Positions 1 through 64,000 of a DNA stretch of 64,000 nucleotides are shown here, piece after piece. This DNA comes from Acidimicrobiaceae bacterium. Its GTDB lineage: Bacteria > Actinomycetota > Acidimicrobiia > Acidimicrobiales > RAAP-2. The position numbers and the translations under genes were made by a program. The notes under the pieces are model-generated. The model saw nothing but the letters and a program-made list of their open reading frames with translations. It was not told the DNA's origin and made no database searches. Within the stretch, counting starts at the first letter, position 1. Each line of letters opens with the position of its first letter. The stretch lies in assembly GCA_003133405.1 (NCBI GenBank), contig PKXH01000093.1, forward strand, positions 5,111 through 69,110, in the 5' to 3' direction.

Positions 1-1328
1 CGATCGACGCCGAGGGCTATCAACAGCTCGTGCAGTCCTGGGCGCGCTTCTTCGAAGGTGACGTTCGCCAACTTCGGGATCATCTGCAACGCCAGATGGA
101 CGAGGCGTCACAGAAGAAGCACTACGAAGCCGCGGCCAAGGCCCGTGACGGACTGGCCGCGCTCGAGCGCGCCGCGAGCGCCCAGAGCGTTGTGCTCGAC
201 GATCACTCCAACCTCGACGTCATCGCCATTGCCAGCGCGGGCAGTCGCGCGGCGGTGGTGCGATTTCGGGTGCGCTTTGGGCGCATCGTCGGGCGCACCG
301 TGCACTTGGTGGATCGCTCGATGGACGAGGACGACCGCGAGATCCTCGAAAACGCGTTGACCGAGATGTACCTCGACGCGTCGTCGGTGCCCGGGGTGGT
401 GGTGGTCCAGCGCCAATCGTTGGCGACGGCCCTCGTGGTGGCGTACCTCGGTGACGTGCGCGGCAAGGCCGTCCAAGTGCTCGCCGCCCAGCGGGGCAAG
501 CGCCGGCGCGCCGTGGAACTCGCCACCCACGACGCCGAGGCGGTGATCAATCGAGACTCGCTTCGCCGACAGGCCGATCACAACGTGCGCTCGCGGGCGC
601 TCCAAGAACTCGGCGCCGCACTTTCCTTGGAGCAACCGCCCTATCGCGTCGAATGTTTCGACATGAGCCACTTGCAGGGCACGAACTACGTCGGTTCCCT
701 GGTGGTTTTCGAAGACGCCCTGCCGGTAAAGAGTGACTACCGACACTTCAACGTGAAAGAGGTACTCGGCAACGACGACGTGGGCGCCATGGAAGAGGTC
801 GTTCGCCGGCGCCTCTCGCACTGGGAGGAGCATCAGGGCACCTCGAAGTTTCGCCACCCCGACCTCATCATCATCGACGGGGGATTGCCGCAGTTGCACG
901 CGGCCGAGAAGGCCGCCCGCTCGCTCGAACTGAGCGGACTCGTGGAGTTCGCGGCCTTGGCTAAACGTGAAGAGCTGCTCTTTCGTCCTGGCAGTTCGTC
1001 GCCCATCGCGCTCGAACGGGGTTCGGAGAGTCTCTACTTGGTGCAACGAATTCGTGACGAGGCTCATCGCTTCGCGATCACGTTTCACCGATCCAAACGT
1101 GGCCGGTCGATGGTCAGCTCGTCGCTCGAGGGCGTCGAAGGGCTCGGTCCCGCGCGGCGTGATCGACTGCTCGAGCGTTTCGGATCATTGAACGCGCTTC
1201 GCCAAGCCACCTTCGATGAGCTCGACGCCCTGGCGTGGCTGCCCAGTGACGTCGCCAAGAGGCTCTACGATCATTTGCAGGCGCCGTCGACTCCGCGGCC
1301 CACGAAGGCAGGTGTGAGCGATGAGTGA
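1..1328 (+). CDS. uvrC: Excinuclease ABC subunit C, C-terminal part (5' end outside window)
   Basis: ORF 30..1328 stays open to the window start. UvrC endonuclease region (DEAHRFAITFHRSKR) and C-terminal HhH (LEGVEGLGPARRDRLLERFGS). Conserved uvrC-rapZ context with an 8-nt overlap with the next gene. Confidence 0.9.
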   Translation, partial: IDAEGYQQLVQSWARFFEGDVRQLRDHLQRQMDEASQKKHYEAAAKARDGLAALERAASAQSVVLDDHSNLDVIAIASAGSRAAVVRFRVRFGRIVGRTVHLVDRSMDEDDREILENALTEMYLDASSVPGVVVVQRQSLATALVVAYLGDVRGKAVQVLAAQRGKRRRAVELATHDAEAVINRDSLRRQADHNVRSRALQELGAALSLEQPPYRVECFDMSHLQGTNYVGSLVVFEDALPVKSDYRHFNVKEVLGNDDVGAMEEVVRRRLSHWEEHQGTSKFRHPDLIIIDGGLPQLHAAEKAARSLELSGLVEFAALAKREELLFRPGSSSPIALERGSESLYLVQRIRDEAHRFAITFHRSKRGRSMVSSSLEGVEGLGPARRDRLLERFGSLNALRQATFDELDALAWLPSDVAKRLYDHLQAPSTPRPTKAGVSDE

Positions 1329-2166
1329 GGTGGTGCTGGTGACGGGCATGTCGGGCGCCGGGCGCTCGACGGTCTCGGCCGCGCTCGAGGACTTGGGCTG
1401 GTTCGTCATCGACAATCTGCCCTTGGAACTGGTCGTTCGCGTGGGCGAACTGACCTCGGCGAGCGCGAACGACTACCCGGGCGTCGCCTTTATCGTCGGA
1501 CGATCCGGCGGTGTCTCGCCCGACGCCTTGTTGGCCGTGGAACGAGAGCTCCAGCAACGCCACCAGAGCGTCAAGATTCTCTTTCTGGACGCGCCCGACG
1601 AGGTGCTCATTCTCCGCTTCGAGGGGAACCGGCGCCGCCACCCCTTCACCGGCGCGACGCTGGCCGACTCGATCGCTGGCGAGCGGGCGCGCCTGGCGCC
1701 CATTCGCGACGCCGCCAATCTCGTGATCGATACCGGCTCGATCAACGCCAACCAACTGCGTCGTCGCATCGCCGAGACTTTCGCCGACTCGAGTTCGACC
1801 GAGTCGCTACGGGTGTCGCTCGTCTCCTTCGGCTACACCTACGGCATTCCCCGCGACGTGGACCTGGTCTTTGACTGCCGGTTCCTGCCCAACCCCCACT
1901 GGATCGACGAGCTGCGACCCTTGACGGGTCTCGACGAGAAGGTGTCGAGCTACGTGCTCGATCAAGAGCCCGCCCAGCACTTCTTACACGACGTGGTCGC
2001 GTTGCTGGAGTGGCAGATTCCCGCCTTCGCCCAGGAGGGCAAGTCGTACTTGTCGATCGCGATCGGCTGCACGGGTGGGCGTCACCGCAGCGTCGCCATC
2101 GCCGAGGAGATTCGACGGCGTCTGGGCATTGAACCCGCCGTGTTTCACCGCGATATCGCCCGATGA
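1321..2166 (+). CDS. rapZ: RNase adapter / nucleotide-binding protein RapZ (YvcJ family)
   Basis: N-terminal Walker A VLVTGMSGAGRST. About 281 aa, sits between uvrC and yvcK. C-terminal GCTGGRHRSV motif. Confidence 0.9.
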   Translation: MSEVVLVTGMSGAGRSTVSAALEDLGWFVIDNLPLELVVRVGELTSASANDYPGVAFIVGRSGGVSPDALLAVERELQQRHQSVKILFLDAPDEVLILRFEGNRRRHPFTGATLADSIAGERARLAPIRDAANLVIDTGSINANQLRRRIAETFADSSSTESLRVSLVSFGYTYGIPRDVDLVFDCRFLPNPHWIDELRPLTGLDEKVSSYVLDQEPAQHFLHDVVALLEWQIPAFAQEGKSYLSIAIGCTGGRHRSVAIAEEIRRRLGIEPAVFHRDIAR

Positions 2167-3023
2167 AGGTCGTCGCGGTCGGCGGGGGCCACGGCACGGC
2201 GGTGTCGTTGCGCGCGCTCAAGCGACTCTCCTCGGACGTGACCGGCGTGGTGTCGGTGGCCGACGACGGGGGCTCGAGCGGGCGGCTGCGCGCGATGTTG
2301 AACGTGGCGGCCGTGGGGGACCTGCGTAAGTGTCTCGTGGCGCTGGCCGACCCCGACAATCCGCTGACGGCGTCGTTCGAGCATCGCTTCAGCGTCGGTG
2401 AACTGGCCGGACACGCCGTGGGCAACCTCTTGCTCGTGGGCCTTCTCGACGCTACGGGCGACCTCGAGGAGTCGGTTCGCGCCGTGGCCCAAGTGATGGG
2501 CGTCACGGGCACCATTGTGCCGGCGAGCTGTGAGGGCGTGGTCCTGCTGGCCACGACCGAAGAGGGCCCCACCCGCGGTCAAAGCCAGGTGGCGCGCTCG
2601 TCGTCGATCCGTCGGATCAGTCTCGAGCCGGCGCACCCGGCGGCGCCGATCGTGGCCGTGGAGACTATCGAACGCGCCGACGTGGTACTGATTGGCCCGG
2701 GCTCGCTCTTCACCAGTGTGCTGGCCGCCTGCGTGGTCCCTGGTATCACCCAGGCATTGGCCGGCACGAAGGCGACGAAGGTCTACGTCGCCAACCTGCG
2801 CGCCCAGTTACCCGAAACCGAGGGCTTCACGCTCCAAGACCACGTCGACGCCCTCGAGCGCCACGGCGTCGTGGCCGACCTGGTCATGCTCGACCCGACC
2901 TCGACCTTTGGGAGCGACGCGTGCACGTGGGCGACGCGGGTGGTGGACTTAGCGGCCGCCAATGGCCTCGTGCACGATGTGCAAAAATTGTCACGGGCCG
3001 TGCTCGACGAAGTGCGAAGATAG
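2163..3023 (+). CDS. yvcK: YvcK/CofD-family gluconeogenesis-factor-like protein
   Basis: MKVVAVGGGHGTAVSLRALK N-terminus typical of the YvcK/CofD family. ATGA overlap with rapZ. Confidence 0.8.
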   Translation: MKVVAVGGGHGTAVSLRALKRLSSDVTGVVSVADDGGSSGRLRAMLNVAAVGDLRKCLVALADPDNPLTASFEHRFSVGELAGHAVGNLLLVGLLDATGDLEESVRAVAQVMGVTGTIVPASCEGVVLLATTEEGPTRGQSQVARSSSIRRISLEPAHPAAPIVAVETIERADVVLIGPGSLFTSVLAACVVPGITQALAGTKATKVYVANLRAQLPETEGFTLQDHVDALERHGVVADLVMLDPTSTFGSDACTWATRVVDLAAANGLVHDVQKLSRAVLDEVRR

Positions 3024-3049
3024 TAAACCGACCAATGAAGGAGAGGCCA

Positions 3050-4057
3050 GTGGCGACACGGGTAGGCATCAATGGTTTTGGGCGCATCGGACGGAATTTC
3101 CTGCGCGCGTCGCTCGGTAACGCCGACGTCGAGATCGTCGCGGTGAACGACCTGGTCTCACCCGAAATCAACGCCCATCTGTTGAAGTACGACTCGACCC
3201 ACGGCCGACTGGGCACGTCGGTCAGCGTGACGCCCGAGGGGATCTGTGTCGGCGAGCACACGATCCAGGTCTTCGCCGAGCGCAATCCCAGTGACCTGCC
3301 CTGGGCCGACCTCGGCGTGGACGTCGTGATTGAGTCGACCGGGCACTTCACGATTCGTGAGGCTGCGGCCCAACACCTCAGCGCCGGCGCGAAGCGCGTC
3401 ATCATCTCGGCGCCCTCCTCGGACGCGGACGCGGTGTTCGTGGTGGGCGTGAACGAGGACACCTACGATCCGTCGACCGACTTCGTCGTGAGCAACGCGT
3501 CGTGCACGACGAACTGCTTCGTGCCCATGGTGAAGGTGCTCGACGACGCCTTGGGCGTCGACGTCGGACTGATGACCACGGTGCACGCCTACACCAATGA
3601 CCAGAATCTCTTGGACCTCGCGCACGGGGATCGACGCCGGGCGCGCGCGGCCGCGATTAACATCGTGCCCTCCACGACCGGCGCGGCGCGCGCGACGAGC
3701 CTGGTCTTGGCTTCGATGAAGGGCCGTCTCGACGGGACGTCACTGCGCGTGCCCGTGCCCGACGGCAGCATCACCGATTTCACCGCCATCGTTCGCGCTA
3801 CCACTGTCGAAGAGATCAACGCCGCCTTTGAGGCCGCGGCGGCCGGGCGCTTGAAGGGCATCCTCGTCTACACCGAGGATCCGATTGTCTCTTCGGACAT
3901 CGTGGGCAGCTCGGCGTCGTGTACCTTCGACTCCCTGATGACGATGGTCCAACCCATCGATGACGAAAAGAGCTTGGTGAAGATCTTTGGCTGGTACGAC
4001 AACGAGTGGGGCTACTCGAGTCGCCTGGTGGACCTGACGCTTCACATCGGCCGGTAG
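3050..4057 (+). CDS. gap: Glyceraldehyde-3-phosphate dehydrogenase (type I)
   Basis: INGFGRIGRNF NAD-binding motif and SNASCTTNC active site. GTG at 3050 is preceded by AAGGAG at 3038-3047. The ORF-track start at 2921 overlaps yvcK and is likely too far upstream. Confidence 0.93.
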   Translation: MATRVGINGFGRIGRNFLRASLGNADVEIVAVNDLVSPEINAHLLKYDSTHGRLGTSVSVTPEGICVGEHTIQVFAERNPSDLPWADLGVDVVIESTGHFTIREAAAQHLSAGAKRVIISAPSSDADAVFVVGVNEDTYDPSTDFVVSNASCTTNCFVPMVKVLDDALGVDVGLMTTVHAYTNDQNLLDLAHGDRRRARAAAINIVPSTTGAARATSLVLASMKGRLDGTSLRVPVPDGSITDFTAIVRATTVEEINAAFEAAAAGRLKGILVYTEDPIVSSDIVGSSASCTFDSLMTMVQPIDDEKSLVKIFGWYDNEWGYSSRLVDLTLHIGR

Positions 4058-4061
4058 TTCG

Positions 4062-5201
4062 GTGCCCTCGACCCTGCCCTCGATCGATCGATGGGGGAGC
4101 CTCGAGGGCAAAAGGGTGTTGGTGCGCGTCGACTTCAACGCGCCGGTCGCCGAGGTGGACGGTGTGCTTCGCGTGACCGACGATTTTCGACTGCGTTCGG
4201 CGCTGCCGCTCTTTGACGATCTCGCGGCGCGCGGCGCATCGGTGACGGCGTGCACGCACTTCGGTCGACCGAACGGCAAAGTCGATGAGCGTTTTCGCGT
4301 TGAGCCGCTTCGACGACGGCTTCACGAACTCCGTCCCCAGATCACGTTGATGGAGAACCTCCGGTTCTCCCCCGGTGAGGAGGCCAACGATCCAGTCTTT
4401 GGCGCGTCGCTGATCGCGGGCTTTGATTACTTCGTCAATGAGGCCTTTGGCGCGTCGCACCGCGCGCACGCCTCGATCATGATTCCCCCGACGCTGGTGC
4501 CCAGCGCGGCGGGCCCCAATCTCCAACGCGAAGTCGCCACCTTGCTCTCCTTGCTCGAGTCACCGTCGCGGCCCTTCGTCGCCGTGGTCGGCGGGGCCAA
4601 GGTGAAAGACAAGTTAGGCGTGATGAAGGTCCTCGTGGTCAAGGCCGACGCCGTGCTCGTCGGTGGCGGGATGGCCTACACCTTCGCCGCGGCGGAGGGC
4701 CGCTGCATCGGCGGATCACTCTTTGACGCGTCGCACGTTCAAGAGTGCGTGGCGCTCCTCGAGACCGGTACGGTCCTGATTCCTGTGGACGCGCGCGGAC
4801 TGAAGGTGGGCGCGCCCTTTGGGCCCGACGGGGGACCCGATGAAGCTCTCGTATTCGGAGAGGACATCGACGAGGGCTTCGTGGGACTTGACATCGGACC
4901 GCTCACCAGTGAATTCTTCGCCGCGGCCATCGCGGGGGCGCGCACAGTCCTGTGGAACGGACCGATGGGCGTCTTTGAAGATCCCCGCTTCAACGCGGGC
5001 ACCGAGGCCGTCGCCCGGGCCGTTGTCGCGTCGTCCGCAATCAGCGTGGTGGGCGGTGGCGATTCGGTCGCGGCGCTCAACTCCTACGGACTCCAAGACG
5101 AGGTGAGCTTCGTGTCCACCGGCGGGGGCGCGTCGTTAGAGCTCGTGGAGCTCGGTGACCTGCCCGGTCTTCGGGCCCTGCGCGAAAGTCCTTGGAACTA
5201 G
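4062..5201 (+). CDS. pgk: Phosphoglycerate kinase
   Basis: KRVLVRVDFNAP motif, about 379 aa, gap-pgk-tpiA operon order. Confidence 0.93.
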   Translation: MPSTLPSIDRWGSLEGKRVLVRVDFNAPVAEVDGVLRVTDDFRLRSALPLFDDLAARGASVTACTHFGRPNGKVDERFRVEPLRRRLHELRPQITLMENLRFSPGEEANDPVFGASLIAGFDYFVNEAFGASHRAHASIMIPPTLVPSAAGPNLQREVATLLSLLESPSRPFVAVVGGAKVKDKLGVMKVLVVKADAVLVGGGMAYTFAAAEGRCIGGSLFDASHVQECVALLETGTVLIPVDARGLKVGAPFGPDGGPDEALVFGEDIDEGFVGLDIGPLTSEFFAAAIAGARTVLWNGPMGVFEDPRFNAGTEAVARAVVASSAISVVGGGDSVAALNSYGLQDEVSFVSTGGGASLELVELGDLPGLRALRESPWN

Positions 5202-5984
5202 GTGTCCGCGCGCCGCCCCCTCGTCATCGGTAACTGGAAGATGAATCTCGACTTCGTCGAGGGACTGCACCTCGTCCAGCAGCTCGGCGTGTTGATGAAG
5301 AATCGCCCCGTCGAACACGTCGACGTCGTCGTGGCGGCGCCCTTCGTCGATCTGCGCAGCGTCAGCTCGATCGTTGAGTCCGAGCGCTTCGCGATCGCTC
5401 TTGGCGCTCAGCACGTCAACGCTCACGAGAACGGCCCCCACACCGGAGAGATCAGCACCTCAATGCTAAAGCGGCTCAATGTCGAGTGGGTGATCGTTGG
5501 ACACTCTGAGCGGCGAATGCACTACGCGATGAGCGAGGAGATCGTGCGCGAAACCCTCGCCGCCGTGGTTCGCGCCGGCCAGCACGCCGTTCTCTGCGTG
5601 GGCGAGGAACTCTCGATCCGTGAGAATGCGACGTACCACGAGCACGTCACTGCGCAACTGACGAGCGCCTTGCACGGACTCGAGGAGAGGTTTCACGATC
5701 TCGTGACGGTGGCCTACGAGCCGCTATGGGCTATTGGCACCGGAGTGAACGCGACGTCGGACCAGGTGCGCGAGATGACGACGTTCCTGCGCGCAGAACT
5801 TCACGAGCGGTCCTTCACGTCGGCGAAGGTGATCTACGGGGGTTCTGTGAACTCCGACAACGCCGCGTCGTTGATCGCTGAGAGTGACATCGACGGTTTC
5901 CTCGTCGGAGGGGCGAGCCTGAAGGCGGAGTCGTTTTACGCGATTCTTCGAGCCTGCGACGACTGCTACGCTGTAAAGCGCTAA
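5202..5984 (+). CDS. tpiA: Triose-phosphate isomerase
   Basis: GNWKMN, VIVGHSERR and AYEPLWAIGTG motifs. Confidence 0.93.
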   Translation: MSARRPLVIGNWKMNLDFVEGLHLVQQLGVLMKNRPVEHVDVVVAAPFVDLRSVSSIVESERFAIALGAQHVNAHENGPHTGEISTSMLKRLNVEWVIVGHSERRMHYAMSEEIVRETLAAVVRAGQHAVLCVGEELSIRENATYHEHVTAQLTSALHGLEERFHDLVTVAYEPLWAIGTGVNATSDQVREMTTFLRAELHERSFTSAKVIYGGSVNSDNAASLIAESDIDGFLVGGASLKAESFYAILRACDDCYAVKR

Positions 5985-5996
5985 TCGGAGGACCCA

Positions 5997-6227
5997 ATGT
6001 TTACCTGGGCAATCATCGCAATTGAGGCCGTCGCCGCCGTGGGGCTGGTTTTTCTCGTGCTGTTGCACTCGGGTCGCGGCGGGGGAATCTCGGACCTTAT
6101 GGGTGGCTCGATGGGTGCCGCCGCGACGGGCTCGACCGTGGTGGAGCGCAACTTGGACCGCATCACGATCGCGGTGGCGTTGGTGTTCACCTTCGCCACG
6201 TTGACGCTCGACCTGCGCTTACAGTAA
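5997..6227 (+). CDS. secG: Preprotein translocase subunit SecG
   Basis: 76 aa with two hydrophobic helices and a glycine-rich loop (HSGRGGGISD). Conserved position after tpiA. Confidence 0.85.
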   Translation: MFTWAIIAIEAVAAVGLVFLVLLHSGRGGGISDLMGGSMGAAATGSTVVERNLDRITIAVALVFTFATLTLDLRLQ

Positions 6228-6232
6228 CGGCG

Positions 6233-7891
6233 ATGATCTCGCGTCGAGGCGGGCGCGCACTGGCACTCTCGTTCCTCTGTCTGGCGGCGGTCGCGCTGCC
6301 TGTCGCGCTCACCGGGGCCGCCACGGTGACGAACGCCAATGAGAACGCGCGCACGCTGACGTTGTCCGTGCCCGGACCCTTTAACGGTTGCTCGTATTTA
6401 GACTCCGGCGCCACGCCGACCACCGACGCGATCCTCGACCTCGTTCGGCCCTCGGCCTTTGTCACGAGCGCCAACAACACGTTGGCCGGCGAGAGCGGCG
6501 CGATCGCCTCGGCGGAGCTGATCTCGCTCCAGCCAGAGACGGTGATCTACACCATCGCCGCGGACCAGTCGTGGAGTAACGGTGTGCCCTTTCTGGGCAG
6601 TGACCTGGTGGGCTGGTGGCAGCGCGCCCGATCGCTCTCGAGTGCCGTGAGCGACGGGTACCGCGCGATCAAGACCCTCACCGTCTCGCCCGACGGACTG
6701 GTGGTCACCGCCGTCTTCGCGACGCCCTACGCCGACTGGAATCTGCTCTTTCGTGACGTCGAGGCGATCGGCACGCGCAAAGGATGCGCCATTCGCAATC
6801 TGGTGACGCGGCCCTCGCTCGGGCCGTACCGCGTCACCCGGGCCACGACCACTCGCGTCGTCTTGGCCATGAACACGAATTGGCCCCTCGACACCAACCG
6901 TTTTGGCCGAATCGTCATCACCGATTCCCCGTTATTCCCGAAGTCGGCGTCGACTGTCTTTGCGAGTTACTCCCTCGCGTTGAACCGGGGACAGATCGAA
7001 CTACTCAGCACCCATCCCACGCTGCTCAGTCACATCTTCTCTTCGAGCAACGTCGAGGAGTTGACCTTCGCCCCTTCGCGTCCCTTCACCCAGCGCGTCG
7101 TGGTGCGCAAGGCGCTTAGCTGGTCGATCGATCGCCAACTCTTGATCGACAAGCTCTTTGGCGCGGTGACCTTTTCTCCCTCCGTGGCCGCTTCGGTGAT
7201 CTACTCCCAGGGCCAGGCTCAGTATCCCGGGACCGTCGGCGCCGGACCCGGCGGTCAGACGACGACCACTTCGTCACCGGGCTCATCGTCTAACGGACTA
7301 AGTGACTGTCTCACGTGTGCTCTCGAGCTTTTGAAAGAGTCCGGATACCACCGGACCGTCGCGGGTTGGCTGAACGACGTGGGCCAGCTTCTCTCGATCC
7401 GACTCGGTGAGGGCCCGAGTGCCCTCGACCATTCGGTCGCGACATTCATTGAGGGTGACTGGAAGAAGTTGGGCGTTTCGACGGTACTCATCGAGGAGTC
7501 GAGTGACGCCGCGGCCGCCCGAGGCGCCGCGACCAACCAAGTCGACGTGGCGGTCTTGTCGCGTCCTACGTCAACGACGCCTTCATTCGCGGCACGCTCG
7601 TGGGCCGGCCCCGCCTATCCCAATACGTACCTCAGCGGCGTGAGAACAACCGCGCTGGCGACGCTCTTCACCCAAGCAACGGCCATCTTTAATCCCGTTA
7701 CGGCGTCGGCCACGTGGTTGCGCTTCGATCAGATCATCATGCGCAACTACTGGGCTCGACCGCTTTTTACGGCGCCTTCTATTGTGGTCTGGTCGAGTTC
7801 ACTTGTCACAGTACAGAACAGTCTCTCGGTCGCGGGTCTTGTTGATCAAGTACCAACTTGGTCAATTGCGCCACCTTTAACGCCGACTTAG
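6233..7891 (+). CDS. Secreted family-5-like solute-binding protein (no partner permease or ATPase genes nearby)
   Basis: 552 aa with an N-terminal signal-like segment (LALSFLCLAAVALPVALTGAA). Overall resemblance to peptide/nickel SBPs is by eye only. Confidence 0.5.
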   Translation: MISRRGGRALALSFLCLAAVALPVALTGAATVTNANENARTLTLSVPGPFNGCSYLDSGATPTTDAILDLVRPSAFVTSANNTLAGESGAIASAELISLQPETVIYTIAADQSWSNGVPFLGSDLVGWWQRARSLSSAVSDGYRAIKTLTVSPDGLVVTAVFATPYADWNLLFRDVEAIGTRKGCAIRNLVTRPSLGPYRVTRATTTRVVLAMNTNWPLDTNRFGRIVITDSPLFPKSASTVFASYSLALNRGQIELLSTHPTLLSHIFSSSNVEELTFAPSRPFTQRVVVRKALSWSIDRQLLIDKLFGAVTFSPSVAASVIYSQGQAQYPGTVGAGPGGQTTTTSSPGSSSNGLSDCLTCALELLKESGYHRTVAGWLNDVGQLLSIRLGEGPSALDHSVATFIEGDWKKLGVSTVLIEESSDAAAARGAATNQVDVAVLSRPTSTTPSFAARSWAGPAYPNTYLSGVRTTALATLFTQATAIFNPVTASATWLRFDQIIMRNYWARPLFTAPSIVVWSSSLVTVQNSLSVAGLVDQVPTWSIAPPLTPT

Positions 7892-7931
7892 CGACGAACG
7901 AGAATCTCACTCCGGCTAGAGTAGAGGCCGC

Positions 7932-8015
7932 GTCGGAGTGGCGGAATAGGCAGACGCGCCAGCTTGAGGGGCTGGTGCCCTTAGGGGCGTGTGGGTTCAA
8001 GTCCCGTCTCCGACA
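7932..8015 (+). tRNA. tRNA-Leu: tRNA-Leu, anticodon GAG, type II (long variable arm), no encoded CCA
   Basis: Acceptor GTCGGAG / CTCCGAC plus discriminator A. Anticodon arm CCAGC-TTGAGGG-GCTGG. 15-nt variable arm TGCCCTTAGGGGCGT. T arm GTGGG-TTCAAGT-CCCGT. Aligns column by column with E. coli tRNA-Leu architecture. The gene is followed by CTG, not CCA. Confidence 0.88.
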
Positions 8016-8368
8016 CTGGTAACTATGCTCAGTGCCCTTTCATCCAGAACTTTCTTCAAGCGGCAGTCATATTGGGCATCACCCAACGGTCCCCGTCTGG
8101 CCTTGGAGGGTCACTTGATTCGTCTGCCGACACCTCAACTTGGATCGAGATTTGGGGACTCGTCGACCAGTGGTCGGTCAAATTGGCCTTGGGCTGAAAG
8201 ATCGTACCGAAGCCCAGCAAAGCCGGACCAAGAACCTTCAAAACGATTTTGAAGACGGACGAAGTGTTCATGCCTAGATTCTAAGAGTCCATAAATTGAA
8301 TCCGTTCAGTTGGGTCGGTCTGCAATGTGGGGCGACTCCAGTTGGATCAGACTTTGAGACAGTCAAGT

Positions 8369-8413
8369 AGCCAGTGGAGGGTTGCATTCTTTGCACGTTG
8401 GACCTTCAACGCC
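8369..8413 (+). repeat. Degenerate copy of the array repeat (R0b)
   Basis: AGCCAGTGGAGGGTTGCATTCTTTGCACGTTGGACCTTCAACGCC matches the consensus CCAGTG...GGTTGCA...GC.CGT.GG blocks. Lies 23 nt upstream of R1. Confidence 0.4.
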
Positions 8414-8435
8414 GATCACGATGCAATTATGCTTA

Positions 8436-8481
8436 GCCGCCAGTGCAAGGTTGCAGATCTGTTGCGTCGGGTCTGCGACAC
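8436..8481 (+). repeat. Array repeat R1 (~48-nt tRNA-Leu-3'-end-like unit)
   Basis: GCCGCCAGTGCAAGGTTGCAGATCTGTTGCGTCGGGTCTGCGACAC. Confidence 0.85.
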
Positions 8482-8581
8482 GAGGCTGTTTTAACTCCGC
8501 TGAGCCACATCGTTGGCCGGCATTATTCGCCATCGCTCCCTTGTTGCCGCCAGGGTCGGGAAGTAAAGTAGTAAAGGCGAT

Positions 8582-8812
8582 ATGAACAATAGCGTTGATG
8601 AACTCATCCTTGATCTGCTTGAGTGGCTTGGACCAAAGCCTCGCCCATACTCTGAGGTTCTCGACGCGTGGCGAACGTCATGCCCGCGTCTTCCAGTCTG
8701 GGAAGAAGCGAACGATCGAGGATTCATCGAGCGGCAATTCTTGATTGGGCAGGGATCGCTTATTACCGTCTCCGCCATGGGACTCAAGCACTTGAATGAG
8801 AGCCGTCCATAG
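8582..8812 (+). CDS. Hypothetical small protein (76 aa), cassette cargo
   Basis: Only sizeable ORF between R1 and R2. Same orientation as the repeats. ATG start. Confidence 0.45.
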   Translation: MNNSVDELILDLLEWLGPKPRPYSEVLDAWRTSCPRLPVWEEANDRGFIERQFLIGQGSLITVSAMGLKHLNESRP

Positions 8813-8890
8813 CTACTGGCTCCATCTAGATACTGTTTGAACATCAAAGGTGAGCAAGTGATTCTCAGTTGAGGTAGTCAATCCACCATT

Positions 8891-8935
8891 CTCCAGTGCG
8901 AGGTTGAATTTCTGTGGCGTCGCGTCTCCGACACC
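8891..8935 (+). repeat. Array repeat R2
   Basis: CTCCAGTGCGAGGTTGAATTTCTGTGGCGTCGCGTCTCCGACACC, preceded by the T-arm-like GGTAGTCAATCCACC (8873-8887). Confidence 0.8.
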
Positions 8936-9012
8936 GGTCCGTGTTAACCTGAGCCGCCTACGGCCCCTTGCAAGTTGAGTGCAGCTGTGCCGCCTATTGA
9001 GGGGCAGACGCT

Positions 9013-10605
9013 ATGCGCAAGGGGATCCGTTTTTCGACGGTTGCAGCAAGTCTTTCGTTGGTTGCCTTAAGCCTCGCCGTTGGCGGCATTTCCGCCTCGA
9101 GTGCGACCGTGCACCAAAGGGTCGAGTCCCATACGGCGACGATCATTACCCCGACGGTGAATGCTAACTACACCCTCAATCCCGAAGCTGTGCACCTCAG
9201 CGCTCAAGATCTGCATTTTCAAACCAGTAACTACACCGTTGCTCAGCAACTGACCTACATCGGCACTACTGCAATCCACGTCGGCAATATCATCGTTGTA
9301 TTGACCGCCACTGGACCGTTCTATGGCACAGTTGTCGCCGTCAATGGCCAAACACTCTCAACAAAACCGGCGACGCTAGGAGATATCTTCGAGGTTTTGG
9401 ACCTCACCGTCTCGTCGGCGACCGGAAGCGCTTCGACCGCTGGCAAGGGCGCCGGGACCGGCGCTCCGGCGCTTTCCACCTCTAAAGGCGCGAATGGCAA
9501 CTCTCCCAAAGGTTCGTCCCTTGTTGCGGAATCATCAACCGGGTCCATACAAACCGATCCAACCGCTCGCTCGGGGTCGGCGCCTCTCTTGACCGCAAAT
9601 TGTGATCCGGGCTATCCCACGCCCACTGTCACCTTCAACGCCACCGCGAACGCCGGCACGTTCAACCTCCAAGCATCCTTCAGCTGGGCAGGCCATCTCA
9701 AGTCGGCGAGTATCACCGATAACCCATCGTTTACCGTTTCCATGAGTGCAGCCGTCGCCGGAAACGGCACGTGCACCTTGAGCCAAGATCTCTTCGACGT
9801 GGATCTGCCCACGATTGAGTTCGTCATTGGCTGGGTCCCCGTCTGGATTACCCAAGACTTGTCTGCAACGGCGACACTTGTCGTCACGGCCAACGGTTCG
9901 GCCGCCATCAACGTTGGCTATAGCGCCCACGCAACGCTCGGGGCCGCGAAGCCCCAGGGTGGGTCCTGGGGCGTCATCAGAACGGGGTCGGTCACCACTC
10001 CCGTCACCACAGCGTTCAACATCACCGCCCAGGCCACACTTGATGTGCCGGTGACTTACGAGGCGGCGATCTACGGGCTCGCCGGCCTGAGCGTCACGGC
10101 GGACCCGTTTGCTGCCCTCGCGGTGAATCCCCCACCAGCGTGCAAACCGACACCCTCTCTCAAGCTCGACGGAGGCTTGAAGGGCTCGATCGGCGCCTTC
10201 GTCCACCTCGGCTCGCTCTACAGCTGGGACAACACCTTCGCCCAGTGGACGTTCTTCACGACAAACTTGATAGATCACCTCAACAACTGCCCCCCGATCA
10301 CAACCCATCTCAACATCACCACGGTCTCCAATTCGATACACACTGTCTTTACCCCCGGGGTGCCAGCGGGGAACACCATTCCCCTGGGTTCAACCGTGAT
10401 TATCCAAGACGTGGGGACGGCGAGTAAGTACAAACTGACGTTGACAGGTCCAGACGGCCTGAAGCACATTTCCAATGTGAAACCGACGGTTCCCTATAAC
10501 TACGTCCTTTCGCAATCGGGGAACTATTCGGTGAGCATTGGGGGAGGCATGGTCGGCTTCGGCAACCCGACGATCAGTAAGCAACTGACAATCACCGTGC
10601 CCTGA
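9013..10605 (+). CDS. Secreted Ser/Thr/Ala-rich protein of unknown function (530 aa)
   Basis: Signal-like N-terminus (FSTVAASLSLVALSLAVGG). Long ORF with GAGGGG upstream of the ATG. No recognisable catalytic motif. Confidence 0.6.
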   Translation: MRKGIRFSTVAASLSLVALSLAVGGISASSATVHQRVESHTATIITPTVNANYTLNPEAVHLSAQDLHFQTSNYTVAQQLTYIGTTAIHVGNIIVVLTATGPFYGTVVAVNGQTLSTKPATLGDIFEVLDLTVSSATGSASTAGKGAGTGAPALSTSKGANGNSPKGSSLVAESSTGSIQTDPTARSGSAPLLTANCDPGYPTPTVTFNATANAGTFNLQASFSWAGHLKSASITDNPSFTVSMSAAVAGNGTCTLSQDLFDVDLPTIEFVIGWVPVWITQDLSATATLVVTANGSAAINVGYSAHATLGAAKPQGGSWGVIRTGSVTTPVTTAFNITAQATLDVPVTYEAAIYGLAGLSVTADPFAALAVNPPPACKPTPSLKLDGGLKGSIGAFVHLGSLYSWDNTFAQWTFFTTNLIDHLNNCPPITTHLNITTVSNSIHTVFTPGVPAGNTIPLGSTVIIQDVGTASKYKLTLTGPDGLKHISNVKPTVPYNYVLSQSGNYSVSIGGGMVGFGNPTISKQLTITVP

Positions 10606-10743
10606 CCATTCCCACCCGTAACTAGAAGCACCCTCCGCACTTCCTTCAAGACCCAGAGTCACTTAGGGCGACTGGCTAGCGAATGTAGAGTTTCGTTCAT
10701 CATGTGGGTGAACATCAGTGGGGCACTTCAGGATTCCAACCGA

Positions 10744-10787
10744 GCCGCCAGTGCAAGGTTGCAGACTTGTCACGTCGGGTCCGTGAC
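10744..10787 (+). repeat. Array repeat R3
   Basis: GCCGCCAGTGCAAGGTTGCAGACTTGTCACGTCGGGTCCGTGAC. The right stem is fully Watson-Crick (GTCACG/CGTGAC). Confidence 0.85.
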
Positions 10788-11056
10788 TTGAAGTGTGTTT
10801 GCTTGCCTCCAGACCTTCTCTGCGTCGTAGAATGTGGAGATGGTGGACTCAGAACGCTTCTCAGGAATGTTGCCGAATCATTCGCGGCGGCTTCCATGGG
10901 CAGTACGTCATCGCCATCCTCAAAACCGACTGCTACGGCGACTCTCTTGGATCTGGAGCAATCCAATCACGATTGCAATCCCAAGTCAGATTCACAATCG
11001 TCGGGAAGACATTCGTGGTCTTGCCGGACGTCTTAGGCGACGGCCCTAGTCGATCA

Positions 11057-11104
11057 GTCGCCAGTGACTGGTGGCAGACCTGTGGCGTCGGGTCTCCGAC
11101 ACCA
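11057..11104 (+). repeat. Array repeat R4
   Basis: GTCGCCAGTGACTGGTGGCAGACCTGTGGCGTCGGGTCTCCGACACCA. Confidence 0.85.
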
Positions 11105-11191
11105 GTGATGACCCGTTTGGTTGACATCCCACAGGCGCAAAGACCATGGAGTGCAAAGTTCGCTCGGGCGTTCGTGACCGAGCTCAAGGAT

Positions 11192-11548
11192 TTATTCCAG
11201 TTCTTTCCAGTGCTCTCGACCGAAGAGACGACCGTATCGAGCAGTGAGGGAGGGACCCTCATCGCGGGCAGTGTCCGGATGCAGAACGAGGGTACCTTCG
11301 GGTGCCGGTAGAGCCGCTACTTGCTCGTCGGTCAACGCACAACGGATCAATGTCGTTGTGATTTCCGTGATTTGATCTCGGTCTACAAATCGCACTCCGT
11401 GCTTGGTCTTAACGGCAATACCGTCGAAGATGTCTAACTCCGGGATCCACAAGACATGTTCGACCGTTCCGAACTGGGTATCCGTGGAACTGAGTAAGGG
11501 TGTGCCAACTGGCACCCCTCGATATGAAATCGGCTGTCCTTCGTCCAT
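11192..11548 (-). CDS. Hypothetical protein, possibly PRC-barrel-like (118 aa)
   Basis: Only plausible ORF between R4 and R5. Opposite orientation to the repeats. The PRC-barrel resemblance (GTVEHVLWIP...DGIAVKT) is weak. Confidence 0.4.
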   Translation of the reverse strand: MDEGQPISYRGVPVGTPLLSSTDTQFGTVEHVLWIPELDIFDGIAVKTKHGVRFVDRDQITEITTTLIRCALTDEQVAALPAPEGTLVLHPDTARDEGPSLTARYGRLFGREHWKELE

Positions 11549-11674
11549 GGGCTTCCCTTCCTAATTCACTCGAATCTACCTGAGGTGTTGGATTCAAGAG
11601 TTAAGTCGCCCGCTGGCGCGTATGGGGTGGCGCCCGTCGTGGTCGGCAATCGACGGAGTCGACGGTTCATCAAG

Positions 11675-11737
11675 GTGTGGGTGGTTCAAGTCTCCAGTGC
11701 CTGGTTGCAGATCTGTTGCTGCGGGTCTCCGACACCA
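11675..11737 (+). repeat. Array repeat R5 with an extended tRNA-Leu T-arm remnant
   Basis: GTGTGGGTGGTTCAAGTCTCC (11675-11695) matches tRNA 7989-8011 GTGTGGGTTCAAGTCCCGTCTCC. It is followed by AGTGCCTGGTTGCAGATCTGTTGCTGCGGGTCTCCGACACCA. Confidence 0.85.
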
Positions 11738-11791
11738 ACCGTTCCGCGGTCGCGATCTGATTAAGGATGTTTCCGACCTAGCGTTGCTGAC

Positions 11792-12880
11792 GTGAAACTC
11801 TTCACCCGGTCCAGGCTCGCTGTCGGCGTAGTAACTGTGATGGCTATCCTTGTTGCGTACTGCGTTCCAATCGGTAATATCTCACGCGCTTATGCTTCGA
11901 ACGCACCGAAGGGCGCTGCCACACTTTTTTCGGTGGTGAGAAAGATTAGCTTCGGCAATTACGGTCCAGGCGCGAGCATTGCCGCTGTTGACGGACAGTC
12001 AATTTTCCTGACCGGAACCTTCCTTCACGGCAACAGCGCTCCAGCAACTCTGGTTCGTGTCGATCTCCAAAGTTTCACGGTGACGGCGCGAGCAAGGCTT
12101 CCAAGCGTCACGAGCGTCGCCTATGGCGACGACGCACTCTGGTGGGCCACCGGTGCGCCGCTCGGCAACGCTGGCACCACATTGACTCCCGGCCATGGGC
12201 GATTACTACTCAAGGTTGACCCTACGAGCCTGAAGGTCTTGGCACGCTTCGTGCTTCCAGGGCCGACGCTGCTGGTCACGGTGGCGCAGGGCAACGTCTG
12301 GGTTGCGACATCGACAGATCTATTCCGCGTTAACCCAAAGACCGGTGCGATCATTGCTAAGGTCGCTCTCGGTTTTTCCCCGGTGGCACTGGCTCCGTCT
12401 TTCAACAGTGCGTGGCTCTATGCACTTGGCGGTACAGCTAGAAGCCACTTGATATTGGCCGACTACTCTGCGGTCTCCGGACACCGTCTCGGTATCCGTC
12501 AGATTGCGGACTTCAGTGGCGGCCCGCTGGCTGTGGTACGTGGGGGAGTTTGGATTCCGGTGCAGAGCACCAAGACTCAGTCCACGACAGCGCGACTCTT
12601 CAAAGGTCGACGCTTCACTCCCAGCTCATCAGTGGGAAAGTTCACATTTGATACCCAAGCGTATGTCGAAGCCAACATTCTGTGGCTGATCGACGCGGGC
12701 GGACGTGGGCCGACAGTGTGCGCCAATCCCGCGAACGGGATCATACGAGCCAAAGGGAGTCCGGTCGGAGTTGAGTACGGAGCTGCGGCGATTGACGGGG
12801 GCAGTACGTACCTGCTGCGCAACACTGGTACCAACGAATCTCTGCTCAAGATAGTCGCTTCGTCGGATTGCTCTCGATGA
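11792..12880 (+). CDS. Secreted or membrane-anchored protein of unknown function (362 aa)
   Basis: GTG start. N-terminal hydrophobic anchor (LAVGVVTVMAILVAYCV). Long uninterrupted ORF. Confidence 0.6.
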   Translation: MKLFTRSRLAVGVVTVMAILVAYCVPIGNISRAYASNAPKGAATLFSVVRKISFGNYGPGASIAAVDGQSIFLTGTFLHGNSAPATLVRVDLQSFTVTARARLPSVTSVAYGDDALWWATGAPLGNAGTTLTPGHGRLLLKVDPTSLKVLARFVLPGPTLLVTVAQGNVWVATSTDLFRVNPKTGAIIAKVALGFSPVALAPSFNSAWLYALGGTARSHLILADYSAVSGHRLGIRQIADFSGGPLAVVRGGVWIPVQSTKTQSTTARLFKGRRFTPSSSVGKFTFDTQAYVEANILWLIDAGGRGPTVCANPANGIIRAKGSPVGVEYGAAAIDGGSTYLLRNTGTNESLLKIVASSDCSR

Positions 12881-12964
12881 GACCGCGTTGACGCAATGCG
12901 ATTATTTGCACATCGCCAATTCTGACGGGTCAAACCGCCAATATTCCGAGCCACATGGAACATA

Positions 12965-13513
12965 ATGGGGAACGTGAGTCGCACAACACCCACGCTGTTC
13001 GTCATGGTTGGTCTGCCAGCATCTGGGAAGAGCACACGGGCCAAGCAGATTGAAGAAGAACGTCGCGCCTTGAGGCTGACTCCCGACGAGTGGATGATCC
13101 CACTGTTCAACGACAATGACGCCAACGGGAAGCGTAACGTCCTCGAGGGCCGCTTTATTTGGCTCGCGCTTCGCGCCCTGCGCCATGGTATCGACGTCGT
13201 CTTGGACTTCGGTGTCTGGGGCAAGGACGAGCGAACCGCCCTCCGAGCCCTCGCCGCCGCGGCGGGGGCGTCGTGCGAACTCGTCTATCTCGAGATTGAC
13301 GAAGACCAACAGCGACGACGGCGTGACGCTCGTGCTTCTGAGGATTCTGAGACGACCTTCGACATCTCCGATGAAGACCTTGATGAGTACCGGCGACGTT
13401 TCGTGCCTCCCAATGACGCCGAACTATCAGAAGCCGAACTTGACCCGCCTCCGGCTGGCTACACCAACTGGAGCTCGTGGGCCTCCGAATGGTGGCCAAC
13501 ATCGTTCCAGTGA
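12965..13513 (+). CDS. P-loop (AAA_33-type) kinase/ATPase
   Basis: Walker A VMVGLPASGKST near the N-terminus. 182 aa, typical size for a small-molecule or polynucleotide kinase fold. Confidence 0.75.
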   Translation: MGNVSRTTPTLFVMVGLPASGKSTRAKQIEEERRALRLTPDEWMIPLFNDNDANGKRNVLEGRFIWLALRALRHGIDVVLDFGVWGKDERTALRALAAAAGASCELVYLEIDEDQQRRRRDARASEDSETTFDISDEDLDEYRRRFVPPNDAELSEAELDPPPAGYTNWSSWASEWWPTSFQ

Positions 13514-13563
13514 GCGTCACGCTGCTCGCCAGTGTTTGGGACCGACTCGCTCCCTCTAATGAA

Positions 13564-13612
13564 GCCGCCAGTGCCCCTTGGTGGCAGAGCGAGCGGGACG
13601 GCCCTGCGACAC
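13564..13612 (+). repeat. Array repeat R6a (diverged right half)
   Basis: GCCGCCAGTGCCCCTTGGTGGCAGAGCGAGCGGGACGGCCCTGCGACAC. The left stem GCCGCC/GGTGGC pairs at all six positions. Confidence 0.7.
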
Positions 13613-13646
13613 GAACCCACACGGTTCACCTCATCCGCTAAAGAGA

Positions 13647-13682
13647 GGTTGCAGACCTGTTACGTCGGGTCTCTGACACCAG
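13647..13682 (+). repeat. Array repeat R6b (right two-thirds only)
   Basis: GGTTGCAGACCTGTTACGTCGGGTCTCTGACACCAG. Lacks the CCAGTG left end. Lies 34 nt after R6a. Confidence 0.75.
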
Positions 13683-13763
13683 CCAGAAACTCACGACAAT
13701 TCGCTGTCGTTTGATACCAGAACTGGCAAGTGGGTTTTCTAGCATTCTCTGCCCAGTCGGCCT

Positions 13764-14099
13764 CTATTTCGAAGTTGCGAGTAAGTAAATGACCATGGCT
13801 AGTAAGAGGATGAACGAGGCAACGAACACCAAGCCATTTATTGCTCTGACAACGGAGACAATCCGCTTGAGCCAGGTCGGGGTCTGAGAAACGTGACGTC
13901 GATAAAGGACTGCCCAAACAGGAGTTAGCAGGGCGACCAGGACCATCGGAAGCAATAAGGCAACCAAGATCGATCCCGAAGTCACAGCTACCTTTATACC
14001 GTGTAGTTCGCATTCCTTCGCCTTGACTGCGATTGGCAAATCGCAGTTTTTGTAGTGCTCTGCACTAAAGACCAATCCTGTCGTTAATTGAGTCGCCAA
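13764..14099 (-). CDS. Hypothetical small membrane protein (111 aa)
   Basis: Two hydrophobic helices. Lies in a visibly AT-richer pocket. No homology recognisable. Confidence 0.4.
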   Translation of the reverse strand: MATQLTTGLVFSAEHYKNCDLPIAVKAKECELHGIKVAVTSGSILVALLLPMVLVALLTPVWAVLYRRHVSQTPTWLKRIVSVVRAINGLVFVASFILLLAMVIYLLATSK

Positions 14100-14188
14100 T
14101 TCTTGATACCAGACCCATCACGTCGGTCAGCGTCCACACGAATTGCGGTTGGGGACCTAGATCGTTCCCATCTCTCGATGTCTGGGAG

Positions 14189-14647
14189 TTGAAGAGACAG
14201 ACTGTTGGAGTGACGGGCATTAGTGGCATTGTGCGCCGCGCAACTTCAATGGACCTTCAAGCGGTGTTGGAGCTTGACCGCATTGCGCCAGTTGGTCACG
14301 AGCGGGGTGAACTTCTCACGACTCGTGTGCAGTCCGGCGAGGTCATCCTCCTTGAGCACGAAGGGCGCGTATCAGGCTACGCCGTCATTAGATCCCACTC
14401 GTTCTTTGGGCGCGACTTTGTCGAGTTGCTGGCGGTGGCCGCTAGCGAACGCCGTCACGGCGTTGGCAGCCATTTACTCCAGCAAGCCGTCGCTCTGTCC
14501 TCTAGCAGTCGGATCTTCACCTCGACCAATCGATCCAATATTCAGATGGTCGGCATGTTAGAGAAGGAAGGCTGGAAATTCAGTGGACAACTTGAGGGGA
14601 TCGACGAGGGAGATCCAGAGCTGGTTTATTACAAAACCTCACCGTGA
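14189..14647 (+). CDS. GNAT-family N-acetyltransferase
   Basis: Motif A RRHGVGSHLLQQAV. The start is uncertain: TTG at 14189 or in-frame GTG at 14231. Confidence 0.75.
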   Translation: MKRQTVGVTGISGIVRRATSMDLQAVLELDRIAPVGHERGELLTTRVQSGEVILLEHEGRVSGYAVIRSHSFFGRDFVELLAVAASERRHGVGSHLLQQAVALSSSSRIFTSTNRSNIQMVGMLEKEGWKFSGQLEGIDEGDPELVYYKTSP

Positions 14648-14684
14648 GTTCCTCTTCGACACAATCAAGACTCGGACGGATCAA

Positions 14685-14728
14685 GCCGCCAGTGAAAGGG
14701 GGCAGATCGTTTGCGTCGGGTCGCGGAC
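14685..14728 (+). repeat. Array repeat R7
   Basis: GCCGCCAGTGAAAGGGGGCAGATCGTTTGCGTCGGGTCGCGGAC, preceded by the T-loop-like GGATCAAGCC. Begins 38 nt after the GNAT stop. Confidence 0.8.
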
Positions 14729-14876
14729 TTAGCGGTTCTCAGATATCTCACTAGACACTTGGGCATCCGTAACGACCGAGGCGCCGATGCGTGAACTCTT
14801 CGTCGCCTGTTTCGCCGCTCGACGCGACGCTAAGGCTTTGTGCGAAAACAAAGCTAACTATAAGTAGTATGACGCC

Positions 14877-15407
14877 ATGTTGAGGTTACGCACGATTTGG
14901 GCGATTGGATTATTGCTCTCGGGAGCTCCGGTGTTGGCGACTTCTGCTTCGGCGTCGACGCGACCAGAGCCTGCATGTTCAAGCGCTCAGTTAGTTGTCT
15001 TAGCGAGCGGATCACTCGCTGCCGCCGGGAACGGCTCTATGGCATTCGACGTAGTGAATCGCGGCGCGAGTTGTCGGATTGATGGATATCCCTCGGTGAC
15101 CTTTCTCAACGCAATAGGTCGTGCGGTCGACAATAGGGACTTTCACAATTCGTCCTCGATGCTCTTCGCAGAACCGAAAGCGTCAATGGTCACTATTGCG
15201 CGTAACGGTGTCGCGACGTTCGGGGTTTCCTGGGGCAATAATCCCGTCAATGATGAGGCGTGCCCACTGTCGGCCAACGCCGTGGTCGAATTGCGCAGTG
15301 GCGTGGAAAACTTCTGGGGCGAGGTTCCGATTGATCCTTCACCGTGTGGAAACTATTTGGTCGTGACACCAATCGAGTCTGGGGCGTGGCCGCGACCAAA
15401 CGGCTAG
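14877..15407 (+). CDS. Secreted DUF4232-like protein
   Basis: Signal peptide. The pattern C-x3-QL...AAGN...N.G..SC.IDGYPSV is typical of DUF4232. Confidence 0.65.
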   Translation: MLRLRTIWAIGLLLSGAPVLATSASASTRPEPACSSAQLVVLASGSLAAAGNGSMAFDVVNRGASCRIDGYPSVTFLNAIGRAVDNRDFHNSSSMLFAEPKASMVTIARNGVATFGVSWGNNPVNDEACPLSANAVVELRSGVENFWGEVPIDPSPCGNYLVVTPIESGAWPRPNG

Positions 15408-15432
15408 TCGATTTATGGTCTTCTGGTGGCGA

Positions 15433-15482
15433 GTCGCCGATGCTTGGTTGCAGACTTGTTGCGTCGGGCCTCCGACACCAGG
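15433..15482 (+). repeat. Array repeat R8
   Basis: GTCGCCGATGCTTGGTTGCAGACTTGTTGCGTCGGGCCTCCGACACCAGG. Begins 26 nt after the stop codon. Confidence 0.85.
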
Positions 15483-15763
15483 AAGGCTCAGGCCACCGAT
15501 CGGCAATACTCGGTTTCGGAACATGTCGCGGCGCTCTTCCGACATGAACGCCGGCGTTCTGCCACCGTCCAGTATCTGATAGTAACGCGACGTCGTCAGG
15601 TCCCAAGTTCCGGTTCATTCAGTTGGGTCATTACTCGGACGATTTCGGGGATTCTCGGATCGACTTCGCCGAACAGTCCACACCTTGGGGAGAGACCCAG
15701 TCAATGGCTCGTTGTGACGAAGGTCCCTAGCGGCTGGCAGAGACGACGGGTAATGCTGAAAAC

Positions 15764-16450
15764 GTGAGTAAGAAGGTGGTGGTCGCAGTTGTCAGCGCCT
15801 TGGTCGTTGTGGGCGCACTGGGGGTTGCGGCGGGGCGGCAATGGGGGTCAGCGCCGACGTCGCCGACGTCATCGACCACCAGCACGCTTCGCCAGGTCCC
15901 GCAACCTGAAACGGCAATATGGCCCTTCGCTTCGACCGTGACACGATTTGGTGACCCAGTACTGGCGGCCCAGGCGTTCGCCACGGACTACCTGGGAATG
16001 GTCACTCCAATAATGGGTGCCTTTCAACAGGGCGATAGTCGTTCGGGTGAAGTTCCAGTCAGAGCCACACCAACCGGCGCCGTGACTTCGATTCTGGTAC
16101 GAGAGTTGACTTTGGCGAACTCGTGGTGGGTAATTGGCGCGTCATGTACGGACATCGTCGTGGCGGCCCCTTCGTCATCTGAAAGCATTTCTTCACCAGT
16201 GAAACTCCGAGGACGAAGTACCGCATATGAAGCGGTCGTCAACGTCGAAGTTCGCCAGGACGGGACGCTCGCCGCGCTGAAGAGTGACACCGTGATGGGT
16301 GGCTCCATGGGTGTCATGGGCGCGTTTACTAAGTCGATGGCGTTCACAGTGCCGTCGTCTCGAGGAGGAGCGCTCTTGTTCCGCACGCTCTCCGCCAAGG
16401 ATGGGCATGTCATTGAGGCCAGCGTCGTCCGCGTTGCTTTTCTGAAGTGA
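15764..16450 (+). CDS. Membrane-anchored protein with a Gmad2-type Ig-like domain (tentative)
   Basis: N-terminal TM segment, Ser/Thr linker and a C-terminal beta-rich domain (ISSPVKLRGRSTAYEAVVNVEVRQDG...) resembling Gmad2. Confidence 0.55.
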   Translation: MSKKVVVAVVSALVVVGALGVAAGRQWGSAPTSPTSSTTSTLRQVPQPETAIWPFASTVTRFGDPVLAAQAFATDYLGMVTPIMGAFQQGDSRSGEVPVRATPTGAVTSILVRELTLANSWWVIGASCTDIVVAAPSSSESISSPVKLRGRSTAYEAVVNVEVRQDGTLAALKSDTVMGGSMGVMGAFTKSMAFTVPSSRGGALLFRTLSAKDGHVIEASVVRVAFLK

Positions 16451-16527
16451 TGTGCCACTCAATGCCGGCGGCGGTCCTCGGCACTATCGGACCAAAGCAG
16501 AAGCGTTAGCCGAAGTAGATTCAACCA

Positions 16528-17274
16528 ATGGTTGACAACAATCGGAAGCGAGCCACGGTGATCGGCCTGATTTCTGTCGCAACGATTGTCGTCGTGGCTC
16601 TGATCGTTGCGAATAGAGCGCAGAGTAATCGGCCTTCGGCGCCACAGTCGGTCAACGCATCTGCCGGCAATGGCTTCGCCAACGTGAGTTGGTCACGGCC
16701 CACGTCAACCGGGGGTCGCGAGTTGACAAGATATATCGTGACCCCACATCCGGCTAATGGTGCGTGCGTCACCACGGCCGCGACCACTACGTGCACCATC
16801 TGGGAACTGACCAATGGAACGTCGTATACGTTTACGGTTGTTGCGAAGAACGCTAAGGGGGCCGGTCCGAGTTCGAGCCCTTCGAGCGCGGTCACACCGA
16901 GAACTTCGATTCGAGTGCTGCCGATCTGTGACGTGGGCGTCGTCAGACCGACCAAAGCGGTCTCTGCGCAGGTTGTCGCTGCCGTCTCCGCCTACTATGC
17001 AGCACGACATCTGACCCCTATCAAGTTCGTGCGAAGCCAAGAGACGATTCTCAATGTCCACGAGTGGCCAGTTGGCTTCAATTACTGCCGGAATGTGGGC
17101 GCAGGCGTGAGTGGCGAAGGCGGATTCGTCCCCTCGAACGCCACCGCGGCGGTGATGGTGCTTGTGGATCACAAGCCTGATCCGGTCACCGGATTCTCAA
17201 CACATTTCGTAAGCGTGGCACTGATTCCAAGTGTTGGTTGGAGGGTCGTCGGCGAGTTCACTGGGTGGCTCTAG
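16528..17274 (+). CDS. Membrane-anchored fibronectin type III domain protein
   Basis: PSAPQSVNASAGNGFANVSWSRPTSTGG...YTFTVVAKNAKGAGPSS is a clear FN3 signature. Confidence 0.65.
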   Translation: MVDNNRKRATVIGLISVATIVVVALIVANRAQSNRPSAPQSVNASAGNGFANVSWSRPTSTGGRELTRYIVTPHPANGACVTTAATTTCTIWELTNGTSYTFTVVAKNAKGAGPSSSPSSAVTPRTSIRVLPICDVGVVRPTKAVSAQVVAAVSAYYAARHLTPIKFVRSQETILNVHEWPVGFNYCRNVGAGVSGEGGFVPSNATAAVMVLVDHKPDPVTGFSTHFVSVALIPSVGWRVVGEFTGWL

Positions 17275-17332
17275 CGCATAGTGGCATCCATGAGGCGGCC
17301 CCCAATGCCTATCAGGGCAATGAGGTCTCGGG

Positions 17333-17380
17333 CTTCCAACGCAAAGTTGCACTTCTGTTGCGTCGGGTCGCCAACACCAG
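17333..17380 (+). repeat. Array repeat R9
   Basis: CTTCCAACGCAAAGTTGCACTTCTGTTGCGTCGGGTCGCCAACACCAG. Confidence 0.8.
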
Positions 17381-17402
17381 TCAGATTTCGGATGCTGAAC
17401 CG

Positions 17403-18221
17403 TTATAAGACCGAGCTCGGCTTGTGGGCGAGGATCGTGAACGACAGTGGAATTCGGGGACGACCTTCGGGTACGACGAGCAAGCCCGACTCGGTCTCCT
17501 CCAGCCAGGGGAACTGATGAAATAACGTCCAGTCGTGTTCGGTCAGCGAATCAAGCACGAGACCGTGTCCAAGTAATGCCGCAACCATCTCGCCAATGGA
17601 ATGGTTCCACTCGTAGGTTCTAATGGCGCTGAGTTCTTCGCCGTCAGTGTATGTAGAAGTGCTGTCAAAAATTTGAGGTTCATCGGGATCTTCGTAGTAG
17701 CTGTAGACGACTCGCTCTCCGTCACCGTCGAAGCACGAAGAAAACGGGTGAACGTCGTGGAGATACAGCCTGCTCCCCGGAGCGAGGAGGTCCGCCACGA
17801 CCTCACCCCACGCAGCCACGTCCGGCAGCCAGCAAAGCGAACCGAGGCTGACGTAAACAACGTCGAATCGCTTCCGCTGGAGTGCCTCGGACGCGTCGTA
17901 GACATTCGCGCAAACGAAGGACGCGTGCTCGGATAGCCCTGCGCGTTCCGCGAGTGAATTGGCCTCGTCAATGGCCGCTGTAGAAAAGTCGAGACCGGTG
18001 ACGTTCGCCCCGGCTCTGGCCCAACTCAAAGTATCCATCCCGAAATGACATTGCAGGTGTACCAGTGTTTTTCCTTCTAGGTCTCCTAGCGCCTCGACCT
18101 CTCGAGGTGGTGGTCCTGGTGCGTTGTGAAGCCAACCTTCAACATCGTAGAACCGAGACTTAGCGTGCACCTCAACGCGACTATTCCAATTCTTAAGATT
18201 GGATTCGAGTCGAGGTTCCAT
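17403..18221 (-). CDS. Class I SAM-dependent methyltransferase
   Basis: HLQCHFGMDTLSWARAGANVTGLDFS (motif I region). 272 aa. Confidence 0.8.
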   Translation of the reverse strand: MEPRLESNLKNWNSRVEVHAKSRFYDVEGWLHNAPGPPPREVEALGDLEGKTLVHLQCHFGMDTLSWARAGANVTGLDFSTAAIDEANSLAERAGLSEHASFVCANVYDASEALQRKRFDVVYVSLGSLCWLPDVAAWGEVVADLLAPGSRLYLHDVHPFSSCFDGDGERVVYSYYEDPDEPQIFDSTSTYTDGEELSAIRTYEWNHSIGEMVAALLGHGLVLDSLTEHDWTLFHQFPWLEETESGLLVVPEGRPRIPLSFTILAHKPSSVL

Positions 18222-18390
18222 TCGCTCAGAGTACTTTCACCGAATGAGTCCATGGGGAACCTCAAACCACCCTCACTTGTTTTCCAAAAGTCCGTTGAGC
18301 CTCCAGTACAAGGAGGCATTCCTGTTGCTTCGGGCCTCTGGCTTTTGACATGAATCGACATGTTTCGATCTCGGGTGGGAGGATTGAGTT

Positions 18391-18765
18391 GTGAAACGCG
18401 CATTAATCGATTGGGACTTCGCCGCCGGAGGTATCTGGATGATTAGGCCACCAGGCGATGCAGCCCCAGCGCCCGCAGAAGATCATCGCAGCCAATGGAG
18501 TGGTGCTCCTCTCGACCGCTCTAAGCAAATACGACCTTGGAGCGATCTATTGACAGTTTCACTCTTGGACAGATTGCAGAGTTGGAACGATCGGGGCTGC
18601 ACATTATCGCGACCTCCCTTCGGGACTCAGTTCGATGAACAAGATTGGGATTCTTTCTACCGTGATGGACGAGAATTGGCTGAGTCGACTCAGGTGGAGC
18701 TTGGCAATCACTGGCAAGTTCTCTGGGCTGCGGATGGCGCCTGGCACTTCGTACGACTTCCTTAG
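18391..18765 (+). CDS. Hypothetical protein (124 aa, Trp-rich)
   Basis: GTG start. Fills the space before R10. No recognisable motif. Confidence 0.45.
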   Translation: MKRALIDWDFAAGGIWMIRPPGDAAPAPAEDHRSQWSGAPLDRSKQIRPWSDLLTVSLLDRLQSWNDRGCTLSRPPFGTQFDEQDWDSFYRDGRELAESTQVELGNHWQVLWAADGAWHFVRLP

Positions 18766-18793
18766 TTGCTTTCGGAACAACCTTGACCGGTTA

Positions 18794-18856
18794 GACGCCA
18801 GTGTCTGGCAGCGGCCGGTGCGTCGTAGGAGACTCATAGCGTCGGGTCTTCGCCAC
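18794..18856 (+). repeat. Array repeat R10 (with a ~19-nt internal insertion)
   Basis: GACGCCAGTGTCTGGCAGCGGCCGGTGCGTCG[TAGGAGACTCATAGCGTCG]GGTCTTCGCCAC. Confidence 0.7.
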
Positions 18857-18885
18857 GTGAACCCTCGTCACTGTACGGTCTGTTC

Positions 18886-19398
18886 ATGACAGAACTCCCA
18901 ATGTTCGACGCCGGTGGCGGAAGCCTTGTGTCGTTCGTTCGTCTCGACAGTGCGTCGTTGGAGGATCAGGGCGTCCCGTCACCGTTCGCTTGTTCTCTTG
19001 TCATCGTTCAATGGGGCCAACAAGTGCTGCTCGGCTTCAACGTCAGCCGGCAGCAGTGGGAACTACCGGGCGGAGCGGTGGAGCCGGGTGAATCGGCTCA
19101 CGAAGCGGCGCTTCGGGAACTAGCGGAAGAAACTGGTATCCGGGTTCATCGAATCTCGCTCGTCGCACGAGCTGAATTCATCTTCGGAGGCGAAGCGACC
19201 ACATACCTGGCCGCAGTGTTTGCCGTCGTTCTTGGCAGCCCCCCGGAACTAGTTCAGAGTGACGAGTTGAACAGTTTCATTTGGTGGGATCCGACTGGCG
19301 AGTTGTGGGATGGTCTGAGTCCCCTTGACGCAGAGGTCATTCGTCGCTGCCTTTCTCACGAGGAGGGGGCTCGCGCGCCGTCCGCACCTGGCCTCTGA
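18886..19398 (+). CDS. NUDIX hydrolase
   Basis: Nudix box GGAVEPGESAHEAALRELAEETGI. Confidence 0.82.
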   Translation: MTELPMFDAGGGSLVSFVRLDSASLEDQGVPSPFACSLVIVQWGQQVLLGFNVSRQQWELPGGAVEPGESAHEAALRELAEETGIRVHRISLVARAEFIFGGEATTYLAAVFAVVLGSPPELVQSDELNSFIWWDPTGELWDGLSPLDAEVIRRCLSHEEGARAPSAPGL

Positions 19399-19446
19399 AC
19401 CCGGGGGAGATTGAAGTTTAAATCGCGAATGCGCCATAGTTAACGA

Positions 19447-19878
19447 ATGACTGTAGATGGAACCTCCAATGTGCGAACTCTTGATCCCGTCGTGGTGGAG
19501 GCGTTGAAGGCGATTACACAGCGTGTCTACCACCGTCGTGGACCAAGGCTCCAGGATAAATTTCGTAGCTATCACAGCATGCTGGATAGCCATTCACGCG
19601 ACTACGCGATCTCGGCGTTCAAGCATTTGCGACATGGCGGCTACGAATTACCGCCATTCTTAGTGCGGCGTTGGGCCGTTGCTAACGGGTGGAAGCGGAC
19701 TGACGCACAATTGCTCGATGATTACGCGGCAGGAGTATTGGCGGGCGTGCAGTATCACCATGCCGACCCTTTTGGTCGTGGTGCCATAAGTATCTGGCGA
19801 AGGGATGCTGTAGGAAAGGAGCCTTGGCAGGATCCGGGTCGGCCCGAGCAAGGCGTGCCACTCACTCGCAGAGACTAA
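19447..19878 (+). CDS. Hypothetical protein (143 aa)
   Basis: ATG start. Co-oriented with the NUDIX gene in the same repeat-bounded unit. Confidence 0.5.
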   Translation: MTVDGTSNVRTLDPVVVEALKAITQRVYHRRGPRLQDKFRSYHSMLDSHSRDYAISAFKHLRHGGYELPPFLVRRWAVANGWKRTDAQLLDDYAAGVLAGVQYHHADPFGRGAISIWRRDAVGKEPWQDPGRPEQGVPLTRRD

Positions 19879-19921
19879 CGATTTGAGTTGTGCCGATAGG
19901 GACTCATCGATTTAGGCGAGA

Positions 19922-19966
19922 GCCTCAGCAAAGTGGCATTCCTGTCACGTCGGGTCTCCGATACCA
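19922..19966 (+). repeat. Array repeat R11
   Basis: GCCTCAGCAAAGTGGCATTCCTGTCACGTCGGGTCTCCGATACCA. Confidence 0.75.
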
Positions 19967-20025
19967 ACAATCACCGGCACTTCGAGTCTGGTTTCGATAA
20001 GTAACGCATTCATCACCGGCTCAGA

Positions 20026-20301
20026 TTGGTTAGTGACTATTTTCGCGGAGACTCAGAGCTCTGCTTGACTGATGGGATGTCCTCGGTGGCCATCACCATC
20101 TACGGAGTGTGCGCCGTCTCATTCATGATGGCGATGTACGCGCTTGAGCGGCGTAACAAGTGGTTCATCCTGGCATTTGCGCTCGGGTGCCTCTTATCTA
20201 GCGTCTACGGATTCTTGTCTGGAGCGTGGCCCTTTGGCGTCGTCGAGTTCGTGTGGTCTGGAATCGCGATTCGTCGATACCGGAGCACAGACACGCTCTG
20301 A
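20026..20301 (+). CDS. Small integral membrane protein
   Basis: Three hydrophobic segments. The start is uncertain: TTG at 20026 or ATG at 20077. Confidence 0.5.
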   Translation: MVSDYFRGDSELCLTDGMSSVAITIYGVCAVSFMMAMYALERRNKWFILAFALGCLLSSVYGFLSGAWPFGVVEFVWSGIAIRRYRSTDTL

Positions 20302-20336
20302 CTCATGGCCTAATAGTTATCTCTTAGAGATGCGTT

Positions 20337-21101
20337 GTGACTGTTTTGCAGATTGCGGGGGCCGTGATGAGAGTGCGCCCGCGCTGGTACTGCCATCCCA
20401 GATCGGAATACGCGACATTAGTCGACGAGCACGCCAAAGGCGACGACGATCCTAAACTGTTCCATATGATCGACCACATTCCCGACACGGACGAGCGAAG
20501 AACTCACTGGGAATCCGTCTACGAGCTCAACCAGGTCGACGGCGTCAGCTGGTATCAACAAGCGCCACTTGTGACTTTGGAACTTGTGGACATTCTCGGC
20601 GTCGAGAAAGACGCAGGGGTGATTGATGTCGGAGGCGGCGCGTCAATCCTCGTCGATTATCTGTTATCCAGAGGCTTCACCGACCTGACCGTCCTCGATA
20701 TCTCGACGAGCGCGCTTCGTGTGAGCCGAGAGCGGGTTGGCCCGGATGCTCATGTGACGTGGGTAGCCCACAATCTCCTGACATGGGAACCAGCGCACCC
20801 TTACGACCTTTGGCACGACCGAGCCGTGTTCCACTTCCTGTTGCCCCACGAGATCAAGGTCTACCAAGATCTGGTACGCCGTTCAGTTGCTCCCGGCGGA
20901 TCCGTGATCATGGCCACGTTCGCACCGGACGGGCCGGAGTGGTGCTCTGGACTGCCGGTGACCCGCTACAACGCCGCTCAACTAGGGGGAATCCTCGGTG
21001 ACGAGTTCACAGTGGTCGTTCAGCGCAAAGAAGTCCACACGACGCCCAGCGGCGCTCTTCAGCCGTTCACCTGGATTGCCGCTTCACGGAACCTGGCTTA
21101 A
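20337..21101 (+). CDS. Class I SAM-dependent methyltransferase
   Basis: VIDVGGGASILVDYLLSRGFTDLTVLDIS (motifs I and II). Confidence 0.8.
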   Translation: MTVLQIAGAVMRVRPRWYCHPRSEYATLVDEHAKGDDDPKLFHMIDHIPDTDERRTHWESVYELNQVDGVSWYQQAPLVTLELVDILGVEKDAGVIDVGGGASILVDYLLSRGFTDLTVLDISTSALRVSRERVGPDAHVTWVAHNLLTWEPAHPYDLWHDRAVFHFLLPHEIKVYQDLVRRSVAPGGSVIMATFAPDGPEWCSGLPVTRYNAAQLGGILGDEFTVVVQRKEVHTTPSGALQPFTWIAASRNLA

Positions 21102-21156
21102 CTCTTGGGGATGTTCCACGTCGTTAAGTCGGAGTCATGGTCACTGGGTGCGAATC

Positions 21157-21195
21157 CTCCAGTCGAAGATTATTGACGTCGGCTCTCCGACACCA
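21157..21195 (+). repeat. Array repeat R12 (shortened middle)
   Basis: CTCCAGTCGAAGATTATTGACGTCGGCTCTCCGACACCA, preceded by the T-loop-like GGGTGCGAATCC (21146-21157). Confidence 0.7.
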
Positions 21196-21213
21196 ACTAA
21201 GCAATAATGGAAT

Positions 21214-21861
21214 ATGGGGAATCCCTATTGGCCGTTGTTCGATCTTCGAATCAGGACACCGCGCGTCGAAATTCGCTTACCGAACGATGACGTCCTGGTA
21301 GAGCTCACGCGACTCGCTCTCAAGGGGGTTCATGATCCGAATGTTATGCCTTTCCTCCATCCTTGGACCGATGAGCCCTCGCCTCAGCTCGAACGAGGAA
21401 TGTTGCAGTGGGGGTGGCGTCATCGCGCCGAATGGAGTTCGAATAACTGGAGTTTCAACGGCGCCGTCTTCGTCAATGGTGAAGTGGTCGGTGTCCAAAG
21501 CTTGATGGCCACTGACTTCGCAACCCTTCGCTCGGTTAAGACTGGTTCGTGGCTGGGCGTCGCGTATCAGGGTAAGGGAATCGGCAAAGAGATGCGCTCG
21601 GCGATACTCCATTTCGCCTTTGAGACGCTGGAAGCGTTAGAGGCACGTAGCGGGGGATTTATCGACAACGCCTCTTCACTAGGCGTTTCACGCGCATTCG
21701 GGTACGAGGACGACGGACGACGGTCAGTTCTGCGTCGGGGCATTCCCACAGAGATGCTCGAGCTACGCCTTGATTGTTCGAAGTGGCGGGAGATCGCGCA
21801 TTCATCTACTGAAGTTTCTGGTTTTGAAGGCTGCCGAGATTTCTTTATCGGCCCTAAGTAG
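21214..21861 (+). CDS. GNAT-family N-acetyltransferase (RimJ/RimL-like)
   Basis: AYQGKGIGKEMRSAILHFAFE motif A. 215 aa. Starts 19 nt after R12. Confidence 0.8.
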   Translation: MGNPYWPLFDLRIRTPRVEIRLPNDDVLVELTRLALKGVHDPNVMPFLHPWTDEPSPQLERGMLQWGWRHRAEWSSNNWSFNGAVFVNGEVVGVQSLMATDFATLRSVKTGSWLGVAYQGKGIGKEMRSAILHFAFETLEALEARSGGFIDNASSLGVSRAFGYEDDGRRSVLRRGIPTEMLELRLDCSKWREIAHSSTEVSGFEGCRDFFIGPK

Positions 21862-22017
21862 GGGCGATGGTTCATAAGATTTCGCGGCGCCGCCCCGGGA
21901 GGCGATATTGAACCCGGTTAGGCAAACGCCATTGCAAGAGCGCGAAGCAGCGTGATCTGCATTGGTGACGATTGTGATTCCGGGCGCGCCCTTTAGGTTG
22001 GGGGTAACGGGCACGAC

Positions 22018-22518
22018 GTGGTGTCAAAGAGGAGTGACGGCATGGAGATTATTCGTAATCCTGACGGGAGCCTGGTGGTTCCCATTCCAGAGGGGCGACA
22101 TCACGACAGTGGCGACGCAGTTGACGCTCCGACCGGCGACCACGCTGACGTGGTCGCTGAAGCGACGACTCGGTTGTTACATCCCGGTGAGGGAGGCTAT
22201 AGCGAAGCTCTTGCCGAATGGGATCTTCAACAAAATCCCGATCGCGCCCCCGCCGTCTCGACGGCGAGTGGGCGAGAAGAAGCGATGAACGTCGTTCACA
22301 CGCTGGCTGAATCGCCCGACCACGATGTTGCCGGTGCGCTCAAAGACGTCAACGACTCCGAAGCGAGCGGCGAGGCGCTGCGACACGTGCTCATTGGGGG
22401 GACTCACTCGGTCGAGGCCTTCTCCGAAGAAGTGGCGGAAGCCGAAGGGGGCGAACCACTCCCGGCCCACAAGATGACCAAGATCATTGGCGAAGTCTTA
22501 GCCGAGCTGGACAAGTAA
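22018..22518 (+). CDS. Hypothetical acidic protein
   Basis: Asp/Glu-rich. Alternative ATG at 22042. No motif recognised. Confidence 0.45.
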   Translation: MVSKRSDGMEIIRNPDGSLVVPIPEGRHHDSGDAVDAPTGDHADVVAEATTRLLHPGEGGYSEALAEWDLQQNPDRAPAVSTASGREEAMNVVHTLAESPDHDVAGALKDVNDSEASGEALRHVLIGGTHSVEAFSEEVAEAEGGEPLPAHKMTKIIGEVLAELDK

Positions 22519-22588
22519 TCGGTCCGTCTTTATTGATCCGGGCAGTTGAGGGATTAGTTCGACGATCGTGAGTTAATGAGGGAAAGCC

Positions 22589-23083
22589 TCAGTCATACGT
22601 GAAACTACTGATAACTCTTCCGATGTTGGCATTTACAATGACGTTCCATTGGTGGTTTGGTGTGGTGCCGCCCCGGGGACCAAGCGACACGATTGGCGGC
22701 CCGGTGATCCGAACCAGGTATGCGGGTAGTGCTTTTGGAACGAATGACTTCGTCCCGATCCAGTTGTGGATGATCTCATTTTTGTCGACGTACCCGCCCA
22801 GAGATTCGAAAACAACTCGCCATCGCTCCAAGGAGTTGTAGTCGGCTCTCGCGATCCGTGCGGCCCCTGAGGGCGTGACTCTAACCAGAGACAACTGCGA
22901 ATCGGACAGACGTGTGAACGTAATCTCCCCGTAGACCAGCATGTTCTTGGAGAGGGGCCTAAACGCGTCACGGTAAGGAGCTGAAGGACCACTCGAGGTC
23001 CCAACACTAAGCACGATGGCAACCGTAGCTGCACCGACCAAGGCCCCAACTTGAATCAGTGGAATTGCATTACGCCATTTCAT
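22589..23083 (-). CDS. Hypothetical membrane-anchored or secreted protein (164 aa)
   Basis: N-terminal hydrophobic segment IPLIQVGALVGAATVAIVL. Confidence 0.5.
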   Translation of the reverse strand: MKWRNAIPLIQVGALVGAATVAIVLSVGTSSGPSAPYRDAFRPLSKNMLVYGEITFTRLSDSQLSLVRVTPSGAARIARADYNSLERWRVVFESLGGYVDKNEIIHNWIGTKSFVPKALPAYLVRITGPPIVSLGPRGGTTPNHQWNVIVNANIGRVISSFTYD

Positions 23084-23134
23084 ACATGTAAGCCCAGAAC
23101 CTTGTGTGCCGAAAGTTCACGTAGGCGTGACCGA

Positions 23135-23179
23135 GTGCCAATGGGTGGTTGCTCTCCTGTCGCGTCGGGTCTCCGACAC
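23135..23179 (+). repeat. Array repeat R13
   Basis: GTGCCAATGGGTGGTTGCTCTCCTGTCGCGTCGGGTCTCCGACAC. Confidence 0.8.
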
Positions 23180-23201
23180 TAGATCGTCTCATCGCGACCG
23201 T

Positions 23202-23244
23202 CGTCAGTGAATGGTTGCAGATCTGTCATGTCGGGACTCGATAC
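23202..23244 (+). repeat. Array repeat R14
   Basis: CGTCAGTGAATGGTTGCAGATCTGTCATGTCGGGACTCGATAC. Lies 22 nt after R13. Confidence 0.75.
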
Positions 23245-23251
23245 GGCGACT

Positions 23252-24514
23252 CTACGGGTTCACCTTGACCCACGTCGCGCCGCCGTTTGACGTCTCGTAC
23301 GTCGTCGTATATCCCGCCGGCATGGCGAATGAAAGCAACGCGTCTTCGGCGTTGAGAGCCGCCAACTCTGGATGACCAATCGTGGTGGGCAGGTCGTTCA
23401 CGGTGTACGTGGTGATCCCAGTGCCGCTGCCCGTGACGATTAGTCTCGTCGTGGCGCCCTTAGGCCCTGGATGGAGGACCCACCAGGTCGTCGGGTTCGC
23501 GAGCGCGACGATGGCCACTTGACCCGACACCGCGGAATTGTCAAGGGTGCACGGTTGGGTTGCGATCTCGTGACTGATCTTCAATTTTCCGCTCACCACG
23601 ACAGGTAGGTCTGGACCGATCTCGAGTTTCCAACTGAGGCCACCGTTGTGGGTCCCGTAGAAGTAAATGGCCTGATTATCGTTGACCGGGTAGTCGACGG
23701 ACACCACGCCATTGGACCCCGAGAACTTGGGCTCGCCGTAGAGTCCTGCGGCTGCGCGAGGCAGTGCCGGCGGAGGAGCGAAGGTCAACACTGACCAGTT
23801 GAGGCCGCCGTCGCGGGACTGCCAAAGATGAGTGGAGTTGAGTGCCGGAGCCTGGGGTGCGGCGGCGAATCCAACAGACGCCGAAGAGAACACGTCGTTT
23901 GCCAAGACGCACGATCCGTGGGGGTCGCGAGAGCGAGTCGCCCACGTCGTTCCCGCGTTCAATGTTCGCTGGAGAGCAAAGTGACCGTTGGAGCCATCGC
24001 CGAACTGTTGACGCCAACCGACCGACGAGTTGGTGAAGCTGATGGTCTCCCATCCACCGTTGCTCCCCGTGTCGCCACCGGGTTGTGTAGTCCAGGTTCG
24101 ACCTCCGTCGAGCGTGTGGCGCAGAATCGTATCGGTGCTGCCACCGTTGCGAGCTAGGAGCCATCCGTCGGTTGAGGAGGTGAAGTACGCGCTGGTCCAG
24201 ACGTAGAGGCATTGGCCCTTCGGAACCGATGACGGGACTCTTATTGGTGGCGTGATATTTCGCCAGTGCTTAAAGTCAGATGTGAGGAAGACCTCGCTGC
24301 ATCCGGTGTTCGGATTCGACGTCGCCGCGACGCCGACGCTGTGGCCAACGTAGAGATCGTACGTACTATTTGGGAATGAGGTGGATGCCAATACGGGGTC
24401 CGGGTACGCGATGACACCGACGAGAGTGCACGCGGCGATAGTCGTGGTGATGAACAAACGCCACACATTCTGATTGACGAATCGCCAGTTACGGTCCATT
24501 GCTACTAGTTCCAC
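23252..24514 (-). CDS. BNR/Asp-box repeat beta-propeller protein (Ycf48/sortilin-like), secreted
   Basis: Repeated S/T-x-D/N-G-G-x-T/S-W boxes (TLDGGRTWT, TLNAGTTWA, SRDGGLNWS, THNGGLSWK, TSNGGATWV). Confidence 0.7.
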   Translation of the reverse strand: MELVAMDRNWRFVNQNVWRLFITTTIAACTLVGVIAYPDPVLASTSFPNSTYDLYVGHSVGVAATSNPNTGCSEVFLTSDFKHWRNITPPIRVPSSVPKGQCLYVWTSAYFTSSTDGWLLARNGGSTDTILRHTLDGGRTWTTQPGGDTGSNGGWETISFTNSSVGWRQQFGDGSNGHFALQRTLNAGTTWATRSRDPHGSCVLANDVFSSASVGFAAAPQAPALNSTHLWQSRDGGLNWSVLTFAPPPALPRAAAGLYGEPKFSGSNGVVSVDYPVNDNQAIYFYGTHNGGLSWKLEIGPDLPVVVSGKLKISHEIATQPCTLDNSAVSGQVAIVALANPTTWWVLHPGPKGATTRLIVTGSGTGITTYTVNDLPTTIGHPELAALNAEDALLSFAMPAGYTTTYETSNGGATWVKVNP

Positions 24515-24655
24515 TCTCCGCCACGGCGACCCCTAACAATGTTCGATGCTTCACCACGTTCGCAAGTTCAATCTATGTGTTGAATTGGGTGCCGGAACTC
24601 GGCCTTAGTTCATAGGCGGCGCGGACCTCTCTGTGGGGTGACAGCGCCATGAGTA

Positions 24656-25489
24656 CTAACTAGGTGGTGGGGTAACACTCACCTGAGTGAGGTCATCACC
24701 CGTCACAACCACTCCATCAAAATCGCTTGCCAGGGCCCGCCACCCGTCATACTCTCCCGGTGAAGGTGCGGGAATAAAATGGGTGAGGACTAGGGTCTGA
24801 ACCCCGCCTCGCTGTGCCGTGTTGGCTGCTTGTTGCACCGTTGAGTGATAAGAGAGAATTTCGTTGAACCGTTGACGTGGGACCAGTCGTACCAGGTCCT
24901 CGCGCACCACGGTCTGCACGTAGGCATCGGCCCCGCGAACCAACTCGTCAAGCCCGGCGCACGGCACCCCGTCCCCGGCCACAACGGCACTCACGCCTTC
25001 TCCGGTGAAGCGATATCCCAGGCTCGGTTTGACCGGTCCGTGATCTGTTGCACCGGTGAGTACCGAGACATCACCAACGAGAAAGCGCTGACCAGCCTCG
25101 AGTTCATGAACCACCACTCTGGGTGCCTCGTGGAGATCCGCATGATGAGTCATCCGATAGCGGATATCACTGTCCAGCATCATCAACAGACCGTCCACCA
25201 CTTCAGCGGTGCCCTTTGGTCCGTATACGTGAAGGTCGGTCGGCTCTGGCGACATGACCCAGTGGGTCGTAACGACATCGTTGAGATCGCAGATGTGGTC
25301 GGAGTGGAGGTGGGTCAGTACAACCGCTGAAAGGAAGGGGGGAATGATGCCCGATGCCGCCAGGCGCATCACCACCGCCCTACCGGCGTCGACCAGGATG
25401 GTGGTCGACGCGGTCGTGATGACGGTACTCGGACCGGCGCGATGGGGATCCGGCAGGGGGCTGCCCGTGCCCGTCAAGATGATCTTCAC
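24656..25489 (-). CDS. MBL-fold metallo-hydrolase (RNase Z/ElaC-like)
   Basis: HLHSDHICD (HxHxDH) motif. GTGA overlap with the upstream small ORF. Confidence 0.8.
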   Translation of the reverse strand: MKIILTGTGSPLPDPHRAGPSTVITTASTTILVDAGRAVVMRLAASGIIPPFLSAVVLTHLHSDHICDLNDVVTTHWVMSPEPTDLHVYGPKGTAEVVDGLLMMLDSDIRYRMTHHADLHEAPRVVVHELEAGQRFLVGDVSVLTGATDHGPVKPSLGYRFTGEGVSAVVAGDGVPCAGLDELVRGADAYVQTVVREDLVRLVPRQRFNEILSYHSTVQQAANTAQRGGVQTLVLTHFIPAPSPGEYDGWRALASDFDGVVVTGDDLTQVSVTPPPS

Positions 25490-25743
25490 GACGATGCCCA
25501 GTGTGACCTTGTGTAAGCATTCTCGACTACGTCTTGAGTTACCGTCGCGAGATGATCGCTGGAGTCGACCACGGGCTCAAGTTCGAACATCGGCATCGAG
25601 TCCGCCCACTTCTCCTTAGGGCAGTTATGAAGTAGCGCCATGCCGTGCACGTCGGCCCTGAACGCACCTGCTCGATTGCGGAGCGCCAAATATTCGCTGT
25701 AGCGCGGTCCGCCTCGGTGATCAATCTGTATCTGCGTTGTCAT
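25486..25743 (-). CDS. Hypothetical protein (85 aa), translationally coupled to the MBL hydrolase
   Basis: Its stop overlaps the downstream start (GTGA). No motif recognised. Confidence 0.4.
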   Translation of the reverse strand: MTTQIQIDHRGGPRYSEYLALRNRAGAFRADVHGMALLHNCPKEKWADSMPMFELEPVVDSSDHLATVTQDVVENAYTRSHWASS

Positions 25744-25922
25744 TTTCCCTTAATTGACCCGCTTCATTTCTATCATTGAGGTAGGAGGGCGCTCGCACGT
25801 TCGGCCTTGGCGGCTCGTCGCTGCCATACGTAAAGATGAGCACGGTGGTGGGAGAAAAGATTAATGAAAGAGAGGGTGGCCCAGTGCAGCTTCGAGCTCC
25901 AACGGGTGAGGTCTAAATAGAG

Positions 25923-26195
25923 ATGATCACCATCGGTGTCCTGCTGGCCGGCGTGGCGTTGCTTATCTTTGTCTTCTATTGGTCGGGCCGTTACGGAGAT
26001 CGAGCTCGAGGTTCCGGAACCTCACTGCGTCGTGGCCCCGGTGCACACACGACGTTCACTGGTCGGACCAAGGTGGCCTACGAGACGCGTGACGAGGCTG
26101 AGGCACGTGCTCGGTCATTGATGAAGCGCGATGGTGCACCGATGAGTGTTTATCGATGCGCCACGTGCACCAAGTGGCACGTGGGTCACGAGTAA
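25923..26195 (+). CDS. Hypothetical small membrane protein with a C-terminal CxxC
   Basis: N-terminal TM helix. C-terminus YRCATCTKWHVGHE. Confidence 0.4.
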   Translation: MITIGVLLAGVALLIFVFYWSGRYGDRARGSGTSLRRGPGAHTTFTGRTKVAYETRDEAEARARSLMKRDGAPMSVYRCATCTKWHVGHE

Positions 26196-26410
26196 GAGTT
26201 TTCGATCGAGCGCATTACCCATTACGTCGCCTAGGTCGTGGCGAGCGTTGGCGACTATCGAGTGTAGTTAGGCAAGAGAAGCAGACTGAAATCTTCGTTC
26301 GACATGGGGGCACTGTCAGATGTCGAGCGCATCGAGAGCGTCTAGGTTGTAGAGGGAGAGCCGAAACTTCTACTTAGGGAGCGCGTCGTTCCACAAAAAC
26401 GAGACAGACG

Positions 26411-27349
26411 ATGGGCCATGTGATGAGGTCTGTGATGAACAAGGGTCGCCTAACGGTCATTGTCGCCGTCCTCATCATCGTCACGGTAGCTTTAATTCAA
26501 CCAAACTTGCGAGGCGCTGCCGCAACGACGCCGACGACGAGTCATCTGACGAAGGTCCCGAAGGCGACCGTCCTCTACCTCGATATTGGCGCGTCGGTGT
26601 CGGTCGGCGTTCAGCCGACGCCGCGTGCTCCAAAGGGCCAACCGACCAATCGTGGGTACTCGAATCAACTCGTCACACTTCAAGACGCCAGAGGAGTTGC
26701 GTTGAAACTCACGGAACTGGGTTGTCCCGGCGAATCTATCGCCACCATGCTTCACGGACCCGATCCCTGCTACGTGGCGCCCGACACCCAACTCTCTGAC
26801 GCGGTCGCTTTCTTGCGCGCACACCTTAACGCGGTGACTCTTGTCACGGTGGATCTGGGATTTAACACTCTTGATGTTTGCCTTCGCCATCTTGACATTG
26901 ATCTGACTTGCGTTACGACGCAACTTTCGCTGCTTCGTCAACAACTTTTCCAGGTCATGCATGCTCTAACCAAGGTGGCGGGACCGAAGGTCGCCTTTAT
27001 TGGACTGGGCCATTACAACCCGTACTTGACGAAGGCAGTGAAGGAGGGAGCTGCGGAGGTTTTTGCCGGAAACAGCTTGGTTGCCTTGCGGCAAATGAAT
27101 CAGTCCCTTTCGCAGGTTTACGGCTCATTCCAGATTCCTATGGCGGATATCTCTAAGGCGTTTCACGAAGGGGACATTCGAGTAGTTCGAAATTCCAAGA
27201 AGGAAATCACCACGGCGAACGTGCAGTACGAGTGCAAATTCACATGGATGTGTGCGCCGAAGCCCTTCGGTCCGAATATCCATCCGACCAACGCCGGTTA
27301 TCTCGCCATTGCTAAGGCGATTGAGGCCGTGCTACCACCAAAGCTGTGA
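26411..27349 (+). CDS. SGNH/GDSL-like hydrolase (secreted), tentative
   Basis: Signal anchor. Block V-like NIHPTNAGYLAIA. Block I is degenerate (DIGASVSVG). Confidence 0.55.
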   Translation: MGHVMRSVMNKGRLTVIVAVLIIVTVALIQPNLRGAAATTPTTSHLTKVPKATVLYLDIGASVSVGVQPTPRAPKGQPTNRGYSNQLVTLQDARGVALKLTELGCPGESIATMLHGPDPCYVAPDTQLSDAVAFLRAHLNAVTLVTVDLGFNTLDVCLRHLDIDLTCVTTQLSLLRQQLFQVMHALTKVAGPKVAFIGLGHYNPYLTKAVKEGAAEVFAGNSLVALRQMNQSLSQVYGSFQIPMADISKAFHEGDIRVVRNSKKEITTANVQYECKFTWMCAPKPFGPNIHPTNAGYLAIAKAIEAVLPPKL

Positions 27350-27383
27350 GAGGTTACATTTCGGCATCTGACGCACGAGGTCG

Positions 27384-27411
27384 CTTCGCCCCGTGCTCGA
27401 AGGCGAAGTTT
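27384..27411 (+). terminator. Possible weak intrinsic terminator hairpin
   Basis: CTTCGCC-(11 nt)-GGCGAAG followed by TTT, 35 nt after the stop at 27349. Confidence 0.3.
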
Positions 27412-27669
27412 GGTGTGGCGCCAGTCGACTGGCCCAAGCGTCGTGACCTCGTTAAGGAAGATGAAGATCCTTCGCCTTTGAGATTTCTCGGCTGACTTTG
27501 GCGGTTATGACTTTAGAAAACTTACGAATGAATTAATGGGACAAAGCGACAAGTGAGTCTTCGACGTTAGAATAAGTATCGGCGCCTTCGCCGAATTTGG
27601 CGTCGTCATTTTTCAGAAATCGGTACCTAGACGGTGATTCATGTCGGAAGATAATCGATGCGACACTGA

Positions 27670-28485
27670 GTGAGCGCCGACATCAGAGTGGGAATTGAAA
27701 ATGAGGTCATGTTGAACTTGCCCGGTGATCCTAAGAAAGCGCCCGACGTGAACGTTGCGCCACAGTCTTGGCGGGCCAACCTCCGAACCAAGATGTCAAT
27801 TCGAACCCAACGACGCAAGTGGGGTGGTCGCGCTGATACTTGGGACCGACACAATGACGTCGGAATGTCGAAGGTCGCCGCCCGTGCGATCGAAATGGCC
27901 GACGTGCGACCAGGCATGGTCTGCGTCGACCTCGGATGTGGCGGGGGACGACTGGCGCTGCTCTTGGCGAAGGGCGGAGCCATCGTGACTGGTGTTGACG
28001 TGAGTGACGAAATGATCAATCGAATGGAGACCCAGGCCAAGAGTGAGGGAATTGACACGCTCACGGGTTTGGTCGTGCCGATTCAAAATCTCTCTTTGCC
28101 AGATAGGTCAGTGGACCTGGTAATTACCAATTACGCACTTCATCATTTGCTTGACGCGGACAAGGCCAAGGTTGTGCGATCTGCCTACCAATGGTTGCGA
28201 CCCGGCGGCCAACTAGTCATCGCCGACATGATGCTCGGACGCGGCGCCACGGCACAGGATCGTCAAGTCATTGCCAGCAAGATAAAAATTATGGCGAAAA
28301 AGGGACTGCCCGGATATTGGAGAATCCTAAAGAACGCCGGAAGGTATCTCTTCCGCGTTCACGAACGTCCGATAACTCCAGAAGCATGGAGCCGACTCTT
28401 CGCAGCGGCCGGTTTCGTGAACGTAGAGAGTGTCAACGTGGTGGCCGAGGCCAATGTCGTGAAAGGTATCAAGCCCAGCGATTGA
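27670..28485 (+). CDS. Class I SAM-dependent methyltransferase
   Basis: VCVDLGCGGGRLALLLAKGGAIVTGVDVSDEMI. The true start may be an internal Met. Confidence 0.8.
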   Translation: MSADIRVGIENEVMLNLPGDPKKAPDVNVAPQSWRANLRTKMSIRTQRRKWGGRADTWDRHNDVGMSKVAARAIEMADVRPGMVCVDLGCGGGRLALLLAKGGAIVTGVDVSDEMINRMETQAKSEGIDTLTGLVVPIQNLSLPDRSVDLVITNYALHHLLDADKAKVVRSAYQWLRPGGQLVIADMMLGRGATAQDRQVIASKIKIMAKKGLPGYWRILKNAGRYLFRVHERPITPEAWSRLFAAAGFVNVESVNVVAEANVVKGIKPSD

Positions 28486-28495
28486 CGCGCTGAGA

Positions 28496-29572
28496 TCAGC
28501 CCACGGGGGCATCGGGGCATGATCCGGTGCTCGGCCCGAGCGTCGTTTGGCTCGTGATTGTGGCCAACCCGGGAACCGTTCCCGCCGCGGTCATGGTGTT
28601 TCCTATCGCCTGGTCATGCCGCAGGTAGCGCTCAAGGAAATCGAGTGTCACGCGGATGACGACTTGCATCGGCGCACCGGGTGCTAGGTAGGCGCTCAGG
28701 TGGGTTTGTCCGATCATCGAGAGGTAGTACTTAGGCTCAGGCGCCTCGTTGTAGAGTTCAACGCTGCACGCCACCGGATTCTCGACGAGGTCGTTGGTCC
28801 CTTGCACGACGAGCATCGGTACGCCCGGCGTGGTGAAGTACGCCCCCTGGAACCAGGCCAGTTCGGCTCCAGAAAGAATGACGGCGGCCTTGATGCGTGC
28901 ATCGCGACAACAGGTATTGGCGATCGCGGCCAGACTCACGTCGCCCCCGTCGGACTGGCCAATCACGCCCAGTTCAGCAGGGTTGATCAGGTTCGAGAAT
29001 GTGCCCCCGGCATGGGCGTTGAGGTCCAGGATCGAGGAAATGACGAAACTCAGGTCGGCTGGATGATGAACGATATCGGTGCGAACCAGACCTCCGGGTG
29101 AGTTCGGCGAGGTGAAGGGATAGGTCGGATCGACAACTACGTACCCGGCCTTCGCCCATGCGTTGAGCAGTAGTGCGTATCGCTCGGGCTGAATGTCAAA
29201 GCCCTGCGAAAAGACGATCAGGGGGTACGGACCCTTTTGTCGCAAGGGGGCCGCGTTAGCGACGTCAGGACCACCGGGCGTGCCAATTGCTGGGTAACGC
29301 ACTGTCGTGACGAGGGATCGCGTCGGGAGGCCGTTGGCGGCTGACTCGGTGAGCGTCAGTGAGGTGGTGCCCACCGCCGACGTAAAGTTCGACAGGGTTG
29401 TCGTGCTGGTGGTAGCTGTTGATGTGGTCGACGACGTCGCAGGTGGGCTCTGGTGCGAATAATGATATTTGATGATCACTACCGACGCAACCGTCAGCAA
29501 TACCAGGACGGTCGCCAGTGCTCGCCGGCGCCGCCGCACGGATGTTCGGCGGCGGTGCCTCGATGTCGACAT
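28496..29572 (-). CDS. Secreted alpha/beta hydrolase (chlorophyllase/PAF-acetylhydrolase/cutinase-like)
   Basis: Arg-rich N-terminus plus TM, Thr/Ser linker, nucleophile elbow IGQSDGG. Confidence 0.7.
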   Translation of the reverse strand: MSTSRHRRRTSVRRRRRALATVLVLLTVASVVIIKYHYSHQSPPATSSTTSTATTSTTTLSNFTSAVGTTSLTLTESAANGLPTRSLVTTVRYPAIGTPGGPDVANAAPLRQKGPYPLIVFSQGFDIQPERYALLLNAWAKAGYVVVDPTYPFTSPNSPGGLVRTDIVHHPADLSFVISSILDLNAHAGGTFSNLINPAELGVIGQSDGGDVSLAAIANTCCRDARIKAAVILSGAELAWFQGAYFTTPGVPMLVVQGTNDLVENPVACSVELYNEAPEPKYYLSMIGQTHLSAYLAPGAPMQVVIRVTLDFLERYLRHDQAIGNTMTAAGTVPGLATITSQTTLGPSTGSCPDAPVG

Positions 29573-29706
29573 CGGCTGAAGCGTAGCAGCAGAGTTCGCG
29601 CGAACCGGCCCGTTGTACCCCTAACCATCTTCCGATGCAGGACGATAGAATTGTCTATCTTCATGGCGATGACTTTTCTTGGCGGTGTCGTTAACTTGGC
29701 TCGTTT

Positions 29707-30423
29707 GTGATGACTGACAAGGTGATCGTACGCTCGCTCGTCGATGAGGACGTACGCGAGGCCGCACTACTTCATCGTGTCGTGCTCGATATGGAGTTTC
29801 TCTCTCGCCTGGGTCCAGCCTTCATGCGTGCTTACTACCGGGCCTGGATCGAGGCGCCTGGATCAATCTCGCTCGCTGCGTTGGATGACGATGGGCACGT
29901 GCTGGGAGTGTTGCTGGGGGCGAGTTATCCAGCGACCCATGTTCGCGCGATGATCCGCCGCCGCGGGTTCGGTTTAGGGCTCAAACTCATGGCGTACGCC
30001 TCAGTTCGCCCTCGTCTGGCCAAGGATCTGTTCGTCACCAGAAGTCGGCGCTACGCGCGAGGTGTGACGCGACTCGTGATGGCACGATTCGCTAGCTCGT
30101 CAAAGCCACAAATTCAACGCGCCGAATCCGTGGTCGGAGAGATAACTCACGTCCTGGTCCGGCCCGAAGAACAAGGCAAAGGAGTCGGCCGAGCGTTACT
30201 TGACGCCGCGGTGACTGCGGCACGGTTCGTCGGTGTACAAGAACTCGTGTTGGTAACGCCTCCGGATTTAGGGGCTCGGCACTTCTACGAGAGCCTGGGT
30301 TGGCATGCCGAGGGAGCCATGCAAAGTCGCAGTGGTGAGAATTTTCTGCGTTTTCGCTTCAACGTGGGCGATGGGGGGCCGGACGATCCCGGTCCGACAA
30401 ATGGCGATGCCTCGAGCCACTAG
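29707..30423 (+). CDS. GNAT-family N-acetyltransferase
   Basis: VRPEEQGKGVGRALLDAAV motif A. Confidence 0.75.
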   Translation: MMTDKVIVRSLVDEDVREAALLHRVVLDMEFLSRLGPAFMRAYYRAWIEAPGSISLAALDDDGHVLGVLLGASYPATHVRAMIRRRGFGLGLKLMAYASVRPRLAKDLFVTRSRRYARGVTRLVMARFASSSKPQIQRAESVVGEITHVLVRPEEQGKGVGRALLDAAVTAARFVGVQELVLVTPPDLGARHFYESLGWHAEGAMQSRSGENFLRFRFNVGDGGPDDPGPTNGDASSH

Positions 30424-30438
30424 GGACTTCGAGTTTGG

Positions 30439-32172
30439 TCATCGACGTGGCGGGGGATTTGGACCTGATCTCGGTGGGGGTGGGCGACGTCGCGGCGGAA
30501 CGGTCCCTGGATATCTCGCGAGTGGCCGAGTTCGACGATGCAGCGCCCGACGGCGCTTGGCGCGACGACGCGTGTTCCAAAGAGCGATCACCGCCACCGC
30601 GATGAGAGCGATGACCAAATAGAAGATGTAATCGAGCCGGCGACCGCGTGAGGAGCCCGACGGACGGGTGGTCGGCGTGATGTGCACCGTCGTCGTGGTC
30701 GTGGACGACGTGGTCGTCGTGGGCGAGGGCTGACTGCCCAGAGCGAGCGTCTGTGTCGCGAGGAGGGCCCCGGCGCAACCGGGGGTGGGAGTGACGTTCA
30801 CCAATTGGGGAACCTGGGGCGCTTGGGGTGCTCCAAACAGCACGGTCGAGATGGCGTCAGCCATCACGGTTTGACCCGCAGTGTTGGGATGGAGATTGTC
30901 ACTGTTGAAGTAGCCCGAATATGGGAGGGTGGGCTGACAGGCCCCGTTGTAGACGTCACCCATTACGGCCGCCAGATTGATGACGGCGTCGAAACCCGAG
31001 ATTGGCGAAAGCATCCACGCGTTGACGGCACTCAAGACGGACTGTTCAGTGGGCAGCCAGGCCTCAGGTTTCTCACCGTCAACGCCATTAGATGAACTGC
31101 GGGGCAGCAAGGTGACCCCAGTGATCCTTACCCCATGGGCGTGGGTCTCGGCGATCACTTGGCTCATGGCGTTCTCGATGGCCGCGGCCGTGCCGTAGGG
31201 AGGAATTGGATGACCGGCCTCTCCGCCAGCGCCGAACCAGATGTCGTTGGTCCCGAGGAACAACACAACATCCTTCACACCCGGCAGATCTAAAGCGTCG
31301 GGCAACAGACGGGTCACCCCGGGTACGCCGCCGGAAACATCGTCATACGAAGTATGCGGCGGAAATACCGTCAAGGTATTTCCCGCGATACCTTCGTTGA
31401 CCACCGACATCTGTTGAGCGGCCGGTAACTTCGAGATTCGCGCCTGCAGGGCGTTCACCCAACTAAAGGCATGATTCGTGTACCCAAAGCCGTCGGTAAT
31501 CGAATCGCCAAGGGCCACTACCGTGCCCTGGGCGGGCGATCCCGCGACGACGACGGACGTCAACCATCGCATGTTGGAACTGGCGAGGAGGGGATTAAAG
31601 CCAACGCCAGTCGGGCTATTCGTTAAATTGCCCGCGCCGTCGCCGGTGGCGTATGAGTCGACGCGATCGTCGCAGCAGAAGTGCACACTCACCGTCGATG
31701 AACCCGCCGTCGCCAGACTCACCGCGAGTGACTCTCCTCCGTGAACACTCATCCGTACCGGGTCGCTGCTGACCCGAGAATAGGGCGCGATGGTGACGGA
31801 CCGGCTTCCGTGATTGAACGTGATGGGCCTGATCGTTCCAGGCACAACGTCAATCCCACTTTGATCGACGCCCACCGTAACGGCGGCGAAAGTGGTCGCC
31901 GTTGAGCTCCATTCATTTGAGAACGAGAGAACGATCGAGGTTCCGGCCACCGGCATCGTGGCAATGTCGCGAGTGGTGGAGTTGTAGGTGAGTCCTTCGG
32001 CGATATCAGTGGGAGAAGTCCAGACTGTCTGCCACTTCGGAGAACTAGTTGTCGACGCCGACGCAATGTTGTTCGCGCTAACGGCCCACCCGAACAACGT
32101 CACCGATGCCACGATGAGTCGAGCAATGAGGCTTCGTTGACGAATGAACGTCGTCATGATCCTCACTCTCAC
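30439..32172 (-). CDS. Secreted SGNH/GDSL esterase-lipase with a C-terminal TM anchor and Arg/Pro tail
   Basis: Blocks I, III and V: VVALGDSITDGFG, FLGTNDIW, DNLHPNTAG. Confidence 0.8.
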   Translation of the reverse strand: MRVRIMTTFIRQRSLIARLIVASVTLFGWAVSANNIASASTTSSPKWQTVWTSPTDIAEGLTYNSTTRDIATMPVAGTSIVLSFSNEWSSTATTFAAVTVGVDQSGIDVVPGTIRPITFNHGSRSVTIAPYSRVSSDPVRMSVHGGESLAVSLATAGSSTVSVHFCCDDRVDSYATGDGAGNLTNSPTGVGFNPLLASSNMRWLTSVVVAGSPAQGTVVALGDSITDGFGYTNHAFSWVNALQARISKLPAAQQMSVVNEGIAGNTLTVFPPHTSYDDVSGGVPGVTRLLPDALDLPGVKDVVLFLGTNDIWFGAGGEAGHPIPPYGTAAAIENAMSQVIAETHAHGVRITGVTLLPRSSSNGVDGEKPEAWLPTEQSVLSAVNAWMLSPISGFDAVINLAAVMGDVYNGACQPTLPYSGYFNSDNLHPNTAGQTVMADAISTVLFGAPQAPQVPQLVNVTPTPGCAGALLATQTLALGSQPSPTTTTSSTTTTTVHITPTTRPSGSSRGRRLDYIFYLVIALIAVAVIALWNTRRRAKRRRALHRRTRPLARYPGTVPPRRRPPPPRSGPNPPPRR

Positions 32173-32732
32173 GATGATTCAACTTTCACCCATCGGGCGA
32201 GCACGTTCTCTCCACCGGCGCCGCGTTCGATGACGTGAAAGACCACGCGCAAGCCCTAATTGGCCAGTCCGGCGACCGTTGAAGTGTGTCGCGCCGTCGC
32301 CGGCGTGTACGACACCTGGAGCAAAGTTAAAAATGATCCATCGATTGAATGCTGTAAACGCAACCCGATCCTCGAGGCGACTGACGCCGCATGCAGAGCA
32401 TGCTGGCTACCTGAACATTGAAAGGAGGCAAGCTTCACTCCGACCTTCACGCCGAGGCTGCTGGGTCCCATATTTTCACTAGCCTACTTACCACCCCCAC
32501 TTCAAAGTGGCCGCTGAATCACAAGTTCACGCACAAGTGAGCACGAGTTCGCCACTTCGTCATTGGTCGAGCGAAGAAGAAACGTCTACTTTGGGTGAGC
32601 GTGTCAAGATCCTCGATGATTCTGCGATTCACTGGTCTTGTATCATCGGACGCTCGAACGACCGGTTCTCCAACGTGCCTCACGCTGCCAGCGGCAAGAA
32701 AACCGCAGACCGCAAGTTCAAGGCGAACGCGA

Positions 32733-33260
<528 letters not shown>

Positions 33261-33272
33261 TTCGTCCTCATC

Positions 33273-34664
33273 TCAGATGCTGTAGGCCTCTTGGTGCAGC
33301 GCTTTGGCGTCTACCCCAGCGCGGCGAGCCATAGAAGAGGCGTCTCGAACAAAGTCTTCCGGACCACTTATAAATACGTCACGTTTGGCCATATCGGGTA
33401 CCAATTTCGTAATTTGATCTAACCGGACCGTCTCTCTGCCTCCGACGAGTCGATGGACTACACCTTTGCGAATTCGCACAAGCTCTTCCACCTCGTCGGC
33501 CAAGACTAAATCCTCTTCGCGCGACGCACGAAGCACGACGATCGGTCGCGACTTTAGGGGTAAATCCTCCAAAAGGGATCTTGCCGCGGTCACGCCAACA
33601 CCGCCGGCTATCAAGAGCACGCGTCCGCGTCGCATGGCAAAGGCCGTAAATGAACCGTAAGGGCCCTCGACGGCTACCGGGGTTCCCACCTTGACGTGCG
33701 CGAGTGCTCTTGAAAAATTACCAACACCTTTAACCGTCAATCGAATATAGGGGGGCTTAGGCAACGCGGACACCGTGAACGGGTGGGCCTGCCACCACAT
33801 TTTGGATGTCATGAAACGCCATTCAAAGAATTGACCACCGGAGATAGCTAATCGATCAAGATGGCGCCCCTCGAGAATTACCGATACGACGCCGGGGCCC
33901 TCCGGCCTAACCTCCACCACTCGTAATCGGTGCAGAACCGACCGATAGATGGGAAAGCCGATGCGGTACGTGACAACGAGCGCGGCGGCCAAGAGCCACG
34001 CGAGCGCCCAGACAAACTTCGCGAGCGGGTGCCCGACGAATGACGGACCGAGCACTATCTCATGGCCGACGGAGATGAAGAGCGCAAGGTACATCAGTAG
34101 GTGAATGAGCCACCAGCTCTCTCTTGGTATCCGGGACCGAATCCGTGGCAGGGAAATTAACCCGATGCCAACCATGATGCCGAGCGCCACCGTGGCCGAG
34201 ACCATGTTGGGAAACTTACTTATGATTACGCCAACCTCTTTTAGCACGCCTCGCTTCGCGACCTCAGCGTAGGCGACGCTCAAAAATATGGCGTGGACTG
34301 TGATCAAGGCGATGGTCCATGGCGCCAAGAGTCGGTGCCAATGAATGACCCCGTGTTGACCCAACATTCGTTCGAGAGCCGGGAGTCGACTCGCGAGAAT
34401 GACCATGAGCAGCGCGAGGTAGGTGCCGACCATCCCGGTTGTGGATCCGACGAACATGGCGAACCCACCGGGGACGTGGAGCTCGCTAAGAGTGCCGTCG
34501 ACAATTGGCAGTCCAGCCACGAAACCTAACCCCAGACCGCATACCAACACGACGGCGTAGAAGGAGAAGGGGTTGGGACCATGGGTAACAATCATTCGGG
34601 TCTGGGCCGGCCGAGTCCTCGGCCCTCGGTCCCGCGATTGAGAGTCGAACTTACTAATTTCCAA
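33273..34664 (-). CDS. NOX/FRE-like ferric-reductase-domain membrane protein with FAD/NAD(P)-binding domain
   Basis: TM domain with paired His (HWHRLLAPW...TVHAI, IHLLMY...VGHEI). HPFTVS FAD motif. LIAGGVGVTAARS NAD(P) motif. Confidence 0.85.
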   Translation of the reverse strand: MEISKFDSQSRDRGPRTRPAQTRMIVTHGPNPFSFYAVVLVCGLGLGFVAGLPIVDGTLSELHVPGGFAMFVGSTTGMVGTYLALLMVILASRLPALERMLGQHGVIHWHRLLAPWTIALITVHAIFLSVAYAEVAKRGVLKEVGVIISKFPNMVSATVALGIMVGIGLISLPRIRSRIPRESWWLIHLLMYLALFISVGHEIVLGPSFVGHPLAKFVWALAWLLAAALVVTYRIGFPIYRSVLHRLRVVEVRPEGPGVVSVILEGRHLDRLAISGGQFFEWRFMTSKMWWQAHPFTVSALPKPPYIRLTVKGVGNFSRALAHVKVGTPVAVEGPYGSFTAFAMRRGRVLLIAGGVGVTAARSLLEDLPLKSRPIVVLRASREEDLVLADEVEELVRIRKGVVHRLVGGRETVRLDQITKLVPDMAKRDVFISGPEDFVRDASSMARRAGVDAKALHQEAYSI

Positions 34665-34879
34665 TTGATGCTCCAGTACGTTGCCGCTGAAGAGAGGTGT
34701 CAGTCCAGGCTAATCAGCGATAGGGAATTCTCCTCAGAATCTTGGCAACTTCTTAATGAGTGTCCGGAGTGTTTGTGCACCGTTCAGTCATCCGTGAGGA
34801 GCGGCCGGCTCCGTGAGATATGTCTCTCGTCATTAAGGCGTGAAGTCACTCCGCATCGCAATTTCCCTAGAGACGTTCT

Positions 34880-35695
34880 TCATTCGTGAGCGGCCAGTGA
34901 GATCAAAGGGAAACCGGGCGTCCAGTGCCGCTCTTGATCGAATGAGACCGTGAACGCCTCAAACTCCGATAACTCGTCAATGACGTCAAGGAGATCGTTG
35001 CCCGCGATAGCTAGAGCGGTGGCCAGTGCGTCGGCCAGACCGAGGTCGGGCCCCATAACACTGGCTGAAGCAACACGGGTGCAGAAGTGGCCCGAGTGGG
35101 GATCCATGAGGTGTTGCCCGCGCTCGTAGCTACCAGATGTGGCAATGCAACCATCGAGAGCAACGATGGCGGTCAATTCCTTCGGCGAGTGGGGATTGGT
35201 GATGCCGACTTTGAATTTTTCGCCTTCGGAAGGATATCCAAAAGAAGCAATATCGCCCGCGGCATTCACGATGGCACCTTGCACGGGGGCGCCAAGAAGC
35301 AGATGAAGTGCCCGTTGTGCCGCCCATCCTTTGACGTAGCCGGTGGGATCCGTACCACCTGGAAGGGCCCAGGGATCGAACCAGCCCTGGGAAAGTTCGC
35401 GAGCGGCTTGGCATGCCTCGAGTACTTCGCCAATGACCACAGGCGCCTTCGCGAGATCAATCTCCCCTCGCCGGAGCTTACTCATCGGGCTGTCAGCTTG
35501 CCAGAGACTAAAAACACTGTCGGCGTGATGAAGCGACGCCAGGGCAGAACTTAGGTAGGGATCGACCAGTTCGCGATTCACGGTGGGGGGACCGTAAACA
35601 TCGATCGTCACAACCGTGCCCATCACGTCCTCGGCGTGATGCAAGATCAGGTCATTCGACTCGAGCGGCGCACCGAGAGTGTCGACGTTGACCAT
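34880..35695 (-). CDS. apbE: FAD:protein FMN transferase (ApbE family)
   Basis: DPTGYVKGWA and ATSGSYERG motifs. The start abuts the stop of the upstream FMN-binding gene. Confidence 0.85.
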   Translation of the reverse strand: MVNVDTLGAPLESNDLILHHAEDVMGTVVTIDVYGPPTVNRELVDPYLSSALASLHHADSVFSLWQADSPMSKLRRGEIDLAKAPVVIGEVLEACQAARELSQGWFDPWALPGGTDPTGYVKGWAAQRALHLLLGAPVQGAIVNAAGDIASFGYPSEGEKFKVGITNPHSPKELTAIVALDGCIATSGSYERGQHLMDPHSGHFCTRVASASVMGPDLGLADALATALAIAGNDLLDVIDELSEFEAFTVSFDQERHWTPGFPLISLAAHE

Positions 35696-36346
35696 TTAGA
35701 GTCCCAGCGTGGTCAATGCGCCCTGGAGGGACTGGATGAAGCCCGCACTGGTATAGCTAGCTCCTGAGACGCTTTGAATGTTGCCGCTTTGGGCCGCCAT
35801 GGCCTCTTGCTCAAGAATCGGAATCGCCATTGAGTCAATCGACTGCGATCGGTAGTTTCCTCCATCGTTGAGGCTGCCAATAGTAACTGACGTGATCTTG
35901 GACCCGGTCACCTTGACGCTGACTGAAAGTAGACCGAAGTGATAGTCAAGCAGCGGTCCGGTTGCCGTCCGCGAACCCGTGGATACGGTCGTGGTCGTCG
36001 TTGGGGCCGGTGGCCGAGTCGTCGTTGGTGCCGGTGGCCGAGTCGTCGTTGGGGCCGATGGCCGAGTTGTGGTCGGAGTAGTTGGACTCGTCGTCGCGGT
36101 GGCACCCCCGTCACCTCGTCTTCTTCGTGGAGGGAGCGAGGGCGTCGTTGTGTTTGGTGTCGTCGTGCTTGGTGTCGTCGTGCTTGGTGTCGTTGGGGCC
36201 GGTGGACTCGTGGTTGCTGCTGACGAGGTGGATCCCGCACTCGCCGTCAAGCCAGCCAACGAAAGCGAGGCGGGGGCCGTATGGAATTGGAGGACGCCGG
36301 CAAGACCCAGTGCCGTGCCAACGATGACCAAAGGGGCTCGTTTCAT
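35696..36346 (-). CDS. Extracytoplasmic FMN-binding domain protein (second copy)
   Basis: Signal anchor, Pro/Thr repeat linker, IQSVSGASYTS flavinylation motif. Confidence 0.8.
   Translation of the reverse strand: MKRAPLVIVGTALGLAGVLQFHTAPASLSLAGLTASAGSTSSAATTSPPAPTTPSTTTPSTTTPNTTTPSLPPRRRRGDGGATATTSPTTPTTTRPSAPTTTRPPAPTTTRPPAPTTTTTVSTGSRTATGPLLDYHFGLLSVSVKVTGSKITSVTIGSLNDGGNYRSQSIDSMAIPILEQEAMAAQSGNIQSVSGASYTSAGFIQSLQGALTTLGL
35994..36065. repeat. 3 x 24-nt tandem repeat encoding (PAPTTTRP)n
   Basis: GTCGTCGTTGGGGCCGGTGGCCGA and two near-identical units. Lies inside CDS 35696..36346. Confidence 0.85.
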
Positions 36347-36362
36347 CGCGCTATTTCAATCA

Positions 36363-37760
36363 TCAGAACGCAAACTCCTCAATATGAATTCGATCGGGGT
36401 TCACTCTCAGGCGCGAAAGAGCTACGGCAATCTGATCAGTGAATCCCGAGGGGCCGCAGAGATAGACGTCACATTTGGCGATATCTGGAATCAGTCGCCG
36501 TAAGACATTGGCGTCGAGGGGAACTTCCTTGCGCGAACCGACGATTTCGTGCAATTGGCCTTGATGCTGATCTACGAGTGTTTGCATCTCTTCATGATGC
36601 ACAAGATCCTCGACCTTTGACGCGCGAATTACGGCGGTGACACGTACGTCTGTTGGTAAATCTTCCAGCAGGGCACGAAGTGGTGTTATGCCAACGCCCG
36701 CGCCGATCAACACCACTTTTTCGCTCTGACGCACGTGGCGCGTGAACGCGCCGTATGGGCCCTCGACGAAGACGCGGGTGCCCGGAGTCAATTGTGCCAC
36801 CGCGCCTGATTGATCCCCGAGTGCCTTAACGGTTACGCGCAGATACGGTGGACGGGGCAGTGCCGAAAGCGAGTAGGGGTGGGGATGCCACCAGAGCCCC
36901 TTCTGGAGAAAACGCCACTGAAAGAACTGGCCGCCCGCGACGTTCAAGGTCGAGAGATTTCGACCAGAGATGGTCAGTGAGTACACCCCCGGAGCCTCCT
37001 CTTGGACTGCCGCGACCCTGAACTGATGTTTCAGATTCCGTGCGATCGGTACGAAGACGCGACTGGCGAGCACGACGGCCGCGGCACCTGCCCACAGAGC
37101 AATCCAGAACAGTTTCGCAAGGGGGTGACCCAGGAACATAACGCCCGTTTGAATCTGATGAGTGAAGGCGAGCATCAACGCGATGTAAATGTAGAAGTGA
37201 ACAACCCACCACGTCTCGTACTTCATATGGCGACGAGCGATGCGAAATGATGTCACGCCCGCGACGACGAGCAAGCCAAAGCCAACGGTCGCGGCCAGCA
37301 TGTCGGGGTAGTGCTGAATGAAGACCAAAAATTGAGCGACCGGTCCAACACTGGTCGTTTGACCGTAGCCCACCGTGGTAAAGAGAATGTGCAGCGCGAT
37401 TAATCCAATGGGCCACCCGCCGATGCGTCGATGCCAGCGCACGAGTCGGTCTTGGCCCACGACTCGCTCCAGCCACGGCATGCGGGACATCAGCACGACC
37501 ATGATGAGCATCAAGTAGCTACCGGTCATGGCACATAGGCGTCCGAGTGCCATAAGCAGTCCGCCCGGGGCGGCGAGCTGGCTCCACGACTCCGCCGTAA
37601 TGACGAGCGCGATCGAGATGCCGAGCCCAACACCGGCCAGCCCCGCCATACTGTCGGCGATCCAGGGACGAGGAGCGGAACTGGTCCGGCGCCTTTTCGG
37701 TGGGGCGTCACCTGACCAGGAGGGTGCCACCGTCCTGCGCCTAAGTGAGGTTGACTGCAT
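36363..37760 (-). CDS. NOX/FRE-like ferric-reductase-domain membrane protein with FAD/NAD(P)-binding domain (paralog)
   Basis: RWHRRIGGW...ALHIL and VHFYIY...FTHQI His pairs. HPYSLS motif. LIGAGVGITPLRAL motif. Confidence 0.85.
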   Translation of the reverse strand: MQSTSLRRRTVAPSWSGDAPPKRRRTSSAPRPWIADSMAGLAGVGLGISIALVITAESWSQLAAPGGLLMALGRLCAMTGSYLMLIMVVLMSRMPWLERVVGQDRLVRWHRRIGGWPIGLIALHILFTTVGYGQTTSVGPVAQFLVFIQHYPDMLAATVGFGLLVVAGVTSFRIARRHMKYETWWVVHFYIYIALMLAFTHQIQTGVMFLGHPLAKLFWIALWAGAAAVVLASRVFVPIARNLKHQFRVAAVQEEAPGVYSLTISGRNLSTLNVAGGQFFQWRFLQKGLWWHPHPYSLSALPRPPYLRVTVKALGDQSGAVAQLTPGTRVFVEGPYGAFTRHVRQSEKVVLIGAGVGITPLRALLEDLPTDVRVTAVIRASKVEDLVHHEEMQTLVDQHQGQLHEIVGSRKEVPLDANVLRRLIPDIAKCDVYLCGPSGFTDQIAVALSRLRVNPDRIHIEEFAF

Positions 37761-37881
37761 ACGAAAACGGTAACGCTTCGACGTAAGAAGACGGCAAGAA
37801 TTCGTTACAAATGCTGAATCTGGGAATGTGACAATTGTGTGTCTTCGCGTTCCCAGCCAAACTTAAGTCTTCTCTCAATCT

Positions 37882-37926
37882 CCCATGCGTGTTAGCAGAC
37901 CTGGAACGTCGGGTTCTCAACACCAC
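37882..37926 (+). repeat. Array repeat R15 (isolated, diverged)
   Basis: CCCATGCGTGTTAGCAGACCTGGAACGTCGGGTTCTCAACACCAC, preceded by the T-loop-like TCAATCTCC. Confidence 0.6.
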
Positions 37927-38098
37927 AGATCGGCTGACAAGGTGCGGTCCGACTTCTTCCAATGTGATCAGAACCGGGTCCGTCGGCCGAGAAATCAACA
38001 TCAAGCACTCTTGGATTCGGAGACGGAGTCACAAGTAACCGTCGCAGTCGGCGCGAGTCCGACTGACGCACTCCCTCGAAGTTGGTTGCTAGCCTGCC

Positions 38099-38395
38099 GT
38101 GGTGCGATTCGACTTCCGGGGCGAGATTTGGTACTGGAGGGGACCGTCGCCATTTCACTTTGTCACCGTTCCGAAGGAGGAGAGTGAGGAACTACACGCG
38201 GTCTCGGCTCTCGTGTCGTACGGCTGGGGCGTGATCCCGGTATTAGCAAAGGTTGGTGGCACGGAGTGGGAGACGTCACTCTTTCCCAAGGATGGCGGCT
38301 ACCAGGTGCCGATCAAAGCCTCGGTGAGACGGAGCGAGGCGCTCGAACTCGGTGACACTGTTCGGATCGTTCTGACAGTCGGCGTCTCTACTTGA
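38099..38395 (+). CDS. DUF1905 domain protein
   Basis: FRGEIWYWRGPSPFHFVTVP...GWGVIPV...TSLFPKDGGY pattern. Confidence 0.7.
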   Translation: MVRFDFRGEIWYWRGPSPFHFVTVPKEESEELHAVSALVSYGWGVIPVLAKVGGTEWETSLFPKDGGYQVPIKASVRRSEALELGDTVRIVLTVGVST

Positions 38396-38399
38396 CGCA

Positions 38400-38744
38400 A
38401 TGCCCTCTAGATTTCGAGGTATGCCCGAGAGGATGACACACCGGCAGTTCCATGACGCTCACGGCGTGGAGGATTGGCGAGCGCTGGCCAACGGCGTGTG
38501 CGCGCGATTTCGCACTGGATCTTTCGCCAAGGGCGTCGAGCTCGTGGACGTAATCGGCGAATTGGCCGAGGCCGCGAATCACCACCCCGACGTCGACCTG
38601 CGTTTTTCGAGCGTCACCGTGCGGATGATGACTCACGACGTCGACGGGCTGAGCGAGCGCGACGTGGAATTGGCTCGCCAGATTTCGGTGGCCGCTCGAG
38701 CGCTCGGCGCCCCAGCCGACTCCGCCACCGAGCAGGACGTGTAA
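38400..38744 (+). CDS. 4a-hydroxytetrahydrobiopterin (pterin-4a-carbinolamine) dehydratase-like
   Basis: ANHHPDVDLRFSSVTVRMMTH core motif. Confidence 0.78.
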   Translation: MPSRFRGMPERMTHRQFHDAHGVEDWRALANGVCARFRTGSFAKGVELVDVIGELAEAANHHPDVDLRFSSVTVRMMTHDVDGLSERDVELARQISVAARALGAPADSATEQDV

Positions 38745-38935
38745 GTTTCGATTCATGCGCTCGGTTTCTTGAGTTCATCCGCGTCACGGATCTTGTTCTC
38801 GGTGATCCCAGTGGGTTGGTGGCGGAACATTGATTCGGGCGCTCCACGGTATTTCCTGCACATGGATCATGAACTCTGAGCGGACCTAGGGGCGCAGCGC
38901 TTGCGCGTGTCGATAGTGGCGTGCAACGATAAGGC

Positions 38936-39637
38936 ATGGAGATCATCCTCATCCCCGGATTTTGGCTCGACGCGTCGTCCTGGAGTGACGTCACGCCACT
39001 GCTCGAACACGCGGGGCACCGAGTACACGCATTAACGCTGCCGGGCCTCGAATCGCGCGACGCAACTCGTGACGGCATTGGGTTACGCGACCACGTCGAA
39101 GCGGTCGTTGAGATCGTCGACGAGAGTGAAGAGCCGGTAGTGCTCGTTGGGCACTCAGGGGGAGGGGCCATCGCGCACGCGGTGGCTGATGCCCGACCGG
39201 ACCGGGTCGCGCGCGTGGTGTACGTCGACTCCGGCCCCCTTGGCGACGGGGAATGTATCAACAATGAACTGCCCGGAAACGCCAAGGAGATCCCGCTCCC
39301 GCCCTGGTCGGAATTTGGCGAGGACGATCTGCTCGATCTCGACGATGGTTTGAGAGAGGCGTTCCGGGCGCGCGCCGTGCCCCAACCGACCGGTGTGGCC
39401 CGCGACCGACAGGTACTCTCGGATCCACGTCGTTACGACGTGCCGGCCACCATTATCGCGTGCGAGTACTCGAGCGGACAGTTACGCGAGTGGATCGTCC
39501 AAGGTCATGAGTACGTTGCGGAACTCGCGGCCCTGCACGACGTCGAGTACATCGATTTGCCCACTGGTCACTGGCCGCAGTTCACTAAGCCAACGCAATT
39601 GGCGAAGGCGATCTTGTTGGCGGTTGACCAGATTTGA
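38936..39637 (+). CDS. Alpha/beta hydrolase
   Basis: MEIILIPGFW...VLVGHSGGG nucleophile elbow...GHWPQF. Confidence 0.75.
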   Translation: MEIILIPGFWLDASSWSDVTPLLEHAGHRVHALTLPGLESRDATRDGIGLRDHVEAVVEIVDESEEPVVLVGHSGGGAIAHAVADARPDRVARVVYVDSGPLGDGECINNELPGNAKEIPLPPWSEFGEDDLLDLDDGLREAFRARAVPQPTGVARDRQVLSDPRRYDVPATIIACEYSSGQLREWIVQGHEYVAELAALHDVEYIDLPTGHWPQFTKPTQLAKAILLAVDQI

Positions 39638-39650
39638 TCGGACCTTGACG

Positions 39651-40190
39651 ATGAGCAACCTCGATGAGCACGGTCGTCCGGAACCTCCCCTCGCGGGCGA
39701 TGAATTCGCAACACTCGTGGGTTTTCTGGAGTACCAACGCGCGACGTTTGCATGGAAATGTGAAGGGCTGGACGCGACTGGTCTGAACGCGACCGTTGCT
39801 TCGTCGTCGATGACACTGGGCGGGATGCTCAAGCATCTGGCCCTCGTGGAGGACTACTGGTGCTCGCAGCGCCTACTCGGACACGACTCGCAGCTCCCTT
39901 GGGACGCAGTGGATTGGGACGCCGATCCCGACTGGGAATGGCACTCGGCGGTTTCGGATACTCCCGAGCAATTACGTACCCTCTGGCAAGGCGCGGTGGT
40001 CCGCTCTCGCTCCTCCGTGGAGGAGGCGCTCGCCGACGGTGGCCTGGCGCGGATGGCCCAACGTCCCTGGCCCGACGGTCGGACACCAAGCCTGCGCTGG
40101 ATCTTATGTCACCTGATCGAGGAGTACGCGCGACACAATGGCCACGCCGATCTCCTTCGTGAGTCAGTGGACGGGCTTAGGGGCGAGTAG
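39651..40190 (+). CDS. DinB/DUF664-family (mycothiol-transferase-like) protein
   Basis: ATG at 39651. The ORF-track start at 39393 overlaps the previous gene. C-terminal HLIEEYARHNGHADLLRE. Confidence 0.75.
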   Translation: MSNLDEHGRPEPPLAGDEFATLVGFLEYQRATFAWKCEGLDATGLNATVASSSMTLGGMLKHLALVEDYWCSQRLLGHDSQLPWDAVDWDADPDWEWHSAVSDTPEQLRTLWQGAVVRSRSSVEEALADGGLARMAQRPWPDGRTPSLRWILCHLIEEYARHNGHADLLRESVDGLRGE

Positions 40191-40227
40191 CGGCCAGAGC
40201 AAGTGGTGACGTTGTATGGCTCGAGAA

Positions 40228-40647
40228 TCACTCAAGGTTGGAAATTTGTTCAAGGCGAGTTGCGATGAGCTTTTTAACTAGGACCTTAGGCAGTGGCGCA
40301 CCAACTGGAAACTGGAGGGTTCCTCGGGACCACGAATACTGAGTGAGATCCTCTTTAAGAACTTCGAGCACGGATCCACTGTGGGGAAAGTAACTCAGAT
40401 GGTGCTTGTACGCCGCGAAGCCAGCGATTACCTTGCCCCGAAGCCAGAAGGCCGGAATGCCGTACGAGATGCCCTCTTCGGCTTCGGGAACGATGGCCAA
40501 AATAGTCTGACGCAGAATGGACAACGTCTCTCGCTGGAAGGCATCCAAAGTTGTGAGGTAGTCGTCGATCCCTTGCTTCGACAAGATTTGTTCCTCCACT
40601 TCTTTCGCGCAATCCCCATGACGGCGCTGAGAGCAGTCCGCACACAT
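40228..40647 (-). CDS. DUF1801 (YdhG-like) domain protein
   Basis: IDDYL...ILAIVPEAEEGISYGIPAF...YKHHLSYFP pattern. Start uncertain. Confidence 0.65.
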   Translation of the reverse strand: MCADCSQRRHGDCAKEVEEQILSKQGIDDYLTTLDAFQRETLSILRQTILAIVPEAEEGISYGIPAFWLRGKVIAGFAAYKHHLSYFPHSGSVLEVLKEDLTQYSWSRGTLQFPVGAPLPKVLVKKLIATRLEQISNLE

Positions 40648-40732
40648 TAGGCGAGAACCGTTTCGTCTCGCTGGTCAATATTTAACCAGCACGCTGTTCA
40701 TTGGGCAACGTGGCCTGAGCGTCAAGCACGGC

Positions 40733-41179
40733 TCACGCGCGAACGAGTTCCACCACTGGAATGATTCGGGTGGTCTTGGCTTGGTACTCCGCAAACCCTG
40801 GGTACCGTTCGGCCTGGATGGCGTAAATTCGGTCGTGTTCATCGCCAGTTACCACATTGGCAGTTGCGTTGACCTTCTCCTCGCCTATCTCGATCGTAAC
40901 CAGGGGATCGGCGACGAGATTGTAGAACCAGTCGGGGTTCGTGTCGGCGCCGGCCTTTGAGGCAAAGACATATATTTTGCCGTCATCGTTCAAATACATC
41001 ATCGGATTGATTCGTTTCGCCCGCGAGCGGGCCCCGGTGGTGTGAAGGAGTAAGACTGGAGCTCCTTCAAAATTTCCACCCACCTTGCCCGTGTTGGCCC
41101 GAAACTCGGCGATGATGGTCGCGTTCCACGCGTTGGTGGCATCCGCCGCGCTCTGTTGTGACGAATCGTTATCACTCAC
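40733..41179 (-). CDS. Deazaflavin (F420)-dependent nitroreductase-family oxidoreductase (FDOR-A/DUF385)
   Basis: LLLHTTGARSRAKRINPMMY...TNPDWFYNL...IPVVEL pattern. Confidence 0.8.
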   Translation of the reverse strand: MSDNDSSQQSAADATNAWNATIIAEFRANTGKVGGNFEGAPVLLLHTTGARSRAKRINPMMYLNDDGKIYVFASKAGADTNPDWFYNLVADPLVTIEIGEEKVNATANVVTGDEHDRIYAIQAERYPGFAEYQAKTTRIIPVVELVRA

Positions 41180-41282
41180 GATGGCCCTCCTCTGTTCATG
41201 TCGTGCTCTCGTAGATTAACGACCAATTTTGAAAGACGGACCGGAAGATAGACTCGACCCAATTACTAGAAGAGGGGGCCCT

Positions 41283-41603
41283 ATGTCCAAATACTTACTC
41301 GAAATCAGGTACACCTTGGAAGGTGTCAAAGGAGTAAAGGCAAAGGGTGGCTCTGCACGCGTGGCGGCGGCCACCGAGTTGATCGAGGGCGTCGGTGGAA
41401 AGATCGAGTCCTTCTACTTCGCCTTCGGTGGCACCGACGCATTCGTCATCGCGGAACTGCCCGATGACGTCAGCGCGGTGGCGGCCGCGCTGACCGTGGG
41501 CGCCGGCGGCGGCGCCACAACCCGCACTATGTCGCTCTTGACGCCAGCGCAGGTGGACGCGGCCGCAAATATGAGCGTGAAGTACCGCCCGCCCGGCAGT
41601 TGA
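41283..41603 (+). CDS. GYD domain protein
   Basis: MSKYLLEIRYTLEGVKGV...GGTDAFVIAELPDD. ATG at 41283. Confidence 0.75.
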   Translation: MSKYLLEIRYTLEGVKGVKAKGGSARVAAATELIEGVGGKIESFYFAFGGTDAFVIAELPDDVSAVAAALTVGAGGGATTRTMSLLTPAQVDAAANMSVKYRPPGS

Positions 41604-41763
41604 GCGAACTTTAGATCGCAGAACTTCGTAGAGACCGGCGCCAGATAACGCTCGCGGGACGTGGCGCCCGTCATTTTCTCGAGCCAACTTCGTGTGAAAG
41701 GTCGACCCGGTTTGGTGGTCGGCTTTCACGACCTTTGTTACTACGATTAAGTCGAGGTGTTAC

Positions 41764-42565
41764 GTGTCCCAACTGCTCTTTACGGCTTTTAGTAACCGCG
41801 ACGACGCGATCAAACTCGCCCGCGACGTGGGGGAGCGATTGGCGAGTGAAGGCATTGGCTCGACGCTCCATCTCTTGGACTCCTCGGAGCCGCCCGCGCT
41901 GGACGCCTCGACGCTGGTCGTCAGCTTGGGCGGCGACGGAACCTTTCTCAGAGCAGCTCGGCTCGCCCACGCAGTCGGGGCCCGGGTGGTGGCGGTCAAC
42001 TTGGGTCAGTTGGGGTTCCTTTTAAATGTGCCGTCCACCGAAATCGCCGAGAATGTGAAGGGAGCCCTAGAAAACAACTTTGTTTCCGAGCGTCTGGCCC
42101 TGGAGATTTCATTCTCGGGTTCGAACGTGAGTGAGTTCGCGCTCAACGAAGTAGTCGTGGAGCGAGCCAGCGCGGGCCATATGGTCAAAGTGAAGACGTA
42201 TGTTGACGAAGAGGAGTATCTGACTTATACGGCTGACGGCGTCATGGTCGCCACGCCCACCGGGAGTACCGGCTACAACTTCTCGGCCGGTGGCCCCGTA
42301 GTGGACACCTCGCTTTCACTCATGATCCTCACCCCAATCGCACCGCACTTCACGATTGATCGGTCGATTGTGGTCCCCGATAACAAAGTGATTCGACTCG
42401 TCGTGATTGACAAGCCCGCGGTGTTGGTGGCCGACGGCCGGTCGATTGGACCCTTAGCGCCGGACCAGTTTGTCGAAGTTCGCCAGAATCCCTCGCCGGT
42501 GCACGTCGTCGCCACGCGCAGCTTTGATCTCGCGACCCGACTTCGTCGCAGTCTTCGAGAGGGTC

Positions 42566-42573
<8 letters not shown>
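41764..42573 (+). CDS. nadK: NAD kinase
   Basis: GGDGTFLRAAR and NLGQLGFL motifs. Conserved nadK-recN pair. Confidence 0.9.
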
Positions 42574-46388
<3,815 letters not shown>

Positions 46389-46414
<26 letters not shown>

Positions 46415-47306
46415 ACAACTCCTTGAGGAGTATTTGCAGTGGCTAACCATCGAGAAAGGTCGTAGTCGCGCCACCGTCGAAGCTTATAAACGCGACCTTC
46501 TAGCCCTCGAACGCTGGCTGGACGAACATCGCATCGAGCTCACGCTGCTCTCCGAAGAGGATTTGGAGCGCTACTTCAACGAGGCGCGAGGGGCCAAGCG
46601 CGCACCCAGCACGGTAGCGCGCGCCGTCGCGTCGGTTCGGGGATGGTTCGCCTATCTCGTAGACGAGGGATACCTGGGCTTGGACCCCAGTGCGCGCCTA
46701 AAGGGCGGACGCCGGGGGAGGACCTTACCTAAGCCACTCGCCGAGAAGGAGGTCATCAGGCTGTTGGATTCGATTCCCGCTGCTTCGGGCGTCGACTTGC
46801 GCGATCGTGCCCTGCTCGAACTCCTGTACGACACCGGCGCGCGCGTCAGCGAGGTCGTCGGCGTGGAGCTCTCGGACCTCGACTTCGACGAGGAACTCAT
46901 TCTCGTGACGGGCAAAGGCGCCAAGCAGCGCCTCGTTCCTATTGGCGCCACCCTCACTCGAGCCCTGCGGGCGTACCTGGAACCATCGGGACGCGCCGCT
47001 CTCCTGAGGTCAAAGAAAAGCTCGAGGGTGTTCTTGAATGCGCGTGGCGGACCGTTGACCCGCCAAGGCGTCGATCTCATCATTCACAAGCGTGCTCTGG
47101 CGGTGGGCATCCAGCGAAGTCGAATCAGCGCGCACGTTTTCCGCCATAGTTGTGCGACGCATATGCTCGCTCACGGAGCTGACATTAGAGTGGTGCAAGA
47201 ACTCTTGGGGCACGTCTCCATCGCCACCACTCAGCTCTACACCGCGGTGTCGGTCACGACTTTGCAGCGCGAATATCACCACGCTCACCCTCGAGCCCAC
47301 GACTAA
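46389..47306 (+). CDS. xerD: Site-specific tyrosine recombinase XerD (housekeeping context)
   Basis: C-terminal catalytic region HVFRHSCATHMLAHGADIRVVQELLGHVSIATTQLYT. Core synteny. Confidence 0.88.
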
Positions 47307-47319
47307 AAGGCAGTGACGC

Positions 47320-47934
47320 ATGTTTTTATGGCTGTTCTTCATCACCTTGATTCCCTCGGTCGTTCTACACGAGGTGAGTCACGGTTACGTGGCCTACCTC
47401 TTTGGTGATCCCACTGCGAAAGAGCAGCACCGCTTGACCCTCAATCCCCTTCGCCACATCGACCCCTTCGGCACGATTCTGATGCCGGCGATGTTGCTAT
47501 TGGCGGGCCTGCCGGCCTTTGGCTACGCCAAGCCCGTGCCGGTGAATCTTGGGCGCCTTCGCAAGCCCCGCAAGCAGGCCCTGTGGGTCGCCCTCGCTGG
47601 CCCGGCAGTCAATATTGTGCTCTCGGGGGTGGGCTTCGCCATCTGTGAGTACGCGATCCACGTGTCCAAAAGCCAAGGCGAGCTCAACTTCGGCGAGGCC
47701 CTTGGACTGGTCAATCTGATCCTGGCCGTCTTTAACCTCCTGCCAATCCCGCCCCTCGACGGATCAGCGATCATCGAGCGCTTCATCCCTATGCGCCACC
47801 TGCCTCGCTACTACCACTTTCGCGCGAGGGCGTTACCGTTCTTTTTCATCTTCATCATCATCGATTTCAGCTTCTTGCACATCGGCACGAATCTCCTGCC
47901 GAACCTTGAGAACTGGTGGTTGAGCCGGCTCTAG
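47320..47934 (+). CDS. Site-2 protease family (M50) membrane metalloprotease
   Basis: HEVSHG zinc motif in the first TM region. Multiple TM helices. Confidence 0.75.
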   Translation: MFLWLFFITLIPSVVLHEVSHGYVAYLFGDPTAKEQHRLTLNPLRHIDPFGTILMPAMLLLAGLPAFGYAKPVPVNLGRLRKPRKQALWVALAGPAVNIVLSGVGFAICEYAIHVSKSQGELNFGEALGLVNLILAVFNLLPIPPLDGSAIIERFIPMRHLPRYYHFRARALPFFFIFIIIDFSFLHIGTNLLPNLENWWLSRL

Positions 47935-48899
47935 GCCAGGCCCATGGCCGCGGCGGCCCGTCGATACATCACGCCCGCCACGGCGGCGGCCTTTTCGGCG
48001 CCCCGCGAGGCCATGCGATGTAACTCCTCGGGCGACGCCAATAACTCGTCGTGGCGTCGCTTCATCGGGGCCAACACCTCTATGACCAGCGCCGCCAGGT
48101 CGTTTTTCAATTCGCCGTAGCGCGTGTAGTGACCGGCGACCTGCTCGGGCGTTTCGCCATTCAGACTTGCGAAGATCTCGAGCAAGTTCGACACGCCGGG
48201 CTTCGTTGACCAATCGAAGCGAACCTCGTCGTCGTTATCGGTGACGGCCTTGGCGATCTTCCTTTCGATCTCTCCAGGACTGTCGAACATGTTGAGTTTG
48301 CCCAGGGGACTGGAGACCGACTTAGACATCTTGCGCGTGGGCTCTTGTAAGTCCATGACGCGCGCGGCGACCTTGGGCTGAGTGCCTACCGGCACGCGAA
48401 AGGTTTCGCCGAAGCGGTGATTGAACTTCTCGGCCACGTCGCGCGTGAGTTCTAAGTGCTGGCGTTGGTCGTCACCCACCGGCACTTCTTCGGTCTCGTA
48501 GAGCAAGATGTCGGCCGCCATCAACACCGGATAGGTCAACAACCCGACGCGATACCCCTCTTGACGTTGGGACTTCTCCTTAAAAGCCACCATTCGCGAC
48601 AACTCGCCGTAGGTCGACACGCACTCCAAGAGCCAGTTCAACTGAGCGTGGTAGGGGACCTGGCTCTGAATGAAGATCGTGCAGACTTCTGGGTCCAGGC
48701 CCGAGGCCATGAGTGTCGCGAGTAGATCGATGGTCTGTGCGCGCAAGGCGTCGGGCGAGATCTCCAAGGTCAAGGCGTGTAGGTCGACAACGCAGTAGAA
48801 AGCGTCGGAACTCTGGGCGTCGACCCACTGGCGAACCGCGCCCAGGTAGTTACCGAGGTGCAGTGGACCCGAGGGCTGAATTCCCGAAAAGACTCTCAT
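47931..48899 (-). CDS. trpS: Tryptophan--tRNA ligase
   Basis: MRVFSGIQPSGPLHLGNYLGA (HIGH) and KMSKS motifs. The ORF-track extension to 49265 is a spurious N-terminal extension. Confidence 0.92.
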   Translation of the reverse strand: MRVFSGIQPSGPLHLGNYLGAVRQWVDAQSSDAFYCVVDLHALTLEISPDALRAQTIDLLATLMASGLDPEVCTIFIQSQVPYHAQLNWLLECVSTYGELSRMVAFKEKSQRQEGYRVGLLTYPVLMAADILLYETEEVPVGDDQRQHLELTRDVAEKFNHRFGETFRVPVGTQPKVAARVMDLQEPTRKMSKSVSSPLGKLNMFDSPGEIERKIAKAVTDNDDEVRFDWSTKPGVSNLLEIFASLNGETPEQVAGHYTRYGELKNDLAALVIEVLAPMKRRHDELLASPEELHRMASRGAEKAAAVAGVMYRRAAAAMGLA

Positions 48900-48951
48900 T
48901 GTCCAATCGTAGATGAGAGGCTCTCGTGATCTCTCGAAGTAGGATCGGCCA

Positions 48952-49728
48952 GTGACCTTCGTCGTGACGACGCCGTCCTTTAGCGGCCCGGTAGAACTCC
49001 TGCTGCAGCTAATTTCCAGTAACGAACTCGACATCCTCGACGTACCCCTCGCGCCGCTGGTTGACGCCTTTGTCGCGGTCATGCGCGACGAGTCGACGAC
49101 CTTAGAGATGGACGACCTCTCGGAGTTCCTCTTGATTGGCGCCGTTTTGTTGGAGATGAAGAGCCGACAGCTCTTGCCTGGACGCGACGTCGGAGAGCTA
49201 GACGAGGAGTTCGTTGGTTGGGAAGAACGCGACGTCTTGTTGGCGAGACTATTGGAGTTACGCACCTACGTGGCCCTGGCCGACGCCTTCATCTCGCTCT
49301 TTGAACGGGCCAGTCGTGCCTACCCGCGCCTGAGCGGCGTGAACGAAGGCTTTTGGGTTCAACCGCCCGACTTGCTGGCGGGCGTGACGACGGCGCACCT
49401 CGCCCTCGCGTACCTGCGCGGTATCGAGGAGAAACCGCGGTTGGTGCTGCGGCTGCACCACGTCACGGTGGACGCGGTCACGGTGGCCGAAACGGTCGCC
49501 GCACTGGCCCAGCGCCTGCCGGCAATGGGTCGGCTGTCCTTTCGCCAATTGACCGAGGGGCTCTCGACACGAATCGAGATCATCGTGCACTTCTTGGCTC
49601 TCTTGGAGTTGTGCAAACTAGGTCACGTGGAACTAGGTCAAGGGAAAACGTTTGGTGACGTGCAGATTCAATGGATCGAGTCGCCCTTGGGACTCGATAT
49701 CGGTGAGGTGGACAGTTATGAGGGATGA
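48952..49728 (+). CDS. scpA: Segregation and condensation protein A
   Basis: FSGPVELLLQLISSNELDILDVPLA N-terminus. Followed by scpB. Confidence 0.85.
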   Translation: MTFVVTTPSFSGPVELLLQLISSNELDILDVPLAPLVDAFVAVMRDESTTLEMDDLSEFLLIGAVLLEMKSRQLLPGRDVGELDEEFVGWEERDVLLARLLELRTYVALADAFISLFERASRAYPRLSGVNEGFWVQPPDLLAGVTTAHLALAYLRGIEEKPRLVLRLHHVTVDAVTVAETVAALAQRLPAMGRLSFRQLTEGLSTRIEIIVHFLALLELCKLGHVELGQGKTFGDVQIQWIESPLGLDIGEVDSYEG

Positions 49729-50305
49729 GTACTCGCTCGAACAAAAGCTCGAAGCCATGCTGACCGTGGCGTTAGAGCCGATCTCGGCCGAAGAATTGGC
49801 CGACGTCGTGGAGAGTGACGTCGACGTGGTGACGGTGTCGCTGCGCGCCCTACACCAGGAGTTCTTGACCCAGCGTCGAGGCTTTCAAGTCGTGGAGTTG
49901 GCCAGTGGCTGGGTCATGCAGTCCTCCCCGGACGTGGCGACGTGGGTGACTAAATTTGCGAACCGCGACATATCGCACCGACTCAGCTCGGCCGCGCTCG
50001 AGTCGCTCGCGATCATCGCCTATCGTCAGCCCGTCTCGCGCGCGCAAATCACCGCCCTTCGTGGGGTCAATGTGGATGGCGTGGTTCGCCTGTTGGAGCA
50101 GCGCGGCTACATCGAAGAGCTCGGTCGAGCTCCGGGACCGGGCCAGCCGATTCTCTATGGCACGACCGAACTCTTCTTGGATCGTATGGGGCTCGCCGCA
50201 CTGAGCGAGCTGCCGCCGATCGAAGAGTTCATGCCCCCTGTCGAGACCGCCCATGAGCTCGCAGACGAGATGGCTGGTCAGTTCGACGTGACGGAGGTGA
50301 ACTAG
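49718..50305 (+). CDS. scpB: Segregation and condensation protein B
   Basis: LEAMLTVALEPISAEELA...SSAALESLAIIAYRQPVSRAQI. ATG at 49718 overlaps the scpA stop. Confidence 0.85.
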   Translation: MRDEYSLEQKLEAMLTVALEPISAEELADVVESDVDVVTVSLRALHQEFLTQRRGFQVVELASGWVMQSSPDVATWVTKFANRDISHRLSSAALESLAIIAYRQPVSRAQITALRGVNVDGVVRLLEQRGYIEELGRAPGPGQPILYGTTELFLDRMGLAALSELPPIEEFMPPVETAHELADEMAGQFDVTEVN

Positions 50306-51046
50306 TTGAATGAAGGCGAGCGCCTACAAAAGACGCTGGCACGGGCGGGTTACGGCTCTCGTCGAGCGTGTGAGGTCTTGATCGTCGAAGGTCGAGTTAC
50401 CGTCGACGGCGTCGTGGCCGAACTCGGCAACCGGGTGGATCCCGACGTGCAACTCATCTGCGTTGACGGCAATCTTGCCCCGACGTCCCAGGGCAAGGTC
50501 TACTACCTCTTGAACAAACCCGACGGCGTGGTCACGACCGCCTTTGATCCACAAGGTCGTACCACGGTGCTCGACCTCGTGGAGTCCCCGGTGCGGATTT
50601 TTCCAGTAGGACGTCTGGACATGAACACTGAGGGGCTCTTGATCTTGACGAACGACGGTCGATTGGCTCATCTCCTCACCCACCCCAGTTCAGGGATCGC
50701 CAAGGAGTATCTTGCGCGAGTGGAAGGTGATCCCTCGCCGGGGGCGTTGAGGCGATTGCGCGAGGGCGTCAAACTCGACGACGGGGTCACCGCGCCGGCT
50801 CAGGTCTCGCGCGTGAGTGAGGGGCTCATCCGCATCGTCATTCACGAGGGGCGAAACCGTCAAGTTCGTCGAATGTGCGCGGCGGTCGGCCACGAGGTGA
50901 CCCGACTGGTCCGAACTCGCGTGGGACCGCTGCACGACGCGACGCTGTCGCCCGGAGCGTCTCGCCAGCTCTCCTTGAGTGAAGTACGCCGATTGATGGA
51001 GGCCGTGGGGATGACCGAGGAACTGGCCTCTACGATGCCATCATGA
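50306..51046 (+). CDS. rluB: 23S rRNA pseudouridine synthase (RluB/RsuA family)
   Basis: S4 domain RLQKTLARAGYGSRR. Catalytic VGRLDMNTEGLLILTNDG. Confidence 0.85.
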   Translation: MNEGERLQKTLARAGYGSRRACEVLIVEGRVTVDGVVAELGNRVDPDVQLICVDGNLAPTSQGKVYYLLNKPDGVVTTAFDPQGRTTVLDLVESPVRIFPVGRLDMNTEGLLILTNDGRLAHLLTHPSSGIAKEYLARVEGDPSPGALRRLREGVKLDDGVTAPAQVSRVSEGLIRIVIHEGRNRQVRRMCAAVGHEVTRLVRTRVGPLHDATLSPGASRQLSLSEVRRLMEAVGMTEELASTMPS

Positions 51047-51414
51047 GTACGGCCATGGTTCGAGGTATGCGCGGTGCCTCGACGTGCGCCGTGAACACGG
51101 CGAGCGAGATCACCGTCGTTACCCAAGAGTTGCTGCTCGCGATGCTCGAAGAGAACGGGATTGACCACGACGAAGTGGTCAGTGTGCTCTTCACCACGAC
51201 TCCCGATCTCAACGCGATGTTTCCAGCGACGGCGGCGAGGGGCATCGGCTTTGGCGACGTACCACTCTTGTGTGCCAGCGAGATCAACGTGCCCGGCGCC
51301 ATGCCCCTGACGGTGAGGGTGCTAATGCTCGCCTACACCACTCGCTCGCGTGACGAACTACGCCACGTGTATCTTCGAAACGCCCCGTCTTTGCGCGATG
51401 ATCTCCCCGATTAG
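51043..51414 (+). CDS. aroH: Chorismate mutase, AroH class
   Basis: RGMRGASTCAVNT signature. About 120 aa. Confidence 0.85.
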   Translation: MSTAMVRGMRGASTCAVNTASEITVVTQELLLAMLEENGIDHDEVVSVLFTTTPDLNAMFPATAARGIGFGDVPLLCASEINVPGAMPLTVRVLMLAYTTRSRDELRHVYLRNAPSLRDDLPD

Positions 51415-52468
51415 TCGCCGAGCGCACGTCGTCGGTCTCGGCCTAATCGGTTCGTCCGTGGCACTCGCGCTGCGCGACGCCGGTTGGACCGTGACGGGCA
51501 GCGACCTTGCTCGCGCCATCGAAGACGCCGCGCTCGGCACGGGCGTTATCACCGGCACCGCGTTAAGTGACGAACATTGCTTGGTGATCGTGGCGACACC
51601 CGCCAGCGCCGTCGCACCAACGGCGAACGCGATACTGCGCGAGTTCTCGCACGAGACGTTGGTCGTGACGGACGTCGCGGGCGTCAAGAGCGCCATTGTC
51701 AACGACGTGAGCGACCCTCGTTTTCTCGCGGGTCACCCGATGGCCGGCTCAGAGTTACGGGGTAGTGCGGGAGCGAGAGCGGACCTCTTTCAAGGATGCA
51801 CGTGGGTGCTCACGCCAACCAACGCCACGACGCCTGAAACTTACGGCATGCTGCACGGCGTGTTGCGCGAGCTCGGTGCGAACGTGGTGGCGGTCAACGC
51901 CGATGACCACGACCGCCTCGTGGCGATCGCCAGTCATGTGCCGCACTTGCTCGCGGGGGCGCTCATGAACGAGGCAAGTCGCGTCGCGGAACAAGACGCG
52001 GTGTTGTTGCAGCTGGCGGCCGGTGGCTTTCGTGACATGACGCGCGTCGCGGCGGGTGATCCGGGCATCTGGCCCGACGTGCTCTTTGAGAACCGCTCGG
52101 CGATCAGCCTTGCGCTCCAGGCGCTGGAGGATCGCCTCGCGGCGCTTCGTCGAGCGCTGAACGACGATGACCACGAAACCGTCTCACGTGATCTGCTGAG
52201 CGCGGCCTCGGCTCGACGCCGGCTACCGGGCCGGGCGCTGCACTCGGAGAACCTGGCCTACCTGCGCGTCGCGGTGAGCGACCAACCGGGCGTCCTGGCC
52301 GCGGTGACGACGACGGCCTCAGAGATGTTGGTGAACATCTACGACATCGAGATTGCCCACGGGATCGAGGGTAAGGGTGGCACGTTGCTGCTGGCCATCG
52401 ACGCCCGCCAGGCGGAACCCTTCAGTCTGGCCCTCGTCGCTCGGGGTTTCGAAGTGGGTCATGAGTGA
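51398..52468 (+). CDS. tyrA: Prephenate dehydrogenase
   Basis: Rossmann VVGLGLIGSSVALAL, HPMAGSE motif, C-terminal ACT-like domain. ATG at 51398. Confidence 0.85.
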   Translation: MISPISRRAHVVGLGLIGSSVALALRDAGWTVTGSDLARAIEDAALGTGVITGTALSDEHCLVIVATPASAVAPTANAILREFSHETLVVTDVAGVKSAIVNDVSDPRFLAGHPMAGSELRGSAGARADLFQGCTWVLTPTNATTPETYGMLHGVLRELGANVVAVNADDHDRLVAIASHVPHLLAGALMNEASRVAEQDAVLLQLAAGGFRDMTRVAAGDPGIWPDVLFENRSAISLALQALEDRLAALRRALNDDDHETVSRDLLSAASARRRLPGRALHSENLAYLRVAVSDQPGVLAAVTTTASEMLVNIYDIEIAHGIEGKGGTLLLAIDARQAEPFSLALVARGFEVGHE

Positions 52469-53748
52469 GTGACGTCGAGCGCGTGCGCCACGCGCGTCAG
52501 TTGCGCGGATCACTTCGCGTGCCCGGTGACAAGAGCACGTCGCACCGTGCGTTGATACTCAGCGCGCTGGCCTCGGGTCAGAGCACGGTCACCGGGCTTT
52601 CGCCTGGCGAGGACGTGCGCGCCACGAGCGTGATCGTCGAGCAGCTAGGCGCGACACGCGAGGACGACGAGGGCCTTGTGCTCATTAACGGTCCTGACGA
52701 GGGACTTCACGCAAGTTCTGCGCCGCTGGACTGTGGCAACTCGGGTACCTCAATGCGGCTGCTGTGCGGCGTGGTTAGCGCCGTTGCGGGCACCCATCAA
52801 CTGGTCGGCGACGCATCGCTCTCGACGCGACCGATGAACCGCGTTGCGGTGCCCCTGGGGATGATGGGCGCGCGCGTCAGCGGACACGGCGACCAGGTCA
52901 CGGCGCCGTTGCTCGTGGAAAGTTCGGGCAACCTGCATGGCATCGAGTACCACGTGCCCGTTATCAGTGCGCAGGTGAAATCCGCGGTTCTTCTCGCGGG
53001 CCTCTCGGCGAACGGCGTGACGACCGTCGAGGAGAGCGTGCGAACACGTCGCACCACTGAAGAGATGTTGCGCGCCTCGGGCGTGGGACTCGAGGTCGAG
53101 GACGTCGGTGATGGTCGTCGGGTCACGCTGACGCCGGGCCGACCGCATCGGCACGACTGGTACGTGCCCGGGGATCCCTCGCAAGCGGCCTTCTTCGCGG
53201 TACTGGGCGCGATTCACCCCGACGCGACGCTCGAAGTGCTGAGTGTCGAAGCCTCGCCCGAGCGGGTGGGCTACGTGGGCGTTTTGCAGCGCATGGGCGC
53301 CGACGTACGCCTGAGCGAGAGCGGGTCGTTCACGGTACTTCATTCGCGAAGCTCCACGCTCGAAGCGACCGAGATTCACGCCCGAGAAGTGCCCTCGCTG
53401 GACGAGGTACCGATCCTTACGGTGGCGGCGTGCGCCGCGACGGGCGTGAGCGCCTTTCGCGACATGGGCGAGCTGCGACTAAAGGAGTCGGATCGCTTCC
53501 ATTCGTCGATGACATTAGCCAGCCGTCTGGGCTGTCGAGTGTGGTCCGAGGGTGACGACTTCTTCGTCGAAGGCGTCGCGGGAGCTGAGAACTTTTTGGA
53601 CTTTACGCTCTCGCCGTTGCTCGATCACCGCATGGTCATGGCCAGCGCGGTGGCCGGCTGCGCGGGCAACGGCTGCGCCATTGAGGGTGCCTCGACGGTG
53701 TCGTCGAGTTACCCGCACTTCTTTCGCGACTTGACGTTACTCCAATGA
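52465..53748 (+). CDS. aroA: 3-phosphoshikimate 1-carboxyvinyltransferase (EPSP synthase)
   Basis: LRVPGDKSTSHRALIL motif. GTGA overlap with tyrA. Confidence 0.92.
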   Translation: MSDVERVRHARQLRGSLRVPGDKSTSHRALILSALASGQSTVTGLSPGEDVRATSVIVEQLGATREDDEGLVLINGPDEGLHASSAPLDCGNSGTSMRLLCGVVSAVAGTHQLVGDASLSTRPMNRVAVPLGMMGARVSGHGDQVTAPLLVESSGNLHGIEYHVPVISAQVKSAVLLAGLSANGVTTVEESVRTRRTTEEMLRASGVGLEVEDVGDGRRVTLTPGRPHRHDWYVPGDPSQAAFFAVLGAIHPDATLEVLSVEASPERVGYVGVLQRMGADVRLSESGSFTVLHSRSSTLEATEIHAREVPSLDEVPILTVAACAATGVSAFRDMGELRLKESDRFHSSMTLASRLGCRVWSEGDDFFVEGVAGAENFLDFTLSPLLDHRMVMASAVAGCAGNGCAIEGASTVSSSYPHFFRDLTLLQ

Positions 53749-54374
53749 GCGTTCAAGTCATCGCGATCGACGGCCCGGCCGGCTCCGGTAAGTCGAGCGT
53801 GGCACGTGCCTTGGCGGCGGCGCTGGGGTGGTCGTTTCTGGACACCGGGGCGATGTACAGAGCCGTGACCGTAGAGGCACTTCACACAGGCATCGACGTG
53901 CACGACGTCTCGGCCATGGGTGAACTCGCCCGCTCAGTCAAATTGACGACGCTGCCTCGGGTGAGCGTGAACGGTCGAGACGTCGAAGACGAGATCCGCA
54001 CCGAGACCGTGAACGAAGCCGTGTCGATTGTGGCCGCCAACGCCCTCGTTCGCCACCAGATGGTCCGTCGCCAGCGCGAGTTCGCCGACGAGCAGCCGCT
54101 CGGTACGGTCGTGGAGGGTCGTGATATCACCACCGTGGTCTTTCCCAACGCGACGCTAAAAGTCTTTCTTACGGCCTCGCTGGTAGAGCGCTCGCGCCGA
54201 CGTGGCGAAGAGGGCGAAGCCTCCGTGGCCCGTAGGGACGTGGCCGACTCCACTCGGTTAGCGTCGCCGCTGCGTCAAGCGCCCGACGCTCTCGTGCTAG
54301 ACACGACGGGACGTAAGGTCGATGACGCGGTCGAGGAGATCATGCAATGGCTGAAGAACCAGACCTTGTCCTAA
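53745..54374 (+). CDS. cmk: Cytidylate kinase
   Basis: IAIDGPAGSGKSSVA P-loop. ATGA overlap with aroA. Confidence 0.9.
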   Translation: MSVQVIAIDGPAGSGKSSVARALAAALGWSFLDTGAMYRAVTVEALHTGIDVHDVSAMGELARSVKLTTLPRVSVNGRDVEDEIRTETVNEAVSIVAANALVRHQMVRRQREFADEQPLGTVVEGRDITTVVFPNATLKVFLTASLVERSRRRGEEGEASVARRDVADSTRLASPLRQAPDALVLDTTGRKVDDAVEEIMQWLKNQTLS

Positions 54375-55012
54375 ATCCGAAGAAGACGTTGACCTACCGG
54401 GTCTGCGCGATGATCGTGTTGGGCCTGGCGCGAATCCTCTTTCGGCCCAGCGTGGAAGGCGCGGAGAACATCCCCCTGAGTGGCCCGGTGTTAATCGCGC
54501 CCATCCACCGCTCCAATGTCGATTTCGCGTTCTCGCTGTTCATCTCACCGCGCAAGGTTTTCTTCATGGCAAAAGACGGCATCTTTCGTGTACCCCTGTT
54601 CGGGCAACTGCTTACCCGCCTGGGCGCCTTTCCCGTGAATCGAAACAGCGCCGACCGAGAGTCGCTGCGTCTCTCAGAAGAAGTGCTACGCCGTGGTCAG
54701 GCGTTGGTCATGTTTCCTGAGGGCACCCGAAAAGATGGCGACACCGTTGAACCATTGCACGACGGGGTGATGTTCCTTGCCGCACGAACCGGCGCAGTGG
54801 TCGTGCCCGTCGGCGTCTCGGGCAGTGACCGCGCGATGCCCGTCGGCGCGAGGTTGCCCCGGTTTTCGAAGATCCACGTGGTAGTGGGTACCCCCATTAC
54901 GCCACCGGCGAGCGAGGGGCGCATAACGCGTTCGCAGATCACTGCGAAGACCGAGGAGCTCAGACGGGGTCTTCAAAAGGTCTACGACGAGAGTCGTCAG
55001 CGCCAGCGTTAG
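54347..55012 (+). CDS. plsC: 1-acyl-sn-glycerol-3-phosphate acyltransferase
   Basis: HRSNVD (HX4D) and FPEGTR motifs. Confidence 0.8.
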   Translation: MAEEPDLVLNPKKTLTYRVCAMIVLGLARILFRPSVEGAENIPLSGPVLIAPIHRSNVDFAFSLFISPRKVFFMAKDGIFRVPLFGQLLTRLGAFPVNRNSADRESLRLSEEVLRRGQALVMFPEGTRKDGDTVEPLHDGVMFLAARTGAVVVPVGVSGSDRAMPVGARLPRFSKIHVVVGTPITPPASEGRITRSQITAKTEELRRGLQKVYDESRQRQR

Positions 55013-55813
55013 CTAACGCTCGCGCCACCAGGTGCCAAAGACGACCCGGGCGTAGCGAAAGCCAAAGAGCCAGTTCTTGCCCTTCTTCGTAGTTCCCGAC
55101 GCTCTCGGGTACCACACGGTCGGCACTTCGCTCGCGCGCCATCCACGCTTGAGACAGGTGATCAGCAACTCGGCGGTCTGGTACTGCTCTTGGGTGAGTC
55201 GATCGAGCACGTCGGCCAACATCGTCACGCGCAGCGCCCGGTAACCGGTCGAGGTATCGGTCAGGTGCGCGCCCGTCATACGATTCATGATCAAGGAAAA
55301 GAATCGCACGCCGCCCTTGCGCACGAGGTCTGAGGTCTTATCCTCGCCAAGTACGCGACTCGCGACGACGAAGTCCGACTGGTCGCTGAGGAGTGGCGCG
55401 AGTATCTGGGGAATCTCCGCGGGATCATTCTGCCCGTCGGCGTCGAGGGTGACCACGTACTTCACGTCATTCTCGATGCAGTATCGATAAGTGACCTGCA
55501 GGGCCACGCCGTGACCGAGGTTGACGGGAAATTCGATGACCTTTACGCCGGGATAGGTTCGGGCGATTTCCGCGGTGCGGTCCTCGCCACCGTCGACTAC
55601 GACGAGCGTGGTGTAGGGCGCGCCGTTAACGGTGGCGGGCATTTTCGTGAGCACGTCGCCGATGTTCCCTTCCTCTTCGTACGCGCAGATCGACGCCACG
55701 GTCGCCTCCGGAGTGAACCCCGGGAACTCAGAGTGAAAGCGGGACATGGCCTGATCGATGGCGAAAGCGCGCAGTCGGGCAAGGCGGCGTTTTTCCAGAT
55801 CGACCGATGACAA
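55013..55813 (-). CDS. Family 2 glycosyltransferase (polyprenol-phosphate glycosyltransferase-like)
   Basis: VVDGGEDRT and DADGQNDP (DxD) motifs. Confidence 0.8.
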   Translation of the reverse strand: MSSVDLEKRRLARLRAFAIDQAMSRFHSEFPGFTPEATVASICAYEEEGNIGDVLTKMPATVNGAPYTTLVVVDGGEDRTAEIARTYPGVKVIEFPVNLGHGVALQVTYRYCIENDVKYVVTLDADGQNDPAEIPQILAPLLSDQSDFVVASRVLGEDKTSDLVRKGGVRFFSLIMNRMTGAHLTDTSTGYRALRVTMLADVLDRLTQEQYQTAELLITCLKRGWRASEVPTVWYPRASGTTKKGKNWLFGFRYARVVFGTWWRER

Positions 55814-55822
55814 ATGAATGAC

Positions 55823-56374
55823 CTAGATGGACTTTGCCCGGGCGAAGACGTTAACCACCATGGGTTCGAAGTGCTCGAGGGTCTGCGCGGGGAACTCGGG
55901 GTCAAAGGCCTTTTGGTCCCAGCGGTCGGCGAACCTCTCGGCGAGCTCGTACCACGGCTGACCCCGGTGTTGATCGCGCAGATTGGGATTCATGCCTAGA
56001 TATTCGTAGTAGTAGTGACCCTGGAAATCTTGGTGAAAGGCCACCATGCAGTAGACCTCGTGACGAACGTACGGGCGCAGGATCTCGGCGGCAATCTTGG
56101 GGTGGTTCGGAACGGAGATGAGCTTGCCGACGTCGTGCAGCAAAGAGGCCACAATGACCTCCTCGTCGGCTCCGTCCAGCTCGGCCCGGGTCGCGGTCTG
56201 CAGGGCGTGTTGCCGCTGGTCCACCGAGAAGCCGTCGGTAATGTCGCTGAGGCCCTTCACCATCGCAAGAATCTGACGGGCGACGCGGGGTTGAGCCTCG
56301 ATGGTCTGGTCGACAATCTCCATCCACTGTTCACGCGTCGAGAGGTCCATGCTGGGAAACGAGGTCACGGCCAA
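55823..56374 (-). CDS. HD-domain protein
   Basis: LLHDVGK HD motif. Confidence 0.7.
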   Translation of the reverse strand: MAVTSFPSMDLSTREQWMEIVDQTIEAQPRVARQILAMVKGLSDITDGFSVDQRQHALQTATRAELDGADEEVIVASLLHDVGKLISVPNHPKIAAEILRPYVRHEVYCMVAFHQDFQGHYYYEYLGMNPNLRDQHRGQPWYELAERFADRWDQKAFDPEFPAQTLEHFEPMVVNVFARAKSI

Positions 56375-56402
56375 ATACTAACCGTTGACTACTTTTGCCT
56401 CG

Positions 56403-57440
56403 CTAACGACTAACCGCCGACAGCACTTGCGCCGCCGTGAATTCCCGGTCAGCCTGGCCGTCGAAGCTCGAGGACTCCGGAGTTTGGAGAACGAGATCAA
56501 CGAGGGCGGAGATTGCCTTCAGCATCTCTCGAAGTTCCGGGGGCGGCGGGAAGTACTCGTCCTCCACCGTGACCGATTTGACCGTGACGCCATCGGTGGG
56601 ATCGAGGAAGTTCAGCACGTCATTGACCAGGGACTCAGGCGCCGACGCCCCGGCGGTGACCGCGACCGTGCCGGAAAGGTCGTCGGGCAATTCGTAGGTC
56701 CCGTTGATACGCAACACCCGCGGACAGCCGGTCGCCTCGGCGACTTTGGTCAGCGCCACGGTGTTGGACGAGTTGGCCGAACCGATGACGATCACGGCGT
56801 CCGCACCAGTGGCCACCTCGCGCAGGGCCGCTTGGCGATTCGTAGTGGCAAAGCAGAGGTCACTGTGGTTGGGCATCCAAATGTCGGGAAACGTGACCTC
56901 GGCGTACTCTCGAAGGTCTTGCCACTCATCGAGACTGAGGGTGGTCTGGCTGAGCAACGCGACGGGCCCAGATTGTGCGGCGAGGGCGTCGATGTCTTCG
57001 CGCGACTGGATGAGGTGGGCGACCTCGGGGGCGACGGCCATGGTGCCCACGGCCTCCTCGTGACCTTCGTGGCCGACGTAGAGCACGGTGTAGCCCTTTT
57101 GCGCTCGAACCTTGAGTTCGTGGTGAACCTTGGTCACCAACGGGCAGACCGCGTCAATCACGGTCCCACCGGACTGGCGAGCGGCCTCTATTACCTGCGG
57201 CGGCGAGCCGTGGGCGCTCAACATCACTGGCGCGCCCGGGGGAACGACGTCAACATCGTCAATGAAAACAACACCGAGCGACTTGAAGTAGTCCACGACG
57301 AACTGATTGTGAACGATTTCGTGGTAGCAGTACACCGGCGGTTCGAAAACTCGCGTCATCCAATCGAGCGCCTTGATGGCCTTTTCGACTCCGGCGCAGA
57401 ACCCTCGCGGGGCCGCAAGCACAACTCGGTCGACTTTCAC
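56403..57440 (-). CDS. ispH: 4-hydroxy-3-methylbut-2-enyl diphosphate reductase
   Basis: VVLAAPRGFCAGVEKAI N-terminus. Conserved Cys positions. The overlapping + strand ORF 56385..57461 is a shadow. Confidence 0.93.
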   Translation of the reverse strand: MKVDRVVLAAPRGFCAGVEKAIKALDWMTRVFEPPVYCYHEIVHNQFVVDYFKSLGVVFIDDVDVVPPGAPVMLSAHGSPPQVIEAARQSGGTVIDAVCPLVTKVHHELKVRAQKGYTVLYVGHEGHEEAVGTMAVAPEVAHLIQSREDIDALAAQSGPVALLSQTTLSLDEWQDLREYAEVTFPDIWMPNHSDLCFATTNRQAALREVATGADAVIVIGSANSSNTVALTKVAEATGCPRVLRINGTYELPDDLSGTVAVTAGASAPESLVNDVLNFLDPTDGVTVKSVTVEDEYFPPPPELREMLKAISALVDLVLQTPESSSFDGQADREFTAAQVLSAVSR

Positions 57441-57490
57441 ACCCTCAAGCCTAGTAAGTGATGTTTTTTACGAGTGCCTAGGCTAGTGAC

Positions 57491-58867
57491 GTGTCGGGTG
57501 CCCGAATTTCCTCCATCTCGCCCGGTTCACCGGCAGCGAGAGTTGACCTCGCGATAGGTGATGAGCTCGTGAGCGTGAACGGACGTGAGCCGACGGACAT
57601 CATTGAGTATCAACAGTTAATCGACGGGAGAACCATCACCCTGGTCGTTCAACGCGCGGGTGAACCGCTCTCGCGCAAAGTCTCGGTGACCAAGGTCGAA
57701 GGTGAACCACTGGGGCTCAGCATCGACTCGGCCGTGTTCGATCGAATACGCACCTGTGACAATCACTGCACCTTTTGCTTCATCTATCAGCTGCCCAAGG
57801 GCATGCGCCGATCGCTCTACGTCAAGGACGATGATTTTCGACTCTCCTTTCTTTACGGCAATTTCACGACACTTACGCGCTTTACCGAATTCGACCTGGA
57901 ACGGGTGATTGACGAGGGACTTTCGCCGCTGTACGTGTCAATTCACACGACGAATCCAGAGCTGCGCGCCGAAATGTTGAGAAATCCGCGAGGCGCCACG
58001 AGTCTTCGTTGGCTTCGAGAACTACTTCGTGCCGGAATCGAAGTGCACGGTCAGGTGGTCGTCTGTCCCGGGGTGAACGACGGCATCGAGCTCGAGCGCA
58101 CGCTCTATGACGTACTGTCGCTCTACCCCGAACTCGCCTCACTAGCACTGGTGCCCGTCGGCGTCAGCGACTTCACGCTCGAAGAGACGATGCGAGCGCA
58201 CAACGCCGTCGAGGCGAGTTCGGTGGTGGCAATGGCTGAGCGGTTCCAACGATTCACCCGTGAACTCTTCGGCACGGCCAAGGTCTTCGCAAGTGACGAG
58301 TTCTACCTCGTCGCGGGAGTGTCACCACCGGGAACCGAGAGTTTCGAGAGCCTCGACGAGGCGGAGAATGGCGTCGGATTGGTGGCGGCTTTCATCGAGA
58401 GTTTTTCCAATCACTCCGCGATGGCGAAGCTGGGCTCGGGCTTCTTCCAATCGGTCGACGGTGCGCCGGCATTGGGTTACCGAGCGCCGCGTACGCTCGA
58501 GACCCCGACCTACTTTGGCGAGGACATAACGGTGTTGACGGGTGAGTACGCCGCACCGATCCTGCGTACGCTCTTTGACGAGCACGGCTTCTTCGACGTC
58601 GAAGTAAAGGCGGTGAAGAACCGCTACTTCGGGGGCAACATAAAAGTCGCGGGCCTCATGACGGGTCAAGACCTCCAAGTCGCCCTGCGTGAGGTCTCCG
58701 CGTCGAACGTCTGTCTGATCCCCGACGTCTGCCTCTCGGAAGGTCGATTCCTCGACGGACTGACCCTGGAGGATCTGCCTCGAGACGTGATGACGGTGAC
58801 GACCACGGGCCACGACCTACGGACCACACTCGAATCGGTTCGTACCATGGGATTGAGTCGGACGTGA
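57491..58867 (+). CDS. PDZ + DUF512 (radical-SAM-like) protein
   Basis: N-terminal PDZ-like segment. CDNHCTFC cluster motif. Conserved position upstream of der. Confidence 0.75.
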   Translation: MSGARISSISPGSPAARVDLAIGDELVSVNGREPTDIIEYQQLIDGRTITLVVQRAGEPLSRKVSVTKVEGEPLGLSIDSAVFDRIRTCDNHCTFCFIYQLPKGMRRSLYVKDDDFRLSFLYGNFTTLTRFTEFDLERVIDEGLSPLYVSIHTTNPELRAEMLRNPRGATSLRWLRELLRAGIEVHGQVVVCPGVNDGIELERTLYDVLSLYPELASLALVPVGVSDFTLEETMRAHNAVEASSVVAMAERFQRFTRELFGTAKVFASDEFYLVAGVSPPGTESFESLDEAENGVGLVAAFIESFSNHSAMAKLGSGFFQSVDGAPALGYRAPRTLETPTYFGEDITVLTGEYAAPILRTLFDEHGFFDVEVKAVKNRYFGGNIKVAGLMTGQDLQVALREVSASNVCLIPDVCLSEGRFLDGLTLEDLPRDVMTVTTTGHDLRTTLESVRTMGLSRT

Positions 58868-60159
58868 AGAGACCCCAAGTGGTCGTGGTAGGTCGACCGA
58901 ACGTCGGCAAGAGTTCGCTGGTCAATCGACTGGCGGCAAAACGAATTGCCGTCGTCGAAGAACAGCGCGGCGTCACTCGTGATCGAAAGGCCGTCGAAGT
59001 CGAATGGCGGGGTCTGGCCTTTGACGTTGTGGATACTGGCGGATGGCTCGAGTCGGGCGACGTGCTCGAGGGCAAGGTCTCGGAGCAGGCCAACGCCGCC
59101 CTCGCCGGAGCGGATCTCGTACTGCTCGTGGTGGACGCGACGACGGGGCCGGTTGATGAGGACTCGCACGCGGCGCGCTGGGTTCGCCGAAGTGGTCGTC
59201 CGGTGATGTTGGTCGTGAACAAAGTCGACGATCAGCATCACGAGCCGAGTAGTTGGGAGTTTCTGCGCCTCGGCGTAGGCGACCCGTTCATGGTCAGCGC
59301 CCAACACGGTCGTGGGGCCGGTGACCTGCTTGATCAGATCGTTGACCACCTCGGTGAAGCCATCGACGAACCGCCAGCGACTGACGCTGACGACGACGGC
59401 GCCCTGCGCGTGGCGATCGTCGGTCGGCCCAACGTGGGCAAGTCAACCCTTTTCAATCAGCTGATCGGTGAGGAGCGCTCGGTGGTTCATAATCTGCCCG
59501 GCACGACGCGAGACGCCATTGACACGGTGATCGACACCAACGCGGGCCTGATTCGCTTTATCGATACCGCCGGGATGAGAAAGCGCGCTCGAACAGAAGC
59601 TGGCCTCGAGACATACTCGGTCCTGCGAAGTCTCGACGCACTGGATCGTGCGGACATTGCCATTCTCGTGATCGACGCCCTCGACGGCGCCACGGGTCAA
59701 GACCAACGTCTGGCCGAGCGCATTTCGGCGGCGGGCTGTCCGGCCCTCGTGGTGTTGAACAAGTGGGAGCTCGTGGACAACGAGGCGCGCGAGCCCGTGC
59801 TCGCCAACGTGGCGGACAAACTCGCGTTCTTGGGCGATGCGCCGGTGATAAAGACAACCGCCCTTTCGGGCAAAGGGGTTCAAAAACTGTTACCGGCTCT
59901 GGCGAAGGCCGCCGCCGACTACACCAAGCGCGTTCCTACCGGCGCCCTGAATCGGGCCATTCGCGACCTACAGATAAAGCAACCGGCCCCGAAGGGCAAG
60001 ATTCGCTACGCGGTCCAGGGCGCGAGTGAACCGCCGACGTTCACGCTGTTCGTGGCAGGCAAGCTCGCCCCCACGTACTTGCGATACGTCGAGCGAAGCC
60101 TGCGCGAGCGTTTCGCTCTGGGCGCGTCGCCGATTCGAGTGCGTGTCCGAGTCGAGTAG
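58864..60159 (+). CDS. der: Ribosome-biogenesis GTPase Der (EngA)
   Basis: Two G domains, GRPNVGKSS and GRPNVGKST. C-terminal KH-like domain. Confidence 0.93.
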   Translation: MKRPQVVVVGRPNVGKSSLVNRLAAKRIAVVEEQRGVTRDRKAVEVEWRGLAFDVVDTGGWLESGDVLEGKVSEQANAALAGADLVLLVVDATTGPVDEDSHAARWVRRSGRPVMLVVNKVDDQHHEPSSWEFLRLGVGDPFMVSAQHGRGAGDLLDQIVDHLGEAIDEPPATDADDDGALRVAIVGRPNVGKSTLFNQLIGEERSVVHNLPGTTRDAIDTVIDTNAGLIRFIDTAGMRKRARTEAGLETYSVLRSLDALDRADIAILVIDALDGATGQDQRLAERISAAGCPALVVLNKWELVDNEAREPVLANVADKLAFLGDAPVIKTTALSGKGVQKLLPALAKAAADYTKRVPTGALNRAIRDLQIKQPAPKGKIRYAVQGASEPPTFTLFVAGKLAPTYLRYVERSLRERFALGASPIRVRVRVE

Positions 60160-60341
60160 TGGCGAACTGGTGTGAGAACTGCGATCGTCCCGTAGAGGGC
60201 GACGTGTGCGAGGTGTGCGGCACCGAGGTCACCGAGCCCGAACATGAGCCGATTCCCTGGCGCTGGCGTTTCTTCATCGTCGCCTCGGTCATTTATCTCA
60301 TTTGGCGGATATATCAGTTAATTTCGTGGATAGTTCACTAG
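60159..60341 (+). CDS. Small zinc-ribbon membrane protein (60 aa), tentative
   Basis: CENC...CEVC followed by one TM helix. The GTG start overlaps the der stop by 1 nt. Confidence 0.45.
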   Translation: MANWCENCDRPVEGDVCEVCGTEVTEPEHEPIPWRWRFFIVASVIYLIWRIYQLISWIVH

Positions 60342-60351
60342 GAGGTTCGCC

Positions 60352-60867
60352 GTGCCCATCTACGCCCTTGGCGATCGCGTACCAACCATTCACCCCGACG
60401 CCTACGTCCACCCCGACGCGATCGTCATCGGCGACGTCCGACTCGGCGCCGAGTCATCGGTCTGGCCCGCGGCCGTACTGCGGGGCGACTACGGCACAGT
60501 GATCGTGGGCGAGCGCACATCAATTCAAGACGGTACGGTGGTTCACGCCGTCGACGAGTACCCGACCGTGGTGGGCAACGACTGCGTGATTGGTCACCTC
60601 GCGCATCTGGAGGGTTGCGTCATTCACGACCGTGCTTTGGTCGGTAGCGGATCGATCGTGTTGCACCGTGCCGTCGTGCACAGCGGCGCCATCGTCGGCG
60701 CGGGCGCCGTGGTGCGCAACGGAATGGAGGTGCCGCCCAACGCCATGGCATTGGGCGTACCGGCGTCGCTCAAACTGGACGCCTGCAGCGAAGAGGAGAC
60801 GCTCGCCTCGGCGGCGCTGTACGTCGCCAACGCCCGTCGGTATCGAGCGGAGCTTCGAAGGCTCTAA
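60352..60867 (+). CDS. Gamma-carbonic-anhydrase-family / LbH hexapeptide protein
   Basis: PTIHPDAYVHPDAIVIGDV and hexapeptide periodicity throughout. Confidence 0.8.
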   Translation: MPIYALGDRVPTIHPDAYVHPDAIVIGDVRLGAESSVWPAAVLRGDYGTVIVGERTSIQDGTVVHAVDEYPTVVGNDCVIGHLAHLEGCVIHDRALVGSGSIVLHRAVVHSGAIVGAGAVVRNGMEVPPNAMALGVPASLKLDACSEEETLASAALYVANARRYRAELRRL

Positions 60868-61880
60868 GCGTTGGAGATGGCCACGAGGCGCTCGAGCGCG
60901 TGCGCGGCGTGTCCCTCAACAACACTGGCGCTCGCAATGGCGAAGCCTTGACTCAGCGTCGTCACGCGGCCGGCGACGATGAGCGCCAATGCGGCGTTGG
61001 CGCACACGACGTCAAAGACCGGTCCCTGGCGGCCCTCGAGGAATGCTCTGACGACTGCCACGTTGTGCGAAGTGTCGCCGCCTCGGATACTGGCGGCGTC
61101 GTGGTGACGACCCAATTCGTCGCCCGCGTCCACGCGTTGGACCGTGTGCGCCTGGGGTGTAATGGTGTGCAACGTGGAGGGCGATCCGAGCGAGAGCTCG
61201 TCAAGTCCGTCGTCGGCGTTTACAAGAATGGCGTAGCGAATACCCCGAGAGTGCAACACCTGGGCCATGTTCTCAAGGAGCTCACGTTGGGCGACCCCGA
61301 TCAGCGCCCGCTGCACGAGAGCTGGATTGGCCAGGGGGCCGAGAACATTGAAAATCGTTCGAAACGCTAAGGCGCGACGGATGGGTGTCACGTAGCCCAG
61401 CGCGTGGTGATAGGTGGGGGCAAAGAGAAAACCGATCCCGGCCCCGTCGACGCAGGCGCGTACCACGTCTTCGGGCGCGTCGAGACGCACGCCGAGGCCC
61501 TCGAGAACGTCCGCCGAGCCCACCGACGATGACGCGGCGCGGTTGCCGTGCTTGGCGACGGGCACACCACAGCCCGCTACCGTGAGTGCGGCCATCGTCG
61601 AGACGTTCACACTGTGCAACTGGTCACCTCCGGTGCCCACGACGTCGATGGCGTCTGGGTTGATCGTGAAGGTCGTCGCGGTGTCAATCATGGCGTCGAT
61701 AAAGCCGGTCATCTCGTCCGCCGTCTCACCCTTGGCGGTAAGGGCAGTGAGAAAGCTCGCGATGAGGACACCTTCGACGCGACCTTCGAGAATCTCAGTC
61801 AAGGCGAGGCGGGCCTCTTCGCGCTCAAGATTGGTGCCGCGCACCAGTGGGTTGAGTACATCAAGCGCGAACGAGTCCAT
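60864..61880 (-). CDS. trpD: Anthranilate phosphoribosyltransferase
   Basis: VVGTGGD and KHGNRAASS motifs. ATG at 61880, so the ORF-track start at 61952 is likely too long. Confidence 0.9.
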   Translation of the reverse strand: MDSFALDVLNPLVRGTNLEREEARLALTEILEGRVEGVLIASFLTALTAKGETADEMTGFIDAMIDTATTFTINPDAIDVVGTGGDQLHSVNVSTMAALTVAGCGVPVAKHGNRAASSSVGSADVLEGLGVRLDAPEDVVRACVDGAGIGFLFAPTYHHALGYVTPIRRALAFRTIFNVLGPLANPALVQRALIGVAQRELLENMAQVLHSRGIRYAILVNADDGLDELSLGSPSTLHTITPQAHTVQRVDAGDELGRHHDAASIRGGDTSHNVAVVRAFLEGRQGPVFDVVCANAALALIVAGRVTTLSQGFAIASASVVEGHAAHALERLVAISNA

Positions 61881-61965
61881 TAGCGAAGTGCCGCGAATTG
61901 GACGATTGGCATAGCGACACGATAGTCGTGGACCATGTCGCGCTCGTCCCAAGTACGATTTCTAG

Positions 61966-62763
61966 ATGGAGCCCACGTACTTAGACACGATCATCGAGAG
62001 CCATCGACGACGTGCCGCGCTGGACAGTCGTGATTGGCGCGCTCGGGCCGAGGAGATTGTGTACGAAGGTCCTCCGTTTGCCAACGCGCTTCGCCAGGGT
62101 TCTTCACCGTTCATCAAGGTCATCGCTGAAGTAAAACGTCGTTCGCCGTCAAAGGGGTGGCTCGGCACCAACCTGGATCCCGGCGCGCTCGCGCGAATCT
62201 ACCGCGACGGCGACGCTACGGCCGTGTCGGTGCTCACGGACAGTGAATTTTTCGCCGGTTCCCTCGACGACCTTCGTGCGGTGCGACGGGCCATCGGTCT
62301 ACCGCTTCTCCGGAAGGACTTCACAGTTTGTGAGAACGACGTGCTCGACGCGGCCGAGGAGGGCGCGGGCGCCGTGCTCTTGATTGTGGCCGCGTTGAGC
62401 GACACAGAGCTCACGGCATTCGTCGAACTCGCTCACCGCTGTGGCATTGACGCGCTCGTTGAGGTGCACACCGCCGAGGAGGCCACGCGCGCGCTCGAGG
62501 CTGGCGCGAGGATAATTGGCGTAAATCAACGAGACCTGCAAACTTTTGAGATCGATCCCGTTCGCACCGCATCCATTGTCGGCGAATTGCCATTGGAGTG
62601 CTTGATCATCTGTGAATCGGGGCTTAAGGACGTCGGCGACGTCGAGCGCGCGGCGCAGGCAGGCTTTGACGCGGTGCTGATTGGTGAAGCGTTGGTCATC
62701 GCACCAGACCCCGGGACGCTATTAAAGTCGTTCTCCCTCGTACCGAGTGTTCCGCGTGGATGA
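61966..62763 (+). CDS. trpC: Indole-3-glycerol phosphate synthase
   Basis: IAEVKRRSPSKG motif. Confidence 0.9.
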   Translation: MEPTYLDTIIESHRRRAALDSRDWRARAEEIVYEGPPFANALRQGSSPFIKVIAEVKRRSPSKGWLGTNLDPGALARIYRDGDATAVSVLTDSEFFAGSLDDLRAVRRAIGLPLLRKDFTVCENDVLDAAEEGAGAVLLIVAALSDTELTAFVELAHRCGIDALVEVHTAEEATRALEAGARIIGVNQRDLQTFEIDPVRTASIVGELPLECLIICESGLKDVGDVERAAQAGFDAVLIGEALVIAPDPGTLLKSFSLVPSVPRG

Positions 62764-63394
62764 AACGATTGAGCGCGGCTTCGTCAAAATTTGTGGCGTG
62801 ACGAACGTGCACGACGCGAAGGCCGTGGTTCACGCCGGCGCCAACGCCCTTGGCCTCATTTTCGCTGAGTCACCGCGACGTGTGACGCGCGAACAGGCCC
62901 GCGACATCCTCGAGGCCACCGACGGCGATATCTTTCGCAGCGCGGTTTTTCGCGAGAATGATGACGAGTCCATCCGAGCCCACCTTCACGATCTCGACGT
63001 CGAGATGGTCCAGATTCACGGTGCGCTCAGTGACGCGCTCCTCGAATCGATCCGTCAACGTCCGAGGTTGCTGGTTAAGGCGCTGTCCATTGACGATAGG
63101 GAGTTCAGCACCTTTGATGAGTCCAGGGTGGACGCGATTCTGATTGACGGGCCCCGTCCTGGCTCGGGCACCACACATTCCTGGGACTGTCTGAGAGAAC
63201 GGGTCTTTCAGGTGCCGGTCATCGTCGCCGGTGGCCTCAATCCCGACAACGTGGCAGACACGATTCTCGCCACGAGGGCGTGGGGCGTGGACTGCGCCAG
63301 CGGAGTTGAGTCCAGCGCGAGAAGTAAGGATCGCCGTCGGGTGAGTAGTTTCGTAACCAACGCCCGCCAGGCGTTTGCCTTACTCAAGGAGTGA
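62747..63394 (+). CDS. trpF: Phosphoribosylanthranilate isomerase
   Basis: VKICGVT N-terminal motif. Sits between trpC and trpB. Confidence 0.85.
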
Positions 63395-63398
63395 AGTA

Positions 63399-64000
63399 GT
63401 GAACAGCAACGTCATGGGACCGCCCGACGATCGCGGACGCTTCGGTGACTTTGGTGGGCGCTTCGTTCCAGAGGCCCTGATGCCGGCCTGTTTAGAACTC
63501 GAAGGCGCCTTTCTCGACGCCTGGAGTGATCCAGCCTTCGTCGAGGAGTACCGACTTGTTCTGCACCAGTTTGCCGGACGGCCGACTCCGATAACGCCGT
63601 TGCCCCGGCTTTCTGAACGACTCGGTCTCCAACTGTACGCCAAGCGAGAAGATCTGGCCCATACCGGTTCGCACAAGATCAACAACGTGATTGGTCAAAC
63701 ACTCCTCACAGTGCGCATGGGAAAGTCTCGGGTCATCGCCGAGACCGGCGCCGGCCAACACGGCGTCGCCACCGCCACCGCCGCGGCTCGCATGGGCCTT
63801 TCGTGCACGGTCTTCATGGGCGAAGTCGATACCGAGCGCCAAGAGCTCAACGTCTTTCGAATGGAGCTCTTGGGAGCGAAGGTCGTCTCGGTCACGTCGG
63901 GTTCAAGGACGTTGAAGGACGCGGTGAATGAAGCACTTCGCGAGTGGGTGACGTGTGTGAACGATACGCACTACTGCATCGGGTCAGTCATGGGACCGCA
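63399..64000 (+). CDS. trpB: Tryptophan synthase beta chain, N-terminal part (runs off the window)
   Basis: My own translation from GTG 63399 (alternative ATG at 63414): [15 protein letters not shown]...HTGSHKINN (PLP lysine)...[12 protein letters not shown]. No stop before 64000, which is why it is absent from the ORF track. Confidence 0.9.

Follow-up and report, generated by a model that had tools for sequence, protein, structure and literature searches.

The 18 kb that follow a tRNA-Leu(GAG) gene in the genome of a peat-soil actinobacterium are probably an array of small non-autonomous cassettes that entered by site-specific recombination at the tRNA 3' end. In the 64,000-nucleotide stretch of DNA analyzed here (the window), about 20 small gene cassettes are stored downstream of the leucine tRNA gene, and at the end of each lies a site of ~50 bp whose final 11 nt are the 3' end of this tRNA. 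Of the clues to how the array arose, this identity between site end and tRNA end is the strongest.

Anatomy of the array and its sites

An initial annotation of the window had described an array of a ~48-nt repeat behind tRNA-Leu(GAG), with all copies in the orientation of the tRNA and with the housekeeping blocks (1-8 kb and 42-64 kb) free of them. The array proved to be real, with at least 17 co-oriented copies (~50 nt) across 8.36-23.25 kb and one further copy at 37.9 kb. An nhmmer profile made from 11 copies located + strand copies with GACAC cores ending at 8412 (weak), 8481, 8934, 10789, 11102, 11735, 13679, 14730, 15478, 17377, 18344, 19964, 21193 (3' part only), 23179, 23244 and 37923, and gave no significant match on the - strand or in either housekeeping block of the window. 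A 35-nt core pattern with ≤3 mismatches matched five times in the window versus 0 times in 100 shuffles. Alignment scores were read against a null from housekeeping DNA (95th percentile 10, maximum 14). The array comprises the following features.

7932..8016, +, tRNA-Leu(GAG) gene, head of the array and primary site (ARAGORN; Rfam tRNA 49 bits)
8017..25922, +, variable cassette array, ~17.9 kb, ~20 units (blastn of L144 against the window; gene tables)
8363..8412, +, weak site copy of family D1, first of a doublet spaced 69 bp (nhmmer E=0.0017)
8433..8483, +, site copy ending the first unit, 8017-8481 (nhmmer 59 bits)
8886..8936, +, site copy (nhmmer 48.6 bits)
10741..10791, +, site copy with variant 3' end, GTGACTTGA (nhmmer 48.6 bits)
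11054..11104, +, site copy nearest to the consensus (nhmmer 57.5 bits)
11687..11737, +, site copy (nhmmer 52.7 bits)
13563..13614, +, degenerate site copy, first of a doublet spaced 67 bp (alignment score 17 versus null maximum 14)
13631..13681, +, site copy (nhmmer 54.3 bits)
14682..14732, +, site copy at the end of the GNAT cassette (nhmmer 41 bits)
15430..15480, +, site copy at the end of the DUF4232 cassette (nhmmer 52.9 bits)
17329..17379, +, site copy behind the Gmad2 and fn3 genes (nhmmer 50.7 bits)
18296..18346, +, site copy ending the unit with a single - strand methyltransferase gene (nhmmer 29 bits, E=3.5e-8)
18810..18858, +, degenerate site copy (alignment score 19; blastn)
19916..19966, +, site copy behind the NUDIX and DUF1889 genes (nhmmer 43.5 bits)
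21162..21195, +, site copy of which the 3' part alone is kept, GACGTCGGCTCTCCGACACCA (nhmmer 15 bits, E=7e-4)
23131..23181, +, site copy, first of a doublet spaced 65 bp (nhmmer 46.9 bits)
23199..23246, +, site copy with degenerate 3' end (nhmmer 26.5 bits)
37875..37925, +, isolated degenerate site copy, distant from the main array (nhmmer 16.7 bits, E=2.4e-4)

The list of copies in the initial annotation needed several corrections. The copy at 18296-18346 was missing from it, the entry at 13647 was the inner part of the 13631 copy, and the entry at 13524 covered only where the 13563 copy begins. Four entries listed as weaker copies (10806, 27417, 32262 and 38807) scored 7-10, which lies within the housekeeping null range and leaves them unsupported. 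The copy at 37875..37925 may be an old site within an older, partly conserved part of the island. On the 3' side of the degenerate copy at 13563..13614 we found GAACCCACACGG, the reverse complement of the 5' half of the tRNA T-arm. GC content drops from ~0.65 to 0.53-0.59 within the variable array.

The site consensus, (C)AAGCCGCCAGTGCAAGGTTGCAGAnCTGTTGCGTCGGGYCTCCGACAC(CA), consists of a conserved 37-nt arm foreign to the tRNA followed by the 3' core, which is identical to the last 11 nt of the tRNA-Leu(GAG) gene, GTCTCCGACAC (8006-8016). CCA is not encoded at this gene (ACAC-TGG). The initial annotation had missed the match between site and tRNA ends. The sharp repeat borders that it reported were confirmed on 155 copies from many genomes, in which information content climbs at C.AGCCGCC and ends after ACACCA. 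At the sites, the variable base directly before CTCCGACAC agreed with the host's own tRNA base in 29 of 30 cases in T-type hosts and in 17 of 17 in C-type hosts.

Examples of Pfam-supported cassette genes in the window are as follows.

12965-13513, +, AAA_33 kinase
14189-14647, +, GNAT
14877-15407, +, DUF4232
15764-16450, +, Gmad2
16528-17274, +, fn3
17403-18221, -, methyltransferase
18886-19398, +, NUDIX
20337-21101, +, methyltransferase
21214-21861, +, GNAT

Acetyltransferases, methyltransferases, hydrolases, NUDIX proteins, toxin-antitoxin pairs and phosphotransferases make up the cargo classes. While eight Pfam-supported genes of the window lie on the + strand and one on the - strand, both orientations are about equally frequent among Pfam-supported cassette genes in relatives; the placement of sites after the stop codon of a co-oriented ORF, as initially described, thus holds roughly in the window and fails in the relatives. 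Since gene orientation there is random, any analogy to integrons has to do without a shared promoter. Rather than an expression platform under one promoter, the array is a store of accessory genes with slow turnover.

Conserved anchor and cassette exchange in related genomes

Scanning a genome collection yielded more than 116 loci with the site family, nearly all from Acidimicrobiales (MAGs), and ~300 full-length copies, with arrays of this kind present in dozens of related species. Of the 74 multi-copy loci in other genomes, 73 had all their copies on a single strand. The array anchor is conserved across species, as tRNA-Leu(GAG) heads the array in the same orientation in 14 other loci, where the upstream secG-SBP synteny is kept as well. 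Some arrays elsewhere are headed by a partial tRNA-like site beside other genes instead of the tRNA, which we count against our explanation; the expected confinement of copies to orthologous tRNA-Leu loci is consequently not strictly true. The 253 units that were measured had a median length of 786 bp and carried 0-3 genes each. We also count against our explanation 39 'empty' units of 66-69 bp, for which simple insertion of circles does not account.

The cassettes are discrete units that have been reshuffled between genomes, with junctions at GACAC. Different loci have 21 cassette families in common, in differing order and with differing neighbours. Family F1 comes first behind the tRNA in L060 but takes internal positions in six other loci; the first unit of the window (8017-8481) has a homologue among the internal cassettes of L120; the GNAT cassette stands alone between two sites in L085 (82% identity over 594 bp, the full L085 unit); and the degenerate copy at 18810..18858 divides two cassettes found separately in L079 and L044 (blastn). 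Homology of shared cassettes starts 1-5 nt after GACAC, both where the tRNA and where a site is the upstream partner. Homologous cassettes are 81% identical in their own 3' site versus 66% in the upstream site (background, 68%), indicating that the 3' site travels with its cassette.

Relatives differed by whole cassettes with breakpoints at the sites, in agreement with the initial annotation. Sister species (SBP 80% identical) have both flanks in common with the window and zero cassettes: between the same flanks they carry a different 6.8-kb cassette set, and homology returns at 25923. Comparing ~24 contigs from the window's population with one another, and two assemblies of a sister species likewise, showed no cassette gain or loss, which counts against our explanation. 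As far as the tests that the initial annotation named could be run, its proposal of a tRNA-anchored gene-cassette system, integron- or accretion-like, is supported.

Proposed mechanism and alternative explanations

We infer the class and identity of the recombinase, a circular intermediate, the exact crossover position and preferential insertion at the tRNA. A site-specific recombinase, most likely of the tyrosine class and with its gene outside the array, would join the site of a free (circular) cassette to the identical core at the tRNA 3' end or at another site, and the cassette would go in directly behind ...GACAC. Each insertion would restore the tRNA end and shift older cassettes downstream, and repeated rounds would produce a co-oriented array, with the tRNA end acting as the counterpart of the integron attI and the 50-bp sites as counterparts of attC.

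No recombinase gene was found in or adjoining the array within the window, whose sole tyrosine recombinase is an ordinary XerD-type gene at 46.4 kb; this Xer-type protein scored 116 bits against the integron-integrase model (cut-off, 265 bits). Integrases were rare among the 116 related loci. The one promising candidate was a tyrosine integrase of L020, placed divergently next to a related site; the closest relatives of L020 (L131 and L147) do not keep this layout, and homologues of the integrase (65-69%) sit at an unrelated ACAD locus without any site. The L020 protein belongs to an AICE-type integrase family. A co-occurring strain of the window's population (L003) carries, at the same tRNA-Leu end, an AICE that encodes its own integrase (Int) as well as an FtsK-type Tra and Rep and is flanked by the 13-bp repeat CCGTCTCCGACAC. 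This tRNA end is therefore a proven integration target in the population. The cassette site and the attR arm of this AICE are unrelated.

That AICE suits an alternative which we consider unlikely, namely, that the array is a passive graveyard of autonomous tRNA-Leu-targeting elements (AICEs, prophages, tycheposon-like islands) that integrated repeatedly and then decayed, losing the integrase and most genes and leaving cargo fragments between attR remnants as units that were never mobile. AICE attR arm remnants inside arrays of other genomes, larger gene blocks ending in partial tRNA-like 'type-3' sites, occasional degraded integrases (e.g., L118) and the static arrays within species point the same way. 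Random decay, however, would not give identical unit end points across genomes and neighbourhoods, and integrase remnants almost never occur inside the ~250 units (median 0.8 kb). Moreover, one and the same 37-nt arm, which does not resemble the AICE attR arm, precedes the core in all units, and the 3' site moves together with the cassette.

It appears very improbable that the site is a REP/MITE-like 50-nt dispersed intergenic element, dense here by chance, or a regulatory one (transcription terminator, mRNA-stabilising 3' element or tRNA-like processing signal). The site is indeed intergenic and in the window often comes soon after stop codons; it has a short inverted repeat (GTCGG-GYCT-CCGAC) and the ACCA terminus of a tRNA acceptor end, and in one short-read MAG its copies are spread over seven contigs. 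Against this stands the finding of no conserved secondary structure or covariation on either strand in 17 window copies or 140 distinct copies, with folding energies no better than those of shuffles and no matching Rfam family. The sites are not terminator-like, terminator-like matches are not enriched, and site orientation tracks the array, not the adjacent gene. Copies are absent from 34 kb of housekeeping flanks and occur as co-oriented arrays, and the core tracks the host tRNA; together with the single-strand placement and the 14 loci starting at secG-SBP-tRNA-Leu(GAG), this bears out the view that the repeat is not a genome-wide REP/MITE.

A true but divergent integron or CALIN, with unusual attC sites and an IntI-type integrase elsewhere in the genome, has next to no likelihood: the size of the cassettes, the kinds of cargo and the presence of a site at each cassette 3' end are all integron-like, but the sites are conserved in sequence and not in structure (no R/L-box palindrome, no stable hairpin), no IntI was found, the window's Xer-type protein falling below the cut-off, cassette genes are not co-oriented, and complete integrons are reported to be absent from Actinobacteria (PMC4889954). 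The lack of a conserved hairpin and of an integron integrase, together with genes facing either way, thus indicates that the array is not an integron, and supports the initial annotation in that the repeat is no canonical attC and the anchor no intI/attI.

Comparison with known systems

The cassettes are like AICEs of the pSAM2/SLP1 type in that the L003 AICE uses the same tRNA-Leu end; unlike the cassettes, AICEs are autonomous and 8-20 kb long, and the L003 attR arm differs from the site. CIMEs and integrative mobilizable elements are att-flanked and non-autonomous and use an ICE's integrase in trans. The units here are similarly att-bounded and non-autonomous, accrete in tandem at one chromosomal site and presumably have their recombinase supplied in trans. 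CIMEs, however, occur in small numbers, are large and descend from a recognisable parent ICE that has the same att sites, whereas these units form a large family (~300 sampled) over many species, and no parent element carrying the 50-bp site was found.

With tandem accretion of tRNA-targeting islands (Islander-type, 'additive' flexible genomic islands, tycheposon islands), the proposed system would have in common a conserved tRNA gene as target, insertion by which the tRNA end is restored and also left as a direct repeat on the downstream side, and displacement of older elements from the tRNA by newer ones. As with the arrays here, the location of accretion islands is conserved across species (10.1101/2020.12.28.424599; PMC4119200). 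Their elements carry their own integrase, range in length from kilobases to tens of kilobases and occur 1-2 times in a genome, and their repeats are plain partial tRNAs, whereas each array here has ~20 units, mostly single genes without integrase, and its repeats combine 11 tRNA-shared nt with the conserved 37-nt non-tRNA arm.

Sedentary chromosomal integrons (IntI/attI/attC) likewise form long co-oriented arrays of small cassettes (median, <1 kb), with one recombination site at each cassette 3' end that travels with the cassette, a fixed primary site at the head, a cargo rich in acetyltransferases, toxin-antitoxin pairs, DinB-like proteins and unknowns, and a location kept between species while the cassettes are wholly turned over. 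In contrast to integrons, the sites here are conserved in primary sequence without an attC hairpin, the primary site is a tRNA gene 3' end and not an attI beside intI, there is no integron integrase or adjacent recombinase, genes face both ways and so have no Pc-type common promoter, and the host phylum, Actinomycetota, is one reported to be without complete integrons (PMC4889954). We found no earlier description of such a tRNA-anchored cassette array in the literature; it has the appearance of an integron-like system for gene capture, in a phylum regarded as lacking integrons.

Site copies in the window and in related genomes

The element of about 48 nt described in the initial annotation was recovered both by repeat finding and by an nhmmer profile built from 11 copies, and every copy lay on the + strand. 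We refer to this repeat, which ends each unit, as the site and to its last 11 nt, up to GACAC, as the core.

Array features of the window (site copies are given by the last base of the GACAC core)
7932-8016, +, tRNA-Leu(GAG), the sole tRNA gene of the window (ARAGORN and Rfam)
8412 (weak), 8481, 8934, 10789, 11102, 11735, 13679, 14730, +, site copies (nhmmer)
15478, 17377, 18344, 19964, 21193 (3' part only), +, site copies (nhmmer)
23179, 23244, 37923, +, site copies (nhmmer)
13563-13612, +, degenerate site copy
18810-18856, +, degenerate site copy

As the initial annotation had stated for the housekeeping blocks, the profile search of the window placed no copy in 1-8 kb or in 42-64 kb, and none on the - strand. 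The sharp repeat borders noted there were also seen across 155 copies from many genomes, in which conservation begins abruptly at C.AGCCGCC and ends after ACACCA. An additional copy, at 18296-18346, had not been listed, and the weak copies proposed at 10806, 27417, 32262 and 38807 had to be dropped, their scores lying in the range of random housekeeping DNA and not above chance. A 35-nt core pattern matched five times in the window versus zero times in shuffles, and directly after the tRNA the GC content falls from about 0.65 to 0.53-0.59.

Scanning 185,579 species-representative genomes with CGTCGGGYCTCYGACACCA matched at least 116 stretches, and among the matches listed nearly all were Acidimicrobiaceae/Acidimicrobiales MAGs from peat, bog, fen and soil. 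The profile search found at least 299 site copies in the matched 8-kb pieces. The initial annotation had weighed its cassette array against a dispersed, REP- or MITE-like repeat and had looked to orthologous tRNA-Leu loci for support. The copies do not appear to be dispersed in this manner: of the 74 multi-copy loci among the matches listed, 73 had all their copies on a single strand, and tRNA-Leu(GAG) stood at the upstream array end, in the same orientation, at at least 14 loci. The SecG and SBP_bac_5 genes were kept upstream of the tRNA at those loci with 52-78% identity, and the anchor is thus orthologous across a family- or order-level clade. MITEs are characterized by terminal inverted repeats and target-site duplications, and REP/BIME elements by short imperfect palindromes that are scattered through intergenic regions of the whole genome, frequently as inverted pairs, and accompanied by a RAYT gene. 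The site has no terminal inverted repeats, its borders are asymmetric, it contains no palindrome, and its copies in the loci listed occur only in co-oriented arrays, with none in the housekeeping flanks of the window.

The shared core and the cassettes

The 11-nt GTCTCCGACAC is common to the tRNA and to every well-preserved site, and likewise at at least 14 other loci, an identity of the two 3' ends that is absent from the initial annotation. The tRNA ends in ...AAGTCCCGTCTCCGACAC and the repeat in ...GCGTCGGGTCTCCGACAC(CA), the final 11 nt being identical; just upstream of these the repeat has GTCGGG where the tRNA has GTCCCG, and before GTCGGG the repeat carries a conserved arm of about 37 nt that is unrelated to the tRNA. 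As in tRNA islands, direct repeats of the tRNA 3' end mark the element ends, at the 3' end of the tRNA gene. The base preceding CTCCGACAC is T or C and corresponds to the last base of the tRNA T-stem. In hosts whose tRNA has T at this position, T was found in 29 of 30 sites, and in hosts with C it was C in 17 of 17. Possibly, insertion copies the core from the tRNA by a crossover that lies upstream of this base; alternatively, exchange may be restricted to lineages sharing a tRNA type. Under either cause, the sites and the tRNA are, to judge from their sequences, functionally coupled.

Units were defined by cutting the loci at the end of GACAC and were compared all against all by blastn. This yielded at least 253 units with a median length of 786 bp, plus at least 39 "empty" units, in which site pairs follow each other at a near-constant 66-69 bp (window 8363-8483, 13563-13681 and 23131-23246, with 36 more elsewhere). 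One class of empty-unit spacer contains GAACCCACACGG, the reverse complement of the 5' half of the tRNA T-arm, and follows a site with a replaced 3' end, e.g., GGGCCACAGAGCA. The initial annotation had expected relatives to differ cassette by cassette with breakpoints at the repeats, and this is the pattern that emerged: at least 21 unit families occur at different loci with changed order and neighbors, and the junctions fall after GACAC. A unit of family F1, for example, directly follows the tRNA in L060, and internal F1 units occur in L046, L061, L081, L082, L086 and L103 (L numbers denote related loci or contigs from other assemblies). The first unit of the window (8017-8481) matches an internal unit of L120, the GNAT cassette of the window stands alone in L085, and the interval 18344-19964 consists of two units that are separate in L079 and L044.

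Homology between cassettes begins 1-5 nt after GACAC, whether the upstream partner is the tRNA or a site. Homologous cassettes are 81% identical in their own 3' site and 66% identical in the upstream site, which equals the background of 68%. We thus conclude that the site belongs to the 3' end of the cassette, like attC, and that the locus holds what integrons hold, discrete and reshuffled cassettes with a 3' recombination site.

Contigs of the window's population come from numerous peat metagenome assemblies, among them those of Stordalen Mire "WOOD18" and of several JGI samples. Among about 24 of its contigs we found no cassette differences, the arrays being 99.9-100% identical; an apparent variant, L136, differed by scaffold gaps. 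The nearest relatives show 79-81% identity in SBP, the conserved gene upstream of the tRNA. In one such sister species, with L144 and L145 as its two assemblies, the stretch that follows the tRNA contains seven detected sites and an eighth, degenerate one behind the last cassette. Its cassettes are wholly different from those of the window (GNAT, aspartyl protease, His_Phos_1, AHSA1 and methyltransferase). Homology restarts at window 25923 (L144 18554); from there on, a 90-aa ORF, a 312-aa ORF, a methyltransferase gene and a PETase-like gene are shared at 76-82% identity, so that the variable array of the window extends from 8017 to about 25.9 kb. L146, from another sister, has nothing after the tRNA in common with the window or L144/L145. 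The L144 and L145 assemblies differ from each other by a single 64-bp indel, and no cassette polymorphism was found within the window's population or a sister species. Between species the arrays have thus turned over completely, and within a species no turnover could be detected.

For the window copies, RNAalifold returned essentially no structure and there was no covariation; two hand-proposed two-stem models performed no better than column shuffles. Among 140 distinct copies from many genomes, an RNAalifold consensus structure was absent on both strands and the pairs with the highest mutual information were local, not helical. Single-strand DNA folds varied among the copies and were no better than shuffles, most z-scores falling between 0 and -1.5. 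With no covariation and folding equal to that of shuffles, we rejected an attC-like or tRNA-like mini-helix hairpin. A known RNA family was dismissed because the Rfam matches in the window were tRNA only, and a terminator or promoter role because such matches were not enriched and the sites are not terminator-like. Conserved as sequence without structure, the site fits a predicted double-strand protein-binding sequence rather than an attC-type hairpin.

According to Pfam, the window cassettes encode an AAA_33 kinase, two GNATs, DUF4232, Gmad2 and fn3 proteins, two methyltransferases and a NUDIX protein, together with several further proteins without a Pfam family. Since assigning the gene strand by longest ORF or GC3 proved unreliable, we instead surveyed both strands with Pfam, taking the longest ORF on each strand in about 150 cassettes of other genomes. 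Their cargo includes GNATs, alpha/beta hydrolases, DinB/MST, PIN, NUDIX, methyltransferases and DUF4232, as well as toxin-antitoxin parts (ParE, Phd and MazF) and APH and CPT phosphotransferases. Pfam families numbered 56 on the array strand versus 65 on the opposite strand (150 ORFs per strand). Because the cassette genes are not co-oriented, a single upstream promoter cannot be the principle of their expression, and the cassettes probably carry their own expression signals.

Separately, F1 cassettes start with two TTGTACAA palindromes about 20 nt apart, right before the ATG (L060:7066-7130, L046, L081, L086, L103 and L082), which suggests a cassette-borne operator or promoter. Just past the last strong sites, the window encodes a metallo-beta-lactamase-fold protein (24656-25489, -) with a precomputed PF23023 (Anti-Pycsar_Apyc1) match in the gene tables of identical contigs. 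Farther along, 32733-37760 (-) comprises two tandem modules of a ferric-reductase-like membrane protein and an FMN_bind protein, one of them with ApbE; the FMN_bind genes hold low-complexity repeats of the GTCGTT and GGCCGAGTCGTC types.

Candidate recombinases and mobile elements

We found no recombinase gene in the island (8-42 kb of the window), and only 3 integrase-like ORFs were found in the 116 related loci listed, with none in the window array. We infer a tyrosine recombinase encoded in trans and name no gene for it.

One candidate was found in association with a second kind of array head. In some other genomes, arrays are headed by a type-3 site, AGCGTGCGGGTTCA-CGTCGGG-YCTCCGACACCA, in place of the tRNA. 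It is a partial tRNA-Leu 3' half that differs from the tRNA by three fixed substitutions, has the same CC-to-GG change as the cassette site and follows genes such as nrdJ, acyl-CoA dehydrogenase and putA. Type-3 sites may mark arrays at secondary positions in the chromosome, or they may terminate large blocks of cargo within the tRNA-Leu island.

Type-3 sites
L011:6690-6723, type-3 site
L108:5890-5923, type-3 site
L025:3925-3959, type-3 site
L020:7270-7304, type-3 site
11 others

In L020, a divergent tyrosine integrase of about 390 aa (439-aa query ORF) of the AICE type lies about 200 nt from the type-3 site, which is related to the cassette site and shares CGTCGGGYCTCCGACAC with it. The arrangement was a lead toward a CIME- or IME-like system, in which the integrase of a resident autonomous element recognizes the att sites. 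It is not kept in the relatives: in L131 (90% identical) integrase and site are separated by a GH15 gene and the site directly adjoins a large serine recombinase gene, and in L147 no site is present in the approximately 380 nt of contig upstream of the integrase. Moreover, the 65-69% homologues of the L020 integrase are AICE integrases at an acyl-CoA dehydrogenase (ACAD) hotspot without any site. We therefore rejected the L020-type integrase as the dedicated recombinase, adjacency being lost in L131/L147 and the homologues residing at a site-free hotspot. The L131 serine recombinase gene (5782-7215; Resolvase, Recombinase and Zn_ribbon_recom) ends exactly at the type-3 site, which heads an eight-copy array; the AICE-type tyrosine integrase is 2.8 kb off, on the other side.

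The ACAD locus is a second, conserved Acidimicrobiales integration hotspot (L128, L129, L130 and L140-L143, integrase at about 10001 or 8001), with the order leuCD-greA-leuB-ilvE-ACAD, tyrosine integrase, Xis-like HTH_17 and RepSA, variable region, and lgt. One such locus came from a sample also holding the window's population. The 50-nt site is absent from the leuCD-greA-leuB-ilvE-ACAD loci.

At the same locus as window 8016, the population variant L003 carries an AICE of about 8.3 kb (L003:11700-20050) between the tRNA and the first cassette, encoding a Phage_integrase (tyrosine) protein, FtsK_SpoIIIE, Rep_1 and an rve-type insertion sequence. The 13-bp direct repeat CCGTCTCCGACAC borders this element, which gives the tRNA an encoded CCA. 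In the window's population, the tRNA 3' end therefore works as an integration target. The attR arm of this AICE bears no relation to the cassette site, and only one population variant carries the AICE; for these reasons we rejected its integrase as the recombinase of the cassettes. Within the arrays of L046, L103 and L086 lie remnants of the attR arm of the AICE (CCCAGAAAC.ATGGAACCTCAGA).

XerCD/dif-type recombination was discarded, since the sole tyrosine recombinase of the window (46362-47303) is an ordinary XerD-type gene in its usual recN-pyrG-NUDIX-xerD context, scoring 116 bits versus the 265-bit cutoff of the integron integrase model TIGR02249; the cassette site is not known to contain a dif-like motif. 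We also rejected the idea that a phage, virus or plasmid carries the site as its attP: phage and plasmid collections contained nothing carrying the site, and IMG/VR gave one chance match in a coding region.

Proposed mechanism and comparison with known systems

We propose that a cassette circle would hold the arm, the core and the cassette start, and would recombine with the identical core at the tRNA end. The cassette would land directly after GACAC and the tRNA end would be rebuilt, with the arm and core of the cassette left upstream of whatever formerly followed the tRNA. Repeated insertion would build an array, and recombination between two sites would excise a cassette. Such a mechanism would account for the co-orientation of the sites, the junction after GACAC and the position of the site at the cassette 3' end, as well as for the identity of core and tRNA end and the conserved anchor. 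The empty units of 66-69 bp and the GAACCCACACGG spacer class are left unaccounted for by it.

The most far-reaching reading, in which we place about even confidence, is that Acidimicrobiales possess a so far undescribed gene-capture system, an integron parallel of independent origin. The 3' end of the essential tRNA-Leu(GAG) gene would be its permanent primary recombination site; hundreds of single-gene cassettes would each carry a sequence-defined, non-hairpin site of about 50 bp with a copy of the tRNA end at its terminus; their dedicated recombinase, encoded elsewhere in the genome, would insert, excise and reshuffle them; and secondary arrays would be seeded at pseudo-tRNA sites. Complete integrons have been reported absent from Actinobacteria (PMC4889954), and our full-text searches turned up no account of arrays of this kind from Acidimicrobiales or Actinomycetota. 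Acidimicrobiales MAGs commonly contain the site family, many from peat and soil metagenomes, and its profile provides a sequence handle for harvesting accessory genes of uncultured Acidimicrobiales from metagenomes. If active, and not a very orderly fossil record, the system would be a second, independent solution to modular gene capture and would account for a conserved hypervariable locus in Acidimicrobiales; its site of about 50 bp and 11-bp target would be a potential recombination tool once the enzyme is found.

Promoterless gene cassettes are, in the textbook case, stockpiled by integrons. The locus behaves like a sedentary integron, with cargo like that of chromosomal integrons and, as in sedentary arrays, full turnover between species and none detectable within them. 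However, the defining integron features of IntI, attC structure, attI beside intI and co-oriented cassettes are lacking. Whereas attC is an imperfect palindrome with R''/L''-L'/R' boxes and is conserved in structure, the sites here are conserved in sequence. IntI, with its extra domain near patch III, adjoins the integron array, but no such gene lies beside this one, and integron cassette ORFs are mostly co-oriented under a common Pc promoter, whereas in the cassettes surveyed from other genomes both strands are used about equally. Accretion islands and tycheposons share the tRNA location, the likeness to tycheposons being one of island-level behavior only. Their elements encode an integrase; in contrast, the units here lack one, are far smaller and more numerous, share a common 37-nt arm and are without the tyrosine or large serine recombinase and the primase/helicase replication module that mark tycheposons. 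The locus thus resembles an integron array made from different parts, namely a tRNA-end primary site, double-strand-type sites and a recombinase presumably encoded elsewhere, and we rate the system as one that joins integron-like logic with tRNA-island chemistry.

Follow-up and report, generated by a model that had tools for sequence, protein, structure and literature searches.

The tRNA-Leu(GAG) locus

The window, the whole stretch of 64,000 nucleotides that was analysed, holds a variable region bounded on the left by a tRNA-Leu(GAG) gene (7932..8015, plus strand), the sole match of an Rfam scan, and on the right by nadK (41764..42573, plus strand), its conserved border. The tRNA gene anchors an array of 17 strong repeats of about 67 nts, all on the plus strand, between 8360 and 23258, and there is one more copy at 37871. 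The last 13 or so nts of the tRNA gene (GTCTCCGACAC) are the right half of every one of these sites. Site spacing in the array is 0.07–3.2 kb, and the cargo (9013..22518, plus strand except for one gene) is mostly one co-oriented ORF per unit.

The first unit after the tRNA (8016..8434, plus strand) is non-coding; it has neither a credible ORF, as the preliminary description had already said of this segment, nor a recombinase remnant. A degenerate site (8360..8426, 46 bits) forms a doublet with the copy at 8429..8495 (69.7 bits). The site at 8882..8948 precedes a gene for a secreted protein of no family (9013-10605), and sites at 10737..10803 and 11050..11116 follow. The latter is the left edge of a cassette shared with another genome (G060, 91% identity), and the next, 11683..11749, joins two cassettes that are found elsewhere in separate genomes (G060 and G022). 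Beyond it are genes for a second secreted protein of no family (11792-12880) and an AAA_33 kinase (12965-13513), a weak copy of the site (13557..13626, 19.6 bits) directly followed by the site 13627..13693, a GNAT gene (14189-14647), the site 14678..14744, a DUF4232 gene (14877-15407), the site 15426..15492, whose centre is CC and not TC, and Gmad2 (15764-16450) and fn3 (16528-17274) genes. The site at 17325..17391 is the left edge of a methyltransferase cassette common to four other genomes, with its gene on the minus strand (17403-18221). Then come sites at 18292..18358 and 18804..18870, a NUDIX gene (18886-19398), a site with a right arm of the recombinase-tail type (19912..19978), another methyltransferase gene (20337-21101), a site with a short (V2) left arm (21148..21207), a second GNAT gene (21214-21861), a gene for an acidic 166-aa protein (22018-22518) and a doublet (23127..23193 and 23196..23258) at which the compact array ends. 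Inspected by eye, the family-less cassette proteins are secreted- or small-protein-like and none is recombinase-like.

To the right is a site-free block of lower GC and mixed gene orientation (23259..37870), with genes for a BNR protein, an MBL hydrolase, a methyltransferase, lipases and NOX-like/FMN_bind/ApbE proteins, and then the isolated distal site (37871..37937, plus strand, 45.5 bits). The first unit of this block (23178-24603) is bounded by sites in a related genome (G043).

Cassettes of the window are found singly in other species, in other arrangements, at 79–92% identity, and two that are 9 kb apart here are neighbours in G022. The proposal that the array is of no great age held up, with cassettes 86–92% identical across species and a flanking core gene (SBP) at most 71–80% identical between the same species. 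Peat metagenome contigs compared with 6500-26000 contain many joints at sites, both forward and backward, though nearly all of these joints have sides of just 20–37 nts and may derive from the arrays of other organisms, and they are left out of the argument here.

Anatomy of the sites

The repeat is dyad-symmetric, with an inverted repeat GTCGG / CCGAC about a central TC dinucleotide, and in site alignments the dyad reads GTCGG(G/C)-TC-TCCGAC. The left arm, some 30–45 nts, is conserved and has a long and a short form with a spacing difference of 7–9 nts, which, by analogy with known large serine recombinases (LSRs), may be attP-type and attB-type half sites. The base before TC follows the left-arm type, G with long and C with short, and hybrid sites with a long left and a short right arm exist. 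Homology of shared cassettes ends inside the site, and the two arms of a site match each other no better than arms of different sites do. All of this favours a crossover at the centre. LSRs are expected to need the same central dinucleotide in both partners, and the centre of the sites does covary with the tRNA gene of the host: it is T in 35 of the 41 sites of T-type hosts and C in 36 of the 38 sites of C-type hosts, an agreement in 71/79 overall. Two features count in the other direction. Past CCGACACCA the right arms show little conservation, a departure from a textbook attP that speaks against LSR sites, and some breakpoints of shared cassettes are 10–15 nts off centre, which speaks against crossover there.

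A folded, attC-like site was also considered. Single-sequence folds are suggestive, but pair counts from 86 sites gave no covariation and the arms are not site-specific (arm complementarity within one site is 4.45 vs 4.24 between sites, p 0.22).

The repeats might instead be structured or regulatory elements (tRNA-like minihelices, terminators or REP-like sequences) with their cassettes reshuffled by homologous recombination or slippage and no dedicated enzyme. The ability of the site core to fold into a hairpin followed by ACCA, the 52-nt palindrome that is the short form of the site, the somewhat heterogeneous breakpoints and the many site-bearing genomes without an LSR would all suit such an explanation. 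We consider it unlikely nonetheless, as the proposed stems do not covary beyond shuffled controls (117/500 and 381/500 of which reach the observed score), and the 13 nts in common with the tRNA gene are too short for homologous insertion, yet arrays always start there. It is also at odds with the ends of LSR genes, described below, which fall exactly in sites, and with a centre nucleotide that follows the tRNA, which goes against a regulatory repeat.

Searches for a recombinase

A Pfam scan of 50 ORFs, nearly all the coding capacity of 8016-41763 and including the small ORFs of 8016-8847 and 10704-11548, found no recombinase or transposase family. With eight tyrosine recombinases as tblastn queries, the best match in the region had an E of 0.17 and is in frame with an alpha/beta hydrolase gene. 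On six-frame fragments, neither a home-made tyrosine-recombinase HMM nor an LSR HMM made from 10 sequences found a match in the region. The preliminary description had concluded that 8016-41763 contains no recombinase and that xerD (46389-47306, plus strand) is the only one in the 64 kb. Both statements were borne out, the first for tyrosine, serine, DDE and HUH enzymes (Pfam, six-frame, tblastn and HMM searches) and the second by a six-frame PF00589 search and Pfam. This xerD is a housekeeping gene, syntenic in relatives.

The MAG is 90% complete. Its six-frame PF00589 search gave seven loci, of which xerD is the sole one on this contig. The same kind of search across the MAG found nothing real for PF00239 and no match for HUH (PF01797) or IS110 (PF01548), and rve (PF00665) only on C13, with a fragment on C43.

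A serine recombinase in relatives

The site family is present in 57 of the 76 genomes of the genus, with a maximum of 105 copies in one of them (G083), and more than 20 species-level MAGs from the Acidimicrobiales of peat and soil have arrays after tRNA-Leu(GAG). Directly after this tRNA gene, and facing it, at least 14 relatives have an LSR gene whose final codons and stop codon lie across the site core. Each of the ten intact LSR genes in the loci examined has its end on tRNA-Leu or a site, and coordinates place further LSR genes abutting the tRNA or a site in G012, G045, G048, G053, G060, G067 and G076. The encoded proteins show the RVST motif with the catalytic serine, Cys clusters and, by Pfam on two of them (L041:2343-3926 and L041:6295-7728), Resolvase, Recombinase and Zn_ribbon_recom domains. 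Their C-terminus, ...GVGD(P/G)T-stop, is what the site/tRNA core encodes in antisense. This adjacency, which holds in relatives and not in the window itself, points to an LSR, encoded beside the same tRNA in homologous arrays, as the cognate enzyme of the sites. A cognate integrase beside a homologous array was one of the findings named in advance as a refutation that would make this an ordinary decayed island, and in the form of an LSR it is what relatives have.

To call the array an ordinary decayed island would nevertheless understate it, since 28 of the 57 repeat-bearing genomes, including the one with 105 sites, are without a strong PF00239 match. Such a match is also absent from 9 of the 22 genomes with at least 10 sites. 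Recombinase-less arrays are thus the common state, and at the genome level the association of LSR (PF00239) with sites is weak (odds ratio 2.9, p 0.07).

No intact LSR was found in this MAG by the six-frame PF00239 search or the LSR HMM. The array contig C84 does hold two LSR pseudogene pieces, one that corresponds to aa 50-101 (67% identity, E 5e-15) and one, terminating at a site core, that corresponds to aa 423-477 (65% identity, E 2e-15). In the window there is only a probable vestige, not a gene, of the last 25 or so codons (19948..20028, minus strand), which ends ...VGIGDPT-stop across the site core. Its similarity to the LSR tail of relatives (54% identity over 24 aa; tblastn E 0.79) is weak alone, but it is to the right of the site 19912-19978, with position, minus strand and frame as expected.

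Tyrosine recombinases and integrons

The preliminary description had pointed to tyrosine enzymes (intI, P4/SSV integrases and Xer paralogs). That search led nowhere: none tracks the repeats and dif is unrelated to them. Service of the sites by a tyrosine recombinase elsewhere, whether the tRNA-Val-linked integrases of C43, the C47 type, the AICE type that G010 has at tRNA-Leu, or XerC/XerD, is accordingly quite improbable. C43-type integrases are, it is true, 1–10 kb from arrays in five genomes and enriched in site-bearing genomes (34/57, vs 3/19 of the others). The C43 elements have, though, their own att, 45 nts of tRNA-Val, with the array there as cargo within the element; the type is absent from 7 of the 22 site-rich genomes, and from 5 of these both C43 and C47 types are absent. 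Site number, moreover, follows genome size (rho 0.76). The 8.2-kb AICE of G010 is flanked by a direct repeat that is the last 23 nts of tRNA-Leu, but within the genus its integrase family is confined to G010 and G000, and in about 35 species no tyrosine recombinase is within 10 kb of tRNA-Leu, bar one AICE. XerC/XerD are the only recombinases common to all genomes examined; the dif site (C23:109739, classical ...GATAATGTTCGTTATGTAAAGT) is unlike the sites.

The C93 tyrosine recombinase is part of a 15-kb island that has a separate direct repeat, and the genus-wide presence and absence of C43, C47 and AICE-type integrases does not track sites. A Xer-dependent element (IMEX or dif module) would have units flanked by dif-like XerC/XerD sites, which are absent here.

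That the region is what remains of a classical integron (CALIN), its attC sites formerly recombined by IntI, is barely credible: the compact, mostly co-oriented single-gene cassettes carry typical integron cargo (GNAT, methyltransferase, NUDIX and unknowns), but the site alignments lack R''/R' boxes and GTTRRRY at boundaries, the sites keep sequence and not structure (no pair covariation), and an IntI-like gene is absent both from the MAG (six-frame PF00589) and from beside tRNA-Leu in about 35 species (tyrosine-recombinase HMM). A published survey did not find complete integrons in Actinobacteria (PMC4889954).

A model for the array

The region is probably a tandem series of small integrative units built by an LSR whose target is the 3′ end of tRNA-Leu(GAG), with each repeat a predicted LSR attachment site and the tRNA gene an attB-like partner. 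The lack of a recombinase in the stretch would then follow from its make-up, small cassettes in a row between LSR sites, with the LSR encoded by relatives next to the same tRNA. What the comparisons show directly is the anatomy and distribution of the sites, the linkage of LSR gene and site in relatives, the shuffling of cassettes between species and the covariation of tRNA and site centre; LSR catalysis, the exact crossover, circular intermediates and any present activity are inferred. A circular one-site unit would cross over, at the central dinucleotide, with the site nearest the tRNA and bring a new functional tRNA 3′ end, so that older units shift outwards, and two direct sites, on recombining, would release a unit again. 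In autonomous units, about 4 kb, the LSR gene would be at the end nearest the tRNA and would run into the site, with the consequence that its last 2–3 codons and stop are supplied by the sequence across the crossover. The majority of units would be single genes without an enzyme.

All units of the window are of this non-autonomous kind and, as the MAG has no intact LSR, the array would move only with an enzyme in trans, for example from an incoming autonomous unit; at present it may be idle. By analogy it would be non-autonomous in the manner of psiSCC units or CALIN. Of the earlier choice between mobilisation in trans, CALIN- or satellite-like, and a fossil, what survives is the enzyme encoded elsewhere, with the correction that this enzyme would be a serine and not a tyrosine recombinase. 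Known LSRs recombine attP with attB, and reversal needs a directionality factor. The reuse of hybrid sites is not accounted for by the LSR model and counts against it, as do the lack of an intact LSR in this MAG and the many site-bearing genomes in which a strong PF00239 match is missing.

Comparison with known systems

SCC elements are tandem units separated by att-core direct repeats and served by a large serine recombinase. SCC/SCCmec and psiSCC (CcrAB/CcrC, at the 3′ end of rlmH/orfX) resemble the present array in the way that units, some of them recombinase-free, accumulate in tandem behind the 3′ end of a single conserved gene, in the att-core direct repeats between units and, at the level of enzyme class, in the LSR. 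Some SCC units without a recombinase depend on one in trans (10.1101/336396; PMC3900703). Here, in contrast, the target is tRNA-Leu(GAG), so that the pairing of CcrAB/CcrC with rlmH is not found, the host belongs to the Acidimicrobiales, the recombinase gene runs across att, and units are far smaller (often one gene, 0.3–3 kb) and present in much greater number (17 here, and as many as about 100 sites in a genome).

With integrons and CALIN the array shares short, mostly promoterless, co-oriented single-gene cassettes, accessory-enzyme cargo and, on the model above, entry at a single fixed end. Among them, too, arrays with no integrase linked to them are common (PMC4889954). The sites differ from attC in their conserved sequence, in having neither attC boxes nor a covarying hairpin and in a putative crossover at the dyad centre; a serine recombinase would replace the tyrosine enzyme IntI, and a tRNA gene replaces attI.

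Tycheposons of Prochlorococcus likewise form islands on specific tRNA genes, where repeated integration moves older elements inwards and partial tRNA copies and degraded elements accumulate, and a large serine recombinase serves a minority of them (10.1101/2020.12.28.424599). By definition they encode an integrase of their own, in most cases from a tyrosine clade, together with replication genes, whereas the units here are mostly single genes, no unit of the window has a mobility gene (Pfam, LSR HMM), and the repeat has a conserved arm of about 30 nts that is not tRNA-derived.

For phage and ICE LSRs the polarity of att resides in the central dinucleotide, which must match in both partners. 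The phiC31/Bxb1/TnpX-type enzymes are similar in domain architecture and in simple dyad att sites of about 40–70 bp. Domain architecture, adjacency in relatives and a dyad site with a matching centre are all found here, while this MAG has fragments only; the differences are single-gene cargo rather than a phage or ICE, and long direct arrays of hybrid sites.

Implications

More tentatively, and with somewhat less than even confidence, we suggest that peat and soil Acidimicrobiales possess a serine-recombinase counterpart of the integron: gene capture anchored at tRNA-Leu(GAG), with additional arrays at other places, by which single-gene cassettes bounded by conserved LSR sites would enter, leave and move from one species to another, a recombinase being present only on occasional autonomous units. 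If so, most arrays, this one included, would persist without a recombinase. A description of such arrays in Acidimicrobiales was not found in the literature. The puzzling absence of a recombinase becomes a testable dependence on one named enzyme family. The gene-capture architecture of integrons would have arisen again with a different enzyme and a different type of site, and the many sequence variants of these short LSR sites would form a natural family, possibly useful for studies of site recognition. The system would also explain part of the flexible genome of these abundant, uncultured peat and soil bacteria, whose genomes hold tens to about 100 sites.

Absence of a recombinase from the array

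A domain scan of 50 ORFs, representing near-total coding capacity of the region between tRNA-Leu(GAG) (7932-8015, the sole tRNA of the window by ARAGORN and Rfam) and nadK (confirmed at 41764-42573), revealed no recombinase or transposase domain. The whole MAG (2.27 Mb in 105 contigs, 90% complete), searched in six frames, gave zero matches to PF00589, PF00239, PF01797, PF01548 and PF00665 in 8016-41763, and nothing was found there by tblastn with eight tyrosine recombinases as queries, or by two custom HMMs on six-frame fragments. The preliminary description, which had reported no recombinase here and no convincing ORF in the segment beside the tRNA, is thus borne out on both points, the adjoining 8016-8434 being non-coding. 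xerD was confirmed at 46389-47306. GC content is about 0.63-0.68 for positions 1-7000, upstream of the tRNA, and drops to 0.53-0.62 across 8-41 kb. The absence of a recombinase after tRNA-Leu(GAG) is real, yet it is explained.

The repeat of about 50-67 nt, read as an attachment site, has 16-17 copies at 8360-23258, on the plus strand without exception and spaced 66 nt to 3.2 kb apart, with one further copy at 37871; a covariance-model scan with filters off gave no additional significant copy from 23258 to 37871. The units between sites are mostly a single ORF in the orientation of the repeats; they encode an AAA_33 kinase, two GNATs, two methyltransferases, NUDIX, DUF4232, Gmad2 and fn3 proteins, together with several family-less secreted proteins. 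[Site doublets 66-69 nt apart, 'empty' units, occur at 8360-8495 and 23127-23258 and also in loci L048 and L051 of other contigs, a conserved spacer ATCAGGCC…CAAG often separating the two cores. The acidic 166-aa ORF at 22018-22518 has no family, is present in at least 35 genomes of the genus at 72-92% identity, sometimes outside arrays, and has a summed contig depth in peat metagenomes several-fold above its neighbours. The site-free block holds, at 32733-37760, duplicated ferric-reductase-like (FAD/NAD) and FMN_bind genes with one ApbE gene in common.]

The site and its probable point of exchange

The site consensus is (C)AAGCCGCCAGTG-N3-GGTTGCAGAYCTGTTG-CGTCGG-G-TC-TCCGAC-ACCA. Its core is a dyad, GTCGG / CCGAC, with central TC; the right half, GTCTCCGACAC, is an exact copy of the tRNA gene end, and a shorter form of the site is a nearly perfect 52-nt palindrome. 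In 86 sites of several genomes, covariation above shuffled controls was seen for neither stem, GTCGG/CCGAC or the alternative TGTTG/CGACA, and the two arms of a given site complement each other no better than arms taken from different sites. The site is therefore a conserved double-strand recognition sequence and not a folded structure of the attC kind.

Cassettes of the window are found singly in other species, site-flanked, at 79-92% nucleotide identity, and a pair separated by 9 kb here (11714-12943 and 21961-22528) sits side by side in G022, a genome of the same genus. In cassette-sharing genomes, identity of the conserved gene preceding the tRNA does not exceed 80%, and several of these genomes give no nucleotide-level match for it. 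Homology of shared cassettes ends inside the site, left and right arms assort independently, the base directly left of TC associates with left-arm type, and hybrid sites (long left, short right) occur. Breaks within the site, the linkage of that base to arm type and the hybrids together put the probable exchange on the dyad centre or very close to it; a few breakpoints lie 10-15 nt away. It is established that for large serine recombinases (LSRs) the central dinucleotide must match between recombining partners. Sites have T in 35 of 41 cases in T-type hosts and C in 36 of 38 in C-type hosts, where tRNA-Leu itself has C, not T, at the first central position (GTCCCG-C-CTCC). The hosts are related, so the 79 sites stand for a few events rather than for as many independent ones; still, the pattern is the one to expect were sites to recombine with the tRNA at a central dinucleotide that has to be the same in both.

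Distribution and large serine recombinases of relatives

The lineage comprises uncultured Acidimicrobiaceae/Acidimicrobiales of peat and soil. The site family is present in 57 of 76 genomes of the genus (105 copies in one); the MAG under study has about 50-60 spread over 14 contigs, of which many are short pieces of arrays. Co-oriented arrays begin directly 3′ of tRNA-Leu(GAG) in over 20 genomes of species level, in some of which the flanking solute-binding protein is only about 50% identical to its counterpart in the MAG. [Partial 60-nt copies of tRNA-Leu(GAG) lie within array contigs of the MAG (C61:37830-37895 and 39300-39435; C91:5529-5587), those on C61 each followed by a site after 22 nt; one partial copy has compensatory changes in the variable arm.]

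Searching five well-assembled relatives for PF00239 revealed LSR ORFs of about 480-540 aa that lie about 1 kb past tRNA-Leu in G006, G048 and G063, and others beside other arrays; the ORFs encode Resolvase, Recombinase and zinc-ribbon domains. All ten intact LSR genes in the loci examined are on the strand opposite the array with the 3′ end overlapping tRNA or site, and coordinates give the same arrangement in G012, G045, G053, G060, G067 and G076. The C-terminal codons, ...GVGD(P/G)T-stop, are the antisense of the site core; the central dinucleotide falls within the codon for Asp, and the tRNA or the neighbouring left arm supplies the last two codons plus the stop. Read in antisense, the 'short' right arm CCGACACCAACAATCTCCG gives the codons for PEIVGVGD, and it is therefore the LSR gene's own end or a remnant of one. 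[In G053 an LSR (C40:60554-62046) adjoins tRNA-Leu(GAG), yet the covariance model found no site in that genome.]

The PF00239 six-frame search and an LSR HMM found no intact LSR in the 90% complete MAG. The 3.6-kb array fragment C84 retains an N-terminal piece (aa 50-101, 67% identity, containing a stop) together with a C-terminal one (aa 423-477, 65% identity, terminating at a site core), the remains of a decayed copy. C54 has another C-terminal piece, and on the minus strand after the site at 19912-19978 about 25 codons resemble an LSR tail. A strong PF00239 match is missing in 28 of the 57 site-bearing genomes, the richest included; MAG incompleteness may be behind some of these, and recombinase-less arrays are common.

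Tyrosine recombinases

LSRs fit as the site enzyme, with catalysis the role they would have, and tyrosine recombinases do not. The latter, in the MAG, are XerC, XerD and five integrases; the families do not track sites across the genus, genome size considered, and among about 35 species a tyrosine integrase lies in the 10 kb that follow tRNA-Leu in just one, as part of an 8.2-kb AICE of G010 that has the final 23 nt of tRNA-Leu as its direct repeat. [This AICE-like element (L040, G010:C81:1-8350), at tRNA-Leu(GAG), is also bounded by inverted AAAACGGGA..TCCCGTTTT hairpins and encodes integrase, FtsK/SpoIIIE, Rep_1 and a DnaJ-domain protein.]

The two C43 integrases are part of elements that sit at tRNA-Val and have 45-nt repeats of that tRNA; an array is cargo of one of these elements. 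[The elements are in tandem at tRNA-Val(GAC) (C43:1689-27506), and tRNA-Val recurs in partial form at 20695 and 1689; four array sites and an rve transposase fragment (3501-3737) are cargo of the distal, 19-kb element.] The C93 integrase heads a 15-kb island with a different repeat. [This low-GC island (L047, C93:32247-47240), with putative direct repeat CCCCCCTCGCCCAC, is led by a divergent tyrosine recombinase gene, its product 39% identical to the G010 AICE integrase, and encodes a DnaJ protein, HTH/M78, two N6/N4 DNA methylases, a ResIII helicase and a D5-type primase.] For Xer, the chromosomal dif is classical in sequence and unrelated to the sites. [The classical actinobacterial dif-like site (…CGCCGATAATGTTCGTTATGTAAAGT) is at C23:109731-109760, about 40 kb past the window end on the same contig; as the only such match in the MAG, it puts the window probably near the replication terminus.]

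Place among known systems

The array is similar to the psiSCC units of SCC composite islands, to CALINs and to tRNA-anchored tycheposon islands, each differing from it in enzyme, site or unit size. It is a row of non-autonomous units of a serine-recombinase system, for which catalysis, the exact crossover, circular intermediates and any present activity are inferred, and whose autonomous members reside at the same tRNA in relatives.

Follow-up and report, generated by a model that had tools for sequence, protein, structure and literature searches.

A repeat behind tRNA-Leu(GAG) in Acidimicrobiales as a probable large serine recombinase attachment site in stacks of small gene cassettes

Introduction

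The question raised by this locus is what kind of element follows a tRNA gene with copy after copy of the tRNA's own 3′ end. The window (the whole stretch of DNA analyzed here, 64 kb long) has a single tRNA gene, tRNA-Leu(GAG), identified by ARAGORN and Rfam at 7932-8016 on the + strand. Directly downstream, a ~49-nt repeat occurs in ~18 co-oriented copies on the + strand at 8366-23247, plus a terminal copy at 37877-37925 (16 to 19 copies found); the copies end in the 3′ strand of the acceptor stem, often followed by ACCA. The tRNA gene itself reads ...GTGTGGGTTCAAGTCCCGTCTCCGACAC at its 3′ end, then TGG; this terminus, also given as …GGGTTCAAGTCCCGTCTCCGACAC with TGG next, has no encoded CCA (…GACAC|TGG).

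A first-pass annotation of the window took each repeat for a tRNA-Leu 3′ end interrupted by a ~30-nt insert, and explained it either by recombination at a GTCTCC core or by mimicry of a tRNA minihelix. Its statements on the sequence itself hold on rechecking: these concern the tRNA end, the repeats, the ACCA that continues eight window copies, the hexamer, and the 14-mer GGTTGCAGATCTGT common to the copies at 8449, 11703, and 23213. The motif GTCTCCGACAC, allowing at most one mismatch, has 10 matches on the + strand versus 2.8 expected, and none of 100 shuffles reached 10. As to what the repeat is, we argue that a large serine recombinase (LSR) very probably uses it as its attachment site and in this way stacks small gene cassettes behind tRNA-Leu(GAG) in Acidimicrobiales.

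Results

A cassette island begins right after the tRNA gene

The gene order uvrC-rapZ-cofD-gap-pgk-tpi-secG-SBP_bac_5-tRNA is common to the window and L154, L158, L162, and L164; this upstream synteny is kept in the relatives, and homology with four related genomes stops exactly at 8016. GC content drops from ~65% to ~56% exactly at the tRNA and is host-like again after ~38 kb, a composition profile from which we delimited a cassette island at 8017-37925 (+ strand). As in other tDNA islands, the insertion lies in the 3′ part of a tRNA gene, the gene is restored, and a displaced 3′ fragment sits at the far end; CTCCGACAC(CA) recurs in each site as far as 37925. The chromosomal attachment site is the tRNA-Leu(GAG) 3′ end, with the T arm as its attB-type left half.

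Recognizable sites of the window array, all on the + strand, extend to 23247. The first, at 8366-8414, is degenerate and forms a 69-nt doublet with the site at 8435-8483, whose left arm and core are conserved. Further sites follow at 8888-8936, at 10743-10791 (right side decayed), and at 11056-11104, whose left-flank cassette is also present in L001. The site under study, at 11689-11737, has the sequence AGTCTCCAGTGCCTGGTTGCAGATCTGTTGCTGCGGGTCTCCGACACCA, preceded by GGTGTGGGTGGTTCAAGTC; its left arm spans 11689-11725, the inferred crossover dinucleotide TC lies at 11726-11727, and its tRNA tail, at 11727-11737, is CTCCGACACCA. A second doublet, of 67 nt, combines a degenerate site at 13566-13614 with one at 13633-13681. 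The degenerate site at 14091-14139 is the 5′ boundary of a GNAT cassette common to L018 and L153, and at the next site (14684-14732) homology to L018 spans the left arm and breaks after CGTCGGG. The array continues with sites at 15432-15480 (CC-type core), 17331-17379, and 18298-18346 (right side decayed); the cassette after the last of these, at 18347-18803, is also the second cassette behind the tRNA in L032. Beyond a site at 18810-18858, the site at 19918-19966 has a right arm, CAACAATCACCGG, that resembles the antisense 3′ end of a recombinase gene, and a partial site at 21147-21195 combines a degenerate left arm with an intact core and tail. The last doublet, of 66 nt, consists of sites at 23133-23181 and 23199-23247, the latter with a divergent right side. 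Doublets of 66, 67, or 69 nt make up 50 of 306 spacings.

The site at 23199 is followed by a BNR-repeat gene cassette common to L002 (23252-24514, − strand); we had considered this open reading frame (ORF) as a candidate integrase, until it proved to encode the BNR-repeat protein. The distal island (23248-37876) appears from such comparisons to consist of cassette-derived genes that have lost their own sites: homologues of 23252-24603 and 25923-26199 are flanked by sites in relatives, and those sites are missing in the window. The terminal island site, at 37877-37925, has host-like GC beyond it and an outer right arm, CACAGATCGG…, that mirrors the left arm in part.

The repeat belongs to a site family in which the left half is conserved

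A search with a degenerate left-arm pattern retrieved 33 stretches in genome assemblies, nearly all of them Acidimicrobiaceae or Acidimicrobiales metagenome-assembled genomes, and at least 120 stretches in metagenomes; viral contigs gave no matches. A site profile run over 164 related loci (0.9 Mb) found 461 matches. Site orientation was mixed in only 2 of 153 site-bearing loci, and the median spacing was 757 nt. In many Acidimicrobiales genomes, tRNA-Leu(GAG) is followed by arrays of this site, and the synteny is the same; the tRNA gene stands ahead of the array in L005, L008, L024, L032, L054, L071, L076, L102, and L135.

The conserved site spans −36 to +12, numbered from the last G of CGTCGGG, with the consensus A-G-Y-C-G-C-C-A-G-T-G…GGTTGCAGAYCTGTYR-CGTCGGG-YCTCCGAC-ACCA. 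In the family alignment its left part is far better conserved than its right. Of 328 sites, 142 have an intact CTCCGACA and 127 carry ACCA. A second hexamer at the left end, noted in the first-pass annotation, is genuine and family-wide (GYCKCC at −35 to −30). The conserved site reaches 11 nt (AGYCGCCAGTG) past the normal ~25-bp LSR half-site. An outer right arm that mirrors the left arm is present in 38 of 327 sites (~12%, versus 3 in shuffles), so most sites look like attR-type hybrids; such a site consists of a left half-site, a core, and a tRNA tail. We saw no evident sigma-70-type promoter within the site on inspection.

The site anatomy does not bear out a tRNA 3′ end split in two, because what had looked like an insert is a recombinase half-site that, in recombinase-bearing units, mirrors the arm across the core. 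T-loop-like sequence in the left flank, noted earlier in several copies, is marginal across the family: over 319 sites the mean T-arm score was 4.86, versus 4.54 and 4.64 in control flanks, and 8 sites scored 8 or more, versus 1 and 6. With a score of 12, the copy at 11689 stands out, and the sequence just ahead of it and into its first bases (11673-11691) does resemble the tRNA T arm.

The repeat does not behave like a folded RNA or an attC site

Because the consensus allows a 5-bp hairpin followed by ACCA (GTCGG-GTCT-CCGAC-ACCA), and ACCA follows in the 127 sites mentioned above, the repeat might be a transcribed tRNA-like minihelix that serves as a signal for RNA processing, CCA addition, or punctuation. 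The evidence makes this extremely improbable. Across 328 sites, each of the five GTCGG/CCGAC pairs showed 0 to 2 compensatory changes versus 19 to 42 broken pairs; the left side of the stem is almost invariant and the right side varies, a pattern characteristic of DNA bound by a protein rather than of an RNA stem. For four copies, folds computed on each single strand were no better than shuffles (z, −0.3 to −1.2), and Rfam returned the tRNA and no other match. Sites are co-oriented, whereas cassette ORFs lie on both strands (128 versus 106), and the palindrome reaches ~25 nt per side in recombinase units only, as expected of a protein-binding site.

The arrays also call to mind a chromosomal integron, or a cluster of attC sites that has no integrase and happens to resemble the tRNA: short, mostly single-gene cassettes are separated by a conserved ~50-nt element, and the genes they carry are of the usual integron kinds (toxin-antitoxin pairs, GNAT acetyltransferases, methyltransferases, glyoxalase). 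We give this reading virtually no credence. R″/L″-L′/R′ boxes and the GTTRRRY motif (RYYYAAC … GTTRRRY) are absent by inspection, neither strand forms a stable hairpin, and a mutual-information search for covariation found neighboring or subfamily signals only, with no long-range covariation; in addition, the ORFs of the arrays are not co-oriented. No IntI with an adjacent attI was found, and the tyrosine recombinases that were found are an integrase at locus L087 (see below) and, in the window, XerD. The latter, 305 aa long and the sole tyrosine recombinase there, is encoded at 46389-47306 in a recN-pyrG-nudix-xerD context (42470-47306). We rejected XerD as the array recombinase because this is its canonical housekeeping context and because the sites are unlike dif.

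The crossover maps to the left edge of the tRNA-identical block

To the left of the core, sequence follows the upstream cassette, and to the right, the downstream one. We mapped junctions on 339 sites, using 38 pairs that have the left cassette alone in common and 37 that have the right alone. Homology between contexts spans the whole left arm and breaks after CGTCGGG(YC), and cassette 5′ ends start at about GAC|; variable left-arm positions (for example, −8 and −7) go with the upstream cassette, and positions +3, +4, and beyond go with the downstream cassette. Junction mapping thus places the probable crossover in the invariant −6 to +2 segment, within the hexamer G-Y-C|T-C-C; in the tRNA this point is nt 65/66. 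This confirms the earlier prediction that recombination would fall inside or next to GTCTCC. At this resolution, −6 to +2 fits a 2-bp exchange and a 6- to 8-bp tyrosine-type overlap alike.

Base +1, which is T or C, is uniform within arrays: the majority fraction was 0.906, versus 0.667 after shuffling, a value that 0 of 2,000 shuffles reached. It also equals tRNA nt 65 in all 8 loci compared. The crossover, as judged from these alignments, is the left edge of the tRNA-identical block. In the window tRNA the crossover dinucleotide would be TC, at 8007-8008 (nt 65/66).

The position of the crossover bears on the missing CCA. Any DNA recombining within a tRNA gene has to bring that gene's end with it, so encoded CCA varies with the adjoining element: CCA follows related tRNA-Leu genes in 12 of 17 loci, a form of the gene that the first-pass annotation had proposed to look for in relatives, and is replaced by TGG in the window and by TAA in L154. 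The window tRNA has no CCA because its first cassette supplies …ACAC|TGG. Since any site may become the tRNA junction once upstream cassettes are excised, each needs CTCCGAC-A, ideally with CCA. The tRNA-identical tail is thus the part that restores the tRNA, as had been supposed, and the decay of the right side in internal sites may reflect release from this constraint.

A recurrent large serine recombinase ends its reading frame in the site

When we clustered the ORFs of all site-bearing loci, one recombinase was recurrent, and it is an LSR. In L054 it has Resolvase, Recombinase, and Zn_ribbon_recom domains; its catalytic N-terminal domain matches TP901-1 integrase and γδ resolvase, and residues 155 to 442 match A118 integrase. 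The gene, encoding 477 aa in relatives, lies antisense and directly against the core, such that its final codons (…VVSET) read as the reverse complement of GTCTCCGACAC. In L054 the LSR gene runs antisense to the array and overlaps the tRNA at its own 3′ end; its C terminus, …GCKPVVSET-GLEPTRP, is the reverse complement of the core plus the T arm.

This arrangement is widespread. LSR homologues formed 120 clusters (55 to 100% identity) from Acidimicrobiales, of which 56 end in …SE[TA]GLEP[TA]RP, the antisense of the tRNA T arm, and 35 in …SE.RR.., the antisense of the left arm; with 11 further clusters that contain the core motif, the frame crosses the core in 102 of 120. The LSR is linked to the site in L054, L075, and L162 to L164: in L162 it adjoins tRNA-Leu, with the same synteny as the window, and in L164 it is internal to an array with many toxin-antitoxin cassettes. 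A second array of the same complete genome, L163, occupies a locus that has no tRNA. C-terminal LSR remnants of 35 to 186 aa, always antisense, abut cores in ~20 loci. Comparison of these loci thus ties the LSR gene physically to the core. We had also considered L018 (tRNA-Lys, inverted site) as a recombinase source, and found no recombinase there.

The LSR gene contains the arm that most sites lack. In L054 the LSR-side arm, CCGAC-ACCACAGGTTTGCAACCTTG, mirrors CAAGGTTGCAGAYCTGTYRCGTCGG, the left arm of the cassettes, with agreement past CCGAC at 17 of 20 positions; the arms of L087 likewise match at 17 of 20, around a YC center (+1, +2). Together, the LSR-side arm and the left arm form an imperfect palindrome of ~54 bp centered on YC, like an element-borne LSR site. 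We also compared the outer motif GGTTGCAGA with the T loop (GGTTCAAGT) as a possible counterpart of the zinc-ribbon motif shift between A118 attP and attB; that shift is 5 bp and the offset here is ~10 bp, so this idea was dropped.

The first-pass annotation had correctly located a recombination core within the tRNA-like segment; its split tRNA and its minihelix fell away, and it did not foresee a serine recombinase.

The window has neither an LSR gene nor an LSR remnant in its 64 kb, and LSR activity on this array is therefore only putative. A different enzyme might be responsible: L087 encodes a 342-aa tyrosine integrase and an AbrB-like ORF directly behind an array site, and homologues of this integrase (73 to 77%) are found in ~9-kb elements (Int, FtsK/SpoIIIE, Rep_1) right behind tRNA-Leu, in the same synteny as the window. 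The repeat of these actinomycete integrative and conjugative elements (AICEs) contains CTCCGACAC(CA), so cassette sites could be substrates of an AICE integrase that targets the 3′ end of tRNA-Leu(GAG), with the arrays as by-products. We consider this very unlikely. The AICE site has a tRNA-like left half (TTCAAGTCCCGYCTCCGACACCAA) flanked by ACGGGAnATyTCCCGT motifs and is without the cassette left arm, for which reason we treat the AICE as a co-tenant of the tRNA and not as the cassette recombinase. Its integrase occurs in only 1 of 153 site-selected loci, versus ~20 with the LSR or its remnants, and it is the LSR gene, rather than the AICE, that contains the cassette arm in mirror image. A variant in which the AICE integrase shares the CACGTCGGG half-site was ruled out by true AICE attR sites at L154:18379 and L158:17629.

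Cassettes reassort as units

Cassettes between the sites encode GNAT acetyltransferases, methyltransferases, NUDIX and DUF4232 proteins, an AAA_33/zeta-like kinase, secreted proteins with fn3 or Ig-like domains, glyoxalase, CPT, APH, and toxin-antitoxin pairs, and their ORFs occupy both strands in the proportions given above. We compared 29 homologous pairs of LSR-less cassettes (0.5 to 1.4 kb); in 22 of them the neighbors are unrelated on either side, which argues that cassettes reassort as units. None of the 164 loci contained a circular cassette contig.

Reassortment bears on a third alternative, in which the arrays are a graveyard: complete LSR elements would have inserted serially and lost their recombinase in place, and LSR-less cassettes would never have been mobile. 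The LSR 3′ remnants (35 to 186 aa) beside many cores are what such decay should leave, and the siteless distal cassettes of the window and the full right arm missing from most sites also fit. Nevertheless, we consider the graveyard unlikely, because the 22 LSR-less cassettes just mentioned recur in other arrays among unrelated neighbors with their boundaries at the core, and because most sites show no trace of a recombinase, their sequence diverging as soon as the tRNA tail ends, an outcome not expected from random deletion. That left arms are far better conserved than right sides also counts against it.

Discussion

How the LSR could build an array

We return to the LSR attachment site as the probable identity of the repeat, and outline how the system could work; catalysis by the LSR, with a 2-bp staggered cut at YC, is predicted from sequence comparisons and would operate as follows. 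The full element-borne site is the ~54-bp imperfect palindrome CAAGGTTGCAGAYCTGTYRCGTCGG - G[YC]T - CCGACRYRACAGRTCTGCAACCTTG, and exchange would take place at its central YC, equivalent to tRNA nt 65/66. The DNA to the right of the crossover would then replace the 3′ strand of the acceptor stem, the discriminator base, and CCA, so whatever DNA adjoins the tRNA must carry CTCCGAC-A-(CCA). The left arm (−36 to 0) is a property of the upstream cassette and the right side a property of the downstream cassette. An autonomous unit comprises the antisense LSR gene with its last codons across the core, and an array would lengthen as units insert at the tRNA one after another.

Cassettes that lack a recombinase, with a median length of ~760 bp and a single gene apiece, retain only a left half-site and a tRNA tail. 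They may move in trans, through a promiscuous, Ccr-like LSR; alternatively, by accretion, they may ride with a neighboring LSR unit that uses a distal site as its end. Canonical LSRs without a directionality factor recombine attP × attB only. Given that rule and the attR-type appearance of most sites, tandem growth and shuffling should require a relaxed (Ccr-like) specificity or an accessory factor.

Relation to known systems

Among known systems, the closest are the ssrA islands of Dehalococcoides and the staphylococcal cassette chromosome (SCC), in both of which tandem elements occupy one conserved gene, are separated by direct repeats, and in some cases lack a recombinase, as here; the Acidimicrobiales arrays differ from both in their miniature, integron-like cassettes and in an LSR frame that ends in its own site. 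The ssrA islands are integrated by DsiB, a CcrB-like serine recombinase (McMurdie et al. 2011, PMC3146451). They lie in tandem downstream of the tmRNA gene, bounded by a repeat of the gene 3′ end, and an extra conserved motif that does not match the gene lies upstream of this repeat; the serine recombinase is encoded on the reverse strand next to attL, and many units without an integration module are proposed to be cis-mobilizable by accretion (PMC3146451). Shared with the arrays described here are a stable-RNA target, tandem units, a repeat plus an extra motif, and recombinase-less units. However, the target is tmRNA there and tRNA-Leu(GAG) of Acidimicrobiales (Actinomycetota) here, and ssrA islands have a six-gene integration module and a second small recombinase, neither of which we saw beside the single LSR. 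A recombinase reading frame across the core is a feature of the present system and not of ssrA islands. Units also differ in size: ssrA islands measure many kb, whereas the median here is ~760 bp, with up to ~19 sites in 15 kb. The likeness of our LSR to DsiB and Ccr is one of organization, the homology found in the PDB search being to LSRs in general.

In SCC and SCCmec, the Ccr LSR integrates elements of 10 to 60 kb at the 3′ end of rlmH; SCC elements also form composite tandem islands with direct repeats between them, including recombinase-less pseudo-SCC. The parallels extend to an LSR acting at the 3′ end of a conserved gene, tandem units, direct repeats, units without a recombinase, and relaxed pairing of sites. 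The differences are that SCC uses the protein gene rlmH and has units of 10 to 60 kb, whereas the present arrays occupy a tRNA gene, and most of their units comprise one gene.

Tyrosine integrases serve the other tRNA-targeting elements, such as pSAM2-type AICEs, Islander-type tDNA islands, and Prochlorococcus tycheposons, with identity blocks of 16 to 50 nt that include the T arm. These likewise carry the tRNA 3′ end, leave displaced fragments that mark their ends, and can form tandem arrays at one tRNA. In the present sites, however, identity to the tRNA covers only ~11 to 13 nt, right of the central dinucleotide; on the left, an arm specific to the recombinase takes its place.

Integrons, although mechanistically distinct, are alike in function: short, promoter-poor, mostly single-gene cassettes that reassort, a crossover near the right end of a conserved element, integrase-less arrays, and toxin-antitoxin cassettes. 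Integrons employ the tyrosine enzyme IntI, a folded single-strand attC, and attI with Pc, whereas the arrays here would employ an LSR, double-strand palindromic sites, and a tRNA platform, and their cassette ORFs lie on either strand. It is about an even bet, in our judgment, that the system is the serine-recombinase counterpart of an integron, with a tRNA platform, an LSR driver cassette, and hundreds of single-gene cassettes that are individually captured, excised, and reshuffled. We found no published description of an LSR cassette system at tRNA-Leu(GAG) in the searchable literature.

If cassettes do move individually, the arrays would represent a second, mechanistically independent system of cassette capture, and its natural LSRs, whose sites are well defined and whose choice of partner is unusually relaxed, would be of interest for genome engineering. 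Such a counterpart of integrons, if true, would mean that gene-cassette genetics arose a separate time, on double-strand sites and through another class of enzyme. For the Acidimicrobiales of soil and peat, the finding would mean that integron-like arrays of very small cassettes, maintained by an LSR, are widespread.

Flanks of the proposed attachment site

Every copy of the proposed large serine recombinase (LSR) attachment site carries the strongly conserved sequence AGYCGCCAGTG at positions -36 to -26, counted from the last G of CGTCGGG (e.g., window 11689-11699); this sequence includes the second GYCKCC hexamer. It falls beyond the ∼25-nt palindromic half-site, and nothing mirrors it on the recombinase side. 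Immediately to the left of the site at 11689-11737, GGTGTGGGTGGTTCAAGTC (11673-11691) matches the T arm of the tRNA with a score of 12, which no control flank attained (319 sites). This T-arm-like segment is possibly the relic of an earlier event at a secondary site, involving a TC dinucleotide.

Variation at tRNA-Leu(GAG) and in related recombinase loci

Two linked alleles of tRNA-Leu(GAG), C50/C65 and T50/T65, were found by comparing the window (7992 and 8007) with four related loci (L032, L054, L154, and L158). The window has the T50/T65 allele, which places two G·U pairs in the tRNA T stem; nucleotide 65 is also the first base of the proposed crossover dinucleotide. The 3′ end of tRNA-Leu is used as well by an actinomycete integrative conjugative element of ∼9 kb (L154, 9416-18395; L158, 9392-17650; and, in another related locus, L087, 1-2050), which shares an identity block of 16 to 24 nt with the tRNA and encodes a tyrosine integrase, an AbrB-like ORF, FtsK/SpoIIIE, and Rep_1.

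Among the relatives, one complete genome has a second LSR paralogue at L163 (OY970279.1, 1.66 Mb), accompanied by a separate array of ∼10 sites; this locus lacks a tRNA and adjoins a Glyco_hydro_15 gene. In related locus L040, the 15-nt core is present in three tandem copies (∼7495-7555), and the antisense recombinase frame of this triplication reads VVSETVVSETVVSET.

Other genes in and beyond the island

Three long island ORFs of 530, 362, and 312 amino acids (9013-10605, 11792-12880, and 26411-27349, respectively) have signal peptide-like N termini and no match in Pfam. Two paralogous ferric reductase-like FAD/NAD membrane proteins, with ApbE and an FMN-binding protein between them, are encoded at 33273-37760, where tandem repeats of 24 and 15 nt also occur (35994-36193); a (GTCGTT)n tract lies at 33046-33080. 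Past the terminal site of the island by 4.5 to 9 kb is a cluster of recN, CTP synthase, a NUDIX-sized ORF, and XerD (42470-47306), the last being the sole tyrosine recombinase in the window.

Paired sites

Site doublets are common: 50 of 306 site-to-site spacings are exactly 66, 67, or 69 nt. The window has three (8402/8471, 13602/13669, and 23169/23235), and others occur in L019, L049, L151, and further related loci. Their linkers are 17 to 20 nt long, with a sequence particular to each length class (e.g., GAACCAGCACGGyTCAGG). Such doublets may represent empty or minimal cassettes.
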